In this document: piece after piece, positions 1 to 64,000 of the stretch
Layout of the letters: the number at the start of each line of letters is the position of its first letter
Position numbering within the stretch: position 1 is the first letter of the stretch
From: a virus
Virus record (IMG/VR): IMGVR_UViG_3300013372_003978
Coordinates: 1-64,000 of that record
Strand: one strand, 5' to 3'
DNA: 64,000 bases
The notes under the pieces: model-generated
Told to the model about the DNA's origin: nothing
Databases searched by the model: none
The model's input: only the letters and a program-made list of their open reading frames with translations
Program-made: the position numbers and the translations under genes

Positions 1-185
1 GGTATAGGATATGTTCCACCACTAATTTTAAATTTAATATCACTTCCTACAACCGTAAAGTTAGATACTCTTGAGGATAAAATACCTAGTTTAGCAGCAA
101 CCAATTCAGCAGTGTTTATAGTAGCAGAAACACCACCTATATAGGTATTAAATATTCCTCTGTAAGGTCCTATTCTTCCTGCCAT
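1..185 (-). CDS. Partial hypothetical (probably virion-associated) protein, runs off window start
   Basis: ATG at 185-183 overlaps the TAA of the upstream gene (TAATG coupling). Reads MAGRIGPYRGIFNTYIGGVSATINTAELVAAKLG... open to position 1. Confidence 0.7.
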   Translation of the reverse strand, partial: MAGRIGPYRGIFNTYIGGVSATINTAELVAAKLGILSSRVSNFTVVGSDIKFKISGGTYPI

Positions 186-892
186 TATAGTCCGAATCTT
201 GTTTTTGTTGCGTTATAGTTTTGTAATACTTCTTGGGGTGTAAGTGCTCTATTATATATTAATGTTTGTGCTATTTTACCAGTAAAATAAAACTGTGTTA
301 CTGCAGTACCTTTTATTGCCCCTATAGATATTGTATAATTTGTAATATTTGGTATATTGTTTGAAGTGACAATAAATAATTGGGAAATACCATTAATATA
401 AAGAGAAGTTGTTGAATTAATAGTGCCAATCGATTTTGTTGCTACTATATTATACCATTTATTTATTTGAATAACATTAGAAGTTGTTCTCATTCCATTT
501 CCCGTCCAAAACTCAACAGATACAGAACCAGGACCATTAATACCAATACATATTCCCATCCCAGTTAATGTTCCATCAGAATTTCCAATTAATGTAGTTG
601 CAATTTCGCCAGTAACAGATGTAGGATATATCCACGTTGATATAGTAGTATTAATATCTCCAGAAAATCCTAAGTTTTGTTGAGTTATAACATAATCATC
701 ACTCCCATCAAAAACAATATTACCACCATTTGCAGAATCAAAAGTTGGTCCATTTACTAAAGTACCATTATTTCCTCCACGAGATAAGTCATTCCAAGTG
801 GTTGAACCACTTACGATAGATTTAGAGTTAGCGGCATCAAGATACAAAACCAACCCATCAGTTACTACTTTTGGTGAAAAATTAAATGCCAT
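185..892 (-). CDS. LamG/concanavalin-A-like lectin domain virion protein
   Basis: GLVLYLDAAN..S...W.DLS, FDGSDDY, WYNIVAT, LYING and IYNRALTPQEVLQNYNA motifs typical of phage LamG-like proteins. Confidence 0.85.
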   Translation of the reverse strand: MAFNFSPKVVTDGLVLYLDAANSKSIVSGSTTWNDLSRGGNNGTLVNGPTFDSANGGNIVFDGSDDYVITQQNLGFSGDINTTISTWIYPTSVTGEIATTLIGNSDGTLTGMGICIGINGPGSVSVEFWTGNGMRTTSNVIQINKWYNIVATKSIGTINSTTSLYINGISQLFIVTSNNIPNITNYTISIGAIKGTAVTQFYFTGKIAQTLIYNRALTPQEVLQNYNATKTRFGL

Positions 893-3800
893 TTATATAC
901 TTCTTATTATTGTTTTTACGGTCCAACTTCCAGTAGTTCCTGATGTTTTCAGAATTGCTGATGAACCGCTTATTATCATATTAAATGTTAAACCACTTGT
1001 ATTTCCAATATCATTTGTTGATGTTTCAGTATATTGAATTGTTGAACCACTCCAAATGCTCATTATATTCCCACCTCTAAGATTTGTTCCATCATTAATA
1101 GTATAATCGAAAAAAGCACCTGTATAAGCTGATGTTGGTATTGAATAAATATTTGTTGAACCAGTAGTTGCAACTATTTTAACTGTTGTATTTAATGATG
1201 GTGCTAAATAACTACCCATCAATACTGTATTATCTGAAAAAGCTTCTAGAACTGGTAAACCTGAAATATCATTCACACTAAATAATGAACCAGTAAGTGA
1301 ATCACTAACACTAAATAATTCCCCTTGTGAACCTTGAACACTAAATATAGGTAATGAAGTACTATTTCCAGAACCAATTACTTTTAATATATTTTGAGTA
1401 CTAGATGATATAACTACTGATGTTGCTACAACATCTTTTAAATAAGTTCTACCAGTAACTACCTCTATTGCTCTAAAATCATAAGCATTTGTAAGTGTAG
1501 GGTTAATATATAAACCTCTAGTAATACCACTAGTACCACCTGATTGAGCAATTTCAGGTGAAATATTAATTATGTTATATGTAGCATTACCAGTTGCTGG
1601 ATAAAATGGTACACTTAAAGTTAATAAATTTTGATTACCACTTGTATTGGAATATCTATTATTACTTGGGTCTCTTCTAGCTTTAATTCCGTCAACACCA
1701 CCATATAATAATGAAATATCAGTATCAACACCAACTTGTGATGATACAAGAACACCAGCATAAAGATAGTTAGGCATACTTACATTACCAGCAACATTTA
1801 AAGCATAACCATTTGGTAATGAATTAATACCAACACGTCCAATAGTTTGTGGACTAGTACTAGTATAACCAGTAGTAGTTGAATATAAACCATTAGCCCA
1901 AATAACACCACCAATATTAAGTGTATTTGTTGTTCCAGATGCAACACCAACCGTATTACCAATTACAACATTATTAGAACCTGAAAAATTAGTAGTATTA
2001 ATTCTACCAACATTATTTCCAATATATATAGAATATGGTGCTGTTATTGTATATGAACCACCCGAATAATTATTACTATTACCAGCATTAGCCCCCAACA
2101 TAATAGAATTAATAGAACCATTACTACCTAAACCAGCAGAATTACCAATAAAGGTAGAAAGCGTTGAATTGGCTGTATTATAACTAGCAAAAGTTCCTAT
2201 TGCAATTAAACTATTATTGTTACTACCATTAGCTAAATTAGCTGCAGTACCAATAGAAATAGCATCTGTACTAATAGCTTTAGCACCATCTCCAATAGCA
2301 AAACTTCTAAGACCTGTGGCGGTTGGAGAAGGATACGTTGTATTACCTGTATATTCTGCATATAAAGCTAAATTTTTTGCTTGACCTATTACTGAAAATG
2401 TACCACCTGTATTATTTGTAAATGTTGTTGTACCAGCTGATGAAACAAACGTACCACCAGTTACTGTTATATCTAATGGTAAGTTTAAATAAGTTGTTGC
2501 GGATACTGTTGTTGCTGTAATACCATCATTATTTAAATAAGTACCATTGGTTTGAAATGTTGTACCAGATATATAACCATCAGCTCTAATAAAACTAGTT
2601 ACATTGGTAGCAGCGTTCAGACCCTCAAGCAACCTAGTTACGTTATCAGCGTTGCCAGTACCATTTTTAATACTTAACGCACCTTCTCCCAAATTTGTTA
2701 CTATTTCAGGTGTTGATGAGTTGTTGTATGCTTGTTGAAGAGTTGTAGTTGATACACCACCTGTCCCACCAACCGATTCACCAAATTTTGATGCAAATGT
2801 TATTTTTGCTTGTGCTATATCAGTTAAAAGTGATGCATCTGACTTAACAGACAATATAGCAATTAATATTGCGTTATCTCTAAAGTTTGAAAAGGTTGTG
2901 AATGATTCTGTATTAACTGCTGCAATTGCAGTAGGTAAATCAAGATATTTTGTTTGACCATATTGTATTCTAATTTGACCATTTTGTAACAAATATATTC
3001 TTTGGTTTGTTGCTTGTTTTGCTGGTGAACCAATTGAAGTAATCACCCCATTCAAATCGTAATTTGCTGGGTCAATAGTTGTTATATTGGCAGCTGTACC
3101 ACCAGTTTGTGTTCTATATTGAAATGTAGTTGGTGATTTACCTGATATATTTAGACTACTTGGGTTAAGTAGGTCTGTTGCGAATCCAATACCTAAACCC
3201 CATAAAACTCCACTACTAGTATTAAAAGTCAACCCTGTATTTGGGCTTGGGTAAACATTTTCATTTATCAGTTTGATTGGTGTGAACATATCACGAATCT
3301 GTGATATTGGTGATACTTCAAAATCAGGTTCATTAAATGCATTGATAAGACTAGTTCTATTTCCATGACCCATTTTAGCCAAATAAATACTTTGTCTTCT
3401 TTGTTGCGGTGTCGGAAATGTTACTTGTTGTGTCAACGTACCAGCACTTGTAAGTAACAAATATGTTTGAGTTGCTGAACTATAATAAAGTGATGGAATA
3501 TTTGTTTGACCAGTATACTTAACATAAACAACATCAGGGAGCAAAGGGTTTGTAGTGTTATCAACAATCCATCCTTCTGCTGGGCTAACATTAAATGTGG
3601 TGCTTGAAGCTAACGATATTCCACTAAAATTAAAAACACCAGTTGAAATCACATTACCTTCTAATATGTTTCGTTGCAAATCCGTCAAAGATAAATTGTT
3701 ATTTTCATTAACAGGATTAACAAATAATTTTCCAGTTGTTGTACCAGTTTGGATAATATAACCAATAGCATTGGTTCTAGCGGTTAATGGAAAGTTAATA

Positions 3801-4504
3801 AATTCTGTAGCGTTTTTAAATTCACCAGGTGTTGTATCTGAAGCATAAATCAATGAACCTATACTAGCACCAGTTACAGTAATGTTGCTAATAATACCAT
3901 AAGTCAAAACAATACCTTCTGAATTGTTTGGTATTATTTCAGCAGAAACTCCGACAACATCTCTATCATTATAATGTCGATTAACAGCGAGTTGAACAGC
4001 TGGTAAACCGCTATAAGTAGATAAAAGCTCAATACCTTTTCCTTTTTGAATATCTAAACCACTATTGTTGAATACTCTTAAGTAATTTTGTTGACCTAAA
4101 TTTACAGTAACCCCTTGATTTACTGATGTATTATATGATAAAGCTTTTTCTGTGTTATCAAAATATACAGTTCCTGGTACGGTAGTAGCACTAGTTGTTC
4201 CAGTATTAAATACGATATAATCAACTTTATTAATACTAGTTGCACTAATTGTATTTGCCAATATTGTATTTGCCGATATTGTATTTGCAGTAACTCCGTT
4301 AGTAAATATAGTTGGTCCTGTTATTATTCCACCTGTAATATCTAACATTCGAACCCAATTAAAAATACCATCTGTATTGTGATATTTAAATGCTGTATAT
4401 AAATCAGTATATTCAGACCCTAAAGGTGATATATGGTCAGGTATTCCATAACCTGTTTGAATTAATATTGGGGCTAAATCAAATGAATTTATTTGTGTAG
4501 ACAT
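893..4504 (-). CDS. Modular tail fibre/virion structural protein (1203 aa)
   Basis: G/T/S/N-rich. Has a VTGGT..GT..F.NNTGGTF shaft motif, degenerate IG..AG repeats and a GSNNVVIG...NIGGVI...GRVGIN cap shared with the other fibres here. Confidence 0.75.
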   Translation of the reverse strand: MSTQINSFDLAPILIQTGYGIPDHISPLGSEYTDLYTAFKYHNTDGIFNWVRMLDITGGIITGPTIFTNGVTANTISANTILANTISATSINKVDYIVFNTGTTSATTVPGTVYFDNTEKALSYNTSVNQGVTVNLGQQNYLRVFNNSGLDIQKGKGIELLSTYSGLPAVQLAVNRHYNDRDVVGVSAEIIPNNSEGIVLTYGIISNITVTGASIGSLIYASDTTPGEFKNATEFINFPLTARTNAIGYIIQTGTTTGKLFVNPVNENNNLSLTDLQRNILEGNVISTGVFNFSGISLASSTTFNVSPAEGWIVDNTTNPLLPDVVYVKYTGQTNIPSLYYSSATQTYLLLTSAGTLTQQVTFPTPQQRRQSIYLAKMGHGNRTSLINAFNEPDFEVSPISQIRDMFTPIKLINENVYPSPNTGLTFNTSSGVLWGLGIGFATDLLNPSSLNISGKSPTTFQYRTQTGGTAANITTIDPANYDLNGVITSIGSPAKQATNQRIYLLQNGQIRIQYGQTKYLDLPTAIAAVNTESFTTFSNFRDNAILIAILSVKSDASLLTDIAQAKITFASKFGESVGGTGGVSTTTLQQAYNNSSTPEIVTNLGEGALSIKNGTGNADNVTRLLEGLNAATNVTSFIRADGYISGTTFQTNGTYLNNDGITATTVSATTYLNLPLDITVTGGTFVSSAGTTTFTNNTGGTFSVIGQAKNLALYAEYTGNTTYPSPTATGLRSFAIGDGAKAISTDAISIGTAANLANGSNNNSLIAIGTFASYNTANSTLSTFIGNSAGLGSNGSINSIMLGANAGNSNNYSGGSYTITAPYSIYIGNNVGRINTTNFSGSNNVVIGNTVGVASGTTNTLNIGGVIWANGLYSTTTGYTSTSPQTIGRVGINSLPNGYALNVAGNVSMPNYLYAGVLVSSQVGVDTDISLLYGGVDGIKARRDPSNNRYSNTSGNQNLLTLSVPFYPATGNATYNIINISPEIAQSGGTSGITRGLYINPTLTNAYDFRAIEVVTGRTYLKDVVATSVVISSSTQNILKVIGSGNSTSLPIFSVQGSQGELFSVSDSLTGSLFSVNDISGLPVLEAFSDNTVLMGSYLAPSLNTTVKIVATTGSTNIYSIPTSAYTGAFFDYTINDGTNLRGGNIMSIWSGSTIQYTETSTNDIGNTSGLTFNMIISGSSAILKTSGTTGSWTVKTIIRSI

Positions 4505-4522
4505 TTTTTTATTTTTTTTGTT

Positions 4523-4858
4523 TTAAACTATGGTATTATCTATGCTTTTAAAGCAATGGTTTTTATCTAATTTGTCCAATACCCAAACTAATGTTTTACC
4601 TGCTTTTGTTAAGGTGTTTGTTAATTCATTTTTCCCCAAAACTGAAGATATTGTTTCGTTTATATTTCCAAATTTATATCCGTCTTTGGTTATTAAGGTT
4701 TTATTTAATAAAGTCCTAAACTCTCGATTACCAAATTTATCTAAGTTTATTGCACTGCTTAAAAAATAACCTGATTTGTTTTTAACAAAAAACAAATTTA
4801 GTAATGATAGTGGTAGATACAATATGTATGCTACCAAAAATAGTATAAAATTTATCAT
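4523..4858 (-). CDS. Small membrane protein (N-terminal TM helix, ETISSVLG motif)
   Basis: Hydrophobic N-terminus and a D..GN...GN.NETISSVLGKN motif seen in phage membrane hypotheticals. Confidence 0.65.
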   Translation of the reverse strand: MINFILFLVAYILYLPLSLLNLFFVKNKSGYFLSSAINLDKFGNREFRTLLNKTLITKDGYKFGNINETISSVLGKNELTNTLTKAGKTLVWVLDKLDKNHCFKSIDNTIV

Positions 4859-5049
4859 AGTCCTGATTGATTATTTATTTGTGATGTGCTTATAAATTCT
4901 TGACCTAATTCAAGTAACCTATCAATTAATTCTTGTTCTGTTTCAAAGTATTCAAGAAATGGTTGTCCTGTTGTAACAATTTGATTTTCTTGAAGACTAC
5001 TATAATGAAATACATCGACTCCATTATGTGCTAAATAAAATTTGTTCAT
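4855..5049 (-). CDS. Small hypothetical protein (64 aa)
   Basis: Co-oriented and overlaps the next gene start by 4 nt; A-rich leader. Confidence 0.65.
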   Translation of the reverse strand: MNKFYLAHNGVDVFHYSSLQENQIVTTGQPFLEYFETEQELIDRLLELGQEFISTSQINNQSGL

Positions 5050-5059
5050 ATTATTTAAA

Positions 5060-7647
<2,588 letters not shown>

Positions 7648-7653
7648 AAATTA

Positions 7654-8106
7654 TTATGCTTGATAATCCGCTCCGTGACAAGTTATGATTGTTCTAAAGG
7701 TTGATAATGAAGCTAATGGTGAAAATTTTAAAACATCATTTGGTTGCATAGGGATATATCGTTTACCAGTATTATCGATTGGTAAACCTGTTATGTTCAC
7801 CCCATCCAAAAAATCAATATTTCTTGTACCTGTAATGTTACCAGCACTAACAGCCATAGGAACTAATCCTAATGGTACTACTGTCGAACCTCTTAATATA
7901 TATGTAAATATATTAGAACCCCCTGCTGTTGAAAAAGTTGTTGAACCCATTACTGAATATACTCTACCACCTAAGGTACCAGCAGTATATGCTGGAAACC
8001 CACCATTATCTGTACCTAACGTACCAAGTGTTGTTCCTGTCATAAAAGCGATACCGCTATTTAATACGTTTGCTAAAATTGGAATTTGTCCGTTTGTTAA
8101 AGCCAT
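7654..8106 (-). CDS. Hypothetical virion protein (150 aa)
   Basis: Co-oriented in the fibre operon, beta-rich G/T composition, MA start after an A-rich leader. Confidence 0.7.
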   Translation of the reverse strand: MALTNGQIPILANVLNSGIAFMTGTTLGTLGTDNGGFPAYTAGTLGGRVYSVMGSTTFSTAGGSNIFTYILRGSTVVPLGLVPMAVSAGNITGTRNIDFLDGVNITGLPIDNTGKRYIPMQPNDVLKFSPLASLSTFRTIITCHGADYQA

Positions 8107-8134
8107 TTTATTTTAATTTTATTTTATTGTTATT

Positions 8135-11100
8135 TTAATAATTATATAATGTTCTAAATAATGATACCATCATAAAATCTAAATCACCACCTTCTATTGT
8201 TGTTGCACTAAATGTATTTGCACTTACTCCATTTGTAAAGGTTGTTGGTCCTGATACTGTACCACCAGTAAATGTACCACCACCAGTTGATGTGCTAAAA
8301 CCAGTTACACTAAATGTACCACCAGTATTATTACTAAACACTGCTGTACCAGCTGAATATGTACCACCAGTAACTCTAATATCTAATGGTAAACCTAGAT
8401 ATGTTGTTGCACTAAATGTACTAGCACTTACTCCATTTGTAAATATTGTTGAACCAGTTACGGTTCCACCAGTAAAACTAACACCTGTTGATGTACTAAA
8501 TCCAGTTACACTAAATGTACCTCCTGTGTTATTACTAAACACAGCTGTACCAGCTGAATAAGTACCACCAGTTACACGCACATCAACAGGAAGATTATAA
8601 TATGTTGTTGCTGATATTGTTGTTGCTGTTAAATTACCATTGATAAGAGTATTACCAGATACATGCAATGCTTGACTTGGATTAACCACATTAATACCAA
8701 TTCTACCTTGTGTTTGTGCGGATATACTTGGAATACCTGTTGTTATTTCATATGTATTTGCTCCAAATAACACACCACCTATATTGATTGAATTTGTTGT
8801 TAATGTAGGTAATGATATATTTGTACCGATAATAATATTATTTGAGCCAATACTGTCTAAAACATCACCTCTACCAACATTATAACCAAATAAATTTGAA
8901 TAACTAGCAATTGTTGCTTGATAACCAGCATTTCTACCAAAGAAATTTGAATGATTAGCATTTGTCGCAACAATACCAGCTAGACTACCAAAGAAATTTG
9001 AATAACTAGCATTTGGTGCATTCAAACCAGCACTATTACCAATGAAAGTTGAACCACTGGCATTGGTTGATTGATAACCAGCACTAGCACCAATAAAATT
9101 TGAAAGACTTGCTTTTGTTGCTTGATAACCAGCTTGATAACCAATAAAAGTTGAACCACTGGCACTTGTTGCATTTTGACCAGCATATTGACCAAAGAAA
9201 TTTGATTGATTAGCATTTGCTGCTTGATAACCAGCAGCACTACCTATAAAGTTTGAATTACTAGCACCAGTTGCTTGATAACCAGCACTTATTCCAAAGA
9301 AATTTGAATTAGTAGCATTTGTTGCACTATATCCAGCTAGATTACCAATGAAATTTGAATAAGATGCATTAGTTGCTTGATAACCAGCAGCATAACCAAA
9401 GAAATTTGATTGATTAGCATAAAATGCACCAGAACCAGCACCAAAACCTAAGAAATTTGAACCATAAGCACTACTAGCTTGATAACCAGCATTATAACCA
9501 AAGAAATTTGAATTATTAGCACCTGTTGCTGCATAACCAGCCTGTTGACCTAAGAAATTTGAATTAGGTGCGTTTGTTGCAAATTGACCCGTACTATCAC
9601 CAAAAAAGTTTGAATTAGAAGCACCTGTTGCGTTATAACCAGCATTCTTACCTATAAAATTTGAGCTAGCAGCGTTGGTGGCACCATTACCAGCTTGATA
9701 ACCCATAAAGTTTGAATAACTAGCAAGTGTTGCCCCATTACCAGCACTACTACCAAAGAAATTTGAATAACTAGCACCTGTTGCACTTGTACCAGCACCA
9801 GCACCAAAGAAATTTGAACGATTAGCATTTGTTGCATTATAACCAGCCTGATTACCAAAGAAATTTGAGTTATTTGCATTTGTTGCTTCATTACCAGCAT
9901 TTCGACCTAAGAAATTTGAGTTATTAGCACCTGTTGCACCATAACCAGCATTTTCACCTAAGAAATTTGAAAATTGAGCACCTGTTGCACCATAACCAGC
10001 AGCACTACCAAAGAAATTTGAACGATAAGCATCATATGCACCAACACCAGCAAAATAACCCATAAAATTTGATTCATAAGCACCTGTTGCTAATCTACCA
10101 GCATTTTTACCAATAAAGTTTGATTGATTAGCACTTGTTGCACTAAAACCAGCTGAATCACCAATGAAATTTGAACCACCAGCGTATGTTGCATAAGCAC
10201 CAGCAGCAGTACCTAAAAAATTTGAATTAGAAGCATCTGTTGCTTGAAAACCAGCCAGAAAACCAAATATTACGCTATTATTTTTAAATCTATTTATTTC
10301 AAAATAATCAACATATGTTGTATTATCACTTGTTCCAGTTATATTTGAACCTAATACGATTGAATTATCACCAGTAACAACACTATTTGAACCAAACACA
10401 AATGCAGGTTTTTGAAATGAAGTAGGTAAATCATAATATGGGCTACCACTAATTGTTATATATGATGTTAATAGTATATTAGCATCAACAATATATGTAT
10501 CAACCCCATCATAATATATGTCTGTTAAAGTATAATCATATAATGTATAGGTATTTCCAACCCCATCATCAATGACAAATAAGCTTTCACTACCATATGG
10601 TCCATAAAAATAATTATACCATTCAGAATATACATCAACACCAGCAAATACAACAGCATAGCTTGCATAATATGGGTCTGATGATGTCATAGTTATACCA
10701 GATATAACAGTTATCTGTGTTTTAACTGGTAATATTTCAAAACCATCGGCTATTGAATTAATACCTAAAGCAACACTATATTGTGAATTAGCAGAATTCC
10801 CACTACCACCAGCCAATGCACCTTTACCACCAGCTAATGAATTACTATTACTTTGAACAACAGAATTTAATCCAGTTCCACCAGACCAATACTCATTACC
10901 AATACTAAAACCACTTATATTAAATGTACCACCTGTATTATTTGTAAATACTGTTGTCCCAAAACCATATGTACCACCAGTAACTCTAATATCGGTTGGT
11001 AAACCTAAATAAGTTGTTGCACTAAATGTATTTGCTGTTAAACCATTAGTAAATAAAGTACTACCAGTAACAGTACCTCCAGTAAATGGTGTTGTAAATC

Positions 11101-14100
11101 CAGTTATATTAAATGTACCACCTGTATTATTATTTAAAATAATTGTTCCAGAACTATACGTACCACCAGTAAATGAATTTAAAAATCTAGAATCGTTGTC
11201 ACCAACAGCGATTGGAACACTTGCACTTAATGGGTTAACACTTAATCTTGTTAATCCTTTAACACTACTTGAAGCGTCAGATATCCATCCGTCTAATTTA
11301 CCAAATGTGTCAGCTTTAGGTATTGCACTTGCCGATGGTGTTGAAGTTGCTATTTCATCCGCACCACCATTTTGATGTCTTGATGCATGAGATTCAACGG
11401 TAACACCGTTTACTGTCAAAGCACTAAAGATTGTATTACCACCCATAGATAAATTACCAGTCATGGCTCTAGCACCATCAACTAACAAATATTGTGTATG
11501 GTCATCAGCGTTTAACCCCAATAAATTACCATGTACAGCCGATGCACTTACACCAGCTGCCTTAAAACCAATTACTGGTCTAATATCTTGAATTTCGGTA
11601 ATACCACTAAAACCTTGTTGAATATATATACTTGCAATTGATGTTACACTATCATTAAAATAAGTTGGTGGTGTTGGTAAATCACCCCCCTCAACTTCTA
11701 CTAGCGTTGTATAATATGTTTGACCTAACACTAACATATACTCTTCATTTAATCCATCACCAACAACATATAATGTGTGTTTTGTAAAAGAACTAAGAGG
11801 CAATGTTGTGATAAAACCACTATTGTCATCATAACCATTAATAACTTCGGTTGTACCAGTAGTAATCCAACCAGCACCACCATCTCTGTAGTACTGTGTA
11901 AAATTAACATTTGTACCACCACTAGGTAAAAAATTATCTTCTGAAAAATAATAATCACCAGAAGAAATGTTTAAATGATATGGGGTTGCGTTTTCAGTAA
12001 CTAAAGAACCAGTGACATATATAGAACCTAACGCATTTCTATTAAACGTAGATAATAAGTTAGAGGTATGTTTAGCATTATATGGTGTTGCGTCAATAAA
12101 CCTTACGGTTGTTGAATCTGTCACTGCTCTACCTAATATAATGTTGTTTATATTATCTGGTGAATTACTAGATGTGGATAAAATTTCATTTTCATTAAAA
12201 TAAAGGTAATTTTCACTATTTGCTGATAATGTTATTTGAGTGTTACCCCAATCAATCCTCATGTGTACACCATTATTTATTGTTTTTTCTAAATAACCAA
12301 AACCTGAAGATACTTCAAAGGTTAACCCACTTACATGTGTGATAACACCACCTTCAATAAGACCCATAGTAGCACCTTCAAAAATAAGTGTTGATGCATC
12401 GGTATGTGTCCCATCTTGGAAAGTTACGGATATTTTACGAGTCACCTCAAATTCACCATCTTCTACATCTAAAAATGCCCAATAAATATCATCACTAAGA
12501 TTGTTTATTTTAACGTGAGAAGAACTACCACCACCAAACGTACCGAAAGTATTTGGATGTTCAATCGATAAATCCCAAACCAAAGAATCAACAATGCTTA
12601 GTGAATCAATATCAAATCTTGCTGGTCCACCATTATTTAAAACCCTAACAGCATAACCCCAATTATAGGATGTGGTTGACATTGTATTTAATGATGCGTA
12701 ATCAAAGATTTGATAATTTGTTGAACCCGATACACCATTACCGATACCATCACCAACAAAAACACTCAATGTTGCACCACTACCTTGAACACTATTCGCA
12801 ATGGTTGTTCCTGTTCCAGTTGGAAAATTATAATAATTCTCCATATTAGCCAAAGCACCATAACCGTTATATGCGATTATTTTGGTACCATAAGAATATT
12901 CACCGTTAAAATCTAAATATTCACCATAGAATGTAGTGTCCTGAGTATGAGATTCAATCCAAACGTTTGTATCACAATCGGTAAATGATATTTTATGTGC
13001 TTGTGCATAATCACCAATATCATTAACATAAATAGCCGCATAACCAATAGGTGCACCAGATAAAGCTAAAAATGATATTTCGTTGTTTTGACCAATTTTA
13101 AATATATGTTGTGTGTTGGTATTAGGTACAATTTGTGATGTAATAATGTTGCTACCTTCAACACTAACATAAGGTTTTCCAGTCAAATCTATTTCATCTT
13201 CGGTAAATTTACCTGGACCTACTGAAACCAAAAACCTATTATCAATTGATGAACCAGTTATCGAATCAACCGCAGATTTAACAGATGTAAAATCACCACC
13301 TTTTTTAGCTACAGTAATAATTCTAGGGTCTTGATTAACCTCATACAACGGAGCGTTGATGTTGATTAATGTCTTTGAATAGTTATCAGTACCTTGTATT
13401 TTACCTGTGGCACCAGAATGAATTATATTAACATCTTTTGTACAATTTTCAAAATTAAGTGCAATGGCTTCAATACTTGGTGCAGAACCTATTTGAGGCA
13501 CATAAATACCAGTTTCCCATCTTTGGAAATTAACTGCGGTTAATCTTAATGAACCCCCGTTCTCAACCCAAAATCCAGTACCAGCAGCAGAACCAGTTGC
13601 TTTTGTTAATAAACAACCGTTTACAATAAAAGCACAACTTGGTTGGTCAGCTTTAGCAAAAATCAATCCAGATGTTGTTGTAACACCACCGTTTGTAGAT
13701 GTTACGTTTCTTAATTGCATTCTACCAACACCAGAACCATCATTTGTAACATAAAAACCTAATGTAAATGGGTATCCACCATACTTTACATTAGAACATT
13801 GCATGATACAATTTCCACCACCAGTACCAACTGTTTTAGCGTGTGTATAGTTACTACCAAACCTAACATTCTCCACATAAAAAATTGCATTTAACTGTGG
13901 GATTGTTGGTGATGAATAAAAAACAGCCGCTACGTTAGTACCTGTACAACCTTGAATTTGTACATCACTAACCATTGATTGGTCAGCACCTATAATCAAT
14001 GATGTGTTAGGGTTATTAGCTTGTATGATTGTATTAGTCTCGCTCTCACCAATAACATCAACATATGATTTCATTGTTATTGGGTCTTCATAAAAGACAC

Positions 14101-15550
14101 CAGGACCGACCTTAACAACATAAGTATTCGCAGAAGTAGCACCAGTTATGCTATCAACCGCTTCCTTAACGGAATTATAATCAACATTAGTACTTCCAGT
14201 TAAACCAACTGTTACTAAATTAACAACATTGGTTAAGCTATTAATACTTCTTTGTTCAATAATACCTGTTGATTGATTACGAACTAAAACATCAGTATCA
14301 GTCGTATTTGTGTTAGGAGTAGTGGATAAAGCAAATGTATTAGTGGTAAGTCCATTTGTGAATATTGCTGAACCAGCAACCGTACCGCCACTAAATGGTG
14401 TTGTCAATCCAGTTACATTAAACGTTCCCCCTGAATTATTAGTAAATACTGCTGTTCCAGTTGAATATGTACCACCAGTTACAAATGTATCAAAAATAGT
14501 TCTTGATGATAATTCACCATTAGGACCAGCAACAACCATTCTATCACCACTACCAGCTAATCTAGGTAATATCGTATTTACGTTGTTATCTCTAAATCTA
14601 ATATTACCACTACCATCAGCGATAACAATATTATTTGTTGTGGTTGAAGATAAACCAGTTGGTTTACCAAAAATAGTGTTATTTGAACCATTTATTACAC
14701 CTGATAACGATGTACCAATTATTGTGTTATTTGAACCTGAAACAATACCATCTGTAACATTATTAGAATTAGCCCCAAATAATATATTATCACTTCCTTT
14801 TGTTGCTGAACCTGCATAAAAACCTATTGCGATATTTCTAGAACCAGTATTATTATATAAAGAAAAACCACCTATTGCAACGTTTCTTTCAGCACCAGTG
14901 TTATTTTGCAAAGCAGCTGTACCAATACCTGTATTATAATTACCAGTAGTATTATAATGCAAAGCATATGCCCCAATTCCAAAATTTTGTACACCAGTAG
15001 TATTATATTTTAAACTTCCAGCACCAATACCTGCATTATAATTACCAGTTGTATTAGCACTAAGTGATTGACTACCAAAAGCTATGTTATTATTACCGTT
15101 TGTTATTGAAACTAAAGCATTTTTACCAAAAGATATATTATCACTAAGATTACCATAACCATAATTCCAAATTGTTGAGTTTGAATTATCATATTGTAAA
15201 TGTGGAATATAAGTATAACCAGTTATATTAAATGTACCACCTGTATTATTACTAAATACTGTTGTCCCAGAACCATATGTACCACCAGTAACCCTCACAT
15301 CAATTGGTAAACCTAGATATGTTGTTGCGGAAATAGTAGGAGCATATAATGCCCCACTCATTGTATCACCAGTTCTAGAAATTCTATCCCAACCTATTGG
15401 TAAGATAGAATTAGCGGTTGTACCTGATGTGTATAACATACCATCAGCACTATTTAATGCAATCTCACCTAGTAATAATTGTCCAGGTGATGGAATTTTA
15501 CCTGGTATACTTGAACGTTTTAATAAAAACGTATTAATCCTATTGGCCAT
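8135..15550 (-). CDS. Giant multidomain tail fibre/tailspike (2471 aa)
   Basis: N-terminal KRS..PGKIP...L..GEIALN.ADG anchor motif, NxxIG repeats, two pectin-lyase-like starts (DYNSVKEAVDSI...VGPG and GDFTSVKSAVDSI...VGPG), His motifs (DDHTQY, HASRH), ~27 17-aa repeats and several VTGGTY shaft repeats. Confidence 0.85.
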   Translation of the reverse strand: MANRINTFLLKRSSIPGKIPSPGQLLLGEIALNSADGMLYTSGTTANSILPIGWDRISRTGDTMSGALYAPTISATTYLGLPIDVRVTGGTYGSGTTVFSNNTGGTFNITGYTYIPHLQYDNSNSTIWNYGYGNLSDNISFGKNALVSITNGNNNIAFGSQSLSANTTGNYNAGIGAGSLKYNTTGVQNFGIGAYALHYNTTGNYNTGIGTAALQNNTGAERNVAIGGFSLYNNTGSRNIAIGFYAGSATKGSDNILFGANSNNVTDGIVSGSNNTIIGTSLSGVINGSNNTIFGKPTGLSSTTTNNIVIADGSGNIRFRDNNVNTILPRLAGSGDRMVVAGPNGELSSRTIFDTFVTGGTYSTGTAVFTNNSGGTFNVTGLTTPFSGGTVAGSAIFTNGLTTNTFALSTTPNTNTTDTDVLVRNQSTGIIEQRSINSLTNVVNLVTVGLTGSTNVDYNSVKEAVDSITGATSANTYVVKVGPGVFYEDPITMKSYVDVIGESETNTIIQANNPNTSLIIGADQSMVSDVQIQGCTGTNVAAVFYSSPTIPQLNAIFYVENVRFGSNYTHAKTVGTGGGNCIMQCSNVKYGGYPFTLGFYVTNDGSGVGRMQLRNVTSTNGGVTTTSGLIFAKADQPSCAFIVNGCLLTKATGSAAGTGFWVENGGSLRLTAVNFQRWETGIYVPQIGSAPSIEAIALNFENCTKDVNIIHSGATGKIQGTDNYSKTLININAPLYEVNQDPRIITVAKKGGDFTSVKSAVDSITGSSIDNRFLVSVGPGKFTEDEIDLTGKPYVSVEGSNIITSQIVPNTNTQHIFKIGQNNEISFLALSGAPIGYAAIYVNDIGDYAQAHKISFTDCDTNVWIESHTQDTTFYGEYLDFNGEYSYGTKIIAYNGYGALANMENYYNFPTGTGTTIANSVQGSGATLSVFVGDGIGNGVSGSTNYQIFDYASLNTMSTTSYNWGYAVRVLNNGGPARFDIDSLSIVDSLVWDLSIEHPNTFGTFGGGSSSHVKINNLSDDIYWAFLDVEDGEFEVTRKISVTFQDGTHTDASTLIFEGATMGLIEGGVITHVSGLTFEVSSGFGYLEKTINNGVHMRIDWGNTQITLSANSENYLYFNENEILSTSSNSPDNINNIILGRAVTDSTTVRFIDATPYNAKHTSNLLSTFNRNALGSIYVTGSLVTENATPYHLNISSGDYYFSEDNFLPSGGTNVNFTQYYRDGGAGWITTGTTEVINGYDDNSGFITTLPLSSFTKHTLYVVGDGLNEEYMLVLGQTYYTTLVEVEGGDLPTPPTYFNDSVTSIASIYIQQGFSGITEIQDIRPVIGFKAAGVSASAVHGNLLGLNADDHTQYLLVDGARAMTGNLSMGGNTIFSALTVNGVTVESHASRHQNGGADEIATSTPSASAIPKADTFGKLDGWISDASSSVKGLTRLSVNPLSASVPIAVGDNDSRFLNSFTGGTYSSGTIILNNNTGGTFNITGFTTPFTGGTVTGSTLFTNGLTANTFSATTYLGLPTDIRVTGGTYGFGTTVFTNNTGGTFNISGFSIGNEYWSGGTGLNSVVQSNSNSLAGGKGALAGGSGNSANSQYSVALGINSIADGFEILPVKTQITVISGITMTSSDPYYASYAVVFAGVDVYSEWYNYFYGPYGSESLFVIDDGVGNTYTLYDYTLTDIYYDGVDTYIVDANILLTSYITISGSPYYDLPTSFQKPAFVFGSNSVVTGDNSIVLGSNITGTSDNTTYVDYFEINRFKNNSVIFGFLAGFQATDASNSNFLGTAAGAYATYAGGSNFIGDSAGFSATSANQSNFIGKNAGRLATGAYESNFMGYFAGVGAYDAYRSNFFGSAAGYGATGAQFSNFLGENAGYGATGANNSNFLGRNAGNEATNANNSNFFGNQAGYNATNANRSNFFGAGAGTSATGASYSNFFGSSAGNGATLASYSNFMGYQAGNGATNAASSNFIGKNAGYNATGASNSNFFGDSTGQFATNAPNSNFLGQQAGYAATGANNSNFFGYNAGYQASSAYGSNFLGFGAGSGAFYANQSNFFGYAAGYQATNASYSNFIGNLAGYSATNATNSNFFGISAGYQATGASNSNFIGSAAGYQAANANQSNFFGQYAGQNATSASGSTFIGYQAGYQATKASLSNFIGASAGYQSTNASGSTFIGNSAGLNAPNASYSNFFGSLAGIVATNANHSNFFGRNAGYQATIASYSNLFGYNVGRGDVLDSIGSNNIIIGTNISLPTLTTNSINIGGVLFGANTYEITTGIPSISAQTQGRIGINVVNPSQALHVSGNTLINGNLTATTISATTYYNLPVDVRVTGGTYSAGTAVFSNNTGGTFSVTGFSTSTGVSFTGGTVTGSTIFTNGVSASTFSATTYLGLPLDIRVTGGTYSAGTAVFSNNTGGTFSVTGFSTSTGGGTFTGGTVSGPTTFTNGVSANTFSATTIEGGDLDFMMVSLFRTLYNY
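8860..10275 (-). repeat. Array 1 of 51-bp/17-aa repeats SNF(F/L/I/M)GxxAGxxA(T/S)xAxx (~27 units)
   Basis: Counted from the translation; the DNA core aaatttga recurs every 51 nt. Confidence 0.95.
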
Positions 15551-15611
15551 ATTTATGGTTTATTTGTGTGGCTTCTATATAGAAGATTATTATAATTTAG
15601 GTTATATAACC
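15547..15611 (-). promoter_or_regulatory. Three short hairpins/palindromes in the leader of the giant fibre gene, the last overlapping the AUG
   Basis: GGTTATATAACC (15600-15611), CTTCTATATAGAAG (15572-15585) and CCATAAATATGG (minus strand, 15547-15558). Confidence 0.65.
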
Positions 15612-15612
15612 A

Positions 15613-15627
15613 TTATAATATAAATAT
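15613..15627 (-). promoter_or_regulatory. Putative late promoter motif ATATTTAT
   Basis: Minus strand ATATTTATATTATAA; same core as upstream of other structural genes. Confidence 0.55.
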
Positions 15628-15650
15628 GTAGTAATTAAAGTTTATCCATA

Positions 15651-15675
15651 AAAAAAAGGACCGAAGCCCTTTTTA
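15651..15675 (-). terminator. Rho-independent terminator with C(UUCG)G tetraloop
   Basis: Minus strand AAAAAGGGC-TTCG-GTCCTTTTTTT directly after the GIY-YIG stop. Confidence 0.85.
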
Positions 15676-15676
15676 T

Positions 15677-16447
15677 TTAATCTTTAAATTTCCAAACAAA
15701 CCCACCAGCTGTTTTAGCTTTTCCGTTACAAACGCTACCAACATTACCTATATGAAAACCATCATCCAACACTTGTGATAAAAATTCATATTCTTTAATA
15801 AAAATACCATCTTTAGTGTATTGTTTAACAGCTTTTCTTTTAACACTTATTTTTCCCCACATTGGATTCTTATCTCCCAATTGTCTTTCACCCATTCCAT
15901 ATGCTGGATTCTTATCACCCTCATTAGCTTTTCGTATTTTATTAACAACATCTTCAGGATGTTTACGTCCAGTTTGTGATTCTCGCATTTTTTCTTTAAC
16001 TAAATCAGCTTTATCTTTACCAATTCTTTCTTCCAAAGATACACCTTTTCTTTTTAATGAAAAAACATCTTTTTGTTCTTGAGTCCACTTTTTACCAAAA
16101 TTAGGGTTATTTTCACCACTCATTATTTTACTAGTTTTCACCTTAACATAATCAGACCATTTCATAGTTGATGGGTCTTTCATATTATAATTTAAATCAG
16201 AATTAATTCCACCATATTCATTAATCCAATAAACTTCTCTATTATCTAAATCATTAGTAAGTTCAATATGTTCAAAAATAAATTTATCTTTACCATGTTT
16301 GTTATATGATTTTTGTAAATGTTCATTATGATGTTCATTTTTACCTAAACGATAAAAATGTTCTCGTTCACGTTCATTAAGTCTATCTGATTGACCAATA
16401 TAAACTTTATTATTTGTTAAGTTTGTAATTTTGTAAATACCTTTCAT
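15677..16447 (-). CDS. Free-standing GIY-YIG homing endonuclease with NUMOD3/NUMOD1-type DNA-binding repeats
   Basis: N-terminal GIYKITNLTNNKVYIGQS, catalytic R/E/N pattern (ERE.H, REVYWI, YN), GE.NP.(F/Y/W)G repeats and a C-terminal VKQY...G.FIKEY...KTAGGFVWKF. Confidence 0.92.
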   Translation of the reverse strand: MKGIYKITNLTNNKVYIGQSDRLNEREREHFYRLGKNEHHNEHLQKSYNKHGKDKFIFEHIELTNDLDNREVYWINEYGGINSDLNYNMKDPSTMKWSDYVKVKTSKIMSGENNPNFGKKWTQEQKDVFSLKRKGVSLEERIGKDKADLVKEKMRESQTGRKHPEDVVNKIRKANEGDKNPAYGMGERQLGDKNPMWGKISVKRKAVKQYTKDGIFIKEYEFLSQVLDDGFHIGNVGSVCNGKAKTAGGFVWKFKD

Positions 16448-16475
16448 AATTATTATTTTAAAATTTGTTATAATA

Positions 16476-16502
16476 AAAAAGGATGAGTTATTTATCCTTT
16501 TT
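16476..16502 (-). promoter_or_regulatory. Terminator/attenuator-like hairpin between the promoter and the endonuclease start
   Basis: AAAAAGGAT-N9-ATCCTTTTT inverted repeat. TATATTTA -7-like box just upstream at 16504-16511. Confidence 0.55.
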
Positions 16503-16574
16503 GTAAATATAAGAAAAATAATTTAATTAGTAAATACTTCGGTCAATAATAATTAAAACTAGTAGGTTCCACCG

Positions 16575-18047
16575 TCAATATTGTCCACCATCTAGTATAT
16601 CAAATTCTGCTAGAACCCTTACACCATTTGGTGTTTCTGGATTGGTACTTCTAATAACAATGTCATTCAATTGTGTTACCCAAGCTCTGTTACTATAACC
16701 AGTAGAGCCTATATATTCAGTTATTGTTGGTATTTCAGTTGATGTTAAACCAGTAAAGGTATCCATTGACCTAATATCTAAACTTACATCACCACCATTT
16801 ATTCCATTACCATCTTGTATTGTCCAACCAGCACCTATAGATGTTGCTATCGTATTACCAGTTGGATTATAATTAAGAATTATGTTATTATCTTCAACAT
16901 ATAAATTAGAAGTAAATGCTGAAACACTAGGGCCAAATACTGTTAAACTACCATTAATAACCACATCACCAATTCCATTGCTACCAACAGTTAAACCACC
17001 AGTACCAACTTTTAATGAACCCGAATAAGGTAAATCCATATTAATACCATCAAAAAATGCTGAGGTATTAGTAACCAATTTACCATCAGTTGTTGTGTAA
17101 ACTAAATAATTTGGATTTAAATCAGAAACAGTTAATCCAGAAACAGTTGAAATTGTTAGTGTTTTATTTGGTTGGTTTTGGTTTTGGTTTAAACTAATTG
17201 TATTTGTTGTTGGTGAATAAGTAAATCCAGTAACATATGTATCTATACCTGTAATAGCTGAAATTGAACTTAAAACAAATCCATTTGTTGTACCAGATAA
17301 AAATTTACCAGAAACATCAGATAAACCATCATAAGTAGCAAGATTACCTAAATTTAATGTAGTTGCACCTAAAGTAGTTATTGTTCCACCAGTTGTATTA
17401 AGTGTATTTATATTAGCAGTTGTACTTCCTAAAGTAGTAATAGTTCCACCAGTAGCATTAATTGTATTAACGTTAGATGTAGTAGCATTTGAAGTAATTG
17501 CACTTAATATACCAGTAACAGTTAAACCTGTCATTGTATTTATCAATATTGATAAATTATCTTGATTTTGATTTCTTTTTATTGTTGCTACGTTATTATT
17601 ATATGTAAATCCAGTAACATATGTGTCTACACCTGTAATAGCTGAAATTGAGCTTAAAACAAATCCATTTGTTGTACCAGATAAAAATTTATTAGAAACA
17701 TCAGATAAACCATTATAAGTGGCAAGATTACCTAAATTTAAAGTTGTAGAACTTAATGTAATTATTGTACCACCAGTAGCGTTAAGCGTATTTATGTTAG
17801 ATATTACGCTATTTATTTCTCTAAATCTAAAAGTAGGTGTACCAGCATCAATTGTTGCATCTACTTCTGGTAAAAGTGATTTATTTATTATTAATTCATC
17901 AGGTGTTAATGATATACTAGTATCACTATCACAACTAATTACTTCATTAGTATAAACACCAGTACATGCAGTTATAGTAGGAGTAAGCTCAGTTGACTCA
18001 ATTATAAATGTTTCATTGATATTTGGTGGATTATTTAAATAACTCAT
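16575..18047 (-). CDS. Virion structural/fibre-like protein (490 aa) with internal duplication
   Basis: T/G/N-rich. VEDNNIILN motif, DTYVTGFTY repeats and a C-terminal LDGGQY. Confidence 0.75.
   Translation of the reverse strand: MSYLNNPPNINETFIIESTELTPTITACTGVYTNEVISCDSDTSISLTPDELIINKSLLPEVDATIDAGTPTFRFREINSVISNINTLNATGGTIITLSSTTLNLGNLATYNGLSDVSNKFLSGTTNGFVLSSISAITGVDTYVTGFTYNNNVATIKRNQNQDNLSILINTMTGLTVTGILSAITSNATTSNVNTINATGGTITTLGSTTANINTLNTTGGTITTLGATTLNLGNLATYDGLSDVSGKFLSGTTNGFVLSSISAITGIDTYVTGFTYSPTTNTISLNQNQNQPNKTLTISTVSGLTVSDLNPNYLVYTTTDGKLVTNTSAFFDGINMDLPYSGSLKVGTGGLTVGSNGIGDVVINGSLTVFGPSVSAFTSNLYVEDNNIILNYNPTGNTIATSIGAGWTIQDGNGINGGDVSLDIRSMDTFTGLTSTEIPTITEYIGSTGYSNRAWVTQLNDIVIRSTNPETPNGVRVLAEFDILDGGQY
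17221..17741. repeat. 137-bp near-identical direct repeat (17221-17357 and 17605-17741)
   Basis: Manual alignment gives 7 mismatches, all transitions; offset 384 nt, in frame. Confidence 0.9.
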
Positions 18048-19108
18048 TACTCTGTTGACCCTATTAATTTAAACATACCTGTTGCTAAGTAAGTTTTATA
18101 TACTCTTATTGTTATAACATCATTTTCATTAATGACTATTGGTGATGCTAATATCAAACCATCAAATATACCAACACCATTAACTATTATCACTATTCTA
18201 GATAAACCAGAAATTTCATTTAATTGAGAAAACGTAACATTATATTTAGCCACAAATGAAAATTCTGTTTTAGTTTTAGGTTTAAATACAAAACTATAAA
18301 CAGCCACATTACCTTTCCTATTTGTATCAAAAACAACATCAGGTGTTATTCTATTCTCATCAACTTCCATTGACAACATTGTTCTATTAATAGTTGGTAT
18401 TACTTCAAAATCTTCCTCATCTAGAATATAACCTAACAACTTCATTTCAAACATTTGAACATAAAAACGTCTATTTTCAAAATCATCAATATTACTTTCA
18501 TCACCTATATTTTCTAAATGTAATGGCATTGGATGTCCGTTAACATTTATATAACATTGTCTAGATTGAAAAGCTCTTTGTATCTTATTATTAAATCTAT
18601 TTAAATCTTTCATCTTATTGGTAAATAATCTCACCTCATATGTTAAATCTACAGAAGTTGGTTGTGGTACTTTATACAAATCCATACCATGCCTTACCCC
18701 ATCAAATGTTGGAACCTTCATATACGTATAAGTCCTATCACCTGGAATATTCCAACGACCAGCTTGATTTTGACCTTGCTGGATATCTGGTTGTCTAATA
18801 ATTGTAATAAATGGTAATTGAATATCTTTATATTTATCAGAAAATTGCCATGTTTTTGTAAATTCTATCCATCTTTGAATAGTTAGGAAAATAACAGGAA
18901 CCTTAACACCATCAATACTTAAAGATAAACGTTTATCAGATGTAACAAAATCGATAACTGTTTCATCCATATCTTCTTCCATTACACCTTTAGGTAAATA
19001 AGTACCTTTGTCGGCAATACCATCAAGGATTTCTTGTCGTCTAGCAACTCCAATCTTTTCATTTTTAATATTAATATTGGTTAAATAACCTTTAGGCATT
19101 GCACACAT
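18047..19108 (-). CDS. Putative tail completion/terminator protein (T4 gp15-like)
   Basis: VPVIF...RW, IQLPFITIIR and PTSVDLTYEVRLFT motifs; adjacent to a gp14-like gene. Confidence 0.6.
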   Translation of the reverse strand: MCAMPKGYLTNINIKNEKIGVARRQEILDGIADKGTYLPKGVMEEDMDETVIDFVTSDKRLSLSIDGVKVPVIFLTIQRWIEFTKTWQFSDKYKDIQLPFITIIRQPDIQQGQNQAGRWNIPGDRTYTYMKVPTFDGVRHGMDLYKVPQPTSVDLTYEVRLFTNKMKDLNRFNNKIQRAFQSRQCYINVNGHPMPLHLENIGDESNIDDFENRRFYVQMFEMKLLGYILDEEDFEVIPTINRTMLSMEVDENRITPDVVFDTNRKGNVAVYSFVFKPKTKTEFSFVAKYNVTFSQLNEISGLSRIVIIVNGVGIFDGLILASPIVINENDVITIRVYKTYLATGMFKLIGSTE

Positions 19109-19126
19109 ATCTTTTATCTTTTATTT

Positions 19127-19648
19127 TTATATCGCTCTAAACTCATTAGCGTCTACACTAGTACAAATAACTGTTCTAAATGCACCTTTGTAGCCCATAA
19201 TTGTATGTTTATTATCATAATTTTTAACGCCATCATTAATAACACTAAAATATCTAATTTCTGTTTCTGTAACTGGATAACCTATATAATCACCGTAGCT
19301 AATTTCTGTTTTTAATTCATTTAATTGAGCATCATAAATTCCAAAGGTTAATTGGCCATCTTGAAGATATCTCAAAGTACCATTTGGATTATATGCTTTA
19401 TTTTCAGGTTCTGCCATAATTGGAATAACCTTAAGTTCAACTGGTGGTAAATATCTAATACCATCTTTTGATGCTTCACCATAAACACCATCATATTCGG
19501 TTAATTGCCTATCAATTCGATATAATATTAATGTAAAATTTCCATCACCTTCAATAGCCTCACGACCCATTTCAATTTCCAAGTTAAAATCTTCCTCAGA
19601 AAAAAATTTATTTATTCTCGTGATAGGTGTTATACGTTTATTATCCAT
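19127..19648 (-). CDS. Putative neck/head-closure protein (T4 gp14-like)
   Basis: LYRID....D.VYGEA....Y.PPVEL, GQLTFGIY...L and GDYI pattern. Confidence 0.6.
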   Translation of the reverse strand: MDNKRITPITRINKFFSEEDFNLEIEMGREAIEGDGNFTLILYRIDRQLTEYDGVYGEASKDGIRYLPPVELKVIPIMAEPENKAYNPNGTLRYLQDGQLTFGIYDAQLNELKTEISYGDYIGYPVTETEIRYFSVINDGVKNYDNKHTIMGYKGAFRTVICTSVDANEFRAI

Positions 19649-19651
19649 AGC

Positions 19652-19667
19652 TTTTATATATAAATAT
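19652..19667 (-). promoter_or_regulatory. Putative late promoter motif
   Basis: Minus strand ATATTTATATATAAAA just upstream of the ATG at 19648. Confidence 0.55.
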
Positions 19668-19695
19668 TATCTTTTTAAGAATAACTATAATAGAC

Positions 19696-19726
19696 TTGAT
19701 TTTTATTTTTATTTTGCTTATATTTA
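19696..19726 (+). promoter_or_regulatory. Bacteroidota-type promoter variant (TTG-N20-TATATTTA)
   Basis: TTG 19696-98 and TATATTTA 19719-26; implies the helicase start lies downstream. Confidence 0.5.
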
Positions 19727-19758
19727 ACTATTATAACCAGGTAAAAATATATATTAAC

Positions 19759-21582
19759 TTGATAAATTTAAATGAAATTAAAGGACGTTCAGCAATATCT
19801 CTAATAGAAGTCTATGAGGGTATGAATCCGTATCTTAGAAAGTTAAAACAAGACTTTCTTAAAAATAAAAAATTAGCACTTACTGATAACCAAACAGCAT
19901 ATATTATAAATAATCATGACAAAGAACCTATTTTTATTAATAGAGTTATTAGAATTTCTAATTATTTAGGTGAAGAATTAAAAAAACAAAATGAATTAAC
20001 ATTTACACCTGAAAAAATACTAGTTGAATTTATATTAGCTGAAACTGATAAATCATTCCATATATATGGTAAATTATCAACAAAACAAAACCCATCAAAA
20101 ATGTATTTTTTACCTAAAACACAAATATTTGATGACCCATATTTTGAACCAATAACTGTAGATGTTGATTTTACCCCATATAATGATATTTTAGCCAAAC
20201 ATGGTAAAAAATTATACCAACACCAAGAAGAAGGTGTTAAATTCTTATTATCTAGAAATGGTTCAATATTAGCTGACGACATGGGACTGGGAAAATCTAT
20301 CCAATCAATTATTGCAGCATTGGAAAGTGGTGCTAAAAAAATTATTATCGTTTGTCCTTCATCAACCAAAATTAATTGGGAAAGGGAAATAAATGTTTTT
20401 TGTAATGATACAGCAATTGTTGATGGTAAAAAATGGAAAGAAGCAAAATTCACAATTATTAATTTTGATATTCTTAAAAATTTTCATACTCTTAAAGATA
20501 AAAACAAAGTAGATGCTAAATTAAATAGAGAATTAGTAGATGCTAATTTTGATTTAGCAATCATTGATGAAGCACATTATCTTAAAAATAATGATAGTAT
20601 TCGTGGTAAAATAATGGTCGAATTATCAACAAAACATAATATAAATAAAGTTTGGTTGCTTACAGGTACACCAGTTGCTAATAGACCAATGGATTTCTTT
20701 AATCTATTAAAGATTATTAAGTCCCCTATAGCAGAAAATTGGAAACATTATGCCGTAAGATACTGTGAAGCAAAACAGTTCTTTAGAACGCTTAAAAATG
20801 GTACTAAAAAGCAAATATGGTTAACAGATGGTGCTAGTAATCTTGAAGAATTAGCTTCTAAAACAAAAAATATAATTCTTAGAAGACTTAAGACTGAAGT
20901 ATTAGATATGCCAGATAAAGTCGTTACGCCAATGTATCAAGAATTAGATAAAAAAGGGTGGATTGAATATAATGAACTTTGGGATGAATATGTGACTAAG
21001 AGAATACTAGAAGAAAAAAAAACAAATGAAGAGCAAAAGAGTTTAGTTGAACTTATTTTGTTAAGAAAGTTTATTGCCGCACAAGCAATACCTTATACTA
21101 TTGAAATGGCTGAAAACGCAATAGAAATGGGTCGTAAAGTTATTATATTTACTAGTTTTACTGAAGAGTTAGAAATATTACAAGCTCATTTTGGAAAGAT
21201 AGCTGTTAAACATAATGGGCCTATGACAACATTTCAAAAACAAAAATCAGTAGACGCATTTCAACAAAATGCTAAGATTAAAGTATTTATTGGTAATATT
21301 AAATCAGCTGGTGTTGGTATTACTCTTACTGAAGGTACGGTTGTAATATTCAATTCATTTGATTGGGTACCAGGTAGTAATGAACAAGCTGAAGATAGAG
21401 CATTTAGGATTGGTCAAAAAAATGACGTTAACGTTTATTATCAATTATTTGATAATACAATTTCCACTAGAATGTGGGAAATGCTTAATAATAAAAAAGA
21501 TATTATTTCAACTATTATGGGTGAAAAAGTATTGAGTGATGATGAAATAACAACCTTATTGGTTGAACAAATTAATAAATAA
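19759..21582 (+). CDS. SNF2-family (SMARCAL1/HARP-like) DNA helicase/translocase
   Basis: ILADDMGLGKS, DEAH, LLTGTP, GVGITLT and QAEDRAFRIGQ motifs. Likely start is the in-frame TTG at 19759 (ORF track starts at 19696). Confidence 0.93.
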   Translation: MINLNEIKGRSAISLIEVYEGMNPYLRKLKQDFLKNKKLALTDNQTAYIINNHDKEPIFINRVIRISNYLGEELKKQNELTFTPEKILVEFILAETDKSFHIYGKLSTKQNPSKMYFLPKTQIFDDPYFEPITVDVDFTPYNDILAKHGKKLYQHQEEGVKFLLSRNGSILADDMGLGKSIQSIIAALESGAKKIIIVCPSSTKINWEREINVFCNDTAIVDGKKWKEAKFTIINFDILKNFHTLKDKNKVDAKLNRELVDANFDLAIIDEAHYLKNNDSIRGKIMVELSTKHNINKVWLLTGTPVANRPMDFFNLLKIIKSPIAENWKHYAVRYCEAKQFFRTLKNGTKKQIWLTDGASNLEELASKTKNIILRRLKTEVLDMPDKVVTPMYQELDKKGWIEYNELWDEYVTKRILEEKKTNEEQKSLVELILLRKFIAAQAIPYTIEMAENAIEMGRKVIIFTSFTEELEILQAHFGKIAVKHNGPMTTFQKQKSVDAFQQNAKIKVFIGNIKSAGVGITLTEGTVVIFNSFDWVPGSNEQAEDRAFRIGQKNDVNVYYQLFDNTISTRMWEMLNNKKDIISTIMGEKVLSDDEITTLLVEQINK

Positions 21583-21588
21583 ATAAAA

Positions 21589-21843
21589 ATGGTAGTAGTT
21601 TATAGTATACCTCAATGTCCTTATTGTACAGAACTTAAAGAAAAGTTAACAGAAAATAATATTGAATTTAAAGATGTTAATGTTTTTTTAGTAGAAAATA
21701 ATGAAGAATATGCAACAATTGTTGAAAAAACAAAATCTGATGAAGTTCCAATTGTTAAAGTTGGAAATCAATTACTAGTTCCTAATGTATCTTTTCATTC
21801 AATTAATGAAGCCTATGATTTAACTAAGAAATTTTTAGTCTAA
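21589..21843 (+). CDS. Glutaredoxin/NrdH-like redoxin
   Basis: VYS.P.CPYC motif and VP motif, 84 aa. Confidence 0.9.
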   Translation: MVVVYSIPQCPYCTELKEKLTENNIEFKDVNVFLVENNEEYATIVEKTKSDEVPIVKVGNQLLVPNVSFHSINEAYDLTKKFLV

Positions 21844-21857
21844 TTTGTTTTTTCTTT

Positions 21858-21872
21858 ATATTTATAATAAAA
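21858..21872 (+). promoter_or_regulatory. Putative late promoter ATATTTATAATAAAA
   Basis: Exact 15-mer also at 41091-41105 (+) and 41062-41076 (-). Confidence 0.7.
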
Positions 21873-21879
21873 GAAAATA

Positions 21880-23019
21880 ATGGCTGTTAGTACCGAAGAA
21901 AAAGATAAGTTATTTCGTCAATTTAGACATTCAGTTGGTGCACCTATTCGTCAGATAGAAGTTACTGATGAAATGTTATGTACATTATTGGAAATTTGTA
22001 TTGAAGATTATGCTCAATATGTTCAAGAATGGTTAATCGAACATCAATGGCAATCTGTATTAGGTAAGAGTATTGATACAACTGATATGGCTTTTGCTTT
22101 GAGTGTTAGAAGTTTTGATTTCATGACTCAATATACTTATGCGTATTCAAAACAAACAGGTAACCAAACCAATGGTCCATGGGAACTTAAAAAAGACTAC
22201 GTTAATATTGAAGCTGGTAGACAAGTTTATAGTATCCCAGCTAATCGTGAAGTTAATGAGGTTTTATGGATAACTCCTCCAGCAACTAGTCAAGCATTAT
22301 TAGCTAACTACGGTGGAATCGATTATGGTTTTGGTGGTGGTTTTGCACAAACAGGTGGTGGTACTGGAACAGGTGGTCCAAATGGACGTATGGGTTATTA
22401 TATTGCACCAGCATTTGATATTTTATTAACTGCTGCAGATATGAACTTAAAAAATCGTATTGTAAGAAGTGAATTAGTTTATAAAATAACTGCAGGTCCT
22501 AGTGGTACCAAATTATTACATTTATTATCAGTTCCTGGTTCTAAATTATCATTTGGTCAAGGTATTGGTGGTGTAGGTAGTTCAATTAATATGACTGGTT
22601 GTCAAGTATGGTATTTTTATTATGATACAACACCTGAAAATTTAGATGATTGTAAAAATGATAATCCAGATATTATAAAAACACCTAATCAAGTTCCTTT
22701 ATCTAAATTAGATTATGCTGATTTTAATGAACCAACTAAAACTCTTGTTCGACAATTATTTATTGCTGAAGCTAAAAAAGCATTAGGTAGAACTAGAGGT
22801 AAATTTGGTGGGATTGTTGGACCACCTGAAGCTGAAAGAACAATGGATTATGAAACACTTATATCTGAAGGAAATGAAGAGAAAAAAGCGGTTTTAGAAA
22901 GACTTGACGCAAGATTAGATAGATTATCATCGACCAAACAATTAGAAAGAGGTGCAAATGAAGCTGAATTCTTAAATAGGTCATTAAAATACAGACCATT
23001 AGGGTTCTGGGCATATTAA
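21880..23019 (+). CDS. Neck protein/head-tail adaptor (T4 gp13-like)
   Basis: N-terminal GAPIRQIEVTDE...CIEDY and C-terminal A.AK..LG..RGKFGG...DYE.L..EG.EEK, the gp13-family pattern. Confidence 0.8.
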   Translation: MAVSTEEKDKLFRQFRHSVGAPIRQIEVTDEMLCTLLEICIEDYAQYVQEWLIEHQWQSVLGKSIDTTDMAFALSVRSFDFMTQYTYAYSKQTGNQTNGPWELKKDYVNIEAGRQVYSIPANREVNEVLWITPPATSQALLANYGGIDYGFGGGFAQTGGGTGTGGPNGRMGYYIAPAFDILLTAADMNLKNRIVRSELVYKITAGPSGTKLLHLLSVPGSKLSFGQGIGGVGSSINMTGCQVWYFYYDTTPENLDDCKNDNPDIIKTPNQVPLSKLDYADFNEPTKTLVRQLFIAEAKKALGRTRGKFGGIVGPPEAERTMDYETLISEGNEEKKAVLERLDARLDRLSSTKQLERGANEAEFLNRSLKYRPLGFWAY

Positions 23020-23061
23020 ACAATAATAATAATAAATAACAAACAATTAAAAAAAAAACAA

Positions 23062-23364
23062 ATGGGATTAAAAATCACAACATCGTTACACACCGATAAA
23101 GGTGAAACATCAGAAATGTATTTAAATGTTGAAACTTTAAATATAAACAAAAAAAACATGAATCATGTTATGGTAAATAAATACTTTAACAAAGCAGCTA
23201 GAGACACTAACGACAATGATAAATGTAATTGTTTTGAAGTTAGTAGTTCATACATGTTAAATGTTGAACTAGCTGATTTAGAAACAAATTACATCTATTC
23301 TTTGGTTTATGATAAAATCAAAGTAGAGTTAGAAGGTAAAGGATTTACAGTTGAAGCACTTTAA
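23062..23364 (+). CDS. Hypothetical protein (100 aa)
   Basis: Clean ORF after an A-rich leader, followed by a terminator. Confidence 0.75.
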   Translation: MGLKITTSLHTDKGETSEMYLNVETLNINKKNMNHVMVNKYFNKAARDTNDNDKCNCFEVSSSYMLNVELADLETNYIYSLVYDKIKVELEGKGFTVEAL

Positions 23365-23370
23365 ATTAAT

Positions 23371-23404
23371 AAAAAAGGGAGGTAATTAATTACCTCCCTT
23401 TTTT
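23371..23404. terminator. Bidirectional terminator (perfect 34-bp palindrome) between convergent genes
   Basis: AAAAAAGGGAGGTAATT|AATTACCTCCCTTTTTT. Confidence 0.92.
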
Positions 23405-23407
23405 TTA

Positions 23408-26400
23408 TTAAAAACCCCATTCATCAGGTTCTTCTTCTTCTTGTACTTCTTCTACTAGAGAATTATATTCATCAACAATATAATCTTCTGGCATATCACC
23501 AAATGTATCATCAAACTCATCGTCTAAAATAATGGTTTCATCAGTTCTAGTTAAATTTCCATCACCATCTTTTTTAAATTCTAACTCATCATCTTCGCTA
23601 TCTTCTGAAACAACTTTTTTCTTTTTAGGTTCATCACTTACCACAATTACTTTTTCAGCTGCTTCCTTTAATTTATCAATAGAAATATCAGTATTTTCTA
23701 ATAATTCAATTTCTTCATAAGTATTTGTAATTGTTTCTCCACTCATAAAGTTTAATTCTGTTAGATATTCCAAATATAATTCATATCTATTATCTATGTT
23801 ATTTATGTTAGTTAATTGATAGTATTTATCCCTTTCGATTGCTTCAAGTTTATATTTGAAAATATCGTCATAACTGCATAACATTTCACCCCATTTTCTG
23901 GAAAGTAAATAAACACCACCATCATTATCAACATCAACATCGGCAATTACAAATACATCTATAGGTAATGTTGATTTAGTTACAATATCTCTTAAGTCTT
24001 GAAGTTCTAAATGTTTAAATATATCATCTAATACCTCTTTTTCATGTTTAATACCTTCTATCTTGGCAATACGCATACGTTCAACATAATCAATTTGAAG
24101 AACATCCCATTCTTCTTGTGTCATATTATTAGGTAATTTATTAACTTTAATCCAGAATTTAATTTCCTTATCTTCCATACGCATTAAGTCTTCATAAGAA
24201 TCTTGGTCACCTGGTTTATTTGAAATACCTGAAACTAATTCACATTCAGCTATGGTAAATACTGTTCTATCTTTAAGTTTTTCAGTTATTTTTTTAGTTG
24301 TTTTATCTTTTACCTTAACAATATCTAATATTACACTATTACGAACATCTAAATTAAAACAAACCAATAATGGTTTTATTTTTTTATTGAAAGCATCTAA
24401 ATAACGAGCAACATTATATTCATCTGTATATAGTTCAGAGTTGATTTGCTCAATCCTTTCACCAGTACTAGTAAAAGCATCCATATTAATATTATCTTCG
24501 CTCTCCATCGCTGTTATGGCTTTTTTAAGCATTTCTAATTCTTTAATCATTTCAAAATCATGCTCAATAACTTTTGGGTCAATTAATTTACAATTTAATT
24601 GAACTTCTCTTTTAACTGTTGGTATTGGAGAATCTGGATTATCAATAACCCATTTCTCAGTTTGTTTTTTAGTCATTTTATTCAAATGAACAGTTTTCAA
24701 ATCACCATGAGATTTAGATGTACCAGTGTTGATATAAAATAAAGTATCACCTAATGTCACGTCTAATCCAGCTTGCATTGCTAATTCCATGTGTGCTTGT
24801 TTAGGCATAGGATTACCAGCTTTATTTTTCATTGTAGCTTTCTTTTTATAATCAGCTATGTTTGATTTAATTTTAGCTTTAGATGCTATCTTAACCAATG
24901 GAATTTGATAGTTATAAATCTTATCTACATACTCATAATAATAATTGATAAATGAATGACCATCACCATCCAACAACATACGAATCCCTTTACCTAAAAA
25001 TTCTTCAATATAAACTGACATTTTTTTAGATTTAACAGAGTTACCAACTAACTTAATCTTACCACCAATATCATTAGCATAATTTTTTCTAGCAAAGTTA
25101 ATCGTTGAACTACAAACATCATCTAAATCCAATCCCATACGACCTTCCATATAAATTTCATTAAATTCAGCCAAAGCAGCATCAATACCTATTAACTCTT
25201 TACCAGCATCATCAATTGTTTTCCAATGACTACCTTTAGCTACATATTTAATTTCATTAATATTAGCTGGTGCTGCAAAGTTAAAACCATCAGTGTCACC
25301 TACAAGAGCACGAAATCCGTGAGTTTCTGTAAAGTGTTTTACCATTAAACGTAAGTATTGACGACCACGACATGTAGTTTCTTCAGCAGAGTCAGTATCA
25401 CCCCAATTAAAGATGTAAGGAGCACCATATGAACCAAACCATGAGTTAGCAAGAATCTTAAGTGGTAATTGTTTCTTATCATATAAATTAGATAAAGCTT
25501 TATGGTCATGAACTAATTTTTTATATTCTTCTTTTTGTTCTGAAGTTAAATCTTTACCTTCTTTTAATAATGCATCATATTTCTTAGCTGTTTTCTTTTC
25601 AGTACCAGTTAAGAATTTAAATTTATCACGTGTATCTACCACATAAGTAAGGATACCTTCCATTACACCACTAATATCCAAGTCAGGAAAAATTTTATGT
25701 GTAATCTGAGTTTTAGGGTATAATGCAGCATAATCTAATTTATATACATCTCTAGCATAACCTAATTCTAATAGACGAGAAAGTCCACCAGTAAAGTCTC
25801 TTTTAGTTTGTGTTTCTGGAATTGCTAATCCATTCTCATAAGACCATGCAGCCATAATAAGTTTCCACTGACCAGCGGTACCCATTGTTGATGAACGTTG
25901 AAATGATGTTGGAAGCATTTTTGCAATAAGGAAACTGGCTTGGTTAAAAATATTATCAATTTGTTCAGTTTCCCACAAGTCATCACATAAATAACGTTGT
26001 ACGATATAATCACCTTTTTTAATAACATAACCTTCTTTTAAAGGAGTCTTATCAGTAATCATATACCAATCACCATTGGAATCATTAAATGCATATTGAT
26101 TATCTTTATCTTTCCATGTAGTATTAATTTTATCACCAGGAACATAAACACGATTAGGTTTAGCTATATCTGAATATTGTGTAATGTACTTCAAACCCCA
26201 AGATTTAATCTCTGAGTTAATTGCCATTGCTCTACGAACAGCATGTGAAATATCCATAATATTATAACCATACATATTTGTTTGTAAGTAATGTTCTGTT
26301 TCACCACCAAACTTAACTGTAGCTGGTTTACGTTTTATTTTAGAAATTCTATTCAATGTGACAGCTAAATCTGTTATTGGAATAGATAAACGCTCTGCAC

Positions 26401-27142
26401 GCTCAAATAAGAATGGCCAGTCAAAGTTTTCTGAATTATAACCAGTAATAATATCTGGTTGGATAAAATCAATTATTTTGAAGAATTTAGTGATTGTTGC
26501 TCTTTCTTCATTTCTTTTCTCTTGAAGAGTTTCACCTTTTACTTCTAATACGTGTTCCATTTTTCTGTTATCTCTAACACCAATTTGGAATATACTATCT
26601 TTACTAGCAAAAAGGCCAGTAGTTTCCAAGTCAAATTGAAATCTATGCACATCATCATAATCGTCCATACCTTTAAACAAACGCTTACCACTTTGGATAA
26701 GAAATTGTTCATCAGCTCTAAACATTACGAAATTTTTAGAAAAATCTTTATGAAATACATCAACACCACCATTTTTAAAAAAGTTAATTAAATCATTATA
26801 TGATTTGTTGCAGGTTGCCATGTATTTGTATCCACGTTCAAGTCTTTCGGGAGAAAAGCCTTCAGAATTACTAGTTCTTAATTCACTGATTTTAACACCA
26901 TAACTACGACCAGCTTCTATTCTTTTTACACGATTACCACCATAAAGAATACTAGTAATATCGTGTTTAAACCATAAGAAAGGTTTAAAAGGGTGTGGTT
27001 CTAATCTTTTACCAGTTACTGGGTCATTGATTACTAGTGTGACAGTAGGTTCACTATATCCAGCTTCAATGGCTACAATATATTCTTGTGGGTCAGAACC
27101 TTGCAAGAAATTCTCAATTACTTCATTACTTATTTTGCTCAT
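23408..27142 (-). CDS. polB: Family B DNA polymerase with 3'-5' exonuclease
   Basis: ExoI FDLETTG, ExoII GYNSENFDW, ExoIII YLCDD, motif A DYAALYP, motif B KILANSWFG, motif C GDTDG, and KNYA. Confidence 0.95.
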   Translation of the reverse strand: MSKISNEVIENFLQGSDPQEYIVAIEAGYSEPTVTLVINDPVTGKRLEPHPFKPFLWFKHDITSILYGGNRVKRIEAGRSYGVKISELRTSNSEGFSPERLERGYKYMATCNKSYNDLINFFKNGGVDVFHKDFSKNFVMFRADEQFLIQSGKRLFKGMDDYDDVHRFQFDLETTGLFASKDSIFQIGVRDNRKMEHVLEVKGETLQEKRNEERATITKFFKIIDFIQPDIITGYNSENFDWPFLFERAERLSIPITDLAVTLNRISKIKRKPATVKFGGETEHYLQTNMYGYNIMDISHAVRRAMAINSEIKSWGLKYITQYSDIAKPNRVYVPGDKINTTWKDKDNQYAFNDSNGDWYMITDKTPLKEGYVIKKGDYIVQRYLCDDLWETEQIDNIFNQASFLIAKMLPTSFQRSSTMGTAGQWKLIMAAWSYENGLAIPETQTKRDFTGGLSRLLELGYARDVYKLDYAALYPKTQITHKIFPDLDISGVMEGILTYVVDTRDKFKFLTGTEKKTAKKYDALLKEGKDLTSEQKEEYKKLVHDHKALSNLYDKKQLPLKILANSWFGSYGAPYIFNWGDTDSAEETTCRGRQYLRLMVKHFTETHGFRALVGDTDGFNFAAPANINEIKYVAKGSHWKTIDDAGKELIGIDAALAEFNEIYMEGRMGLDLDDVCSSTINFARKNYANDIGGKIKLVGNSVKSKKMSVYIEEFLGKGIRMLLDGDGHSFINYYYEYVDKIYNYQIPLVKIASKAKIKSNIADYKKKATMKNKAGNPMPKQAHMELAMQAGLDVTLGDTLFYINTGTSKSHGDLKTVHLNKMTKKQTEKWVIDNPDSPIPTVKREVQLNCKLIDPKVIEHDFEMIKELEMLKKAITAMESEDNINMDAFTSTGERIEQINSELYTDEYNVARYLDAFNKKIKPLLVCFNLDVRNSVILDIVKVKDKTTKKITEKLKDRTVFTIAECELVSGISNKPGDQDSYEDLMRMEDKEIKFWIKVNKLPNNMTQEEWDVLQIDYVERMRIAKIEGIKHEKEVLDDIFKHLELQDLRDIVTKSTLPIDVFVIADVDVDNDGGVYLLSRKWGEMLCSYDDIFKYKLEAIERDKYYQLTNINNIDNRYELYLEYLTELNFMSGETITNTYEEIELLENTDISIDKLKEAAEKVIVVSDEPKKKKVVSEDSEDDELEFKKDGDGNLTRTDETIILDDEFDDTFGDMPEDYIVDEYNSLVEEVQEEEEPDEWGF

Positions 27143-27157
27143 GTTATAAATTTTTTA

Positions 27158-27189
27158 CAAATCTACAAAACAAAATTTAATTAAACAAA
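27158..27189 (-). promoter_or_regulatory. Bacteroidota sigma-A-type promoter for polB (TTTG-N20-TAGATTTG)
   Basis: Exact match to the -33 TTTG / -7 TAnnTTTG consensus with a 20-nt spacer. Confidence 0.8.
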
Positions 27190-27211
27190 TGATTTAGGGT
27201 AATTATTTTTT

Positions 27212-27259
27212 AACTTGGTGATGCACAAAGTTACCGATTTATTTTGAGTTCACCAAGTT
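27212..27259 (-). promoter_or_regulatory. Second promoter (CTTG-N20-TAACTTTG) embedded in a 10-bp inverted repeat
   Basis: IR AACTTGGTGA (27212-21) / TCACCAAGTT (27250-59); -7 box at 27226-33 on the minus strand. Confidence 0.6.
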
Positions 27260-27266
27260 TTTGTGG

Positions 27267-27641
27267 TTATTTTTTTATTCCGCTATCTAAAACGTTAACA
27301 TATAAGTCTTCTCTGATAGGTACAATAAGGGTTCCACTACCGTCATTAAAAGTAATTTCAAATTTAGCGACATATCTACCAGCAACGCTAGTTTGTTTTT
27401 GAGTAAATTGATATGTTAAATAATATTCATCACCAACACAATCACTTGCAGGTAATACTTGTTGATATTGTGCTGTTGCTTTACCTATTTTAATAACACC
27501 TGTTACAATATCGGTCATGGTAAATGTTAAAGTTGAATCTTCTACTTTGTCATAAAAGCGTTGAAAATCATTTCTTCCATCTTTAATAAGCTCCAATTTC
27601 AAAATTGGAAGTGTTGAGTTTTTTACTATGTGAAATTCCAT
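27267..27641 (-). CDS. BppU-N/DUF2479-like baseplate domain protein
   Basis: F.I..NSTLP.L.LEL, TFTM, Y.F....TS.AG.Y...F.ITF.DG..L..P pattern. Confidence 0.6.
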   Translation of the reverse strand: MEFHIVKNSTLPILKLELIKDGRNDFQRFYDKVEDSTLTFTMTDIVTGVIKIGKATAQYQQVLPASDCVGDEYYLTYQFTQKQTSVAGRYVAKFEITFNDGSGTLIVPIREDLYVNVLDSGIKK

Positions 27642-27652
27642 ATATTAATTTA

Positions 27653-30637
27653 TTAACCTAATGTAATTGTTTTTGTAATCCCATTAATTCTTATTTTTAA
27701 TCCAGTATCTGTATTTGATTCTAACCAAATATCACCATCATTTGGTGCACTTGGTGCTGGACCAACCTCAAGTTTCATAATAGCACTTGCAGTTGTTGAT
27801 GCAGCAATATGTAAATTTGCTGTTGGATTAACTACATTTATACCAATTCTACCATTTGTTTGTGCTGACATAATTGGATTACCTAATATTGTTCCATATG
27901 TATTTTTTCCAAATAAAACACCGCCAATATTTAGACTATTTGTTGTTCCAGATGGTAATGTTATATTTGTACCAATAATAATATTATTTGAACCTAAATT
28001 ATTAGTACCAAATGTTTTACCAGCACAATAACCAAAGAAATTTGAATAAGATGCATTTGATGCTAGATAACCAGCATTAGTACCAATAAAATTTGAATCA
28101 TTTGCGTATGTTGCATAAGGACCAGCACCCTGACCCATAAAATTTGAACGACTAGCACCTGGTGCACTTTGACCAGCATATGAACCTATGAAATTTGAAT
28201 TTGTTGCACCTGTTGCACTATAACCAGCCCAATAACCAAAGAAATTTGAACGAATAGCATTTATCGCACCATTACCAGCATTACCACCAAAGAAATTTGA
28301 ATTATCAGCATTAGTTGCACCATAACCAGCACTACCACCAACAAAAAATGAACTATTAGCATAAGTTGCATTTTGACCAGCCAGAGAACCTAAGAAATTT
28401 GAATAACTAGCGTTTGTTGCACTTTCACCAGCTTGATAACCAACAAAAAATGAACCTCTGGCATTTGTCGCATTTCTACCAGCCCACATACCAATGAAAT
28501 TTGCCTCATAAGCGGCACTTGCATATTGACCAGTTTCGTAACCAATGAAATTTGCACGATAAGCATTAGTTGCACCATAACCAGCATTATAACCCAAGAA
28601 ATTTGATTGACCAGCAGATGTTGCACCATAACCAGCATTCCAACCTAAGAAATTTGATTGACCAGCACTTGATGCACCATAACCAGCTTGATATCCAAAG
28701 AAATTTGAATTAGAAGAGAATTTTGCACCATAACCAGCATTCCAACCAAAGAAATTTGAATAACTAGCAATTGTTGCACCAGAACCAGCTTGAACACCAA
28801 AGAAATTTGAATTACTTGCACCTGTTGCTAAATAACCAGTTCCAGATAATCCAGTTGAAAATAGACTACTAGTATTTACAATTGTTATTGGTGATGTTGA
28901 ACCGTTACTTCCAGTAGATGCTGATATAGTAACTACATTACCACTTGCATCAACACCAATAGGTTGACCTGCACTTGTTGTAGCTGAACTAGTAAGTCTT
29001 TCTAACCTTAATCCTGATGTATCTGGTGCTTCACTATATATATGAAGTGTATTTGTTGGATTAACAACATTAATACCAATCTTACCTGTTGTCTGTGCTA
29101 CGATGCTTGGGTCACCTCCTGTCGTACCATAAGTACCCGTTCCAAATAAAACACCACCTAAATTAATTGAATTTGTTGTACCTGAAGGTAAACTAATATT
29201 TGTTCCAATAATTATATTATTTGAACCTAGGCTACCTAATATTTCGCCATCACCAACACTATAACCAATAAGTGTTGAATAACTAGCACCTGTTGCTAGA
29301 TAACCAACATTATAACCCATAAAATTTGAATATGGTGCATTTGATGCACCATTACCAGCACCAACACCAAAGAAATTTGAAAAACTTGCATTTTTTGCAT
29401 TATAACCAGCACTATAACCAAAAAAGTTAGAAAAACCAGCACCTGATGCTTGAAAACCAGCAGAATCACCAAAGAAATTTGAACGATAAGCGTTTCTTGC
29501 ACTTTGACCAGCTCTATTACCCATAAAATTTGATTGATTTGCATTATATGCACCATTACCAGCACCCCAACCTAAAAAATTTGAATAACTAGCACCTGTT
29601 GCGGCATCACCAGCATAATATCCAATAAAATTTGAATATGGTGCATTAGTTGCTTGATAACCAGCCCTAGCACCAATGAAATTTGAATTACTAGCACCTG
29701 ATGCTTCATAACCAGCATTCAATCCTAAGAAATTTGAATAATAAGCGTTTGTTGCACTACCACCAGCACCACCACCTAGGAAATTTGATTGATTAGCACC
29801 TGATGCTTGGTAACCAGCACCTTGACCAATGAAATTTGATTGATATGCATTTGTTGCTTGAGAACCAGCTTCTCCACCAAAGAAATTTGAATAAAAAGCA
29901 CCTGTTGCGAGCAAACCAGCTCCATTACCTAAGAAATTTGATTGAGAAGCACCTATTGCACCATTACCAGCATTCAATCCTAAGAAATTTGAATTATTAG
30001 CACCACTTGCTTGATAACCAGCATTTTGACCAAAGAAATTTGATTGATATGCATTAGTTGCACCATAACCAGCTTGCTCACCAAAGAAATTTGAATTATA
30101 ACTATTTGTTGCGTTTCTACCAGCACTAGGGCCAAAGAAATTTGAACCACTGGCATTTAGAGCATTTTCACCAGCTTGTGTGCTAAAGAAATTTGATTGG
30201 CTAGCGTTTGTTGCACCATTACCAGCTGTATTACCAAAGAAGTTTGAATTAGTAGCACTTGATGCTTGCCTACCAGCTTGATTACCTAAGAAATTTGAAC
30301 CACTGGCATTAGGTGCATTATAACCAGCTTGAAGACCAACAACAAACATATCATTAGATAAAGCCTCAGCACCATCACCAATTGCTATAGAACTAGTCCC
30401 TGATGCGATAGGTAATATTGTAGGTGGTGTGTCATTTTCAGCATACCATGCAGGGCCATCATAAAAACCAGTTACATTAAACGTAGCCCCTGTATTGTTT
30501 GTAAAAGTAGTTGTACCAGCAGTATATGTAGCACCAGTAACAAAAGTATTTTCATAATACCTTTGTGATATTTTTAAATTACTATCTAATGATGGATACC
30601 CACCAGCTTTATCTTTATTTAACTTACTTTCAAACAT
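27653..30637 (-). CDS. Tail fibre/adhesin with two 17-aa repeat arrays (994 aa)
   Basis: N-terminal K.KAGGYPSLD motif; two arrays, each closed by GSNNIIIGTNI...GGVLFG...G.IGINVVNPT. Confidence 0.85.
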   Translation of the reverse strand: MFESKLNKDKAGGYPSLDSNLKISQRYYENTFVTGATYTAGTTTFTNNTGATFNVTGFYDGPAWYAENDTPPTILPIASGTSSIAIGDGAEALSNDMFVVGLQAGYNAPNASGSNFLGNQAGRQASSATNSNFFGNTAGNGATNASQSNFFSTQAGENALNASGSNFFGPSAGRNATNSYNSNFFGEQAGYGATNAYQSNFFGQNAGYQASGANNSNFLGLNAGNGAIGASQSNFLGNGAGLLATGAFYSNFFGGEAGSQATNAYQSNFIGQGAGYQASGANQSNFLGGGAGGSATNAYYSNFLGLNAGYEASGASNSNFIGARAGYQATNAPYSNFIGYYAGDAATGASYSNFLGWGAGNGAYNANQSNFMGNRAGQSARNAYRSNFFGDSAGFQASGAGFSNFFGYSAGYNAKNASFSNFFGVGAGNGASNAPYSNFMGYNVGYLATGASYSTLIGYSVGDGEILGSLGSNNIIIGTNISLPSGTTNSINLGGVLFGTGTYGTTGGDPSIVAQTTGKIGINVVNPTNTLHIYSEAPDTSGLRLERLTSSATTSAGQPIGVDASGNVVTISASTGSNGSTSPITIVNTSSLFSTGLSGTGYLATGASNSNFFGVQAGSGATIASYSNFFGWNAGYGAKFSSNSNFFGYQAGYGASSAGQSNFLGWNAGYGATSAGQSNFLGYNAGYGATNAYRANFIGYETGQYASAAYEANFIGMWAGRNATNARGSFFVGYQAGESATNASYSNFLGSLAGQNATYANSSFFVGGSAGYGATNADNSNFFGGNAGNGAINAIRSNFFGYWAGYSATGATNSNFIGSYAGQSAPGASRSNFMGQGAGPYATYANDSNFIGTNAGYLASNASYSNFFGYCAGKTFGTNNLGSNNIIIGTNITLPSGTTNSLNIGGVLFGKNTYGTILGNPIMSAQTNGRIGINVVNPTANLHIAASTTASAIMKLEVGPAPSAPNDGDIWLESNTDTGLKIRINGITKTITLG
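28000..28850 (-). repeat. Array 2 of 17-aa repeats (~16 units)
   Basis: Counted from the translation. Confidence 0.93.
29235..30350 (-). repeat. Array 3 of 17-aa repeats (~21 units)
   Basis: Counted from the translation. Confidence 0.93.
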
Positions 30638-30639
30638 AT

Positions 30640-30882
30640 TTATTTATTTTTTAATAAAGCTATTAACTCATTTTCTTCTTCTTTAGATATTGGTTTACTT
30701 TTTTGTAAGTTAACAATTTCTTTTAATTGTTCTGGGAAAAAAACACCATTTAATGCTTCTTTAGCAGTTTCACATTCTCTGTATGTCATTTCAAATGCTT
30801 CTTTTATATCATCAACCCAAGTTTCAGTTTCTACTGATTTAAGATATTTGTTGTCTGTTGTTCTTTTTATATATTTTACCAT
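30640..30882 (-). CDS. Small hypothetical protein (80 aa)
   Basis: Co-oriented and tightly packed. Confidence 0.7.
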   Translation of the reverse strand: MVKYIKRTTDNKYLKSVETETWVDDIKEAFEMTYRECETAKEALNGVFFPEQLKEIVNLQKSKPISKEEENELIALLKNK

Positions 30883-30899
30883 TGTTTTTTCTTTTAAAT

Positions 30900-31877
30900 T
30901 TAATCGTTAAAAACTTCAAATGTTAATGTGTTATTAGGTGCAAATTGATTTTTTATATTGGTTGGCATTGTCAATATTATACCATTTTCAATGCTTCCAT
31001 TTACTGAATACGTACCTAAAAAATTAGTACCTATATCACTATTCAATTTTGCAACCAATTCTATCATTGTACTAACTTCAGTATATGTTTCATTGTAGAA
31101 TGTCTGAATTAAATCACCACCAACATATAAACTTACTGATGCATTCCCATAAGGAAGACCTGAAACATTTAATCCGTATACTAGTATTGGTGTTGTGTCA
31201 AAATCTCTTTTGATACTAATTTCAACTGGTGTGTAGTATAGTCCATTATCAGCCAAATCACCACCAGATAACACATCAATAAAAACAGCACTATCTTTAG
31301 TATCAAAACTACTAATACCAGGGATTGGAATTGGAAAATTAAAAGGGTCACCACCACCATCAAAGGGGTATTTAATTTGAGAACTTATTTTTGTTCTACT
31401 TCTTGGAAATTGATTAATAATAGGTCCTAATGAAGAATTAACACCAATATAATATCCAAACCCACCAAAAGGTGCTTGTTGCCAATAAATATCAAACCCT
31501 AAGTCATTTTCTAGCACATCGACAATCAATTCACCCAAAGAGGATAATTCAGAAGCGTTATCCCAAATTGTAGGTGTTTCCCCTGTTGCGACAAACACAC
31601 ACCCAGTTTCATTAATAACCCCACTTTGCACGTTAGCAATGTTACTAAAGTCATCACCACTCTGAAATGTTGTTATTGCATAGGTTTCACCTATAATTAA
31701 ACCATAATTAAAATAACTCAAACTAGTTCCAGTAATAGAACCTGTTTGTGTTAATAATGCACTATATTTTGCAAAATTATTTGTTGATGTACCTGTAACA
31801 ACCAAACTACCTTGAATTGTTAAATTACCATTTATTGTTTGTCCTGATACGTTGTTTACTATGTATTTTGTTCCCAT
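30900..31877 (-). CDS. Hypothetical virion protein (325 aa)
   Basis: Fibre-like N-terminus (QTINGNLTIQGSL) and KYSALLTQ.G motif. Confidence 0.7.
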   Translation of the reverse strand: MGTKYIVNNVSGQTINGNLTIQGSLVVTGTSTNNFAKYSALLTQTGSITGTSLSYFNYGLIIGETYAITTFQSGDDFSNIANVQSGVINETGCVFVATGETPTIWDNASELSSLGELIVDVLENDLGFDIYWQQAPFGGFGYYIGVNSSLGPIINQFPRSRTKISSQIKYPFDGGGDPFNFPIPIPGISSFDTKDSAVFIDVLSGGDLADNGLYYTPVEISIKRDFDTTPILVYGLNVSGLPYGNASVSLYVGGDLIQTFYNETYTEVSTMIELVAKLNSDIGTNFLGTYSVNGSIENGIILTMPTNIKNQFAPNNTLTFEVFND

Positions 31878-31879
31878 AT

Positions 31880-32509
31880 TTATTTTTGAAAATGTCTTTC
31901 AATTCTTTTACTTAATCTAACCCTAGGGTCTGTTATTTTTCTATTAACCTCTTCATATGTCAACACAAAACCAAAACTTAAAAAAATTCTTCTAGAATTA
32001 AATTCGTTGGTCCAATGTTTGTACAATGAAGCTTCAAAACAATATAAATCGGTTTCTTCTATGTTAACCACTTCGTCACCGACATAAAAATCATAATCCT
32101 CAGATAAAATGCTTATATTGCATTTATAATTAACATAACCATCAATCGATGCATCATAATGTGGATTTATCTTTCCACCTTTGTTCATATCAACCGCTTG
32201 GAGAAAAACATTTTCTTTTGGTATATTTAACTCATTTGAGATTCTATCTATAATTACATGGATAAAATCTGGCAACGGTTCGTTTGATACATCAGATATT
32301 GACTGAAACTTAGTTATATAATTTGTCAACTCTGTATTTGATATATTGAAAATACATGATTTACCTTTTAGTGTTTTGGATAACTCTGATAAATGATAAT
32401 TGCTATCATCACCAGTATGGTTAACAGAATCTATCCATTTAACTATTTGGTTTGCCTCATCTTTTGTGATGAAGTTTTTTTTAATTTTATATGTTTTCGA
32501 ATCTACCAT
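31880..32509 (-). CDS. 2OG-Fe(II) oxygenase
   Basis: HxD (INPHYD), distal His (YKHWT) and R..LS (SRRIFLS). Start taken at ATG 32509 (MVDSK) rather than 32569. Confidence 0.82.
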   Translation of the reverse strand: MVDSKTYKIKKNFITKDEANQIVKWIDSVNHTGDDSNYHLSELSKTLKGKSCIFNISNTELTNYITKFQSISDVSNEPLPDFIHVIIDRISNELNIPKENVFLQAVDMNKGGKINPHYDASIDGYVNYKCNISILSEDYDFYVGDEVVNIEETDLYCFEASLYKHWTNEFNSRRIFLSFGFVLTYEEVNRKITDPRVRLSKRIERHFQK

Positions 32510-32756
32510 ATTTCCCAACCTTTTTAAGGTTATGTTTTTCCAAAAATTCTTTTGGACCCATAGCTTCAATAATTGTTAATTCTGCTGAATCCATAAGTTG
32601 TTTTGCTTTTTCATCAGTAACCGACATAACACATAATTTATGTGTTGCTGGCAACTCTCCAGTTGGTGATAAATCTATTTTTAAAATATTATCATTTTTC
32701 ATTTTTTCTCTTGCTTGAAGAACTTTACCTTCTTCACATAATATACAGATTCTCAT
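32487..32756 (-). CDS. Hypothetical protein (89 aa)
   Basis: ATG start, co-oriented, LSPTGELPATH.LC motif. Confidence 0.65.
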   Translation of the reverse strand: MRICILCEEGKVLQAREKMKNDNILKIDLSPTGELPATHKLCVMSVTDEKAKQLMDSAELTIIEAMGPKEFLEKHNLKKVGKYGRFENI

Positions 32757-32766
32757 ATTTTTGTTA

Positions 32767-35733
32767 TTATTGATTAATATTTGTTATTGTTAATATATCG
32801 TTTTCATCATAGAAAGATAATCTTTTATCACCACCTTGTCTTTCAAAAATTTGACATGTGTATTGTTCATATACTGATGGGTTAAGTCCAACACCAGTTA
32901 CTAATATTACAATATTATCATCAGGGATAGCACCACCAATAGAAGTACCTAATATTGTTATTGTATCACCAGTTACGTATAGTTTACCAGCATCGTTTAT
33001 AGTAACTCCAGTTACAGTACCACCTGAAACATCAATATTGAAAGTTCCATTAATACCTAAAGCGTTAGTTGTACCACCAATATCTGTATATAGGTTATCA
33101 GTTGCACCAGTTCCAATTGAAGTGTATGTAAATCCTGTTATGTTTCCGTAGTTTGGTGTAAAATCAGTAGTATTAATATTTGTGTTAACAACATTCCATT
33201 GGAAGTAATCACCTATTGTGTTGTTATAGAAATTATCAGGTATAGAATTATTATAAAAGTATTCACCTACTGTGTTTTCAGAAAAATTATTTCCTATTTT
33301 GTTACCTTGTGAATCACCATACCCAACACCAAAACCATCACCAGTAATATTATTATTAAACGAGCTCCCAATTTCATTATTCTGAAAATCATTAGCTATA
33401 GTGTTAGAATTAATATTTACTCCAAAAGTGTTATTGTAAAAGTTTAACCCTATATTATTGTTATAAAACTCACCCATCCATCTATTATTACCAACATCAC
33501 CTAAAAAGTCATTTGATAATGTATAACTGCCAATTTCATTGGTATAAACACTACCTGAAAATTGATTATCAACAACATAAGACTTAACATTATTCAACGA
33601 AAAATAGTTAAATATTAAATTACCTTTAAAATCGTTACCTATTATATTATCTTCAAAATCACTACCGTTGTTATTTTCTATGTAGATTGAATTCCATTCT
33701 GTCCCATAAGGTGACACATCTTCGTCCCAACTATTCTCTTCGGCAGTATTATAAATACCACCATTATTACCTCTTCTAATTTCAAGACTACCTTCAACAA
33801 TAACATCTATTTCTGAACCATAGTTTGTTTTTGTAAAATAAACGGTTGCTTCAGAAGTTGGATAAACTTTTGTTCTTTCGTATGAAAAACCACCACCATT
33901 ATTGTTTTGTGTCCATTGAGTAAATATAACTTTATGATATTCATCATTAACTGTATCGTGCATTATAAGCTCTTTCCCTAGAATAATGTTTGAATAGTTA
34001 TTATCTAACGAATTATTAAAAGTGTCATAGGTTCTACCAGTTAAATTTTCAATATTGGTATTATCCCAATTAAAATAATCAGTGTTACCTAAAGTATTGT
34101 TTTCAAAAAAGTTACCTATTTGGTTGTTTTTAAAATTATATGAAATATTATTATTATCTTCAAAATATTCACCAATTTGGTTATCTTGGAAATAATCACC
34201 AATCACATCATTGTGGTTAAAACCATTACCAATATGGTTACCGTAAAAATTATGACCTATGTTTTGGTTGTTGTTAAATCCATTACCTATAACGTTTTTA
34301 TAAAAATCACCATTAAGTATGTTATTATTAAATTGGTTACCAATTTGGTTATTTTGAAAATCTTGTTTAATAATATTTTCATAAAAATCATTTCCAATTC
34401 TATTTCTATAGAATTCAAAATTATCTAAATTACCAAAATCACCTATGGAATTATTATTAAAATCATTACCAATATTGTTATCATAAAAACCAGAATATAT
34501 TGTATTATTATAAAAATCATTACCAATTTTATTATTACCAAAATCAGTACTGTTTTCAGTTAATAATCTATTGCTATGAAAATTGTTTCCAATTTGGTTA
34601 TTATCCAAATTAAGATTTATAAGGTTTCCATAAAAATAATGACCAATAATACACGTATCAATATCATTTGTTGATACATTTTCGTAACAATAATCACCCC
34701 ATGTGTTGTTTTGATTATCAGTACCAAAAGTGTTATTGTAACAATAATCACCAAATTTATTGCTTTCATACTCACCTTCTAAAAACACATTATTGGCTAA
34801 TATAAAAGGTCCTGCTATATTTAGATAATTATTTGCAAAATTTCCTACATAATTGTTTTTAGCATAGTTTTCCCCTATTGCATGACCAAATGTTGTATAC
34901 TCAATAAAATCATTTGTTTTAACATTTGTTCTTTTATAACTGAAATAGTACTCACCACCATCGTTATTTTCACTAACAGCTAAATAAAATGCCGAACCAA
35001 GCCCAGTTGAACCTATTGTGTCACCAGAAACTGTCATAATTGTGTTACCAGATATACTAACTATTTCATAATAATTAGGAAAAGCGTTAGGTATGTAAAT
35101 AACATTACCAACGGTTAACGCTGTAAAAGATGTATTTACACCATTAACAATACCGTCATTTCCTAATTCTACAGTACCATTTAAACGTAGACCTTCTCTA
35201 TGTGTATACAAACGATATCTTTTAAATAAAATTGTTCTATGGTCGTAATCTGTTCTATTATTGAATTCATCAATTCTTTCTGTTATCCTACCATAAGCTA
35301 CTGAATTAGTAACTTCAGTCGCACTAAAAGTCCAATCATACTGAATCTTATCGTTAGGATACAATGGTTGATAAGCATTTATAGAAATTGTCGATATGCT
35401 AGTGGCAAAAACTATAATAGGTTCAACATTCCCTTGCTTAGTATTACCAGTAGTTATTGGATTATTTTCGATATCAAAATCTGGTTGGTCATAACATGTT
35501 TTAAAATCAGTTATCATATAAAAACTACCAGTACTTAAACCGCTAGTACTTATAGTACTCACTAAACCTGTGTATGTTAAATTTGTTATGTCACCACCAC
35601 CACCATGGATTTGACCGTTTTCATCTTTTGCTTTGATGTTAAAATCACTTAAATCAATAAATAGATTTGACCCACCAGCTACTGGTGTTGGGACTTGTGA
35701 TGCGTTTTGACCTTGAAATTGAATATATTGCAT
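32767..35733 (-). CDS. Asn-rich beta-helix tailspike-like protein (988 aa)
   Basis: Many ~9-aa F..N.IG(N) repeats, N-terminal L..GS.Y.ITDF motif, and C-terminal GG.VTGVTI..AG..Y..GDTITI fibre motif. Confidence 0.75.
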   Translation of the reverse strand: MQYIQFQGQNASQVPTPVAGGSNLFIDLSDFNIKAKDENGQIHGGGGDITNLTYTGLVSTISTSGLSTGSFYMITDFKTCYDQPDFDIENNPITTGNTKQGNVEPIIVFATSISTISINAYQPLYPNDKIQYDWTFSATEVTNSVAYGRITERIDEFNNRTDYDHRTILFKRYRLYTHREGLRLNGTVELGNDGIVNGVNTSFTALTVGNVIYIPNAFPNYYEIVSISGNTIMTVSGDTIGSTGLGSAFYLAVSENNDGGEYYFSYKRTNVKTNDFIEYTTFGHAIGENYAKNNYVGNFANNYLNIAGPFILANNVFLEGEYESNKFGDYCYNNTFGTDNQNNTWGDYCYENVSTNDIDTCIIGHYFYGNLINLNLDNNQIGNNFHSNRLLTENSTDFGNNKIGNDFYNNTIYSGFYDNNIGNDFNNNSIGDFGNLDNFEFYRNRIGNDFYENIIKQDFQNNQIGNQFNNNILNGDFYKNVIGNGFNNNQNIGHNFYGNHIGNGFNHNDVIGDYFQDNQIGEYFEDNNNISYNFKNNQIGNFFENNTLGNTDYFNWDNTNIENLTGRTYDTFNNSLDNNYSNIILGKELIMHDTVNDEYHKVIFTQWTQNNNGGGFSYERTKVYPTSEATVYFTKTNYGSEIDVIVEGSLEIRRGNNGGIYNTAEENSWDEDVSPYGTEWNSIYIENNNGSDFEDNIIGNDFKGNLIFNYFSLNNVKSYVVDNQFSGSVYTNEIGSYTLSNDFLGDVGNNRWMGEFYNNNIGLNFYNNTFGVNINSNTIANDFQNNEIGSSFNNNITGDGFGVGYGDSQGNKIGNNFSENTVGEYFYNNSIPDNFYNNTIGDYFQWNVVNTNINTTDFTPNYGNITGFTYTSIGTGATDNLYTDIGGTTNALGINGTFNIDVSGGTVTGVTINDAGKLYVTGDTITILGTSIGGAIPDDNIVILVTGVGLNPSVYEQYTCQIFERQGGDKRLSFYDENDILTITNINQ

Positions 35734-35737
35734 AGTT

Positions 35738-36361
35738 TTAAATTATAATACCTGTACCTGTTATTGTTGAGTTTCCATTAAATATTACTGCACCAGCAAC
35801 ATTAATTAAACCATCATTTGTTATGTTGCTATCTTTTAGTAATAAATTACCACCGATAAATATTTGTGAAAATTTGTTAAATGTTAAATCACCTATTGTT
35901 ATAGGTGTACCTGTTTGTAATACTAAATCAGTATCTACTAAAACATAATCACCTGAAATTAAAATAGTTTCATCACTTTTTAAAATCTTATTTTGATTTT
36001 CTTCCCAATGTTTTACGTTAGTTGTAAAACCACTAACTTCAATTGAATTACCGTATGAATTAATAAGAGTAGCAATACCAGTATTGTTATTGTATGTACC
36101 ACCAGTTAATCCTGGGTTAGTTGTATAACCACTAATTTCGATTGAATTACCATCTGAATTATTAAGTGTGGTAATACCAGTATTGTTATCGTATGTACCA
36201 CCAGTTAATGATGGGTTAGTAGTATCAATATATGGGGTAATAAAATCAGTTAAACCACTTAACGTCATTTGTTTTGTTTCTCCACTATTTACAATAGGAA
36301 ATACATCACTTAGTGATGGATTATTATTGTATTCAAATGCGGTTATCTTTTTATTAGACAT
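35738..36361 (-). CDS. Virion protein with duplicated LTGGTY repeat (207 aa)
   Basis: MSNKKIT..F...D.FPIV..GETKQ.T N-terminus. The TNP.LTGGTY.NNTGI.TL.NS.GNSIE.SG.TT unit occurs twice (~36020-36225). Confidence 0.75.
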   Translation of the reverse strand: MSNKKITAFEYNNNPSLSDVFPIVNSGETKQMTLSGLTDFITPYIDTTNPSLTGGTYDNNTGITTLNNSDGNSIEISGYTTNPGLTGGTYNNNTGIATLINSYGNSIEVSGFTTNVKHWEENQNKILKSDETILISGDYVLVDTDLVLQTGTPITIGDLTFNKFSQIFIGGNLLLKDSNITNDGLINVAGAVIFNGNSTITGTGIII

Positions 36362-36372
36362 GGTTAGATTTG

Positions 36373-36386
36373 TTTATAATAAATAT
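36373..36386 (-). promoter_or_regulatory. Putative late promoter motif
   Basis: Minus strand ATATTTATTATAAA 11 nt upstream of the ATG at 36361. Confidence 0.55.
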
Positions 36387-36432
36387 GTTATTTAATAATA
36401 AAATTACTTTAAATATGATTAATTTTAAAATA

Positions 36433-38298
36433 TTACCAATTTATTCCGTAACCATCTTGTTGTAATATAAAATATGTGTTTTCTTGTAGTATTAAATTAT
36501 CATCTATAAACCCATATTTATTAGCTTCAGCCGCATAAGCATTTTGAATTTGACATAAAGACATATCACAAATATTAAATTTAAATTGTGATATACCACC
36601 GATAAAACTACCAGCAAAATTTGTTTCGATTGGTAATCCTCTATCTGATAAATCCAAACCTCCAAATGTTTGACTTTCTATCAACCCTTGACTACCACCA
36701 CCTAAACTAAAATTAAATGGAACACCAACTTGTTTAGCTTTATATTCATCAAGTCTTTTACCAATAAACTCTGGGAAATTATATACAGTAAATTTTAACA
36801 TACCATTAATATAAAACTTAAGTTTGCCGTTTCTAGGTTTTGCTAATTTTAAATCACATTCTGATTTATTATCTGCAACATATTTAATCACTATATTATA
36901 CCAATATCTAGGGTCAATTAAATTAGGTATTGAATAAGCTTCATGAACTGTAGCCCCAGTTATGTATTTTCTATCAGCACCATTCGTTATACACGTACCT
37001 GTAACTGTTAATAATCTATATCCAATACTACCATCGGGTTTAATTCTAAAACCTAATGCGTTATCAATTATATCAATATTATAATCAATACTAGTTTCAG
37101 GTGTATTGCGGCCACTAAATGAATAAACGGTTTCATTACCTAAATTATCACCAACACTACCACAAAATGTGGTATTACCACTTGAGGCTCTACCATAAAT
37201 TAAAAATGGATTTTGTTCATTGGTTAATTTTTTTCTAACATTAGCAACTGGAATACCACCACCATTATAAGTATATACTGTTTGAGCACCTAATCCATCA
37301 AGACTATTACCACAACCATTATATACATTATAAACATTTGGTGTTGAACCACTAGTATATATAAGATTAGAATTAATACCACTTAAAGGACTTGGTGAAG
37401 CATCATATGCTCTACCATATATTAAGAATTCATTCGTGATTAAATCAATATCAGTTCTTGGTGGGTCTAACGAAATACCAAGACCATAATCACCAGCAAT
37501 GATAATTTCATCTTCTTTTGGTATTGTACACCATTCACTTACAGTTTCACCACTAGTACAACCACTTGTGTTACAATCAATGGTACAACCAGTATCAGAA
37601 CCTTCCCATTTATTCCAAAATTTATTTTCAGCACGAGTACCCATATAAAAGAAAAAACCACTATTATTTGGGTGCGTATCATTAAGTATTGTATCACCTG
37701 CTGTTGCAAATTGTTTTGTAGTTAACCAAAATTCAGCTACCCACGCATGATTAACTCTAGTTGGTAAAATTTGATAATTTGAACCATCAATTTTATAATA
37801 TCCTTGATAAAAACCACCATAAAGGCTAAGAAAATTTTGAATTAAAGGTGTTGTTATGTCTAGAATAATTTCATGTGGGTATACATAATTACCTGTTGTA
37901 CCTGTTACCATGTGCATATAAAATCTATTATCATTAGCTGGTATAGTCAATGTAGAACCTGTCAATGCCGACAATAAATCTAAATTTAATTTATCGTCAG
38001 GGTCTTTATCAAAAGTTATTAAACCATTGTCAATACCTGTTAAACCAATAGTGTCAAAAGTATAACCAGTATTTACCGAACCATTCCAAGTTACAAGGCT
38101 ATAAATATTATTTGACTCATTATTATTATATATGTTTGAATTATTAAAATCGTACCATACAACAAAACAATCACCTGAAGATAATGGCCCACAATAAGGT
38201 GCAGGACCTTCATCGTTAGCTAAATAAAAATCCCAATAATCACTGTTTGATAATTTTAGGTTTAGTTTATTAAAGTTAAAATTTTTAATATTTCCCAT
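36433..38298 (-). CDS. Large structural protein with split LamG-like fold (621 aa)
   Basis: WVAEFWL, WYNIVIKY, GKLKFYING, FSLGGG and F.GGISQF motifs; C-terminal LILQE...ILQ motif. Confidence 0.65.
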   Translation of the reverse strand: MGNIKNFNFNKLNLKLSNSDYWDFYLANDEGPAPYCGPLSSGDCFVVWYDFNNSNIYNNNESNNIYSLVTWNGSVNTGYTFDTIGLTGIDNGLITFDKDPDDKLNLDLLSALTGSTLTIPANDNRFYMHMVTGTTGNYVYPHEIILDITTPLIQNFLSLYGGFYQGYYKIDGSNYQILPTRVNHAWVAEFWLTTKQFATAGDTILNDTHPNNSGFFFYMGTRAENKFWNKWEGSDTGCTIDCNTSGCTSGETVSEWCTIPKEDEIIIAGDYGLGISLDPPRTDIDLITNEFLIYGRAYDASPSPLSGINSNLIYTSGSTPNVYNVYNGCGNSLDGLGAQTVYTYNGGGIPVANVRKKLTNEQNPFLIYGRASSGNTTFCGSVGDNLGNETVYSFSGRNTPETSIDYNIDIIDNALGFRIKPDGSIGYRLLTVTGTCITNGADRKYITGATVHEAYSIPNLIDPRYWYNIVIKYVADNKSECDLKLAKPRNGKLKFYINGMLKFTVYNFPEFIGKRLDEYKAKQVGVPFNFSLGGGSQGLIESQTFGGLDLSDRGLPIETNFAGSFIGGISQFKFNICDMSLCQIQNAYAAEANKYGFIDDNLILQENTYFILQQDGYGINW

Positions 38299-38300
38299 AG

Positions 38301-41051
38301 TTAAAAGCTTTCTAAATTAGTACGTTTCCATCCTGTACTACTTTTAATATATAAATAGTCATCATCTCTAGTAACGTTACCTAAATTTCCATTGATATCT
38401 GTTGAACCGCTTGGAGTGTAATTAGGCATTGTAATTTTATTTGGTATAAAATCATTATTTGTTGTCCAATTTCCATTCTCATCAGTAATTAACTCCGCAC
38501 CTAAATCAAGACCCATTGCGTGTAATACAGTAATACCACCACCCAAAGCAGTTGTTATATTTCCATTATGATTTAAATCAATATTGTTATCTTCAGCTAA
38601 TATTGTTTGTGTTTGTAAATTTCCAACTAAAGTTGTACCACTAGTTAATTCTTTTATTGCTTCTACTAATAAAGCAACAGTGTTTTCATAATGAACACCC
38701 ATATATTTTTCTGGTGAATTATTATTAACAAACGTTAATTCAGGGACAATACTTTCAACTTCTTGAGCAATAAACCCAATTCTAGTAGGACCATCTCCAT
38801 CAATCCAATCATAACTTACACCTCTAAGTTGTTTAACTTTATCTAAAGCATTTGTTAGCGTTTCAATATTATGTTTTAATCTAATATCAGAAGTATTTGT
38901 TGTTAAAACACCACTAGAAGTATAATATAAAGCACCAGCTGATGTTGCAGCACCAATTGTTCTAATCCTTGCGTTTCCAGATACATCCAATGATTCTGTA
39001 GGTGTAACCACATTAATACCAATTTTACCTGTTGTTTGTGCAGATATACTTGGATTACCTACTATTGTTGAATATGTATTTATTCCAAATAATACTCCAC
39101 CTATATTCATTGAATCTGTTGTTCCAGCAGATAACGATATATTTGTTCCTATTATTATATTATTTGAACCAAGGCTACCTAATACAGTAGCATTACCAAC
39201 ATTATATCCAAATAAATTTGAATTACTTGCATTTGTTGCTTGATAACCAGCATAATATCCAAATAAATTTGACCTACTTGCACCTGTTGCTTGATAACCA
39301 GCTCTAAGACCCAAGAAATTTGAATTAAATGCGTCTGTTGCATAAGCACCAGCATTACCACCAAAGAAATTTGAATATTGTGCGTTTTTCCCATCTTGAC
39401 CAGCACCAGAACCTATGAAATTTGAATTAGAACTACCTGTTGCGTTCCAACCAGCATAAGAACCCAAAAAATTTGAATTAAAAGCGTTATTCGCTCCATT
39501 ACCAGCCCAATAACCCATGAAATTTGAAGCACTAGCATTTATTGCATCTTGACCAGCATTTTGACCTAAGAAATTTGAACCTTGGGCATCCGTTGCACCG
39601 TAACCAGCATTTTGACCTAAAAAATTTGAACGTTGGGCATTTGTTGCTTGATAACCAGCACTATTTCCAAAGAAATTTGAGTTGTTTGAACCAGATGCTT
39701 GATAACCAGCATTAACCCCAAATAAATTTGAATATGTTAATCCAGTCGCATCTTGACCACTCCCAATTAATCCAGTTGAAAATAAACTATTTGTATTTAT
39801 AATAGTTATAGGTGAACTAGAACCTATTATTACCCTTCCACTTGAATCGAAACCTAAATTGTTTATGCTAGTTCCACTTACAAGTGTTTTAATATTTAAT
39901 TGGTCAACGTATGTTGTGTCTGCAACCAAACCAGTTATATTTGCACCTAAAACAATTGTATTACTACCACCAGCAACTGAATAATAACCATGAACAAATG
40001 AAGTAGTTCCAGATGCTGTACTATTATTACCACCAGCATGTGAACTAGTATTCATAGCTCTTGTACTTAAACCTTCAGCATGAGAATAATCACCACCTGC
40101 TATTGTTTCAAATCCTTCAGCATGCGATGTACTACCACTTGCAATACTATAACCTTCAGCATGACTAATACCACCACTTGCAATTGAATCAGCACCTTCA
40201 GCGTGACTATATAAACCACTAGATATTGTTTGATAACCTTCAGCATGTGAAAAACCACCAGAAGCTAATGTACGAATACCTTCAGCATGGTCACCATTTG
40301 TTGTTGCTGATGTAGCATTACCTTCAGCATGTGAATAATCACCAATTGCGTAAGTACCAGAACCCTCAGCCACAGAAAAACTACCACTAGCAACACTAGT
40401 ACCTCCATTTAATGTTGCCGAATTAGGTCCAGTACTAAATACCCAAACAGGTGTTCCGCTCCAACCACCTTTACCTTCAGAATCAACACATACCCATGAA
40501 TTTCCAATTATTGGATTATTTGTAATTATAAGGTCTTGTGTTCTAGTTATACCAGAAACATCATTCCATATTGTTCTACCAGTAAAATCTAGAGTTGAAG
40601 CTGATAAAAAATCAAGTATTTCAGTTTGAACATTCCCAACATAATTTCCACCACCTAAATCAATAAAGCTAAGAGGTGTTATATCAAAAGAAACCCCACT
40701 ATATGCTGACGCAACAATATTACCATCAACTGTTATATAAGATGATGGTACAAAAGCTAAAGCATTTTGTGTAATTCCAGAATTTGATGGTGTAATAGCT
40801 GATAAACTATTAATTGCAATATTCATATCTGGATTATACCACGAATAAACAGTTGTTGCTGAATTACCTGAAAATGTACTTAATACTGTTGATGAACTAT
40901 ATGTAATACCTGTAGTCACTAAATTAGGACCTGTTGGTAATGAGCTAAATGGCACACCAAATGAGGTACCACCAGATAAAACAGTAAATGTTTCTATGCG
41001 TTGTTTAACTTGTCTGTTACTTGAAAAGTCTAATTTTGTTCTAAATGCCAT
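38301..41051 (-). CDS. Tail fibre with YadA-like SHAEG repeats, a 17-aa repeat array and an internal peptidase S74 chaperone domain
   Basis: ~14-aa SHAEG..T.A.G repeats, ~11 SNFxG repeats, and TSDIRLKHNI...LRGVSYDW...GFIAQEVE...V.YE...LLVEAIKEL. Confidence 0.88.
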   Translation of the reverse strand: MAFRTKLDFSSNRQVKQRIETFTVLSGGTSFGVPFSSLPTGPNLVTTGITYSSSTVLSTFSGNSATTVYSWYNPDMNIAINSLSAITPSNSGITQNALAFVPSSYITVDGNIVASAYSGVSFDITPLSFIDLGGGNYVGNVQTEILDFLSASTLDFTGRTIWNDVSGITRTQDLIITNNPIIGNSWVCVDSEGKGGWSGTPVWVFSTGPNSATLNGGTSVASGSFSVAEGSGTYAIGDYSHAEGNATSATTNGDHAEGIRTLASGGFSHAEGYQTISSGLYSHAEGADSIASGGISHAEGYSIASGSTSHAEGFETIAGGDYSHAEGLSTRAMNTSSHAGGNNSTASGTTSFVHGYYSVAGGSNTIVLGANITGLVADTTYVDQLNIKTLVSGTSINNLGFDSSGRVIIGSSSPITIINTNSLFSTGLIGSGQDATGLTYSNLFGVNAGYQASGSNNSNFFGNSAGYQATNAQRSNFLGQNAGYGATDAQGSNFLGQNAGQDAINASASNFMGYWAGNGANNAFNSNFLGSYAGWNATGSSNSNFIGSGAGQDGKNAQYSNFFGGNAGAYATDAFNSNFLGLRAGYQATGASRSNLFGYYAGYQATNASNSNLFGYNVGNATVLGSLGSNNIIIGTNISLSAGTTDSMNIGGVLFGINTYSTIVGNPSISAQTTGKIGINVVTPTESLDVSGNARIRTIGAATSAGALYYTSSGVLTTNTSDIRLKHNIETLTNALDKVKQLRGVSYDWIDGDGPTRIGFIAQEVESIVPELTFVNNNSPEKYMGVHYENTVALLVEAIKELTSGTTLVGNLQTQTILAEDNNIDLNHNGNITTALGGGITVLHAMGLDLGAELITDENGNWTTNNDFIPNKITMPNYTPSGSTDINGNLGNVTRDDDYLYIKSSTGWKRTNLESF
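39170..39765 (-). repeat. Array 4 of 17-aa repeats (~11 units)
   Basis: Counted from the translation. Confidence 0.93.
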
Positions 41052-41061
41052 AATTTAATAG

Positions 41062-41105
41062 TTTTATTATAAATATTCTAACTTTCCATTATATTTATAA
41101 TAAAA
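41062..41105. promoter_or_regulatory. Divergent pair of putative late promoters (perfect 15-bp inverted repeat)
   Basis: TTTTATTATAAATAT (41062-76) and ATATTTATAATAAAA (41091-105) between divergent genes. Confidence 0.72.
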
Positions 41106-41113
41106 GATAATTT

Positions 41114-41593
41114 ATGGCAACATTTAAAAAGAAAGATTTAAACGAACTAGTTGGTGGTGACATTAACTCTAGTGGTGGAGATAAAAATGCCGTTAGTAAT
41201 AGTGAAATAGAAACAGGTCCTGTTGATAATCAATGGGGTGATGATTCTTATTATGAAAAAGGTCAATCAACCACTACTGATAAGGTATTTGCTCGTTATA
41301 GACAAAATATCCCATGGTTTGCAGTGTATAGTTTTGGTGGTTCTCGTTCTGGTCGTGGTATAACGGCTGAAGGGGCTAAAACAATCATTACTAAAAAAAC
41401 AATGGAAGAAAGAATTGAAGACTTGGTTAAAAAAACTAAAACATCTGATGTAACTGACAAAAATTACAACCCTAAAGTTGCTAAATTAGTTGATACTATC
41501 AATGATAATGATTTGACTGAAAAACAAATGGAAGAATTAATTGCTGCTATTCAAGCAAAAAAAGCTAATCAAAATAAAACAAAAAACATTTAA
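41114..41593 (+). CDS. Hypothetical protein (159 aa), possible head-internal protein
   Basis: Follows the late motif; hydrophilic, with an LNE motif near the N-terminus. Confidence 0.7.
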   Translation: MATFKKKDLNELVGGDINSSGGDKNAVSNSEIETGPVDNQWGDDSYYEKGQSTTTDKVFARYRQNIPWFAVYSFGGSRSGRGITAEGAKTIITKKTMEERIEDLVKKTKTSDVTDKNYNPKVAKLVDTINDNDLTEKQMEELIAAIQAKKANQNKTKNI

Positions 41594-41595
41594 TT

Positions 41596-42075
41596 ATGAA
41601 TTCACAAATAAAAGATAAAAATTTGACGGATTCTGGTGATAATACTAAATCTCATCAGGCATATGCTCAAGAATTATCTAGACTTAAAGGTCCAAAACAA
41701 CTTTGTGATAATACAGATAATTCTGGTGCTGGATGTTTAGCAACGCAAAAAAGATACAATGAAATTGAACATTTGGTCGGACATGCACGTGATGTGAATT
41801 ATAATAAGAAAAAAATAGGTATGGACACTGGGGCTGAAAATCAATTTCAAAAACCCAAAGACCCCACTGAAGTAGGTTTAGCTAAAGTAACAAAAAGTGC
41901 TGACCATTCTGGTTCTAGTGTTAAAGATAAAATAATGGGCACTCGTCAAATTAATAAAACAAAAGAAAGACAAGATAAAATAATTAAAAATCCTAAGTCT
42001 TTATCTGAAGAAATTTCATCAATGAGATATTTAATAGAATACATGGATAACAATAACAAAAAACAAATATTATAA
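41596..42075 (+). CDS. Hypothetical protein (159 aa)
   Basis: Tightly packed ORF with a C-terminal LSEEI..MRYLIEY motif. Confidence 0.7.
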   Translation: MNSQIKDKNLTDSGDNTKSHQAYAQELSRLKGPKQLCDNTDNSGAGCLATQKRYNEIEHLVGHARDVNYNKKKIGMDTGAENQFQKPKDPTEVGLAKVTKSADHSGSSVKDKIMGTRQINKTKERQDKIIKNPKSLSEEISSMRYLIEYMDNNNKKQIL

Positions 42076-42078
42076 ATT

Positions 42079-42456
42079 ATGCCAACAAATTACAACGGTG
42101 GTCAGTCACCATTAGAAGCTGCAGCAATTGCACAAAGAGATTTTCTTATCCCAAAAAATACTTACAATAACTATGCAAACGCTAATGAATATGGTTCAAA
42201 ACATACTAGAGCTTTATCAGATACTAACACACCAATATACGGTAAAGGTTCTGGTCAATTCTTAGACATATACAATTATGGTGGTGTTGGTGGTGACTGG
42301 GATATTCATGGTAACCAAGCTAATTCAATTGGTTCAGGTAGAAATCCAGAACTTATACTTAATGCTAGTACTTGGGGTTACGGCCCATCTCAAGTAGCTG
42401 GTAGTGATTATACAGCCCCTAATACATCATTGAATAAAGGTCAAGTAATTATCTAA
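42079..42456 (+). CDS. Hypothetical virion protein (125 aa)
   Basis: G/N/Y-rich ORF in the putative late operon. Confidence 0.7.
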   Translation: MPTNYNGGQSPLEAAAIAQRDFLIPKNTYNNYANANEYGSKHTRALSDTNTPIYGKGSGQFLDIYNYGGVGGDWDIHGNQANSIGSGRNPELILNASTWGYGPSQVAGSDYTAPNTSLNKGQVII

Positions 42457-42466
42457 AAAATAATAA

Positions 42467-43228
42467 ATGAAACTTTACAATCTATTTGAACAAGTTATAT
42501 TAGAAGAAATCATTAGAACGGTACCATTAAACGAAGCTGTATCATCTAGTGAAATTGATAGCGTAATAAAAGGTGACCCTAATGTTAAAGGTAAATTTTA
42601 TTATGTTAGTTTTGATTATGAAGATAAAGATGGTACAACTAGTAATAGATGGGTTAAAATTCATCAACAAAACTTATCAACAGCTGGAAATCAATTAATT
42701 GATGCTAAACAAATAAGTAAAAATAATCAAACAACTGAAACAGTAGTTGATAAAGAAGGGAATCAAATAACACAATCTGTTGAAGGTTGGAGGAAATTTA
42801 GATTAGATAAAATGAATAATTTTGTTGTATCTAAAGTTCCATTTCAACAACCAGAACCTGGGTTTAATCCAATTGGTAATAATTCTAAAACAGTTGCATA
42901 TACTGATACTGATGATATTGTCGATTTTAGTTTTGGTTATAAAGACCCTAAATATGCTGAAAAAGTTGCAGCCGCAACAAAAGCTAAAAATGATGAATTT
43001 ATAAAAAATAGAGAAGGAGAGAAATTAAAAAGACAACAGAATAAACCAATTAAATTAACGCCAGTACCTGTTCCAACACCTAAACAAATTGTTAGGCCAA
43101 CAAAACAAATACCAGTTGCAAAACCAATAGTTAAAACAGCAACTAGTGGAATAATAAATAAACCAGAAATTGAACCTGAAGAAATAGGTTCAGAAGAGGA
43201 AGAAGAAGAAAATTTAAATGTAAGATAA
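42467..43228 (+). CDS. WYL-like domain protein with N-terminal ILEE/LNE leader and P/K- and E-rich tail
   Basis: VSFDY.......RWV.I...(N)QLIDAKQ...GWRKFRLDKM resembles the WYL signature R.FRLDRI. Confidence 0.6.
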   Translation: MKLYNLFEQVILEEIIRTVPLNEAVSSSEIDSVIKGDPNVKGKFYYVSFDYEDKDGTTSNRWVKIHQQNLSTAGNQLIDAKQISKNNQTTETVVDKEGNQITQSVEGWRKFRLDKMNNFVVSKVPFQQPEPGFNPIGNNSKTVAYTDTDDIVDFSFGYKDPKYAEKVAAATKAKNDEFIKNREGEKLKRQQNKPIKLTPVPVPTPKQIVRPTKQIPVAKPIVKTATSGIINKPEIEPEEIGSEEEEEENLNVR

Positions 43229-43229
43229 T

Positions 43230-43826
43230 ATGAATCCAGCACCAGTAGTAATGACCCCTCAAATGATAGCTCTTTTGGCTAAGTCAAAACAGGTAATGAA
43301 TAAATCTTTAGCTGATAAACCAATAGTTTCAAAACATGCACAAGCGGTTACCGAATCCTATGATTATGACTCTACACCAATATATGCTGAAAGTGATGAA
43401 AGAGAACCAAATTACAATGAATACGCACCAACACCTGTTGCTGCAGCACCATTACAAAATTTCTCCAAAGAACATATAATGGCTTCTAAATTACCAGCTA
43501 ATATCAAAGAAGCTATGATTAAAAATCCAATAGCTAGACCAGAAATGACTGGGCTTAGCCAAGAAGCAATTGAAGCTATTAATCCAACTGCTCGTAAAGC
43601 TACACCACAACCTAGACAAATGGTTAGCGAAAATAGAGCAACAAAACCTGTGGATTCTGATTTAATAACTATTAGTAGAAGTGAACTAAAAGAAATTATG
43701 AATGAAACATTAGTAAGTTTTCTAAAAACAAATTATGAAAAAAGTCTTACTGAAGCTGCAATTACAAAAACAATTAATTTACTAATTAAAGAAGGTAAAA
43801 TAGGTGTAAAAAAGAAAACACTTTAA
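43230..43826 (+). CDS. Hypothetical protein (198 aa)
   Basis: SKLPANIKEAMIKNPI motif; followed by a terminator. Confidence 0.75.
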   Translation: MNPAPVVMTPQMIALLAKSKQVMNKSLADKPIVSKHAQAVTESYDYDSTPIYAESDEREPNYNEYAPTPVAAAPLQNFSKEHIMASKLPANIKEAMIKNPIARPEMTGLSQEAIEAINPTARKATPQPRQMVSENRATKPVDSDLITISRSELKEIMNETLVSFLKTNYEKSLTEAAITKTINLLIKEGKIGVKKKTL

Positions 43827-43832
43827 TTTAAT

Positions 43833-43863
43833 AAAAAAAAGGCCCATATGGGTCTTTTTTTAT
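43833..43863 (+). terminator. Rho-independent terminator
   Basis: AAAAAAAAGGCCC-ATAT-GGGTCTTTTTTT. Confidence 0.85.
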
Positions 43864-43884
43864 TTACAAATGTTTTTTGTTTAA

Positions 43885-43892
43885 TATATTTG
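43885..43892 (+). promoter_or_regulatory. Bacteroidota-type -7 box TATATTTG
   Basis: TAnnTTTG 18 nt upstream of the ATG at 43911. Confidence 0.65.
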
Positions 43893-43910
43893 ATTATAAA
43901 TGTTTAAAAT

Positions 43911-45146
43911 ATGAAAAACAAAAAAATTAAAATCTTAGTTGTACCATCAGACCGTACAGGTGTTAGTTACTTCCGTTCAACAAACCCACACATCGCATTA
44001 GAAAATAATTACCCTGATGAATTTCACATTGACGTGGATTATGAGCCAGATTTGAATAATGATGAATGGTTAAAACAATATGACATTATCCACTACCATA
44101 GAAGTCTTGGTGGTTTTGAACAAATGGCAATTTTAAATGAAAAACTTAAAAATTTAGGTATTGTTTCATTTATGGATTTAGATGATTATTGGGCAGTTGG
44201 TGAACATCATCCAGCTTATCATTTAGTAAAAAATCATGAACTAGATAAAAAAATATTAGAAAATATTAAGAGTGCTGAAAATGTTATTACAACAACAAAA
44301 ATATTTGCAAATGAAATTGCTAAATATAATAAAAATGTGTTTATTTTAGCTAATGCTGTTGACCCTACTGAAAAACAATTTACACCAAAATTAGAAGCTT
44401 CAGATAGACTTAGAATTGGTTGGTTAGGTGGTAGTAGTCACTTGAAAGATTTAGAAATTCTTAATGGTGTTGTAGGTCGTTTAAGAACTGATAAATTATT
44501 AGATAAAGTTCAATTTGTTTTATGTGGTTTTGATACAAGAGGGACACATACTGTTATTGATTCTGTTACTAGAGAACAAACTACTAGACCAATTACACCA
44601 AAAGAAAGTGTTTGGTTCCAATATGAAAAAATATTCACTGATAACTATCAAACAGTAAGCCCTGAATATAAAGATTACTTAATGAAATTTACACAAGATG
44701 AATATAATGACCTCGCTAATGAACCATATCGTAGAGTTTGGACAAAGCCAATTTCAACCTACGCTTCAAATTATAATTTGTTTGATGTGTCATTGGCCCC
44801 AATTGAAGAACATATCTTTAATAAAGTTAAGAGTCAATTAAAAGTAATTGAAGCTGGTTTTCATCACAAAGCTATTATCGCACAAGATTTTGGTCCATAT
44901 CAAATTGACCTTAAAAATGCAATTCAATTTGGTGGTGGTTTTGATATGTCAGCAAATAGTATATTGATTGATAGTGTTAAGAACCATAAAGATTGGTATA
45001 GTGCAATTAAAAAAGTAATTCAAAATCCTGATTTAGTTACAGCATTACAAGAAAATCTATATAATACGGTTAAAGATACCTATTCAATGGATAAAGTAAC
45101 TGAAGAAAGACGAGAACTATATTTATCATTATTAAATAAAAAATAA
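43911..45146 (+). CDS. GT-B fold glycosyltransferase (GT4-like)
   Basis: G.SYFR...P, DLDDYW, RIGWLGGSSH and DVSLAP....FNKVKSQLKVIEAG motifs. Confidence 0.85.
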   Translation: MKNKKIKILVVPSDRTGVSYFRSTNPHIALENNYPDEFHIDVDYEPDLNNDEWLKQYDIIHYHRSLGGFEQMAILNEKLKNLGIVSFMDLDDYWAVGEHHPAYHLVKNHELDKKILENIKSAENVITTTKIFANEIAKYNKNVFILANAVDPTEKQFTPKLEASDRLRIGWLGGSSHLKDLEILNGVVGRLRTDKLLDKVQFVLCGFDTRGTHTVIDSVTREQTTRPITPKESVWFQYEKIFTDNYQTVSPEYKDYLMKFTQDEYNDLANEPYRRVWTKPISTYASNYNLFDVSLAPIEEHIFNKVKSQLKVIEAGFHHKAIIAQDFGPYQIDLKNAIQFGGGFDMSANSILIDSVKNHKDWYSAIKKVIQNPDLVTALQENLYNTVKDTYSMDKVTEERRELYLSLLNKK

Positions 45147-45163
45147 AATTTATGGTTAAATTG

Positions 45164-45194
45164 TTGTTTAATTAAATATAAATTCATATATTTG
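45164..45194 (+). promoter_or_regulatory. Bacteroidota-type promoter (TTG-N20-TATATTTG)
   Basis: TTG 45164-66 and TATATTTG 45187-94. Confidence 0.7.
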
Positions 45195-45227
45195 CTGAAA
45201 TAACAATTTAATTATAATTTATATAAA

Positions 45228-45791
45228 ATGTCTTTAGAAAAAGAAAAAATCTTAGCAAATGCAAAAAAATATTTTGACACTGCTAAAAAAATTGGTTTTA
45301 CTAATCAAGAATTCACAGATTTCTTAGGTCAAAACTTTATTGCTGCACCTGCATCAACAATGGAAAGTTTACATAATGCTTTTGAAGGTGGTTTAATTGA
45401 CCATTTATTAAGAGTTGCATCGTATGCTGTTAAATTTAACAATGCTTTACCAGAATCAGAACAAGTAAATCAAAATTCTTTATTGAAAGTTTGTTTACTT
45501 CATCAAGTAGGTAAAGCAAATCTTTACAAACCATGTACATCAGAATGGCATCGTAAGAATCAAGGTAAGATGTATGAATTTAATGAAGATTTGGTATCTA
45601 TGCGTGTAACTGAGCGTAGTGTTTATTATGCGTTATCTCATGGTGTCAGTTTTACTGAAGAAGAATACTCTGCAATTCTTATGTTTGATAAAACAGATGA
45701 TAAAATGGCTGAATATCATAATTCAACGTTAGGTGACCTATTAAAAATGGCTAATTTATTCGCAATAAAACACGAAAAAAATAATAAGTAA
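45228..45791 (+). CDS. HD-domain (YhaM-like) phosphohydrolase with HD changed to HQ
   Basis: APAS...HNAFEGGLIDH.L.V and LLHQVGK (normally LLHDIGK). Confidence 0.75.
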   Translation: MSLEKEKILANAKKYFDTAKKIGFTNQEFTDFLGQNFIAAPASTMESLHNAFEGGLIDHLLRVASYAVKFNNALPESEQVNQNSLLKVCLLHQVGKANLYKPCTSEWHRKNQGKMYEFNEDLVSMRVTERSVYYALSHGVSFTEEEYSAILMFDKTDDKMAEYHNSTLGDLLKMANLFAIKHEKNNK

Positions 45792-46369
45792 TGGGTTATG
45801 ATATTAATGAGATGAGAAGAAAACTATTAGACGCTTTTGATTCTAATAGTAATTATACCTTAGAAAATTTTAATAAAGAATTTGATGGTAATATGTCAAT
45901 GTCTAATAATGACGATTTTAAAATTTCTTTATCTTTTAAAAACGAATCAACAAATCCTGACCCAGAATATGCAACAGTTGGGTCATCTGGTTTTGATTTG
46001 AGAGCTAATCTAGAAACATCAATTTCATTACCACGTGGACAAACTGCAATAATACCTACTGGATTATTTTTTGAAATTCCAGATAATTTTGAAATTCAAG
46101 TTAGACCTCGTAGCGGATTAGCAGCTAAAAATGGTGTTACTGTGTTAAACACACCTGGAACTATAGATGCTGATTATCGTGGTGAAATTAAAATTATACT
46201 AATAAATTTAGGTAATGATACTTTTGAAATTAATCATGGTGATAGAATTGCTCAAGGTATAATGGCAGCAGTTACAGCTAAAAATTATGTAAATCTAATT
46301 AAAGTTAATAATATTTCAGAAAATACTGAACGAGGTACTGGTGGATTCGGTAGTACTGGGACTAAATAA
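45791..46369 (+). CDS. dut: Trimeric dUTPase
   Basis: SGFDL, RPRSGLA, GTIDADYRGE, GDRIAQ and RGTGGFGSTG (motifs I-V). Confidence 0.96.
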   Translation: MGYDINEMRRKLLDAFDSNSNYTLENFNKEFDGNMSMSNNDDFKISLSFKNESTNPDPEYATVGSSGFDLRANLETSISLPRGQTAIIPTGLFFEIPDNFEIQVRPRSGLAAKNGVTVLNTPGTIDADYRGEIKIILINLGNDTFEINHGDRIAQGIMAAVTAKNYVNLIKVNNISENTERGTGGFGSTGTK

Positions 46370-46376
46370 AATAAAA

Positions 46377-47372
46377 ATGAAAACAAAAAACAAATTTGAT
46401 TTTAACGATGTTTTAATACAACCTGCTAAAGTATCGTCTATTAGTAGTAGAAAAGATATAAACCCATTTTACGATGGGTTTTTACCATTAATAACAGCAC
46501 CTATGGATACCGTTGTTAATGAAAAAAATAATCCATTGTTTACATTATTAAACATAAGAACATGTTTACCTAGAGGTGAAGAAAATCAATATGGTTTCAC
46601 ATCATACTCTTTAGTTGAAATAGAAACTAATTTTCTTATGTTAGACCCTAAAGGTATGTATCTAATTGATATTGCAAATGGTCATATGGAAAAATTGGTA
46701 ATTGTAATAAAAAGAATTAAAAGAAAATACCCAAAACTTATATTAATGGTTGGTAATATTGCTAATCCTCAAACTTATATTGTTTTATCTAAGGCAGGTG
46801 CTGATTATGTTAGAATTGGTATTGGCAATGGTGGTGGTTGTAGTACAACGGTTCATACTGGTGTAGGTTACCCAATGGGTTCTCTTGTATCTGAATGTTA
46901 TTTTGAATCGTGTAAACTTAAAAAACCAGCTAAGATTGTTGCTGATGGTGGTATGCAAAATTATGGTGATATAATTAAAGCTTTAGCATTAGGTGCTGAT
47001 TATGTTATGGTAGGTAGTCTTTTTAATAAAGCAATTGAATCCTGTGGTGATAATTACCTTTGGAAAAAAGTAAAAGTATGTCAAGGAATTGCTGAATGGG
47101 CATATAAAAATAAAATACCTGTCTATAAAAAATTTAGAGGTATGAGTACTAAAGAAGTTCAAAAAAAATGGGGTAAAGAAGAACTAACAACTTCAGAAGG
47201 TGTTGTTAGATTCAGACGAGTAGAATACACACTTCAACAATGGGTTGAAAATTTTGAATCTTATTTACGTTCAGCAATGAGTTATTCAAATGCTAAAACT
47301 CTAGAAGAATTTATCGGAATTGCCGATACAATACAAATAACAAATAACGCTTATAAAAGATTTAATAAATAA
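46377..47372 (+). CDS. IMP dehydrogenase/GMP reductase family protein without CBS domains
   Basis: FDFNDVLI.P, TAPMDTV, IDIANGH, GIGNGGGCSTT (catalytic Cys), ADGG, GADYVMVG, FRGMS, EG and LRSAMSY. Start at ATG 46377. Confidence 0.9.
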   Translation: MKTKNKFDFNDVLIQPAKVSSISSRKDINPFYDGFLPLITAPMDTVVNEKNNPLFTLLNIRTCLPRGEENQYGFTSYSLVEIETNFLMLDPKGMYLIDIANGHMEKLVIVIKRIKRKYPKLILMVGNIANPQTYIVLSKAGADYVRIGIGNGGGCSTTVHTGVGYPMGSLVSECYFESCKLKKPAKIVADGGMQNYGDIIKALALGADYVMVGSLFNKAIESCGDNYLWKKVKVCQGIAEWAYKNKIPVYKKFRGMSTKEVQKKWGKEELTTSEGVVRFRRVEYTLQQWVENFESYLRSAMSYSNAKTLEEFIGIADTIQITNNAYKRFNK

Positions 47373-49021
47373 TGTTAACAGTAATATATTGCACAAGAGA
47401 AACTAAACCAGAACATAAAGAACACTTAATTAAGTCATCTGGTCTTCATAAACACATCGAGGTTATCGAAATAATCAATAATGGTGAATCACTAACCAAA
47501 GCGTATAATCGTGGCTTAAAACAAGCAGAATACAAACATGTAGTTTTTTGTCATGATGATATTACAATTGAAACAAAACAATGGGGTGTTAAATTGCTTA
47601 AACAATTTGAGAAAAATCCTGAATACGCTATCATTGGTGTTGCTGGTAGTAAAAATATGCCAGTATCTGGTCAATGGTGGGAAAAACGTAATAAAATGTA
47701 TGGTCGTGTTCAACATACACATGAAGGTAAAACATGGTTATCAGCTTATAGTGATGATTTAGGTCAAGAACTAGAAGAAGTTATTAATGTTGATGGTGTT
47801 TTCTTTGCTGCCGATATAACTAAATTGGAAAAGAATTTTAATGAAAGTGTTGAAGGATTCCATTTCTATGATGTTACGTTTTGTTTTGAAAACTATTTAG
47901 CTGGGGCTAAGGTAGGTGTTACAACTGCTGTTAGAGTTAATCACCAATCAATTGGTATGACCAATGAGCAATGGGAAAGTAATAGAGAGATTTTTGCCGA
48001 AACATTTAAAGATAATTTACCAGTAGATATTAAAAGAGTATTACGTAAGGGTGAAAAATTAAAAGTTCTTATTGGTTGTTTAAGTTTTACTGATTATACT
48101 GGTTCAGAACTTTATACTTTTGAATTAGCAAAACAATTAATTAAAGAAGGTTGTGATGTTAGCATTTCTTCTACTATTGGTATGCCATTGAGTGGTTTGG
48201 CTAACAAATTAGGTATTAAATTGTTTTCTTTACAAGAACCACCTGGTTATAAATTAGGTGATGGTAAATGGTTATTAAAAACACAACAAGGTGATATTCC
48301 TAGCGTAGCAAATACTTTATATAAAGTAAGTGATGTACAGTTTGATGTTATTCATTTAAACCATAAACCAGTTACTGAACATATATTACGTTTATATCCA
48401 GAAACACCAGTAATTTGTTCAATACATTCAGAAGTTATTTCTTTGGAAGAACCTGTAGTTTCTGACCAAATTAAGAAATATATCGCAATTAGACCTGAAA
48501 TTAAAGAATATATTGTTGATAGATTTAATATTGATGCTGAAAAGGTTGATGTTATATTCAATCCAATAGATACTGATAAATTTAAAGAAATTAATTCAAC
48601 AGAAAAAAGAAATAAAAAACGTATATTATTTGTTGGAACTATTGATTATTTAAGAAAAGCAATGATTCAAGATTTAATCAATACAACAAAAGAGAATGAC
48701 CAAGAGTTATGGATAGTTGGTAAAAAGAATGATACATATTTAGATGAAATTATTCAAAATGAATCACATGTTAGTTATTTTGAACCAACACTTAATATTG
48801 AAAAATTCATTCACCAATGTGATGAAACAGCTGGTATTCTTTTAGGTAGAACAACTGTTGAAGGTTGGTTATGTGGTAAAAATGGTTGGATTTACGATGT
48901 GGATTCAAGCGGTAATATCAAATCAAAAGCTTTACACGAAATTCCTAGTGATATTGATAAATTCAAAAGTGGTAATGTTGTTAAACAAATAATAGAAGAA
49001 TATAAACAAATTCTAGAATAA
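47372..49021 (+). CDS. Bifunctional glycosyltransferase (GT-A N-domain plus GT-B C-domain)
   Basis: AYNRGL..A....VFCHDD, VDGVF and FHFYD, followed by TGSELY, N.ID..KF, ILFVGT and GRT..EG. Confidence 0.85.
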   Translation: MLTVIYCTRETKPEHKEHLIKSSGLHKHIEVIEIINNGESLTKAYNRGLKQAEYKHVVFCHDDITIETKQWGVKLLKQFEKNPEYAIIGVAGSKNMPVSGQWWEKRNKMYGRVQHTHEGKTWLSAYSDDLGQELEEVINVDGVFFAADITKLEKNFNESVEGFHFYDVTFCFENYLAGAKVGVTTAVRVNHQSIGMTNEQWESNREIFAETFKDNLPVDIKRVLRKGEKLKVLIGCLSFTDYTGSELYTFELAKQLIKEGCDVSISSTIGMPLSGLANKLGIKLFSLQEPPGYKLGDGKWLLKTQQGDIPSVANTLYKVSDVQFDVIHLNHKPVTEHILRLYPETPVICSIHSEVISLEEPVVSDQIKKYIAIRPEIKEYIVDRFNIDAEKVDVIFNPIDTDKFKEINSTEKRNKKRILFVGTIDYLRKAMIQDLINTTKENDQELWIVGKKNDTYLDEIIQNESHVSYFEPTLNIEKFIHQCDETAGILLGRTTVEGWLCGKNGWIYDVDSSGNIKSKALHEIPSDIDKFKSGNVVKQIIEEYKQILE

Positions 49022-49974
49022 TGAAAAAAATTAAAGATTGGTTACTTAAAAAAAGTGGGTCAGTTATGTTGTCGTTAACCAACGTTGAAAAGAACGCTTT
49101 GGGTCAATCAGGTGAATTTATGTCCAGTGATATTCAACATACACAAAAATATACCCAAGGTCAAGTAGCCGATTCTTTAATAAATGGGGAAATTACTAAT
49201 GAGGTAATGGACTTAAGATGGAGAATGTATAAAATTTTACAAGAAACTGATAGTTTAACAACTCAAATTATTGGTTATGAACCAGATGGTACCCCAATCA
49301 CTAAAACTAGTAAAAAAGATGTTAAAAAAAGTCTTAAAAAAGTAAAAGTTGATTCATTTGATGATTATAAATTAGAATTTGTTGTTACTAACGATGAGAT
49401 TATCACATCTGGCAATGATATGATGAATAATCAATATATTGAAATGTTAGATAAACCAACAATAAATTTAGATGATGAAGGAAATATTGTTAGTGCAACA
49501 CATGGTGAGATTAGTGGTGACGAATACTATTTTACTAATAAAACTGAAAAATCAATAGTAATTAATAGTGAATTTACTCGTAGATTCTTTTTGGAAAATT
49601 TTACTAAAAAATTAAATATTAGACATATATCTGATAATGAAAAATTACTTGAATTTTATGTTAGTATTTATCCAGATGTTAATAATAGAACTAGCAGGCT
49701 TTTCCTAAGTGAATTAAATAAAATTATCAATGAAGGTAAAAAATCAGACATTACAAATATTGATGAAGTAGAATTTATAACTTATAAAGCTATTGGTGTT
49801 GACGATTTTTTAGAATATAAATATAAAATAACATCTTTTGATAAAATAATAGCTTTTAATGGTTCTTACGTAATTAAATTCTTATCTAAGGTAGTAATTA
49901 ATGGTAAAAACATAACTAGTAAATATATTCAAAATGAATTAGAAGAAAAATATAAAAACAAAGAAAAAAAATGA
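49021..49974 (+). CDS. Hypothetical protein (317 aa)
   Basis: Translationally coupled ORF with no recognised motif. Confidence 0.8.
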   Translation: MKKIKDWLLKKSGSVMLSLTNVEKNALGQSGEFMSSDIQHTQKYTQGQVADSLINGEITNEVMDLRWRMYKILQETDSLTTQIIGYEPDGTPITKTSKKDVKKSLKKVKVDSFDDYKLEFVVTNDEIITSGNDMMNNQYIEMLDKPTINLDDEGNIVSATHGEISGDEYYFTNKTEKSIVINSEFTRRFFLENFTKKLNIRHISDNEKLLEFYVSIYPDVNNRTSRLFLSELNKIINEGKKSDITNIDEVEFITYKAIGVDDFLEYKYKITSFDKIIAFNGSYVIKFLSKVVINGKNITSKYIQNELEEKYKNKEKK

Positions 49975-50630
49975 GATTATTAATAAAATTCCCAACCAGA
50001 AACAGACCTAACAAATTTTTAAAAGTTTTGGATGGTTATGTTAAAAATTTAGATGATAAGACAACTAAAATAATTGTTTCGTGTGATTTAGATGATATTA
50101 CAATGACCGAAGAACATATAAAAGATGTTATTGAACAATACGATAACGTAACTTTGGTCTATGGTGAAAATAAAAATAAAATTGAAGCGATAAACGCAGA
50201 TTTAGAAAATGTAGAATTTGATATTGTATTATTAGCTTCTGATGATATGATTCCTATAGTTAAAGGGTTTGACACTATTATCAAAAATAAAATGTTGGAA
50301 AACTATCCAGACACTGATGGAATTTTATGGTTTAATGACGGATATCAAGGTAACAAACTTAATACATTATGTATTTTGGGTAAAAAATACTATGATAGAT
50401 TTGGTTATATCTATAATCCAGAGTATGTTTCAGTTTGGTCAGATAATGAATTTATGGATGTAGGGAATATATTGGAGAAGCAAATATATTTTGATGAAGT
50501 AATTATTCAACATCAACACCCAGATTGGGGTTTTGGTGTTAGAGATTTTACACATACTGTTAATTCTATTAATGAAGCAAAAGATAGAGAAACATATAAC
50601 AGAAGAAAGGAAAATAATTTTTATCTATGA
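49971..50630 (+). CDS. GT-A fold glycosyltransferase
   Basis: IKFPTRNRP, D.DD, K..AIN, LASDDM (DxD-like) and Y.S.WSDNE motifs. Confidence 0.8.
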   Translation: MRLLIKFPTRNRPNKFLKVLDGYVKNLDDKTTKIIVSCDLDDITMTEEHIKDVIEQYDNVTLVYGENKNKIEAINADLENVEFDIVLLASDDMIPIVKGFDTIIKNKMLENYPDTDGILWFNDGYQGNKLNTLCILGKKYYDRFGYIYNPEYVSVWSDNEFMDVGNILEKQIYFDEVIIQHQHPDWGFGVRDFTHTVNSINEAKDRETYNRRKENNFYL

Positions 50631-51457
50631 AAACTGCCTTTAATACAATGTTTAAGAATGAAGAAGCAATACTTCCAGAAATCTTAAAGATATGGAAAAC
50701 ATACCCAATCGATTTGTTCATATTTTACGATGATAATTCAACAGATAATTCAGTTGAAATTATTAAAAAATATTTACCCAGTGAAAAAACCATAATAGTA
50801 AATGATAAACTACCAGCGTTTAATGAATCATATCAAAGACAAAAAATGATTGATGTGGCATTAGAAAATAATGTTGATATTGTATTTGCAATTGATTGTG
50901 ATGAATTATTAACATCTAGTATAGTTAATAATTTTGATGAGTTTTTAAAAAAATATGAAACTACGGATATGTGGTTATTTTGGTATAATTGTGTTAACGA
51001 TACTCTTGTGCAATATAGAAATGACCCACAATACACTAATAACTATAGAAGTTTTATTTTACCTTTAAAACACACTGGTAGATTAAATGTTAATGATTAT
51101 AAATACCATACACCTAGAACACCACATGTAAATTTACCAAGAAGAGAATTTACTAGAGATTATGGTGTTATTCATTTACAAGCCGTCAATACACGTTTTT
51201 ATGTTATAAAACAATTATGGTATAAACATTATGAATTTGTCACATACGGTCATAGTGTTGATTTTATAAATAGTCGATATGATTCTGTTGTTAATAATTT
51301 AAATTTTAGTGAAAGACATATGACAAATAAATTAATTGGCGGTATTGATTTTGATATTTCGGTATTTAATAATACAGCAAAGGAAAAGGAATACTTAAAA
51401 TTCATTCATGACAATTATAATGAAGAATTAATAACATTTGGTAAAGAATATTTATAA
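50627..51457 (+). CDS. GT2-family glycosyltransferase
   Basis: KNEE..L, DDNSTDNS and IDCDE motifs. Confidence 0.85.
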   Translation: MKTAFNTMFKNEEAILPEILKIWKTYPIDLFIFYDDNSTDNSVEIIKKYLPSEKTIIVNDKLPAFNESYQRQKMIDVALENNVDIVFAIDCDELLTSSIVNNFDEFLKKYETTDMWLFWYNCVNDTLVQYRNDPQYTNNYRSFILPLKHTGRLNVNDYKYHTPRTPHVNLPRREFTRDYGVIHLQAVNTRFYVIKQLWYKHYEFVTYGHSVDFINSRYDSVVNNLNFSERHMTNKLIGGIDFDISVFNNTAKEKEYLKFIHDNYNEELITFGKEYL

Positions 51458-52200
51458 TGGAAAATTTTACAATTGCAATAACAACATTTGCTAAAAGATA
51501 TAATTACATTGTTAATTTAATACCACAAATTAGAAATTACAGTGATAATAAAATCCTATTGATTATCAACGGTGAAAAGGATGGTGATTTTGATGAAGAA
51601 TATAGAAAAAACATTCTAGAACTATGTGCTAAGTACAATAATGTATATCCAATTATGTTTGTTGAAACTAGAGGTTTATGTAAAATGTGGAACACTGGTT
51701 TAATTATGTCAGATAAAGAAGATGTTTTAATACTTAATGATGATATTGAAATCCTTTCTGGTGATATTGTTAAGTATGTATCTTCACATATTAAATCGCC
51801 AGAATATAAAGGATTAACTAAAATTAACGGTTCTTTTTCTCATTTTGTGACTAATAAAGTTATCATGGATAAACTTGGTTATTTTGATGAACGATTATTA
51901 GGTTTTGGTGAAGAAGATGGTGATATTTCTTATAGATTTATTAAAGCAGGTATTAATATAAATAACATTTATATTAATGGTATCATTAATATAGTTTCTA
52001 ATATAAGACATGAACACATAACAGCTGGTATTGGTAAATACTCTAATTTTAATCGTCAATTTATTTATGGTGAAAAATATTCAGTGGATATGTCTAGCCC
52101 TTATAAAGGTATGTTTGATACACCAATGAATCAAAACTTAGAAGACATCAATCAATACCCACATGAAAATTTTTTTAGAGAAAATAAAGATAAATTGTAA
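51457..52200 (+). CDS. GT2-family glycosyltransferase
   Basis: WNTG, ILNDD and GYFDER..GFGEEDGD motifs. Confidence 0.85.
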   Translation: MENFTIAITTFAKRYNYIVNLIPQIRNYSDNKILLIINGEKDGDFDEEYRKNILELCAKYNNVYPIMFVETRGLCKMWNTGLIMSDKEDVLILNDDIEILSGDIVKYVSSHIKSPEYKGLTKINGSFSHFVTNKVIMDKLGYFDERLLGFGEEDGDISYRFIKAGININNIYINGIINIVSNIRHEHITAGIGKYSNFNRQFIYGEKYSVDMSSPYKGMFDTPMNQNLEDINQYPHENFFRENKDKL

Positions 52201-53411
52201 TGGAGATAAAGCAAATCACTGAAATTAATAAAACAGATATCTCAAAACTATTTGAAAAAGATTCTAATGGTCGAGAAATTAACATTTATGAATTAAGGGA
52301 TTCAATGGTTACTGGTGAATCCTTATATTATCCAAATACGTTATTATATAATGGGTCTTTATATAACCCAATAAACGAAACAACTATGTCATTAAAAAAT
52401 GTTGAGGTTGATGATAATTTTAATTTTACATTAAAAAAACCAATTAAAACCGAAGAAAAGTCGGTTTTTTTCTTTATATATAATATGGATAATTATTTTC
52501 ATTTTGTTTATGATTCGTTGCCATATTTAATAACCTTTAACAAAATAAAAGAAACTAACCCAGAAACTAAGTTACTAATGAATTACCCTGCTGGCAAAAA
52601 TCGATTCTATAAATTTGTTTTAGAATTTTTAGATATATTGGGTATTAGAGAAGATGATATCATTATTGCTGATGAAAATACAAATTATAAGAAGGTTTAT
52701 ATTTCAACATCTTACACACATGATTTTGATTCAAATTTACCACCTAGAAATGAAATATATGATTTTTACCAAGAAATAATTGATAAAGTAAAAATAGATG
52801 ATACTGATTTACCTAAAAAGATTTACATTTCTAGAAGAAGTTGGTTACATGGTGATATGAGCAATATTGGTACTAACTATACTACTAGACGTAAATTAGT
52901 TAATGAAGATGAATTAGTTAAATTTTTGATGAGCAAAGGATACCAAGAAATTTTTACCGAAACCTTTACAACTGAACAAAAAATAGCTATATTTAAAAAT
53001 GCTGAAAGTGTGGTTGGTGCTATTGGTGGTGGAATTTGTAATGTTTTGTTTTCTAAACCAGAATGTAAATTAACTGCATTAATTTCACCATATTTTTTAG
53101 ATGTTAATGAACGTTTTAAATATTCATTAAACAAAGTTAATTTAACGTTATTTGACGATGTTAAAAACACTGAAACTACGGTATTTAAAAAATATATGAG
53201 AGTTAAATGTAATGATATTATTGGGGAAATAATAGACATACAAAATGATGACATAACAATAACTTACAGTGATGTTAAATTAGCTGGTTGGAATAGTGAA
53301 AATGAATATAAAACAATAACGAAAAAAACTTATGAGTGTGTTAGATTAGATGAAGGGTTAAATTCATCGTGGAAAATAAACTTAGATAAACTTAAAGAAT
53401 TTTATGATTAA
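52200..53411 (+). CDS. GT61/DUF563-family glycosyltransferase
   Basis: NYFHF..D.LP, KIYISRR, RRKLVNEDE and F..A..VVG..GGG..N.LF motifs. Confidence 0.82.
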   Translation: MEIKQITEINKTDISKLFEKDSNGREINIYELRDSMVTGESLYYPNTLLYNGSLYNPINETTMSLKNVEVDDNFNFTLKKPIKTEEKSVFFFIYNMDNYFHFVYDSLPYLITFNKIKETNPETKLLMNYPAGKNRFYKFVLEFLDILGIREDDIIIADENTNYKKVYISTSYTHDFDSNLPPRNEIYDFYQEIIDKVKIDDTDLPKKIYISRRSWLHGDMSNIGTNYTTRRKLVNEDELVKFLMSKGYQEIFTETFTTEQKIAIFKNAESVVGAIGGGICNVLFSKPECKLTALISPYFLDVNERFKYSLNKVNLTLFDDVKNTETTVFKKYMRVKCNDIIGEIIDIQNDDITITYSDVKLAGWNSENEYKTITKKTYECVRLDEGLNSSWKINLDKLKEFYD

Positions 53412-54210
53412 TTATGTTGTTTATGGAAATACAGATTATTTGGATGTTTTAGAAATTCAAACTGATTACATATATGGTCGTGGTAATATTACATTATTTT
53501 TAAATAATAATGATTTAGAAATACAAAACCTAACATCAAAATATGATAGGATAATATATTACAATAATGATGATACATACGCTAAAAGATTATTATCCTG
53601 TATTCAACAAATAAAAGATGATTATTTTTTATTTTTACACGATATTGATGTTTTATTAAATGTTGATGATAAAATGATTAATAAATTTTATGATTTTTTA
53701 AGGGTTAATAATTTTGATAGAATTGATTTAAAACATTCTGATAATAAAATATCAAACCTAATTATTGAATATAATCCAGATAATAAACCTAGTGAATGGG
53801 AACCTAAATTATCTGAAGAATTAACAGATGGCCTTTATCTAATAAAACAAGATAATCCAAATGATTACATTTATAATGTTAACCCATCAATATGGAAAAA
53901 AGATTCATTTATTAAATTGCTAAGTAATTTTACACATAAAAATTATAGAACAATAGAAGAAATGGATGTGCAATTATTTTCAAAACAATTTAAGGTTTTT
54001 AAATTAACTGCTAATACTAAAAAATTATGTGGATATTTTAATTGTGTTGACGGATTTCAATTTTTACATATTAGTCACAGTGGTAAATTATTACCATTGA
54101 ATAAAAATTTTGTGACAACATATGGTCAATCATACGTAGATATAAGTGATGAATACATTAAAATAGTAGATAAATACAACCTAACGAAATCAAATAAGTG
54201 GATAATATAA
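53404..54210 (+). CDS. Putative GT-A-like protein, paralog of 55128..55940
   Basis: FLFLHDIDVL (DxD), FDRIDL and YIYNVNPSIWK motifs. Confidence 0.65.
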   Translation: MINYVVYGNTDYLDVLEIQTDYIYGRGNITLFLNNNDLEIQNLTSKYDRIIYYNNDDTYAKRLLSCIQQIKDDYFLFLHDIDVLLNVDDKMINKFYDFLRVNNFDRIDLKHSDNKISNLIIEYNPDNKPSEWEPKLSEELTDGLYLIKQDNPNDYIYNVNPSIWKKDSFIKLLSNFTHKNYRTIEEMDVQLFSKQFKVFKLTANTKKLCGYFNCVDGFQFLHISHSGKLLPLNKNFVTTYGQSYVDISDEYIKIVDKYNLTKSNKWII

Positions 54211-54211
54211 A

Positions 54212-55126
54212 ATGAGCTTAGAACAAATAAAAGAATGTAAATATATCTCTAGTGTGGGGTTATTAAAAACAATAGACGAATTAAATCTGATTACTTATGA
54301 TAAAACACCATCAAATATTGTGCACGATTATTCAAAACTACAAAATGGTTATGATGGTGTTTGCATTTATATAAAATTTTCTAACGTAAGAGAATTTATG
54401 TATCATGTATTACCAAGAATAAATTATAAATTTATATTAGTAACTGGTGATGGTGATGAAACTATGCCAAATGATATGTTTGATATGATAACATTTAATA
54501 ATATAATAAATAATGAAAATATATTACATTGGTATTCGGTTAATTGTATTGAAACCATTCACCCTAAATTTTCTTTAATACCTATTGGTGTTAATTTTCA
54601 TTCATTAACTTATGGTGAATTTTGTGGTTGGCATAATACATCTCAAACACCATTGGAACAAGAAAATATAATAGAAGAAATTAGAAATAATAATTTACCA
54701 TTTCATTTAAGAATTCCTAAATGTTATTCTAATTTTCATTTTGTAACTTATCAAGAATTTGGAAATCCTAGAAAAGAAGCTATGGAAAAAATACCACAAG
54801 ATTTGGTATTTTATGAACCTACTTTAATACCTAGATTCAATACATGGGATAATCAAGCCAAATATGCCTTTGTATTATCACCAATGGGTCATGGAATGGA
54901 TTGTCATAGAACATGGGAAGCGTTAATGTTGGGTTGTATTGTTATTGTTAAAAAATCAATAATTGATAGTTTATATGAAGAGTTACCTGTTTTGATTGTT
55001 GATGAATGGGAAGATATTACACAAGAACTTTTAAATGAAACCATGGAAAAATTTAAAGATATGGAGTTTGATTATGACAGAATAACATTAAAATATTGGG
55101 TAAATAAAATTAAATCTTTAAAATAA
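54212..55126 (+). CDS. Exostosin/GT47-like glycosyltransferase
   Basis: IPIG, FVLSPMGHGMDCHRTWEAL.LG.IVIV and LPVLIVDEW motifs. Confidence 0.78.
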   Translation: MSLEQIKECKYISSVGLLKTIDELNLITYDKTPSNIVHDYSKLQNGYDGVCIYIKFSNVREFMYHVLPRINYKFILVTGDGDETMPNDMFDMITFNNIINNENILHWYSVNCIETIHPKFSLIPIGVNFHSLTYGEFCGWHNTSQTPLEQENIIEEIRNNNLPFHLRIPKCYSNFHFVTYQEFGNPRKEAMEKIPQDLVFYEPTLIPRFNTWDNQAKYAFVLSPMGHGMDCHRTWEALMLGCIVIVKKSIIDSLYEELPVLIVDEWEDITQELLNETMEKFKDMEFDYDRITLKYWVNKIKSLK

Positions 55127-55127
55127 T

Positions 55128-55940
55128 ATGATACAATACGAAGTTCACAAACATGTTAACCATGATACTTTAAGTGATGGTCTTGTAAATTATGTAATTT
55201 ATAGTCATTCTAGTTTTTTGGATGTGTTAAATATTCAACTAGATTATATAATTGGTAAGGGTCATTTAACATTGTTTATAGATGAAAATAACCATGACTT
55301 AACTCATATTTATAAAAAATTTGATAGGGTTGTTTTTTATAATGGTAATCTTACTTATGGTAATAAACTTTTAAGTTGTTTAAATCAAATTGATTATGAT
55401 TATTTTGTTTTCATACACGATAATGATATTCTTTACAATGTAGATAATCAAAAAATGTTAGAGTTTATAGATTTTTTAAGAGTTAATGACTACGATAGAG
55501 TTGATTTCCAATTAGCTTATGATTTTAATAGAGAACTTAGCCATACAATTGAAGATGATGGCTTATATCTAATTAAATCATCTAATATAGACACAACAGC
55601 AAACGGATACATCTACAACGTTAACCCATCAATTTGGAAATTAGAAACATTAAAAAAAATAATGCAAACATATAGTCATAGAGATTATAGAACAATAGAA
55701 CATCCAGAAGTACAAGAATTTTGTTTACAATTTAATATTTTTAAACTGTATTCTAAAAAACAATACAATTGTGGATATTTCATTTGTTTGGAACCTTTTA
55801 AATATCTACACATAACACATAGCCAACATTATCTTAATCTAGCTAGTTTATCAAAAGAATCGTATAAAGATATTGAAGAAGTGTACGAAATAATAATCAA
55901 CAAATATAAGTTAAGAAATTCTAACAAATGGATAAATTAA
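55128..55940 (+). CDS. Putative GT-A-like protein, paralog of 53404..54210
   Basis: FVFIHDNDIL, YDRVDF and YIYNVNPSIWK motifs. Confidence 0.65.
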   Translation: MIQYEVHKHVNHDTLSDGLVNYVIYSHSSFLDVLNIQLDYIIGKGHLTLFIDENNHDLTHIYKKFDRVVFYNGNLTYGNKLLSCLNQIDYDYFVFIHDNDILYNVDNQKMLEFIDFLRVNDYDRVDFQLAYDFNRELSHTIEDDGLYLIKSSNIDTTANGYIYNVNPSIWKLETLKKIMQTYSHRDYRTIEHPEVQEFCLQFNIFKLYSKKQYNCGYFICLEPFKYLHITHSQHYLNLASLSKESYKDIEEVYEIIINKYKLRNSNKWIN

Positions 55941-56719
55941 AAGATAAAAATAAACCAATTTTTATAATAGCCCATAAATTTTATAGAGGTTATGAATCTT
56001 ACATCGAATACTATATAAGTAATATAAATAAATATTATGAAGATGCTTTAATAATTGTTGTGGATAATAATTCAACATATGTTGAAGATATTTTTAGCAC
56101 TTTGAGAAAATTTAATAACGTTATTTTATTAAAGAATGATATCGATTGTAAATTTGAAATTGGTGCTTATAAACTTGGTTTAAAATTTATTATTGATAAT
56201 GATTTTATAAGTGATTATAGTTATGTTGTTTTAACTCAAGATACATTTATACTTAAAAATAAACTAGATTTTAACTTATTAAATGAACAAAATATAACAG
56301 CAGCCCCAATTAATTCATTCACAATGGATGATATATTCAAAGATATTAGAGATGAAATTTTAATTAAACTGGGATTGTTTAATAATTTAGATAAAATTAC
56401 ATTTTGTTGGTGTAATAGTTTTATTATAGCTACTAATAAGGCTCAACAACTATTTAATTATTTTAAAGACATTATAATTACCACAAGAGATGAAAGTGGT
56501 GCCTCTGAAAGGTATTTAGCTAGAATTTTATGGGAATTAAATGATTATAAAAATAACGACATTGATGGTGATATGACAGCTTTAAAATATAGTTGGAATG
56601 GAAAAATTAACCCTTCACCAAAATATGATTGTCATAATGTAAATGTTTATGATGAAAATATAACAACATATTTTGTAAAAAAAACACAACAAAAAACTGA
56701 AAAAACTTGTGATAGATGA
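55928..56719 (+). CDS. Putative glycosyltransferase (GT-A/RgpF-like)
   Basis: IIVVDNNS, FEIGAY..G, LTQDT and SER.L motifs. Confidence 0.6.
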   Translation: MDKLKDKNKPIFIIAHKFYRGYESYIEYYISNINKYYEDALIIVVDNNSTYVEDIFSTLRKFNNVILLKNDIDCKFEIGAYKLGLKFIIDNDFISDYSYVVLTQDTFILKNKLDFNLLNEQNITAAPINSFTMDDIFKDIRDEILIKLGLFNNLDKITFCWCNSFIIATNKAQQLFNYFKDIIITTRDESGASERYLARILWELNDYKNNDIDGDMTALKYSWNGKINPSPKYDCHNVNVYDENITTYFVKKTQQKTEKTCDR

Positions 56720-57600
56720 TAATAGATAAAATTAAAAATAGTTATATAATCTACACGAATAATCAAGTAGTACATACCAGAGAATATTATAATTATTGTG
56801 TTTCTTTATTAAAAAAATGGTTAAATGACATAGATGATGATTTAAACATTATTTTTGGTGATTATAATTTTGATTTTGATAATCCTAACAAAATAATTAA
56901 GGTAGATATTCAATGTGAACATACATTGGTTAAAAATGGTGGTCGTTCAGTTACTAATAAAATATATGGTAACGTTAAAAGTGATGATGGTTATTATCTG
57001 GTTAGAATTGATAAATTTAATTATCTTAATTCTTTAGATATGGTAATAGAATATAGCTTACCAAATATTGAAAATATTAAAACTAGTGGTAAATTTAACG
57101 ATTATTTAAATAAAGTTTTTTATGTTGCCCCTATGTTATATAAATCAAAATTTGATGGTGTTAAAACTGATATAATCACCTTATTTGACCATAATAATAA
57201 TCATAGAAGGTCTAACATATTAAATAAGTTAAAAGAATATGGGGTAAATAATAAAATAGTGACTAATTGTTTTTCACATGAATGTTTATTAAATACTTAC
57301 GATAAAACTAAAATAATGGTTAATGTTCACCAAACTGACCATCACCACACTTTTGAAGAATTAAGAGTTTTACCTGCACTATTAAATGGTGTTATTATTA
57401 TAAGTGAAGATGTTCCACTTAAAGAAGCAATACCATATAACGAATATATCATATGGTGTAACTATGAAGACATTCCTAGTAAAACCTTAGAAGTTATGAA
57501 TAATTATACTTATTATTTTGATAAATTATTTACTAATGGTAATATTGATGTTATCTTAGATAAAATTAATATTAATAATTTAGAAGCGTTTAAAAGATAA
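56716..57600 (+). CDS. Putative GT-B glycosyltransferase
   Basis: KIMVNVH......FEELR..PAL.NG.IIISE C-terminal motif. Confidence 0.65.
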   Translation: MIIDKIKNSYIIYTNNQVVHTREYYNYCVSLLKKWLNDIDDDLNIIFGDYNFDFDNPNKIIKVDIQCEHTLVKNGGRSVTNKIYGNVKSDDGYYLVRIDKFNYLNSLDMVIEYSLPNIENIKTSGKFNDYLNKVFYVAPMLYKSKFDGVKTDIITLFDHNNNHRRSNILNKLKEYGVNNKIVTNCFSHECLLNTYDKTKIMVNVHQTDHHHTFEELRVLPALLNGVIIISEDVPLKEAIPYNEYIIWCNYEDIPSKTLEVMNNYTYYFDKLFTNGNIDVILDKININNLEAFKR

Positions 57601-57603
57601 AAT

Positions 57604-59058
57604 ATGAGGGTTGCATTACTAATAGCTGGATATTTAAGAAGTTATGAAACAAATATTAAATACATTCATGATGAAATCATTAATAAATTTAATGATGTTG
57701 ATATATATTTGCACATAACTAAAGATGAAAATACTGAAGATAAATACTTTAATCAAATTCAAGAAACAGATATTAAAAAAATAATCGACACATTAAATCC
57801 AACAACAACAATAATAGAAAACAATATTGTTTATAACCCTGATAAAAGAATTAATAATGTTATGAATCATTGGGGTAAATTATATAAATTAAACCAACTT
57901 AAATCAATTAAAGAAAATGAAACATCTAATTATGATTTGGTTATTAGATATCGATTAGATTTAAATATACTTTCTAAAAACGTTTTTAATTTTGATTTAG
58001 AAAAGGGTGTTATTTATCTACCTAAAGATGCTAAGATTGATAAAGTTAAATTAACTAACCCAAACGATAAATATTTATGTGATGCGTTTGCTTTTGGTGA
58101 TTCTGAATCAATGGATAAGTATTTTAATATCTATAGTTATTATGGTAATCATATGTTACCAGTTTCAGAAACTGCTTTATATGATTACTTAACAAAAAAC
58201 AAAATAAACCATAAATTAATTAATATAAATTATAATTTTGTTTTATCTAAATGCAATGTTTTTGCTATCTGTGGTGATTCTGGTTCTGGAAAATCCACAC
58301 TAAGTAATTTATTGAAAAATGGTTATAGTGATTCATTTATGTTAGAATGTGATAGATACCATAAATGGGAAAGACATAATGAAAATTGGGATGGAATGAC
58401 TCATTTAAATCCAGAAGCTAACTACATAACAAAAATGGAAGAAGATATCTTCAATTTAAAACTTGGAAATGATATTTATCAGGTTGATTATGACCATCAT
58501 AGCGGTAAATTTACTGAAAAACAATTAATCAATCCATCAGATAATTTAATTGTTTGTGGTTTACATAGTTTATATGGTGATAATAACTTATATGATGTTA
58601 AAATATTTATGGATACTGATGATTCTCTTAAGAAAAAATGGAAAATTAAACGTGATGTAATTGAACGTGGTTATACTGTAGATAAAGTATTAAATAGTAT
58701 AGAAAAAAGACAAAACGATTTTCAAGAATATATCACACCACAAAAAGATAATGCTGATTTAATAATTAAATTTTTTACTAGAGATATTATTGATTTTAAT
58801 GATTTTGAAAGAGAAGAAAAATTAAGTTTGGAGGTTTCAATTAACAATAAATGTAAAAATCTGAACTATATTTTAAGAACTTTTAACGATTTAAATATTG
58901 ATTATACTATTATCAATGATGATAAATTTACCAAAATAATCTTTGATGAATATGTTGAATTAAACGTGGTAGATAGAAAAATTTTTAACAACAGTAAAAC
59001 GAACACATTTTACGATTATATTTTATATTTTATTTTTTCCCTTAACTTTACTAATTAA
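57604..59058 (+). CDS. Fusion of a putative glycosyltransferase-like N-domain and a phosphoribulokinase/uridine-kinase domain
   Basis: N-domain: VALLIAG.LR, YDLVIRYRLD, DAFAFG...MDKY. C-domain: P-loop GDSGSGKST, DRYH, P.AN, YDHHSG, GLH, WKIKRDV.ERG and PQK..AD (PRK-like). Confidence 0.82.
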   Translation: MRVALLIAGYLRSYETNIKYIHDEIINKFNDVDIYLHITKDENTEDKYFNQIQETDIKKIIDTLNPTTTIIENNIVYNPDKRINNVMNHWGKLYKLNQLKSIKENETSNYDLVIRYRLDLNILSKNVFNFDLEKGVIYLPKDAKIDKVKLTNPNDKYLCDAFAFGDSESMDKYFNIYSYYGNHMLPVSETALYDYLTKNKINHKLININYNFVLSKCNVFAICGDSGSGKSTLSNLLKNGYSDSFMLECDRYHKWERHNENWDGMTHLNPEANYITKMEEDIFNLKLGNDIYQVDYDHHSGKFTEKQLINPSDNLIVCGLHSLYGDNNLYDVKIFMDTDDSLKKKWKIKRDVIERGYTVDKVLNSIEKRQNDFQEYITPQKDNADLIIKFFTRDIIDFNDFEREEKLSLEVSINNKCKNLNYILRTFNDLNIDYTIINDDKFTKIIFDEYVELNVVDRKIFNNSKTNTFYDYILYFIFSLNFTN

Positions 59059-59077
59059 TTTTATTTTCGTATATTTG
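59047..59077 (+). promoter_or_regulatory. Bacteroidota-type promoter (TTTA-N19-TATATTTG)
   Basis: -7 box at 59070-77, ending 3 nt before the ATG at 59081. Confidence 0.6.
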
Positions 59078-59080
59078 CAT

Positions 59081-60208
59081 ATGGAAAATAAAATTAGAAA
59101 AAATTGTATCTTTTGTGAAAATGAACTAAGAAAAGATTTTTTTAGTAATGATTTAAACAACTATGTTGCTCACTACTCAGTAAATCAAGACGCTAATAAT
59201 GATGATATGCAAAACATACCTTTTAATGTTTGTGTATGTGATTATTGTAAAACTCCACAATTAAAATATTTAGGCGATTTAAATGAAATTTATAAACTTA
59301 ACCATGCTGATAGTACTGGTAAGATTATGAATAGTTTACACCGTGAAAACTTATCATTAATTTTAAAATATAAAGATTCAATAACTAACATTATTGAAAT
59401 AGGAAGTTCTAAAGGTATCTTAGCTGACGAAGTAATTAAAAACATTGATTTAACTTATTATATAATAGAACCTAGTTATTTTGGTGACATTAATGATAAG
59501 AAAATTATAATCCCAGACTTTTATGAAAATGTGGATGATTCAGTAATAAATGCTAATACTATGGTTATATCACATGTGTTTGAACATTTTTACCAACCAA
59601 TGGAGATTCTAAATAAAATAAGTAATAATAAAAAGATTGAAAATTTCTTTTTAGTTTTTCCTGATTTAGAATACTACATAAATAATGATGTTTTACATGT
59701 CTTAAATACCGAACATACATTTTATGTCGATAATCAATTTTTAATTAATTTATTAAAACATGTTGGTTTTGATTTGATAGAGCAAAGAAACCATGAAAAC
59801 CATTCAGTATTGTTCTATTTTAAAAGAAATGACTCTGAAATTAATAACAATAAAATCGATTTTAAAAATACCAATTATGATTTGGATATATACTATTCAA
59901 AAATAAAAAATACTGTTGATAAATTCAACACTGTTATGTACAAAAATAAAGATAAAGAAATCTATCTTTGGCCAGCATCTATCCATTCATTATATTTATT
60001 AAATTTTGGTCTAAAAATAGAAGGTGTGACTGGATTTTTAGATAATAGTAAACTTAAAATTGGTAAGAAAATGTATGGAACCAATTTAACTGTTTTTGAT
60101 TTTAAAGATAAAGTTACTGAAAAAGATGACAATGTTATTATCCTAGTAAGTGGTGGGGTGTTCAATCGTGAAGTTCAACATCAATTAACAATAAATAAAA
60201 GTATTTAA
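59081..60208 (+). CDS. SAM-dependent methyltransferase, NDP-sugar C-methyltransferase-like
   Basis: Two CxxC pairs (CIFC, CDYC), IEIGSSKG, SHVFEH, EH.FY and C-terminal LDNS.LKIGK.MYGT. Start at ATG 59081. Confidence 0.8.
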   Translation: MENKIRKNCIFCENELRKDFFSNDLNNYVAHYSVNQDANNDDMQNIPFNVCVCDYCKTPQLKYLGDLNEIYKLNHADSTGKIMNSLHRENLSLILKYKDSITNIIEIGSSKGILADEVIKNIDLTYYIIEPSYFGDINDKKIIIPDFYENVDDSVINANTMVISHVFEHFYQPMEILNKISNNKKIENFFLVFPDLEYYINNDVLHVLNTEHTFYVDNQFLINLLKHVGFDLIEQRNHENHSVLFYFKRNDSEINNNKIDFKNTNYDLDIYYSKIKNTVDKFNTVMYKNKDKEIYLWPASIHSLYLLNFGLKIEGVTGFLDNSKLKIGKKMYGTNLTVFDFKDKVTEKDDNVIILVSGGVFNREVQHQLTINKSI

Positions 60209-60209
60209 T

Positions 60210-60887
60210 ATGAATATGGTTAAAATAACTAATAATTTAATATCCCTATCTAAAGCCATATCAAAGTACTGTGTTGGTATGGAAGGTAATATATCTGGCA
60301 AAATAGATGGAAATTCTTTTTTAATAAAAGCCAGTGGTCAAAATTTATCAAATTTAAAAGAGGATGGTCTAGTAGAATTCTCAATGGATGGTATTCAATT
60401 AAATAACCCAGATAAAAAAGGTAGCATGGAATTAACTTTCCATACTTTTTTATTAGGGTTTGAAGATATTAATTACATATCACATACACACCCAACAAAC
60501 ACTTTAAAAATTTTATGTACCAATTACGCAAATGATTTTGCTAATAAGCGATTATTTCCAGACCAAGTAGTTTTTAATGGTGTTAAAGCATGTTTAGTTC
60601 CTTATGCTAAACCTGGTGAAAAATTAACTGAATTAATTAAACAACACATTAATTGGTTCATTGAAGAAGAAAAATATTTTCCAAAATTAATTTTATTAAA
60701 AAACCATGGTATTATTGCGTGTGGTAATTCTATTAATGAATGTATCATTGCTACTGATATTTGTGAAAAAGCTGCAAAAATTTTTATTGGGGGTATTGGA
60801 TTAGGTGATATACATTTTTTAAGTGATAAAGAAATAAATGATTTAATTATTGATGATAATGAAAAATATAGAAAAAATTTATTATGA
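60210..60887 (+). CDS. Class II aldolase/adducin family protein (FucA/AraD/RhaD-like)
   Basis: EGNIS, IKASG, SME..FH, HTHP and LL.NHGII..G motifs. Confidence 0.88.
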   Translation: MNMVKITNNLISLSKAISKYCVGMEGNISGKIDGNSFLIKASGQNLSNLKEDGLVEFSMDGIQLNNPDKKGSMELTFHTFLLGFEDINYISHTHPTNTLKILCTNYANDFANKRLFPDQVVFNGVKACLVPYAKPGEKLTELIKQHINWFIEEEKYFPKLILLKNHGIIACGNSINECIIATDICEKAAKIFIGGIGLGDIHFLSDKEINDLIIDDNEKYRKNLL

Positions 60888-61630
60888 AAACAGAAGGAAT
60901 AAGTTTAGGGTGGAATTGTTCTGCCGCTCAGGATGGTCTTAAATTAGGTTTAAGGAATACAAAAAGTAATGGGTATAAAACATGTCCGTTTGATATGATG
61001 ATAACCAATTATGTGGGTATGTGTAAATGTATTGAAGATGATTTTAAATACTTTTGCGACCCAAATTATTTAGAACTAAGAAAAGCCCCTAAAATGTCTC
61101 CACATATCCCAAATCAAAAAGATGATGAAATGTGGGTTTTTAATTCTTATTATAATTTTTATTTTAATCATGAATCACCATATCATGGTAATCTTTATTT
61201 AAATGAGCAATGGAGTGGACCAAACCATTTTGTCAATAACAATTTTGAAAAATTCGTTGAAAGGTATGAAAGACGAATTAATAATTTTAGGGGGTATATG
61301 ACTGGTTTAGAACTAGTTAATTTTATCGTATGGCGTTATAACGCAATACCTTATGAATTAGTGGATATTATTAAAGAAAAATACCCTAATTTAAATTTTA
61401 AAGTTAATACTATTATAGATTTTGGTAGACATACTGTTGATTGTTTAATAACTAACACACCAGAAGCTTCAAAAGAATATGAAATGGATTATCTTAGATA
61501 TATGAACATAACTGAAAATGAATACCCAGAAGAATTTTCCAGGTATAGAAATGAATTAATAACTAAGGATATTAAAAATGATGAACATATCATTTTAATT
61601 TATCCAACTAAAATCTCTAGTTTAAACTAA
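60884..61630 (+). CDS. DUF1796-like (putative papain-like) protein
   Basis: ISLG.NC..A.....GLR......PFD, F.HE and RY.RRI.NF motifs. Confidence 0.6.
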   Translation: MKTEGISLGWNCSAAQDGLKLGLRNTKSNGYKTCPFDMMITNYVGMCKCIEDDFKYFCDPNYLELRKAPKMSPHIPNQKDDEMWVFNSYYNFYFNHESPYHGNLYLNEQWSGPNHFVNNNFEKFVERYERRINNFRGYMTGLELVNFIVWRYNAIPYELVDIIKEKYPNLNFKVNTIIDFGRHTVDCLITNTPEASKEYEMDYLRYMNITENEYPEEFSRYRNELITKDIKNDEHIILIYPTKISSLN

Positions 61631-61929
61631 TGAAAACAAGAATAATTTACGTAGACATTGATGAAACTATTTGTGAAACACCAGAACCTAGAAACTATTT
61701 TAATGCTGAACCGATAAAAGAAAATATCGCTAAAATTAATGAGTTGTATGATGAAGGTAACACAATAGTTTATTGGACTGCTCGTGGTAGTAGAACACAA
61801 ATTAATTGGTATGATTTAACTAAACAACAATTGATTGAATGGGGTGCGAAACACCATGAATTAAATGTAAGTAAACCATACTATGATTTGTTTATTGATG
61901 ACAAAACACTTAGAATTGAAGAAATATGA
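61630..61929 (+). CDS. Small capless HAD phosphatase (capsule-biosynthesis BcbF/EcbF-like)
   Basis: YVDIDETIC (DxD), WTARG and KP.YD.FIDDK motifs. Confidence 0.85.
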   Translation: MKTRIIYVDIDETICETPEPRNYFNAEPIKENIAKINELYDEGNTIVYWTARGSRTQINWYDLTKQQLIEWGAKHHELNVSKPYYDLFIDDKTLRIEEI

Positions 61930-62849
61930 AAAATAAAAAAATAATACTTATCCCACCAAATTTAGCATATGGTGATTGCTTATCCGTTATAGGATTAGTT
62001 TATTATTTGCTAGAATATTATGAATCAGTTTATTTTTATTTGGGTGAAACTGATACTTTATTAAATTATTATTCTGATTATTTTTCTAATGACCCATTAT
62101 ATAATCAAAGGATTTTTATTGTTGTAAAACCAGAAATTTTAATTAATAATGGTGAATATGGTGAATATCATATATGTAATACTTTAACTGGTGATTGGTT
62201 ATCGGCAAAAACTAATTATGCTGAACTTCCAAATATCAATAAAGAGTTTTACTTCAATGATTTAAATCCAATTTATAATAAATTAAAAATTCCTAACGAA
62301 CATTTATGTTTACCTAATAAACATTTACCTTCTTTAGAGTTGGAAATTAATCATTTATTTTATTATGAATTGATTGGTTTAAACAATAACGTTAGAATGG
62401 ATTACTTCAATTATGAAAGAAATTTACAAAAAGAACGGATGTTTAAAAATCAAATACTTGCAAATTATGGTTTAGAACCTAATAGCAAATATAATATAAT
62501 AAACGACCCTACAGGACAATTTAATGAAATCATACCTTACATTAAAAATGGGTTTAAAACAATTAACATTAACTTTTTAGCACCTAGTATTGGTAATTTA
62601 TTAACTTTGTTGGAAGAAGCTGAAAGCATACATTTTATTGAAGGATGTAACGTTAACTTTTTTTATCATTGTCAATATAAGAATATTTTTAAATATGATA
62701 AAAAAATATATTTTCATACTTGGGTTCGCAATAGACATTGGTTATATCCAAATATGAATTTAGATTACGCATGGAAAATGATGGATACACCAAAATTACT
62801 AAATTGGGAATTTATCTTTGATAAAAATGAAACACAAAATATAATTTAA
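61926..62849 (+). CDS. Hypothetical, possibly GT-B-like protein
   Basis: N-terminal GD...V.GLV and C-terminal LLEEAESIHFIEG resemble GT9-like motifs (weak). Confidence 0.55.
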   Translation: MKNKKIILIPPNLAYGDCLSVIGLVYYLLEYYESVYFYLGETDTLLNYYSDYFSNDPLYNQRIFIVVKPEILINNGEYGEYHICNTLTGDWLSAKTNYAELPNINKEFYFNDLNPIYNKLKIPNEHLCLPNKHLPSLELEINHLFYYELIGLNNNVRMDYFNYERNLQKERMFKNQILANYGLEPNSKYNIINDPTGQFNEIIPYIKNGFKTININFLAPSIGNLLTLLEEAESIHFIEGCNVNFFYHCQYKNIFKYDKKIYFHTWVRNRHWLYPNMNLDYAWKMMDTPKLLNWEFIFDKNETQNII

Positions 62850-62852
62850 AAT

Positions 62853-63344
62853 ATGAAATTAATATCCCATAGAGGAAATATAATCGGACCAAATTTAAAA
62901 AGAGAAAACTCACCATCATATATTGACACTGCAATATGTGCTGGTTATGATGTTGAAGTGGATATAAATTTTACAAATGGTAAATTTTATCTAGGTCATG
63001 ATACACCTGATTATGAAATAACTGAAATTTGGATGACTAAAAGAAAATATAACATATGGTTTCACTGTAAAAATTTAGAAGCTGCATCAGAGCTTATCAA
63101 ATTACAAAAAAAATATGATATAGAGTTTAAGTTTTTTTGTCATTCATCTGATTCTTTTATTTTAACTAGTAATGATTATATTTGGGTTCATGATTTATCC
63201 TTAGATTTAAATAACAAATGTATTATTCCATTATTAAGTGATACTGATGTTTTAAAATATAACGGTAAATTAGTTTATGGTGTGTGTACTGATTATATTA
63301 GTTTAGCAGCATTTAATTTAAAACAAAAAGGATTATACAAATAA
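62853..63344 (+). CDS. PLC-like/GDPD-like phosphodiesterase
   Basis: ISHRGN, EN.P, GYDVEVD, LGHD.P, HCKN and GVCTD motifs. Confidence 0.8.
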   Translation: MKLISHRGNIIGPNLKRENSPSYIDTAICAGYDVEVDINFTNGKFYLGHDTPDYEITEIWMTKRKYNIWFHCKNLEAASELIKLQKKYDIEFKFFCHSSDSFILTSNDYIWVHDLSLDLNNKCIIPLLSDTDVLKYNGKLVYGVCTDYISLAAFNLKQKGLYK

Positions 63345-63349
63345 AAAAA

Positions 63350-64000
63350 ATGAATAAAAATATACAATTAATTATACCTATGTCTGGTGTTGGTAAACGT
63401 TTTATCGATGCTGGTTACGCTGATACTAAATCACTTATTATTGTCGATGGAAAACCAATAATTCAACACGTAGTTGAAATGTTTAATAGCCCTGATGATG
63501 TTATTTTCATTTGTAATGAAATACATTTAAGAGATACTAATATGAGAGAAATATTAGAATCAATATCGCCAAATTGTAAGATATTTTCTGTATCTAATGA
63601 GAATAGAAAAGGACCTGTTGATGCTGTTTATCAAATAGCTGAATATATCGATGACAATAGAGAAGTTATCGTTAGTTATTGTGATTATGGTACTTATTGG
63701 AATTACGACAAATTTTTAAAGGAAACTAGAGAAGCAAATTCTGATGGTGCTATTGCATGTTACACTGGATTTCATCCACACATGTTAGGTTCTGATAATT
63801 ATGCATTTGTTAAAATGGAAGATGATAAAGCAGTAGCGATTCAAGAAAAAAAACCTTTCACTGATAATAAAATGGCTGAATTAGCTTCTAATGGTACTTA
63901 TTATTTTAAAACTGGACGTATAGTAAAAGATAAGTTTAAAGAATTAATAGATTTAAACCATTCATTAAATAATGAATTTTATGTTAGTTTAGTTTATAAT
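63350..64000 (+). CDS. Partial sugar-phosphate nucleotidyltransferase (NTP_transferase fold), runs off window end
   Basis: Translated by hand: MNKNIQLIIPMSGVGKRFIDAGY..K.LI.VDGKPII.HV...SYCD...EKK....ASNGTYYF. Not in the ORF track because it has no stop. Confidence 0.88.
   Translation, partial: MNKNIQLIIPMSGVGKRFIDAGYADTKSLIIVDGKPIIQHVVEMFNSPDDVIFICNEIHLRDTNMREILESISPNCKIFSVSNENRKGPVDAVYQIAEYIDDNREVIVSYCDYGTYWNYDKFLKETREANSDGAIACYTGFHPHMLGSDNYAFVKMEDDKAVAIQEKKPFTDNKMAELASNGTYYFKTGRIVKDKFKELIDLNHSLNNEFYVSLVYN

What the first reader, a model, noticed from the sequence alone, without database searches (positions are those of the whole stretch)
8860..39765. Shared library of ~75 variable 17-aa (51-bp) repeat units across three fibre genes
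Seen: four arrays (~27, ~16, ~21 and ~11 units) with a fixed scaffold SNF(F/L/I/M)G-xx-AG-xx-A(T/S)-x-A-xx and three hypervariable dipeptide windows. I found no two identical units by eye, yet the scaffold codons (TCAAATTTC..GGT, GCTGGT, GCAACA) are nearly invariant even at synonymous sites. Each array ends in the same cap (GSNNIIIGTNI...GGVLFG...SAQT.G.IGINVV.P), and a degenerate fifth copy sits in 893..4504. Inference: this is a beta-solenoid adhesin whose surface is set by variable residues and diversified by unit-level recombination or gene conversion within and between genes, a DGR-independent receptor-diversification system.
Basis: partly seen in the sequence, partly recalled or inferred. 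Interest (0 to 1): 0.72.

Follow-up and report, generated by a model that had tools for sequence, protein, structure and literature searches.

The report
Seventeen-residue repeat rods in phage fibres
Three tail-fibre genes of an uncultured freshwater giant phage carry long, perfectly phased arrays of a 17-amino-acid repeat that probably stack into a three-chain rod with a fixed core and a fast-changing surface, and related phages reshape these rods by ordinary duplication and recombination rather than by any special diversity-generating machine.

Summary
There are 75 units of exactly 17 aa (27, 21, 16 and 11) in three minus-strand genes, with no indel and no two units identical. Each array ends in a paralogous cap, and a degenerate fifth copy lies in 893..4504. 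Scaffold codons are far more uniform than codon usage predicts (Ser-1 is TCA in 72 of 73). Part of this follows from codon context and T-run avoidance.

Models give one solenoid coil per unit and a confident trimer. Positions 17, 1, 2, 4, 5 and 6 touch neighbouring chains. Positions 7, 10, 11, 14 and 16 are not at the interface.

Inside this genome I found no sign of recent unit exchange. Units are equidistant, and shared blocks and exact tracts do not exceed shuffles.

Relatives do show rapid array turnover:
- Phages 98% identical in flanking DNA carry 6 versus about 26 units.
- One homologue shares 8 collinear units and then breaks.
- One orthologue has a fresh 6-unit triplication.
- Two 99%-identical phages differ in the array by 5 non-synonymous and 1 synonymous codon changes, all at non-scaffold positions.

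The repeat is widespread (at least 994 homologues, many from Patescibacteria genome bins) and has no Pfam model.

Verdict: a new variant of solenoid fibre repeat evolving by conventional modular mechanisms. A dedicated diversification system is not supported.

The parts
8135..15550 (-). gA, a 2471-aa fibre protein carrying array A near its C-terminus
   Evidence: ORF list. No Pfam or PHROG family at the thresholds used. Relatives in 13 IMG/VR loci.
8849..10225 (-). Array A: 27 units of 51 nt (gA aa 1776-2234). A 28th degenerate unit lies just upstream.
   Evidence: The extra upstream unit is my own reading of the translation.
8663..8848 (-). Cap A (gA aa 2235-2296)
27653..30637 (-). gB, a 994-aa fibre protein with two array-cap modules and a conserved C-terminal tip
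   Evidence: Syntenic orthologues lie next to the family-B DNA polymerase gene in L007, G005 and G001.
29228..30298 (-). Array B1: 21 units (gB aa 114-470)
29042..29227 (-). Cap B1 (gB aa 471-532)
27995..28810 (-). Array B2: 16 units (gB aa 610-881). Units 1-8 (28403-28810) are collinear with homologue P0002.
27809..27994 (-). Cap B2 (gB aa 882-943)
38301..41051 (-). gC, a 916-aa fibre protein. In order: N-terminal domain, 14-aa SHAEG-type repeats, array C, cap, Peptidase_S74 chaperone domain, C-terminal part.
   Evidence: Orthologues in L024 and L009.
39171..39731 (-). Array C: 11 units (gC aa 441-627)
   Evidence: Modelled.
38985..39170 (-). Cap C (gC aa 628-689). It is intertwined between chains in the trimer model.
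38736..38891 (-). Peptidase_S74 intramolecular chaperone domain (gC aa 721-772)
   Evidence: Pfam PF13884, E 1.2e-18, 67.5 bits against a cut-off of 22.
1709..2200 (-). Degenerate array plus cap in gD (893..4504, aa 769-932)
   Evidence: hhalign against profile A1: probability 98.5%, E 2.2e-15.

Best explanation
Each 17-residue unit is one coil of a narrow beta-solenoid, and three chains pack side by side into a trimeric rod.

The fixed residues build the rod. S1, N2, F3, G5, A8, G9, A12, A15 and the hydrophobic position 4 form the coil core and the three-fold interface. The cap closes the array and intertwines the chains.

Five to seven positions per coil lie on or near the surface. They draw on a narrow Tyr/Asn/Gly/Ser/Gln alphabet and change quickly.

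The arrays evolve by conventional means:
- In-register tandem duplication and deletion of units or multi-unit blocks.
- Homologous exchange of whole N-cap/array/cap cassettes, or of parts of arrays, between related phages, with junctions in conserved sequence.
- Accelerated amino-acid replacement at non-scaffold positions.

Scaffold codon uniformity is mostly a by-product of three things: descent of units from one another by repeated duplication, codon-context bias, and avoidance of T runs.

Shown: the anatomy, the codon statistics, and the turnover in relatives. Modelled: the fold and the trimer. Inferred: that the variable lateral surface binds host-surface structures and that array length tunes the fibre's reach.
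For: Anatomy: 75 units, 71 of 71 spacings of 17 aa.

Fold:
- AF2 gives pLDDT 90-98 over the array, with one strand at unit positions 2-4 of every coil.
- The trimer model scores ipSAE 0.95 against a best control of 0.00. The three runs agree in at least 94% of contacts and partner pLDDT is at least 92. In the tool's calibration, 20 of 30 solved pairs and 1 of 23 single chains reached the mark.
- Contacts fall at unit positions 17, 1, 2, 4, 5 and 6 in every coil, and never at 3 or 7-16.

Surface alphabet: 397 of 525 residues at positions 6, 7, 10, 11, 14, 16 and 17 are Y, N, Q, S or G. In the fibre genes outside the arrays the figure is 2499 of 6408.

Turnover in relatives:
- L007 and G005 are 95-100% identical over L007 nt 1-390 and about 100% identical beyond nt 2700, but only 58-77% identical across N-cap, array and cap. 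L007 has about 26 units and G005 has 6.
- P0002 shares B2 units 1-8 (127 of 136 aa) and then loses collinearity. All 9 differences are at positions 6, 7, 10, 11, 16 or 17. It is the only 1 of 120 listed homologues with a collinear run of 3 or more units.
- In read-derived contigs, variant pieces over 28366-28721 end near 28409, which is the same junction.
- L024, a gC orthologue, has a 306-nt (6-unit) block in 2.9 copies at 95% matches. Copies 2 and 3 are identical over 276 nt.
- L042 has neighbouring units identical over their first 39 nt and different over the last 12 nt, including a synonymous site.
- G001 and G005 (99.1% identical) differ in the array at 6 codons, 5 non-synonymous and 1 synonymous, at positions 7, 10, 13 and 14. 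Three of the six are multi-nucleotide changes, and no scaffold codon changed. Five other open reading frames (ORFs) of the same loci show 11 non-synonymous and 35 synonymous changes (Fisher p 0.008).

Codons:
- Ala before Gly is GCT in 83% of 65 background cases, and Ala before Thr is GCA in 63% of 78.
- TTC precedes TTT in 26 of 28 Phe-Phe units.
- Relatives use other codon sets: AAC-TTT in L007, TCT in G001, G005 and L024.
Against: No structure has been solved, and the models rest on a 9-row alignment. The handedness of the solenoid could not be read from the tools.

Binding by the lateral surface is pure inference. The C-terminal tip of gB is highly conserved among relatives while the array varies, so the array could be a spacer whose surface is only loosely constrained.

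The 5:1 non-synonymous to synonymous count is small and is compatible with neutrality at those positions.

Ser-1 is TCA even in distant arrays from higher-GC genome bins. Descent within a lineage, codon usage and codon context do not explain this.

Within the window, runs of 18 or more identical in-register bases are slightly more numerous than in shuffles: 128 against a mean of 95.8 and a 95th percentile of 124. Some old linkage between neighbouring variable windows therefore exists.

In runs X1-X3, pieces inside the arrays match the window with 0 differences. This shows no population hypervariability, but those runs may include the source sample.
Confidence: 0.68

Rival explanations
1. The 75 units form a shared cassette library that the phage actively reshuffles by gene conversion within and between its three fibre genes. 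That would make it a programmed receptor-diversification system, and the scaffold codons would be kept identical in order to keep units recombinogenic.
For: - All four arrays use the same position-specific codons, TCA-AAT-TTC ... GCT-GGT ... GCA.
- In relative G001 the two array genes differ at position 2: AAT in 5 of 6 units in one gene, AAC in 11 of 12 in the other.
- The codon uniformity exceeds codon usage and codon context.
- TCA at Ser-1 is conserved across distant lineages.
- L042 shows sub-unit tracts that look like conversion between neighbouring units.
- Units do not cluster by gene.
Against: - The window shows no shared multi-unit block or exact tract beyond shuffles.
- The closest unit pair shares only 45 of 51 nt.
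- Array pieces in three runs are identical to the window.
- No recombinase or other dedicated gene is linked to the arrays. The only nearby nuclease is a GIY-YIG/NUMOD3 homing-endonuclease-like gene.
- The longest invariant scaffold stretch is about 15 nt, which is short for efficient homologous exchange. That last judgement rests on my general knowledge, not on a call.
Confidence: 0.1
2. The arrays are inert length rulers. The rod only spaces the tip domain away from the virion. Surface positions drift nearly neutrally within the limits of solenoid stability, and unit number changes are tolerated rather than selected.
For: - The C-terminal tip after B2 is strongly conserved in L007, L009, L012 and L013 while the arrays differ completely.
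- Orthologues work with 6, about 26, or 21+16 units.
- The gC orthologue in L009 has no such array at all.
- A 5:1 non-synonymous to synonymous ratio is close to the neutral expectation.
Against: - The surface alphabet is narrow: 75.6% Y/N/Q/S/G, with hydrophobic residues at 9.9% against 27.5% in the fibre genes outside the arrays. That is not free drift.
- Three of six changed codons between 99%-identical phages are multi-nucleotide replacements.
- The codon change rate is 6 of 119 in the array against 46 of 2804 in five other ORFs of the same loci (p 0.018).
Confidence: 0.2
3. Targeted mutagenesis, by a diversity-generating retroelement (DGR) or a similar mechanism, writes the variable codons.
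For: - Many variable codons are of the NNT type (AAT, TAT, AGT, GGT, GAT, CGT).
- Whole-codon replacements occur between near-identical phages.
Against: - No RVT_1 match in the 87,687-base record. The same search did find matches in 3 of 14 control genomes.
- No extra, non-coding copy of the unit exists. All 6 matches of the array in the record lie inside the four arrays.
- CAA (Gln), which is not an NNT codon, accounts for 54 variable codons.
- NNT codons are the preferred codons of this AT-rich genome anyway.
- Known DGR targets are single variable regions rather than 75 units (from my own knowledge, not a call).
Confidence: 0.02

Closest known systems
YadA-like head of trimeric autotransporter adhesins (left-handed parallel beta-roll, Pfam YadA_head PF05658)
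   Same: - Short Gly/Ala/Asn-rich repeats, one per layer.
- A trimer with the inner strand facing the three-fold axis, and an adhesive lateral surface.
- Layer number varies between close homologues, and DNA repeats were proposed to allow rapid expansion (passages read in PMC9543794).
- The protein-language-model neighbours of the array include clusters in which 21-28% of members carry YadA_head.
- BpaC and CbpF heads give the highest sequence identities among the structural matches, 20-21%.
   Different: - The layer is 17 residues, not 14-15.
- No Pfam hit falls on the arrays. The one weak YadA_head hit (18.6 bits, cut-off 25) lies on the separate SHAEG repeats of gC.
- Superposition on adhesin heads is poor (rmsd 7.9-9.7 A), while right-handed beta-helices such as pertactin fit at 2.6 A over 209 residues.
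- There is no membrane anchor. The proteins are phage fibres or secreted proteins with an S74 chaperone domain.
T-even phage gp38/gp37 adhesins: conserved glycine-rich motifs separating hypervariable segments
   Same: A conserved structural scaffold alternates with hypervariable receptor-facing segments. Recombination within or near the conserved motifs swaps the variable parts, so related phages act as a common library (abstract and passages read in PMC3157838).
   Different: - No sequence or fold relation was tested or is expected.
- gp38 has four variable segments in one small monomeric domain. Here there are 11-27 stacked coils in a trimeric rod.
- Exchange here is documented only by comparing genomes, not by crosses.
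Tail-fibre-like proteins with a Peptidase_S74 intramolecular chaperone, including 'tail fiber domain-containing proteins' of Patescibacteria and Bacteroidota genome bins
   Same: - gC carries PF13884, as do many of the 120 listed homologues.
- The same array-plus-cap module occurs in 38 cellular-genome loci. By record title, 21 are Patescibacteria-type and 10 are Bacteroidota-type.
- Two such proteins, P0029 and P0032, begin with what look like signal peptides. That is my reading of the sequences.
   Different: gA and gB lack the S74 domain. The array itself has never been given a family model (no hit in Pfam or PHROGs).
Bdellovibrio fibre protein bd2133 (PDB 8ond)
   Same: The end-of-cap motif (G-x-I-G-I-N...P...L-H-V) matches a motif repeated in these fibres (E 0.0013).
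   Different: Only this short junction motif matches. The arrays do not.

Membership tests
YadA_head / left-handed parallel beta-roll | Layers of 14 (rarely 15) residues with an invariant Gly at position 8 (PMC9543794, passages read) | tested here: not met
   All 71 of 71 spacings are 17 residues. There are two invariant Gly, at unit positions 5 and 9.
YadA_head / left-handed parallel beta-roll | Match to Pfam PF05658 above the gathering score | tested here: not met
   gA and gB have no family at E 0.01. gC scores 18.6 bits against a cut-off of 25, at aa 339-365, which is outside the array.
YadA_head / left-handed parallel beta-roll | Left-handed roll that superposes on solved heads | tested here: inconclusive
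   UspA1 Z 13.7 at rmsd 9.7 A, CbpF Z 12.4 at rmsd 8.1 A, BpaC Z 11.2 at rmsd 7.9 A. Right-handed helices fit at 2.6-3.0 A. I had no access to coordinates to read the handedness.
YadA_head / left-handed parallel beta-roll | Homotrimer | tested here: met
   This is a model only: ipSAE 0.95 against a best control of 0.00, at least 94% contact agreement, pLDDT at least 92.
S74-chaperone tail fibre | Peptidase_S74 domain C-terminal to the fibre shaft | tested here: met
   gC aa 721-772, E 1.2e-18. Not present in gA or gB.
Diversity-generating retroelement target | A reverse transcriptase gene in the element | tested here: not met
   No PF00078 match in the 87,687-base record. The record is 26% complete, so absence from the whole phage is not shown.
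Diversity-generating retroelement target | A template repeat that matches the variable region except at adenines | tested here: not met
   All 6 matches of array B1 within the record lie inside the four coding arrays.
Pentapeptide-repeat solenoid | Five-residue sequence repeat, 20 residues per coil | tested here: not met
   Foldseek's top hits are pentapeptide proteins, but at TM 0.22 or less and rmsd 10-14 A. The period is 17.
gp38-type adhesin with glycine-rich motifs and hypervariable segments | Homology to the gp38 specificity domain | not tested
   Used only as a functional analogy, from PMC3157838.

The most novel reading that the evidence does not exclude
The SNFxG array is an undescribed class of 17-residue-coil trimeric solenoid. 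Giant freshwater phages and Patescibacteria would use it as an evolvable 'sticky rod'. Its length would be set by in-register duplication and deletion. Its lateral Tyr/Asn/Ser/Gly/Gln surface would be under diversifying selection as a multivalent binding face. Synonymous sites in its scaffold, notably the deeply conserved TCA at Ser-1, would be held by selection at the DNA or translation level so that units stay exchangeable between genes and genomes.
Probability: 0.15. Interest if true: 0.72.

Novelty: new variant of a known kind. Interest (0 to 1): 0.5.

Why it matters
The repeat has no family model, yet it occurs in at least 994 predicted proteins, including fibres of roughly 300-kb phages and surface proteins of Patescibacteria. 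A description of the unit, its cap and its register would let annotators recognise these genes.

Near-identical phages differ mainly in these arrays, so the arrays are a natural place to look for host-range or adsorption differences in an uncultured phage group.

A rigid rod with a fixed core and five or more freely replaceable surface residues per 17-residue coil is also an attractive scaffold for engineered binders.

The unexplained synonymous conservation at Ser-1 is a small, testable puzzle about selection on codons in repeats.

Tried and rejected
- Cultured phages: blastn of gB against 50,697 phage records found nothing. The polymerase has only distant (25% identity or less) matches, in Salinibacter, Rhizobium and other phages.
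- A metagenome scan with P0002 found 50 pattern matches, none of them a relative, so I could not see P0002's DNA. I did not use the second scan that was allowed.
I used handles instead.
- Unit-order structure: lag analysis gave only weak signals in array A (lag 7 p 0.008, lag 4 p 0.044, uncorrected over 31 tests).
- No 4-unit collinearity between any window array and the arrays of L007, L008, L009 or L010. Across 16 comparisons the lowest p was 0.06.
- Donor search: the two short patches that differ between G001 and G005 have no copy elsewhere in the loci I held. Only parts of those genomes were held.
- Read laying: the many joints between arrays in X5 have short sides or were laid at less than 95% likeness, so I do not count them. 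One X5 contig that 'goes back 153' at 28324 could be a 3-unit difference, but one side is only 83% alike.
- Uncovered stretches of the laid region are no evidence of anything.
- Foldseek against PDB gave no clear match.
- Literature: a full-text search for the unit's pentapeptides (SNFFG, SNFIG, SNLFG-type strings) returned 21 unrelated papers. A search combining tail fiber, tandem repeats, gene conversion, host range and repeat number returned 3 unrelated papers. A search on tail fiber, 17-residue repeat and beta-helix found no paper containing '17-residue repeat' among the 15 listed.
- N-x-S/T sequons are frequent in the arrays (33 in 75 units). This follows from the scaffold itself, so I draw nothing from it.
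- gA relatives: my motif scan found arrays in 1 of 13 gA-related loci (L030, with 9 + 19 units). The loci were cut at 3 kb of flank, so absence in the others is not established.
Full report
CONTEXT

The window is the first 64 kb of an 87,687-base IMG/VR virus record that CheckV rates 26% complete. A relative sharing 71-77% nucleotide identity over about 10 kb of syntenic genes lies on a 306-kb record rated 86% complete. The phage is therefore probably a giant phage of roughly 300 kb. G+C is about 30%.

The minus strand from 185 to 41051 carries a run of fibre-like genes, interrupted by several other genes:
- a GIY-YIG/NUMOD3 endonuclease gene;
- an SNF2 helicase gene;
- a family-B DNA polymerase gene.

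Runs that hold parts of gB are labelled as freshwater and other aquatic metagenomes.

THE OBSERVATION

It holds in every particular.

Tandem Repeats Finder reports four period-51 arrays. In translation they are 27 units (gA), 21 and 16 units (gB) and 11 units (gC). All 71 of 71 within-array spacings are exactly 17 residues. No two of the 75 units are identical as protein or DNA, and the closest pair shares 45 of 51 bases.

Positions 1, 2, 3, 5, 8, 9, 12 and 15 are nearly invariant (entropy 0-0.7 bits). Positions 6, 7, 10, 11, 14, 16 and 17 carry 2.4-3.6 bits. Positions 4 and 13 are intermediate.

Each array ends in a 62-residue cap. The four caps align without gaps at 72-75% identity. gD aa 769-932 is a degenerate array plus cap (hhalign 98.5%, E 2.2e-15).

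A search of the whole record with array B1 found only these four arrays (6 of 6 matches lie inside them).

SCAFFOLD CODONS

They are far more uniform than the genome's codon usage allows (counts, p values):

| Position | Codon count in arrays | Comparison in non-array genes | p |
|---|---|---|---|
| Ser-1 | TCA 72 of 73 | 32.5% of 1303 Ser codons; 29% of 107 Ser-before-Asn | about 1e-34 to 1e-37 |
| Ala-8 | GCT 69 of 69 | see codon context below | 3e-6 after context |
| Gly-9 | GGT 74 of 75 | 74% of Gly codons | 4e-9 |
| Ala-12 | GCA 62 of 69 | see codon context below | 5e-7 after context |
| Phe-3 | TTC 50 of 70 | 10% of 905 Phe codons | not computed |

Two ordinary effects explain part of this:
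- **Codon context.** In non-array genes, Ala before Gly is GCT in 83% of 65 cases, and Ala before Thr is GCA in 63% of 78. This is the same direction as GCT-GGT at positions 8-9 and GCA-ACA at 12-13. The array values still exceed these rates.
- **T-run avoidance.** TTC is used before TTT in 26 of 28 Phe-Phe units, but in only 10 of 24 units where the next codon starts with A or G.

Much of the remaining pattern looks like descent of units from one another, for two reasons. First, related phages show the same kind of within-array uniformity with other choices: AAC-TTT in L007 and TCT at Ser-1 in G001, G005 and L024. Second, array L008 is heterogeneous.

One item stays unexplained. TCA at Ser-1 recurs in distant arrays from higher-GC genome bins: 10 of 10 in L064 at 42% G+C, and 5 of 7 in L065 at 48%.

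WHAT THE UNIT IS

AlphaFold2 was run on gC aa 424-720 with a 9-row alignment of paralogous and related modules.
- It gives pLDDT 90-98 over the array, with one short strand per unit at unit positions 2-4.
- The part after the cap is not confident in the monomer.

Three copies were then folded together.
- The score is ipSAE 0.95, against 0.00 for the best of three controls. The three runs agree in at least 94% of contacts, and partner pLDDT is at least 92.
- In the tool's calibration, 20 of 30 solved pairs and 1 of 23 single chains reached the mark. My own alignment and three copies depart from that calibration.
- In every coil the inter-chain contacts fall at unit positions 17, 1, 2 on one side and 4, 5, 6 on the other. 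They never fall at 3 or 7-16.
- The cap and the segment after it become intertwined.

Of the seven hypervariable positions, two (6 and 17) therefore sit at chain contacts, and five (7, 10, 11, 14, 16) are neither core nor interface.

Structure searches give only generic solenoid matches:
- Foldseek finds nothing better than TM 0.22.
- VIA-align finds beta-helices. Pertactin scores Z 15.9 at rmsd 2.6 A over 209 residues.
- Trimeric-autotransporter heads score Z 11-13.7 with the highest identities (20-21%) but rmsd 7.9-9.7 A.

I could not read the handedness. The arrays match no Pfam or PHROG family. The language-model neighbours include clusters in which 21-28% of members carry YadA_head.

The surface alphabet is narrow. 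Of 525 residues at the seven variable positions, 397 are Y, N, Q, S or G, against 39% in the fibre genes outside the arrays. Hydrophobic residues make up 9.9%, against 27.5%.

IS THERE EXCHANGE INSIDE THIS GENOME?

I found none that is recent.
- Mean unit identity is 0.673 within arrays and 0.669 between them.
- The nearest neighbour is in the same array for 0.287 of units, against 0.263 in shuffles (p 0.32).
- The best 2-, 3- and 4-unit shared blocks (0.833, 0.81, 0.784) equal the shuffled maxima (0.831, 0.803, 0.785).
- The longest in-register exact match is 29 nt, against a null mean maximum of 30.7. Runs of 18 nt or more are only slightly more numerous than in shuffles (128 against 95.8, 95th percentile 124).

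The units 'intermix across genes' only in the sense that their variable sites are saturated.

Contigs of three runs from one study contain array pieces identical to the window: 28113-28508, 29224-29524, 29358-29595, 29977-30266 and 39199-39718. Those runs may include the source sample.

WHAT RELATIVES SHOW

1. **Cassette replacement.**
   - L007, G005 and G001 are 98-99% identical to one another over 9.7-9.9 kb.
   - Their gB orthologue has about 26 units in L007 and 6 units in G005 and G001.
   - Between L007 and G005, identity is 88-100% over L007 nt 1-390. It is 58-77% through N-cap, array and cap. It rises from about nt 2221, at the end of the cap, and is about 100% beyond nt 2700.
2. **A junction inside an array.**
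   - P0002 shares B2 units 1-8 (15, 16, 16, 17, 17, 17, 15 and 14 of 17 residues) and then has unrelated units. It has 18 units in all and a gA-like C-terminus.
   - It is the only 1 of 120 listed homologues with a collinear run of 3 or more units.
   - By my reading, the high similarity starts at the end of the B1 cap.
   - Variant contigs in the laid runs cover 28366-28721 with 5-18 differences and stop near 28409. That is the unit 8/9 boundary.
3. **Fresh duplication.** The gC orthologue in L024 has a 306-nt, 6-unit block in 2.9 copies at 95% matches. Copies 2 and 3 are identical over 276 nt.
4. **Sub-unit tracts.** In L042, three neighbouring units are identical over their first 39 nt and differ only in the last 12. 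In a second pair, the differing part includes a synonymous change at position 15. This points to a junction at the conserved GCA-ACA block rather than to point substitution. L042 looks like a hairpin-type misassembly in its second half.
5. **Module gain and loss.**
   - The gC orthologue in L009 has about 25 SHAEG-type 14-residue units and no SNFxG array, cap or S74 domain.
   - The gA orthologue in L030 has 9 + 19 units in two modules, against 27 in one.
   - G001 has two array genes at E 1e-5.
6. **Substitution pattern.**
   - G001 and G005 differ in the 357-nt array by 11 bases in 6 codons, 5 non-synonymous and 1 synonymous, at positions 7, 10, 13 and 14. Three are multi-base codon replacements, and no scaffold codon changed.
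   - Five other ORFs of the same loci, the polymerase and helicase genes among them, show 11 non-synonymous and 35 synonymous changes in 2804 codons. Fisher p is 0.008, and p is 0.018 for the codon change rate.
   - All 9 differences between P0002 and B2 units 1-8 lie at positions 6, 7, 10, 11, 16 or 17.

No collinearity remains between the window's arrays and those of L007, L008, L009 or L010 (16 comparisons, lowest p 0.06).

RANGE OF THE FAMILY

At least 994 proteins match gB at E 1e-5 or better. The search scored only the 7999 best candidates, so this is a lower bound. Source names include 'tail fiber domain-containing protein' from Paceibacterota bins and 'trimeric autotransporter adhesin', and many carry PF13884.

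A scan of species-representative genomes with the cap motif gave 38 loci. By record title, 21 are Patescibacteria-type (Saccharibacteria, Nomurabacteria, Paceibacteria, Minisyncoccia), 10 are Bacteroidota-type and 7 are other. The grouping of these names into phyla is from my own knowledge.

No paper in the searched library mentions the unit's motif.

INTERPRETATION

The most economical reading is a trimeric solenoid rod. Its core and interface are fixed, and its surface and length change quickly. The change comes through duplication and deletion, cassette exchange at conserved junctions, and rapid replacement at exposed positions.

This is the logic already described for T-even gp38 and gp37 adhesins (PMC3157838, abstract and passages read). 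It was also proposed for layer-number changes in adhesin heads (PMC9543794, passages read).

The specific claim of a programmed, intragenomic gene-conversion library is not supported by this genome. Whether the variable face binds anything, or the rod is only a spacer, remains open. The conserved tip of gB argues for the spacer view. The restricted alphabet and the multi-base codon replacements argue for a selected surface.

SCORES

The object is real, regular and widespread, and it lacks a family description. Its evolutionary mechanism is conventional.
- Interest: 0.5.
- Novelty: new variant of a known kind.

Noticed in passing
window 47372-53411, and onward to about 61630 (+ strand): A block of very low G+C (22-26%) encodes several glycosyltransferases: a GT2/GT4 fusion, two GT2-like proteins and one GT61-like protein. 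It also encodes a methyltransferase, a class II aldolase, a uridine-kinase-like protein and a DUF1796 peptidase-like protein. A dUTPase and a GMP-reductase/IMPDH-like gene lie just upstream. These genes could decorate the Ser/Thr/Asn-rich fibres, or they could alter the host surface. Neither was tested.
   Followed up: partly
window 40070-40260 (gC aa about 250-390), and L009 4956-6956: gC has a second repeat type, 14-residue SHAEG-type units, which gave a weak YadA_head hit. The orthologue in L009 has about 25 of these units where the window has about 8, and it lacks the SNFxG array altogether.
   Followed up: partly
window 14907-15056 (gA aa about 150-260): The N-terminal part of gA carries another repeat of roughly 17 residues, of the N-x-[AG]-[IF]-G-x-x-[AS]-L-x-x-N-T-[TG]-G type. 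This is the commoner fibre repeat, and the SNFxG unit may be a sister form of it.
   Followed up: no
window 5086-7647 (-): An 853-aa protein made almost entirely of DUF285 repeats (Pfam E 3e-165), with higher-order DNA periods of 75, 150 and 171 nt. This is a second, unrelated repeat protein in the fibre cluster.
   Followed up: no
window 15677-16447 (-): A GIY-YIG plus NUMOD3 homing-endonuclease-like gene sits between gA and the next fibre gene.
   Followed up: no
all arrays; also L030, L042, L046, L055, L057, L064, L065: Ser-1 of the unit is encoded by TCA in most arrays, even in distant genomes with up to 48% G+C. Other synonymous scaffold sites, such as position 15, are mixed. No explanation was found.
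   Followed up: partly
gA, gB and gD N-terminal and C-terminal parts; L009 and L021 proteins: A motif of roughly 27-31 residues (T-G-G-T-Y ... F-T-N-N-T-G-G-T-F ... V-[ST]-G-F) recurs in several fibre proteins. It is duplicated once more in G001 than in G005, a 93-nt insertion.
   Followed up: no
L042 (4-kb contig titled Gammaproteobacteria bacterium): The contig turns into its own reverse complement half-way along, so it is probably a hairpin misassembly. Its codon set equals the window's, and it is more likely phage than gammaproteobacterial DNA.
   Followed up: partly

What the first reader, a model, noticed from the sequence alone, without database searches (positions are those of the whole stretch)
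57604..64000. Candidate novel ketose (pentulose/fructose)-nucleotide pathway built around a GT-like::phosphoribulokinase fusion
Seen: a domain with plant/cyanobacterial PRK-type motifs (GDSGSGKST, DRYH, YDHHSG, WKIKRD..ERG, PQK..AD; ~58255-58790) fused behind a GT-like domain. It clusters with a class II aldolase/epimerase, a BcbF-like HAD, a PLC-like enzyme and an IIPM.G.G.RF...GY nucleotidyltransferase. Known: PRK acts on ribulose-5-P, the class II aldolase family includes ribulose-5-P 4-epimerase, and BcbE/BcbF-type genes occur in capsule loci with fructose branches. Inference: the steps would be epimerase, ketose-phosphate kinase, phosphatase and nucleotidyltransferase, then transferase, giving an activated ketofuranose. 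That would be a non-Calvin role for a PRK fold.
Basis: partly seen in the sequence, partly recalled or inferred. Interest (0 to 1): 0.75.

Follow-up and report, generated by a model that had tools for sequence, protein, structure and literature searches.

The report
Phage sugar pathway built on phosphoribulokinase
A very large phage carries a tightly packed, widely conserved set of enzymes, centred on a Calvin-cycle-type kinase fused to a sugar-transferase-like domain, that most likely turns ribulose 5-phosphate into an unusual activated sugar for building glycans; no studied pathway works this way.

Summary
ORF 57604-59058 (484 aa) is a real, soluble fusion of a GT-A-fold domain (remote DUF7796) and a complete class II phosphoribulokinase. 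Every Ru5P-binding or catalytic residue named in the PRK papers I read is invariant in 66 aligned homologues. The kinase groups with PRKs, not uridine kinases.

It sits in a conserved cassette: GT61, GT-A::PRK, class II aldolase-fold enzyme, capless HAD, minimal GDPD-fold protein and tandem nucleotidyltransferase. Among 28 kinase lineages with enough flanking DNA, each family is present in 25-27.

Gene fusions in other viral contigs link all the parts: PRK::aldolase, HAD::aldolase, HAD::NTase and PLC-like::NTase. A homologous cassette with GtrA/GtrB-like genes lies on E. coli, Hirschia and Azospirillum plasmids. Its HAD best matches the haloarchaeal RuBP 5-phosphatase.

Two complete cyanophage genomes carry the cassette without any PRK, which fits the host supplying RuBP.

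Best reading: Ru5P to RuBP to ribulose-1-P, then a remodelled, nucleotide-activated pentulose-type sugar passed to glycosyltransferases. The early steps rest on homology; the product is inferred.

Earlier notes of this scan describe the bacterial cassette on other DNA with the same reading. I found nothing in print.

The parts
52200..53411 (+). GT61-family glycosyltransferase (403 aa), the transferase most constantly linked to the cassette
   Evidence: Pfam PF04577, E 8.6e-18, 65.3 bits against a cut-off of 27. Found in 51 of 59 viral loci and in 26 of 28 lineages with >= 6 kb on both sides. 37% identical to S-SM2 SSM2_205.
57604..58248 (+). N-terminal GT-A-fold domain (aa 1-215; remote DUF7796) of the fusion protein
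   Evidence: VIA-align: Z 12.4 (4cj8 BoGT6a, 187 aligned, rmsd 3.7), 12.2 (3zf8 Mnn9), 11.2 (SpsA), 10.3 (PBCV-1 A64R). GlmU and IspD score 10.3-10.7. PHROG 13607, E 1e-13. 6 of 10 distant homologues scanned reach the DUF7796 cut-off, and 4 of those are fused to SAM methyltransferases. No hydrophobic segment.
58258..59058 (+). Complete class II phosphoribulokinase domain (aa 219-484)
   Evidence: PF00485, E 9.1e-33. NF005655 181 bits against udk 76 bits. PDB 6hzk E 2e-33 against uridine kinase 9e-8. VIA Z 22.9 (9qko), 21.5 (5b3f) and 19.6 (6h7g) over about 260 residues reaching residue 483-484. Active-site residues invariant in 66 sequences.
59075..60208 (+). Methyltransferase-like ORF (377 aa, TTG start); a variable insert, not core
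   Evidence: Methyltransf_23 at 23.2 bits and C-methyltransferase C-terminal domain at 20.1 bits, both below their cut-offs. Homologues in only 3 of 59 loci.
60210..60887 (+). Class II aldolase/epimerase-fold metal enzyme (225 aa)
   Evidence: PF00596, E 4.2e-25. No NCBIfam equivalog reaches its cut-off; the best is 55.6 bits. In 24 distinct homologues these are conserved: G26 N27 S29, K40 S42 G43, S72 E74, H92 H94, H166. Present in 25 of 28 lineages. Fused to PRK in L058/L059 and to HAD_2 in L022/L040/L043.
60884..61630 (+). DUF1796 protein (248 aa); a variable insert
   Evidence: PF08795, E 1.3e-10. Found in 7 of 59 loci.
61630..61929 (+). Minimal capless HAD phosphatase (99 aa)
   Evidence: TIGR01689 EcbF-BcbF, E 1.2e-7 (31.7 bits, cut-off 162). 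PHROG 1238, E 1.7e-29. D9, D11, T13, T50, K82, D86 and D91 conserved in 26 distinct homologues. In the 28 lineages it never occurs together with the HAD_2 type (21 against 5).
61926..62849 (+). 307-aa protein of unknown family, often present
   Evidence: No Pfam or NCBIfam hit. Homologues in 34 of 59 loci.
62853..63344 (+). Minimal GDPD-fold protein (163 aa)
   Evidence: AF2 pLDDT 95.3. VIA ranks 2-23 are nearly all GDPD or PLD: Z 12.0 for 1vd6 (148 aligned, rmsd 3.0), then a drop to 7.5. H6 R7 N9 E18 E35 D37 H49 D50 invariant in 24 sequences. hhalign to the bacterial PLC-like family: 69.8% probability, E 4e-5.
63350..64000 (+). N-terminal part of a tandem two-domain sugar-phosphate nucleotidyltransferase (527 aa; ends at contig position 64933, outside the window)
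   Evidence: PF00483, E 2.7e-13 on the full protein. 41% identical over its full length to the E. coli plasmid protein, E 6e-154. Both halves keep PM.G.G.RF..K, D and WGTP.D in 36 distinct sequences.

Best explanation
The 484-aa protein is a soluble two-domain enzyme: a GT-A-fold domain joined to a full class II phosphoribulokinase. It belongs to a conserved phage cassette made of a GT61 transferase, GT-A::PRK, a class II aldolase-fold metal enzyme, a small HAD phosphatase, a minimal GDPD-fold protein and a tandem nucleotidyltransferase. The cassette makes an unusual nucleotide-activated five-carbon sugar.

Proposed route:
1. The kinase phosphorylates ribulose 5-phosphate at C1 to give ribulose 1,5-bisphosphate. 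This is inferred from the conserved active site.
2. The HAD removes the 5-phosphate to give ribulose 1-phosphate, which can close to a furanose. This is inferred from homology of the HAD_2 variant to the haloarchaeal RuBP 5-phosphatase.
3. The aldolase-fold enzyme remodels the ketose 1-phosphate, most likely by epimerisation towards a xylulose-type sugar. This is inference.
4. The GDPD-fold protein and the tandem nucleotidyltransferase turn it into the nucleotide-linked donor. This is inference.
5. The GT-A domain, GT61 and neighbouring transferases use the donor on a phage or host glycan.

The PRK fold therefore works outside carbon fixation here.
For: Kinase:
- NF005655 (cyanobacterial/plant PRK) scores 181 bits against uridine kinase at 76 bits.
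- PDB: Synechococcus PRK 6hzk E 2e-33 against uridine kinase E 9e-8.
- The whole PRK fold, including the C-terminal sheet, is matched at Z 22.9-19.6 and Foldseek E 3e-17.
- Tree: the 4 uridine kinases are split off (SH-aLRT 99), and 34 of 35 viral kinases form one clade on the PRK side.
- CrPRK R64, Y103, H105, R159, D160, R164 and T. elongatus K142, D146 (passages) align with phage R257, Y296, H298, R350, D351, R355, K347. All are invariant in 66 sequences.

Cassette:
- Of 28 kinase lineages with >= 6 kb on both sides: GT61 26, aldolase 25, any HAD 26, any GDPD/PLC-like 27, NTase 27.
- Fusions: PRK::aldolase and HAD_2::NTase in L058/L059; HAD_2::aldolase in L022/L040/L043; PLC-like::tandem NTase in L040/L049.

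Bacterial counterpart:
- It lies on three plasmids together with GtrA and a GtrB-like GT2.
- NTase 41% identical (E 6e-154); kinase 30% identical (E 7e-42).

RuBP as intermediate:
- The HAD_2 of all 3 bacterial and 3 viral fused forms best matches NF053830, RuBP 5-phosphatase, at 140-190 bits.
- That enzyme gives cyclised Ru1P, which is then handled by a FucA-type enzyme encoded in the same operon (PMC9700705, passages).
- Cyanophages S-SM2 and Bellamy have the rest of the cassette. Neither complete genome (0 of 2) has a PRK-family match over the cut-off.
Against: - No step has been assayed, and the product is unknown.
- The phage kinase is below the NF005655 cut-off (181 against 236), and only the first 206 of 326 profile positions are matched by sequence.
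- The window's own HAD is the 99-aa capless type, not the RuBP-phosphatase-like HAD_2. Capless HADs usually take large substrates (my own knowledge), so dephosphorylation could follow transfer.
- All matches to NF053830 are below its cut-off of 330.
- The aldolase-fold protein matches no equivalog. Its best hits are spread over decarboxylase, epimerase, aldolase and dehydratase models.
- A 1-phosphate on a ketose is not anomeric, so an ordinary sugar-1-P nucleotidyltransferase step does not give a glycosyl donor without further chemistry.
- 2 of the 28 lineages (L048, L051) show no HAD of either type.
- The tree has few references: 2 class II and 2 class I Calvin PRKs, with no cyanobacterial or plant rows. 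The fork among the PRK groups is unresolved.
Confidence: 0.6

Rival explanations
1. The nucleotidyltransferase puts NMP on the C1 phosphate of the ketose (or of a derivative), giving a CDP-ribitol-like or CDP-glycerol-like donor. A pentulose-1-phosphate unit is then transferred as a phosphodiester, teichoic-acid style, with the GDPD-fold protein handling that phosphodiester.
For: - The 1-phosphate made by PRK is not anomeric.
- The NTase gives weak IspD and MobA-like hits (PF12804 E 8.7e-11; PF01128 25.1 bits, below its cut-off).
- The GDPD fold is a phosphodiester enzyme fold. Rank 10 is the GDPD domain of phage K gp155.
- The PLC-like domain is fused to the NTase in L040 and L049.
Against: - The bacterial cassette always has a GtrB-like GT2 and GtrA (3 of 3 plasmid loci). 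To my knowledge these use anomeric NDP-sugars to load polyprenyl phosphate.
- The phage cassette keeps GT-A and GT61 glycosyltransferase folds.
- No TagF-, LicD- or Stealth-type phosphotransferase was seen among the Pfam hits of the window genes scanned.
Confidence: 0.15
2. The kinase does not act on free Ru5P. It acts on a sugar phosphate already attached to a glycan or lipid by its fused transferase domain, and the capless HAD later trims the attached phosphate.
For: - The kinase is fused to a transferase-like domain in both lineages: GT-A in phages, and a polytopic membrane domain with 9-12 hydrophobic segments in the three bacterial proteins.
- The window's HAD is a 99-aa capless type.
Against: - All residues that hold Ru5P in PRK are invariant.
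- Stand-alone kinases (L055, L057) and a PRK::aldolase fusion (L058) exist.
- The HAD_2 variant resembles a small-molecule RuBP phosphatase.
- The cyanophage cassettes lack the kinase but keep the stand-alone GT-A domain.
Confidence: 0.12
3. It is an auxiliary metabolic gene for carbon metabolism. Either it is a phage PRK that feeds RuBP to host RuBisCO, or it is a catabolic shunt as in haloarchaea: Ru5P to RuBP to Ru1P to DHAP plus glycolaldehyde.
For: - The kinase is a full class II PRK.
- A HAD plus a FucA-type pair is exactly the haloarchaeal non-carboxylating pentose bisphosphate pathway.
Against: - It is fused to a GT-A domain and embedded among glycosyltransferases.
- It is constantly linked, and elsewhere fused, to a nucleotidyltransferase and a GDPD-like protein.
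- The two cyanophages, whose hosts fix CO2, lack the kinase but keep the rest.
- The P-loop cysteine of the redox pair is serine (GDSGSGKST against GDSGCGKST).
Confidence: 0.06
4. It is a uridine/cytidine kinase for nucleotide salvage, as JGI's automatic name says.
For: The JGI name 'uridine kinase' appears on many homologues. The Pfam family PF00485 covers both enzymes.
Against: - udk models score 76 and 64 bits, against cut-offs of 180 and 220.
- PDB uridine kinases score E 9e-8 against 2e-33 for PRK.
- The C-terminal PRK sheet is present.
- The tree separates the udk rows with support 99.
Confidence: 0.03

Closest known systems
Class II (plant/cyanobacterial/archaeal) phosphoribulokinase, e.g. 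Synechococcus PRK 6hzk, Methanospirillum PRK 5b3f
   Same: The whole fold, including the C-terminal sheet (Z 19.6-22.9). The P-loop. The Ru5P-phosphate ligands and catalytic Arg-Asp..Arg loop are invariant.
   Different: - Fused behind a GT-A domain.
- No P-loop cysteine of the redox pair.
- Below the NCBIfam cut-off (181 against 236).
- Lies in a glycan cluster with no RuBisCO nearby.
- Forms its own viral clade.
Non-carboxylating pentose bisphosphate pathway of haloarchaea (RuBP 5-phosphatase and Ru1P aldolase; PMC9700705)
   Same: A HAD and a class II aldolase-fold enzyme encoded together and acting after RuBP. The HAD_2 of the bacterial and some viral cassettes best matches NF053830.
   Different: - That pathway is catabolic and is fed by R15P isomerase, not by PRK.
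- It has no nucleotidyltransferase, GDPD-like protein or glycosyltransferases.
- The window uses a different, 99-aa HAD.
- Scores are below the equivalog cut-offs.
Nucleotide-heptose synthesis (kinase, HAD phosphatase GmhB, nucleotidyltransferase) - recalled, not tested here
   Same: The logic of sugar phosphate, then bisphosphate, then removal of the distal phosphate, then nucleotidyl transfer.
   Different: - Different kinase fold (PRK, not PfkB/GHMP).
- The kinase's target carbon is not anomeric.
- There are extra aldolase-fold and GDPD-fold enzymes, and a tandem nucleotidyltransferase.
Bacterial Gtr-linked cassette with a membrane-domain::PRK fusion (E. coli p5-S1-CAM-01-A, Hirschia baltica pHbal01, Azospirillum brasilense p5); uncharacterised, and noted before in this scan
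   Same: The same five enzyme families. NTase 41% identical and kinase 30% identical. The PLC/GDPD-like proteins share HR.N / E.D / HD motifs.
   Different: - In bacteria the kinase is fused to a polytopic membrane domain and the cassette has GtrA plus a GtrB-like GT2.
- The phage has a soluble GT-A fusion, GT61, a capless HAD and a shortened GDPD.
Fructose side-chain genes bcbE/bcbF/bcbG of the Pasteurella multocida type B capsule (PMC13552107)
   Same: The window's HAD gives its best NCBIfam hit to the EcbF-BcbF phosphatase model. That system adds a ketofuranose: bcbE and bcbG mutants lack fructose (abstract and passages).
   Different: - The hit is weak (31.7 bits against a cut-off of 162).
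- bcbF itself could not be mutated in that study.
- I had no BcbE or BcbG sequence, so their relation to the phage genes is untested.

Membership tests
Class II phosphoribulokinase (PF00485; NCBIfam NF005655) | Walker A P-loop and Pfam family score over the cut-off | tested here: met
   PF00485: 114.2 bits against a cut-off of 22; GDSGSGKST.
Class II phosphoribulokinase (PF00485; NCBIfam NF005655) | Ru5P phosphate ligands and catalytic loop (CrPRK R64, Y103, H105, R159, D160, R164) | tested here: met
   They align to R257, Y296, H298, R350, D351, R355 (with numbering). All are invariant in 66 homologues.
Class II phosphoribulokinase (PF00485; NCBIfam NF005655) | Full fold with the C-terminal sheet domain | tested here: met
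   VIA Z 22.9 (9qko, 260 aligned, model 214-483); 21.5 (5b3f); 19.6 (6h7g).
Class II phosphoribulokinase (PF00485; NCBIfam NF005655) | Score over NCBIfam's curated cut-off for the PRK subfamily | tested here: not met
   181.4 bits against a cut-off of 236; profile positions 10-206 of 326 matched.
Class II phosphoribulokinase (PF00485; NCBIfam NF005655) | ATP-dependent phosphorylation of Ru5P to RuBP | not testable with these tools
   Needs an enzyme assay.
Uridine/cytidine kinase | Score over the udk equivalog cut-offs, and grouping with udk in a tree | tested here: not met
   75.8 bits against 180, and 63.7 against 220.3. The udk rows are separated with SH-aLRT 99.
GT-A glycosyltransferases (N-domain) | GT-A Rossmann-like fold | tested here: met
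   Z 12.4-10 to many GT-A enzymes over residues 1-215. Nucleotidyltransferases of the same fold class score 10.3-10.7.
GT-A glycosyltransferases (N-domain) | DxD metal/nucleotide motif (recalled as the usual signature) | tested here: inconclusive
   After strand 112-116 the invariant residues are R117 and D119 (R-x-D), not D-x-D. Metal-independent GT-A enzymes exist (my own knowledge).
Class II aldolase/epimerase superfamily (PF00596) | Pfam score over the cut-off; His triad, Glu and phosphate pocket | tested here: met
   89.1 bits against a cut-off of 22.2. H92, H94, H166, E74, N27, S42-G43 are conserved in 24 homologues. The roles of these residues are recalled from FucA/AraD.
Class II aldolase/epimerase superfamily (PF00596) | Membership of a specific equivalog (AraD, FucA, MtnB, OtnC, Ru1P aldolase) | tested here: not met
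   Best scores: OtnC 55.6 bits (cut-off 250), AraD-type 49.9 (251), Ru1P aldolase 40.9 (300).
HAD phosphatases, EcbF-BcbF subfamily (TIGR01689) | HAD motifs I-IV | tested here: met
   D9-x-D11-x-T13, T50, K82, D86/D91 are conserved in 26 homologues. The motif assignment is recalled.
HAD phosphatases, EcbF-BcbF subfamily (TIGR01689) | Score over the curated cut-off | tested here: not met
   31.7 bits against a cut-off of 162.
Glycerophosphodiester phosphodiesterase (GDPD) superfamily | GDPD TIM-barrel-type fold | tested here: met
   Z 12.0 (1vd6), 11.9, 11.8 ...; ranks 2-23 are nearly all GDPD or PLD; the next unrelated fold scores 7.5. Foldseek alone was weak, best E 4e-3.
Glycerophosphodiester phosphodiesterase (GDPD) superfamily | Sequence-family match (Pfam PF03009) | tested here: not met
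   No Pfam family at E <= 0.01. H6-R7, E18, E35-x-D37 and H49-D50 are invariant and resemble the GDPD signature as I recall it.
Sugar-phosphate nucleotidyltransferases (PF00483) | Pfam score over the cut-off; signature G-x-G-x-R loop | tested here: met
   50.5 bits against a cut-off of 21.2. Both halves keep the loop and a conserved Lys in 36 sequences.
Haloarchaeal RuBP 5-phosphatase (NF053830) | Score over the equivalog cut-off | tested here: not met
   It is the best family for 6 of 6 HAD_2 proteins of the cassette (140-190 bits), but the cut-off is 330. The window itself has no HAD_2.

The most novel reading that the evidence does not exclude
The cassette makes an anomerically activated ketopentofuranose (NDP-ribulofuranose or NDP-xylulofuranose) by chemistry not described for any sugar nucleotide.

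1. Ru5P is converted to RuBP, and the 5-phosphate is removed to give ribulofuranose 1-phosphate, with epimerisation by the aldolase-fold enzyme.
2. One half of the tandem nucleotidyltransferase adds NMP to the 1-phosphate.
3. The GDPD/PLC-like enzyme uses the neighbouring anomeric 2-OH to expel NMP and form a 1,2-cyclic phosphate, as PI-PLC and spider PLD do with their substrates.
4. Opening the ring leaves the phosphate on the anomeric C2.
5. The second nucleotidyltransferase half makes the true glycosyl donor.

This would explain three things: why the nucleotidyltransferase is double, why a phosphodiesterase fold is obligatory and sometimes fused to it, and how bacteria and phages put xylulose-type sugars into glycans.
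Probability: 0.15. Interest if true: 0.9.

Novelty: new variant of a known kind. Interest (0 to 1): 0.72.

Why it matters
- Phosphoribulokinase is treated as a signature enzyme of CO2 fixation. Here a full PRK is a dedicated part of glycan synthesis, in a family with over a thousand metagenomic members and a bacterial counterpart on plasmids. PRK genes in viromes and metagenomes should therefore not be read as carbon-fixation markers by default.
- The cassette would be a new route to an activated five-carbon sugar. It may be the missing donor pathway for ketopentoses such as xylulose in surface polysaccharides.
- It shows how phages swap the parts they need. The two cultured cyanophages examined drop the kinase, presumably because the host makes RuBP.
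- It is directly testable, because cultured carriers exist: Synechococcus phages S-SM2 and Bellamy, and an E. coli plasmid.

Tried and rejected
I used the search for related loci instead.
- tblastn of the fusion against cultured phages gave only 4 records, all kinase-only at 27-30% identity.
- The scan of one genome per species found 1 relative among 27 pattern matches (L022, a MAG). This used two peptide patterns only, so it is a lower bound.
- Literature searches found nothing on this enzyme set:
  - 'phosphoribulokinase' + phage + glycosyltransferase: 11 papers, none relevant except a C. coli gene table listing a 'HAD/phosphoribulokinase domain protein' in a capsule region.
  - Xylulose + capsule + Campylobacter (listing only).
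  - PRK + capsular polysaccharide + HAD (unproductive, since 'had' matched as the everyday verb).
  - NDP-xylulose and NDP-ribulose names: 2 papers, neither relevant.
  - PRK + GtrA: 1 irrelevant paper.
  - The library lacks most subscription journals. Supplements were not opened.
- The BcbE link could not be tested. No BcbE sequence was at hand, NCBIfam gave only generic sugar-1-P NTase models for the full NTase, and none of the 120 listed single-domain homologues carries such a name. The E. coli K-locus paper said nothing on function.
- The ESM Atlas gave only viral unnamed or DUF7796 clusters for the N-domain. For the 163-aa protein it gave a weak GDPD lead at 0.87.
- An HMM of the 163-aa family found no bacterial PLC-like protein at E < 1. 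Only pairwise BLAST (E 5e-5) and hhalign link the two families.
- Foldseek on the 163-aa model gave no match at E <= 0.001.
- The aldolase-fold protein could not be assigned to aldolase, epimerase, dehydratase or decarboxylase.
- The tree lacks cyanobacterial, plant and archaeal PRK rows, because no tool gave me those sequences. I left out 24 of the 59 viral loci (near-duplicates and short pieces) when building it.
- The GMD and GDP-fucose synthase identity of the two ORFs after the NTase is my reading of the translations. It is supported by blastp matches in related loci but was not profile-tested.
- The host of this phage is unknown. Its capsid's best matches are an uncultured 484-kb phage, a Microcystis phage and Flavobacterium phages, at 41-44% identity over 37-39% of the protein.

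Full report
WHAT IS THERE

The window is the first 64 kb of an 87,687-base IMG/VR virus contig with a CheckV completeness of 26. G+C is about 22-27% in this part. Downstream genes include a T4-type major capsid protein and baseplate-like proteins, so this is a very large tailed phage.

From about 43.9 kb to 66.9 kb on the contig, one strand carries a run of glycan genes. Nine ORFs from 56716 to the window end are separated by -4 to +16 bases.

The ORF of the finding, 57604-59058, is an uninterrupted 484-aa frame.

THE FUSION PROTEIN

Kinase half, by sequence:
- Pfam PRK (PF00485) matches aa 219-390, E 9.1e-33.
- NCBIfam ranks the cyanobacterial/plant PRK model NF005655 first (181.4 bits, below its cut-off of 236). 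Uridine kinase models follow at 75.8 and 63.7 bits, and the class I PRK model at 42.3 bits.
- Against solved structures, Synechococcus PRK 6hzk gives E 2e-33. The best uridine kinase gives E 8.7e-8.

Kinase half, by structure:
- An AlphaFold model built on 66 homologues has mean pLDDT 84.9 and pTM 0.69.
- It matches whole PRK structures over residues 214-484. VIA-align gives Z 22.9 (9qko), 21.5 (archaeal 5b3f), 19.6 (Chlamydomonas 6h7g) and 17.4 (class I 1a7j). Uridine kinases align over the core only, at Z 17.4 and 15.4. Foldseek gives E 3e-17.
- So the half that sequence profiles do not reach is still the PRK C-terminal sheet domain.

Active site:
- Passages of bioRxiv 10.1101/422709 name the Ru5P-phosphate ligands R64, R67 (not conserved), Y103 and H105, and the loop residues R159, D160 and R164 of Chlamydomonas PRK.
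- Passages of PMC6800369 give R50, K142 and D146 as equivalents in Thermosynechococcus.
- Counting along the HMMER alignment, these fall on phage R257, Y296, H298, K347, R350, D351 and R355.
- All of these are invariant in the 66-sequence alignment.
- The P-loop cysteine of the redox pair is serine.

Tree (46 kinase domains, quick IQ-TREE, LG+G4):
- References were 4 uridine kinases, 2 class I and 2 class II Calvin PRKs that lie beside RuBisCO genes, and 3 bacterial cassette kinases.
- The uridine kinases split off with SH-aLRT 99.
- 34 of 35 viral rows form one clade with support 99.
- The fork between that clade, class I PRK (a long branch), and the group of class II PRKs plus the bacterial cassette kinases is unresolved.

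N-terminal domain (aa 1-215):
- It has a GT-A fold: Z 12.4 to BoGT6a, 12.2 to Mnn9, 11.2 to SpsA, 10.3 to the chlorovirus A64R transferase. Nucleotidyltransferases of the same fold class score 10.3-10.7.
- An exhaustive profile-free search found 194 representatives at E <= 0.001.
- Of 10 distant ones scanned, 6 reach the cut-off of Pfam DUF7796, and 4 of these are fused to SAM methyltransferases.
- The domain also stands alone.
- 'GT-like' is thus right at the fold level. Transferase activity is not shown.

THE NEIGHBOURS

- 60210-60887 is a class II aldolase-fold protein (PF00596, E 4.2e-25). The metal histidines, the glutamate and the phosphate pocket are conserved in 24 homologues. No specific equivalog is reached.
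- 61630-61929 is a 99-aa capless HAD with all catalytic motifs. It gives a weak best hit to the EcbF-BcbF capsule phosphatase model.
- 62853-63344 is a minimal GDPD-fold protein: pLDDT 95.3; Z 12.0-8.5 to 22 GDPD or PLD entries, then 7.5 for unrelated barrels. H6, R7, E18, E35, D37, H49 and D50 are invariant.
- 63350 onward is a tandem nucleotidyltransferase of 527 aa. Both halves keep the same conserved motifs in 36 distinct sequences, including bacterial ones.
- 52200-53411 is a GT61 transferase.

IS THE SET A UNIT?

Two scans of IMG/VR returned 59 loci with a relative of the kinase, at 31-87% identity. Profile searches of their ORFs found:
- GT61 in 51
- aldolase in 48
- tandem NTase in 50
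- small HAD in 37
- the 163-aa protein in 39

Loci without the 163-aa protein carry a different, about 200-aa PLC/GDPD-like protein of the bacterial type (16 loci, E 1e-41 to 1e-63). Several loci without the small HAD carry a capped HAD_2 instead.

I collapsed the loci to 40 kinase lineages (>= 90% identity) and kept the 28 with at least 6 kb on both sides. The counts are:
- GT61 26
- N-domain 26
- aldolase 25
- any HAD 26
- any GDPD/PLC-like 27
- NTase 27

Gene order and strand vary between lineages, so this is more than inherited synteny.

Fusions tie the parts together:
- PRK::aldolase (479 aa) next to HAD_2::NTase (453 aa) in L058/L059.
- HAD_2::aldolase (about 555 aa) in L022, L040 and L043.
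- PLC-like::tandem NTase (749 and 738 aa) in L040 and L049.

BACTERIAL COUNTERPART

tblastn of the kinase half against plasmids found three non-Calvin loci:
- E. coli p5-S1-CAM-01-A
- Hirschia baltica pHbal01
- Azospirillum brasilense p5

As annotated by NCBI, each carries:
- a class II aldolase family protein
- a two-domain NTP transferase
- GtrA
- a GT2
- a 'PI-PLC/GDPD family protein'
- a 660-705-aa 'phosphoribulokinase/uridine kinase'
- a HAD hydrolase

Comparing the phage with the E. coli plasmid:
- NTase 41% identical over its full length (E 6e-154)
- kinase 30% identical (E 7e-42)
- aldolase E 1e-7
- GDPD-like E 5e-5; profile-profile comparison gives 69.8% probability over the motif-bearing 55 columns

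The bacterial kinases carry an N-terminal part with 9-12 hydrophobic segments. The phage protein has none.

The E. coli module occurs in 2 of 5426 complete E. coli genomes, on plasmids in both.

WHAT THE PATHWAY PROBABLY DOES

The HAD_2 proteins of all three bacterial cassettes, and of three viral HAD_2::aldolase fusions, have NF053830 (ribulose-1,5-bisphosphate 5-phosphatase) as their best NCBIfam family. Scores are 140-190 bits, with the next family at 91-130 bits; the cut-off is 330.

Passages of PMC9700705 show that this haloarchaeal HAD is specific for RuBP and gives cyclised ribulose 1-phosphate. Its gene forms an operon with a FucA homologue that acts on Ru1P.

A PRK with an intact Ru5P site, a RuBP-phosphatase-like HAD and a class II aldolase-fold enzyme, fused pairwise in various genomes, point to this sequence: Ru5P, then RuBP, then Ru1P, then a product of the aldolase-fold enzyme.

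A comparative point fits this:
- The cultured cyanophages S-SM2 and Bellamy carry NTase (46-47% identical), GT61, aldolase, small HAD, the mini-GDPD and a stand-alone DUF7796 domain.
- Neither complete genome has a PRK-family match over the cut-off. The best matches are 15.6 and 14.3 bits, in an unrelated 322-aa frame.
- Their hosts make RuBP themselves (my own knowledge), so the kinase would be dispensable.

What happens after Ru1P is inference.
- The constant presence of glycosyltransferase folds, and of GtrB/GtrA in bacteria, argues for a glycosyl donor.
- A ketose 1-phosphate is not anomeric, which leaves a gap.
- The obligatory GDPD/PLC-like enzyme and the doubled nucleotidyltransferase may fill that gap (see the novel case).
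- L058/L059 seem to have a single NTase domain, which weakens the two-transfer idea.

Confirmed:
- the observation
- the PRK grouping
- the co-occurrence
- the non-Calvin role

Not supported or not shown:
- The order 'epimerase first'.
- The fructose alternative.
- 'BcbE-like' could not be tested.

The statement that BcbE/F/G-type genes go with fructose branches is borne out for P. multocida type B: bcbE and bcbG mutants lack fructose, and BcbF is only predicted (PMC13552107, abstract and passages). The window's HAD, however, resembles BcbF only weakly.

PRIOR NOTES AND NOVELTY

After my own plasmid results, I read notes of this scan.
- Other agents have described the bacterial membrane-domain::PRK cassette on other genomes several times, with the same reading (Ru5P-derived, lipid-carried pentose; possibly xylulose).
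- One note mentions cyanophages.
- These are AI notes, not independent evidence.
- I checked the plasmid loci and the cyanophages myself. I did not test that the membrane domain is a GT-C fold.

In the searchable literature I found no description of the enzyme set. Subscription journals and supplements were not covered.

I rate it a new variant of a known kind. It is a nucleotide-sugar cassette, but it has an enzyme set and an entry metabolite that no characterised pathway uses.

VERDICT

- The fusion and the cassette are real, conserved and uncharacterised.
- Confidence in the general mechanism (a PRK-fed, RuBP/Ru1P-derived activated sugar for glycan synthesis) is 0.6.
- The identity of the sugar and the roles of the aldolase-fold, GDPD-fold and tandem NTase proteins are open.

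Noticed in passing
L074 (Synechococcus phage S-SM2, NC_015279.1 154113-159059) and L075 (phage Bellamy): Cultured cyanophages carry the cassette without any PRK: NTase, GT61, aldolase, small HAD, mini-GDPD and a stand-alone DUF7796 domain. The small HAD is annotated there as 'phosphoheptose isomerase', which looks like a mislabel carried by PHROG 1238.
   Followed up: yes
L040:17915-20164 and L049:4777-6993 (- strand): In two viral contigs the bacterial-type PLC/GDPD-like domain is fused to the N-terminus of the tandem nucleotidyltransferase (749 and 738 aa).
   Followed up: partly
window 59075-60208: A 377-aa ORF with a TTG start and sub-threshold hits to a SAM methyltransferase and to the C-terminal domain of sugar C-methyltransferases sits between the kinase and the aldolase. 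It occurs in only 3 of 59 related loci, so it may be a lineage-specific extra modification of the sugar.
   Followed up: partly
contig positions 64947-66877 (L002:2948-4878), just beyond the window: Two ORFs of 330 and 311 aa read like GDP-mannose 4,6-dehydratase and GDP-fucose synthase (my reading, not profile-tested). The Azospirillum plasmid cassette is also followed by gmd and a GDP-L-fucose synthase gene.
   Followed up: no
window 53404-54210 and 55128-55940: Two paralogous ORFs of 268 and 270 aa with no Pfam family. Homologues are present in 33 of 59 related loci, so they may be further transferases of the same glycan.
   Followed up: no
L006, L028, L037, L038, L041, L046, L053: Seven contigs carrying the phage-type fusion are named GVMAG (giant-virus MAG) in IMG/VR. 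Either the cassette also occurs in giant viruses, or large phage contigs were binned as such.
   Followed up: no
PMC3928612, gene table (BN865_07180): [quoted passage not shown] It sits next to capsular polysaccharide genes and a sialyltransferase-like gene, and may be another architecture of the same kinase-phosphatase pair.
   Followed up: no
window 47372-49021: A 549-aa protein combining a GT2-like domain (PF13712, E 1.5e-34) and a GT4 domain (PF13439, E 6e-12) lies upstream in the same glycan island.
   Followed up: no
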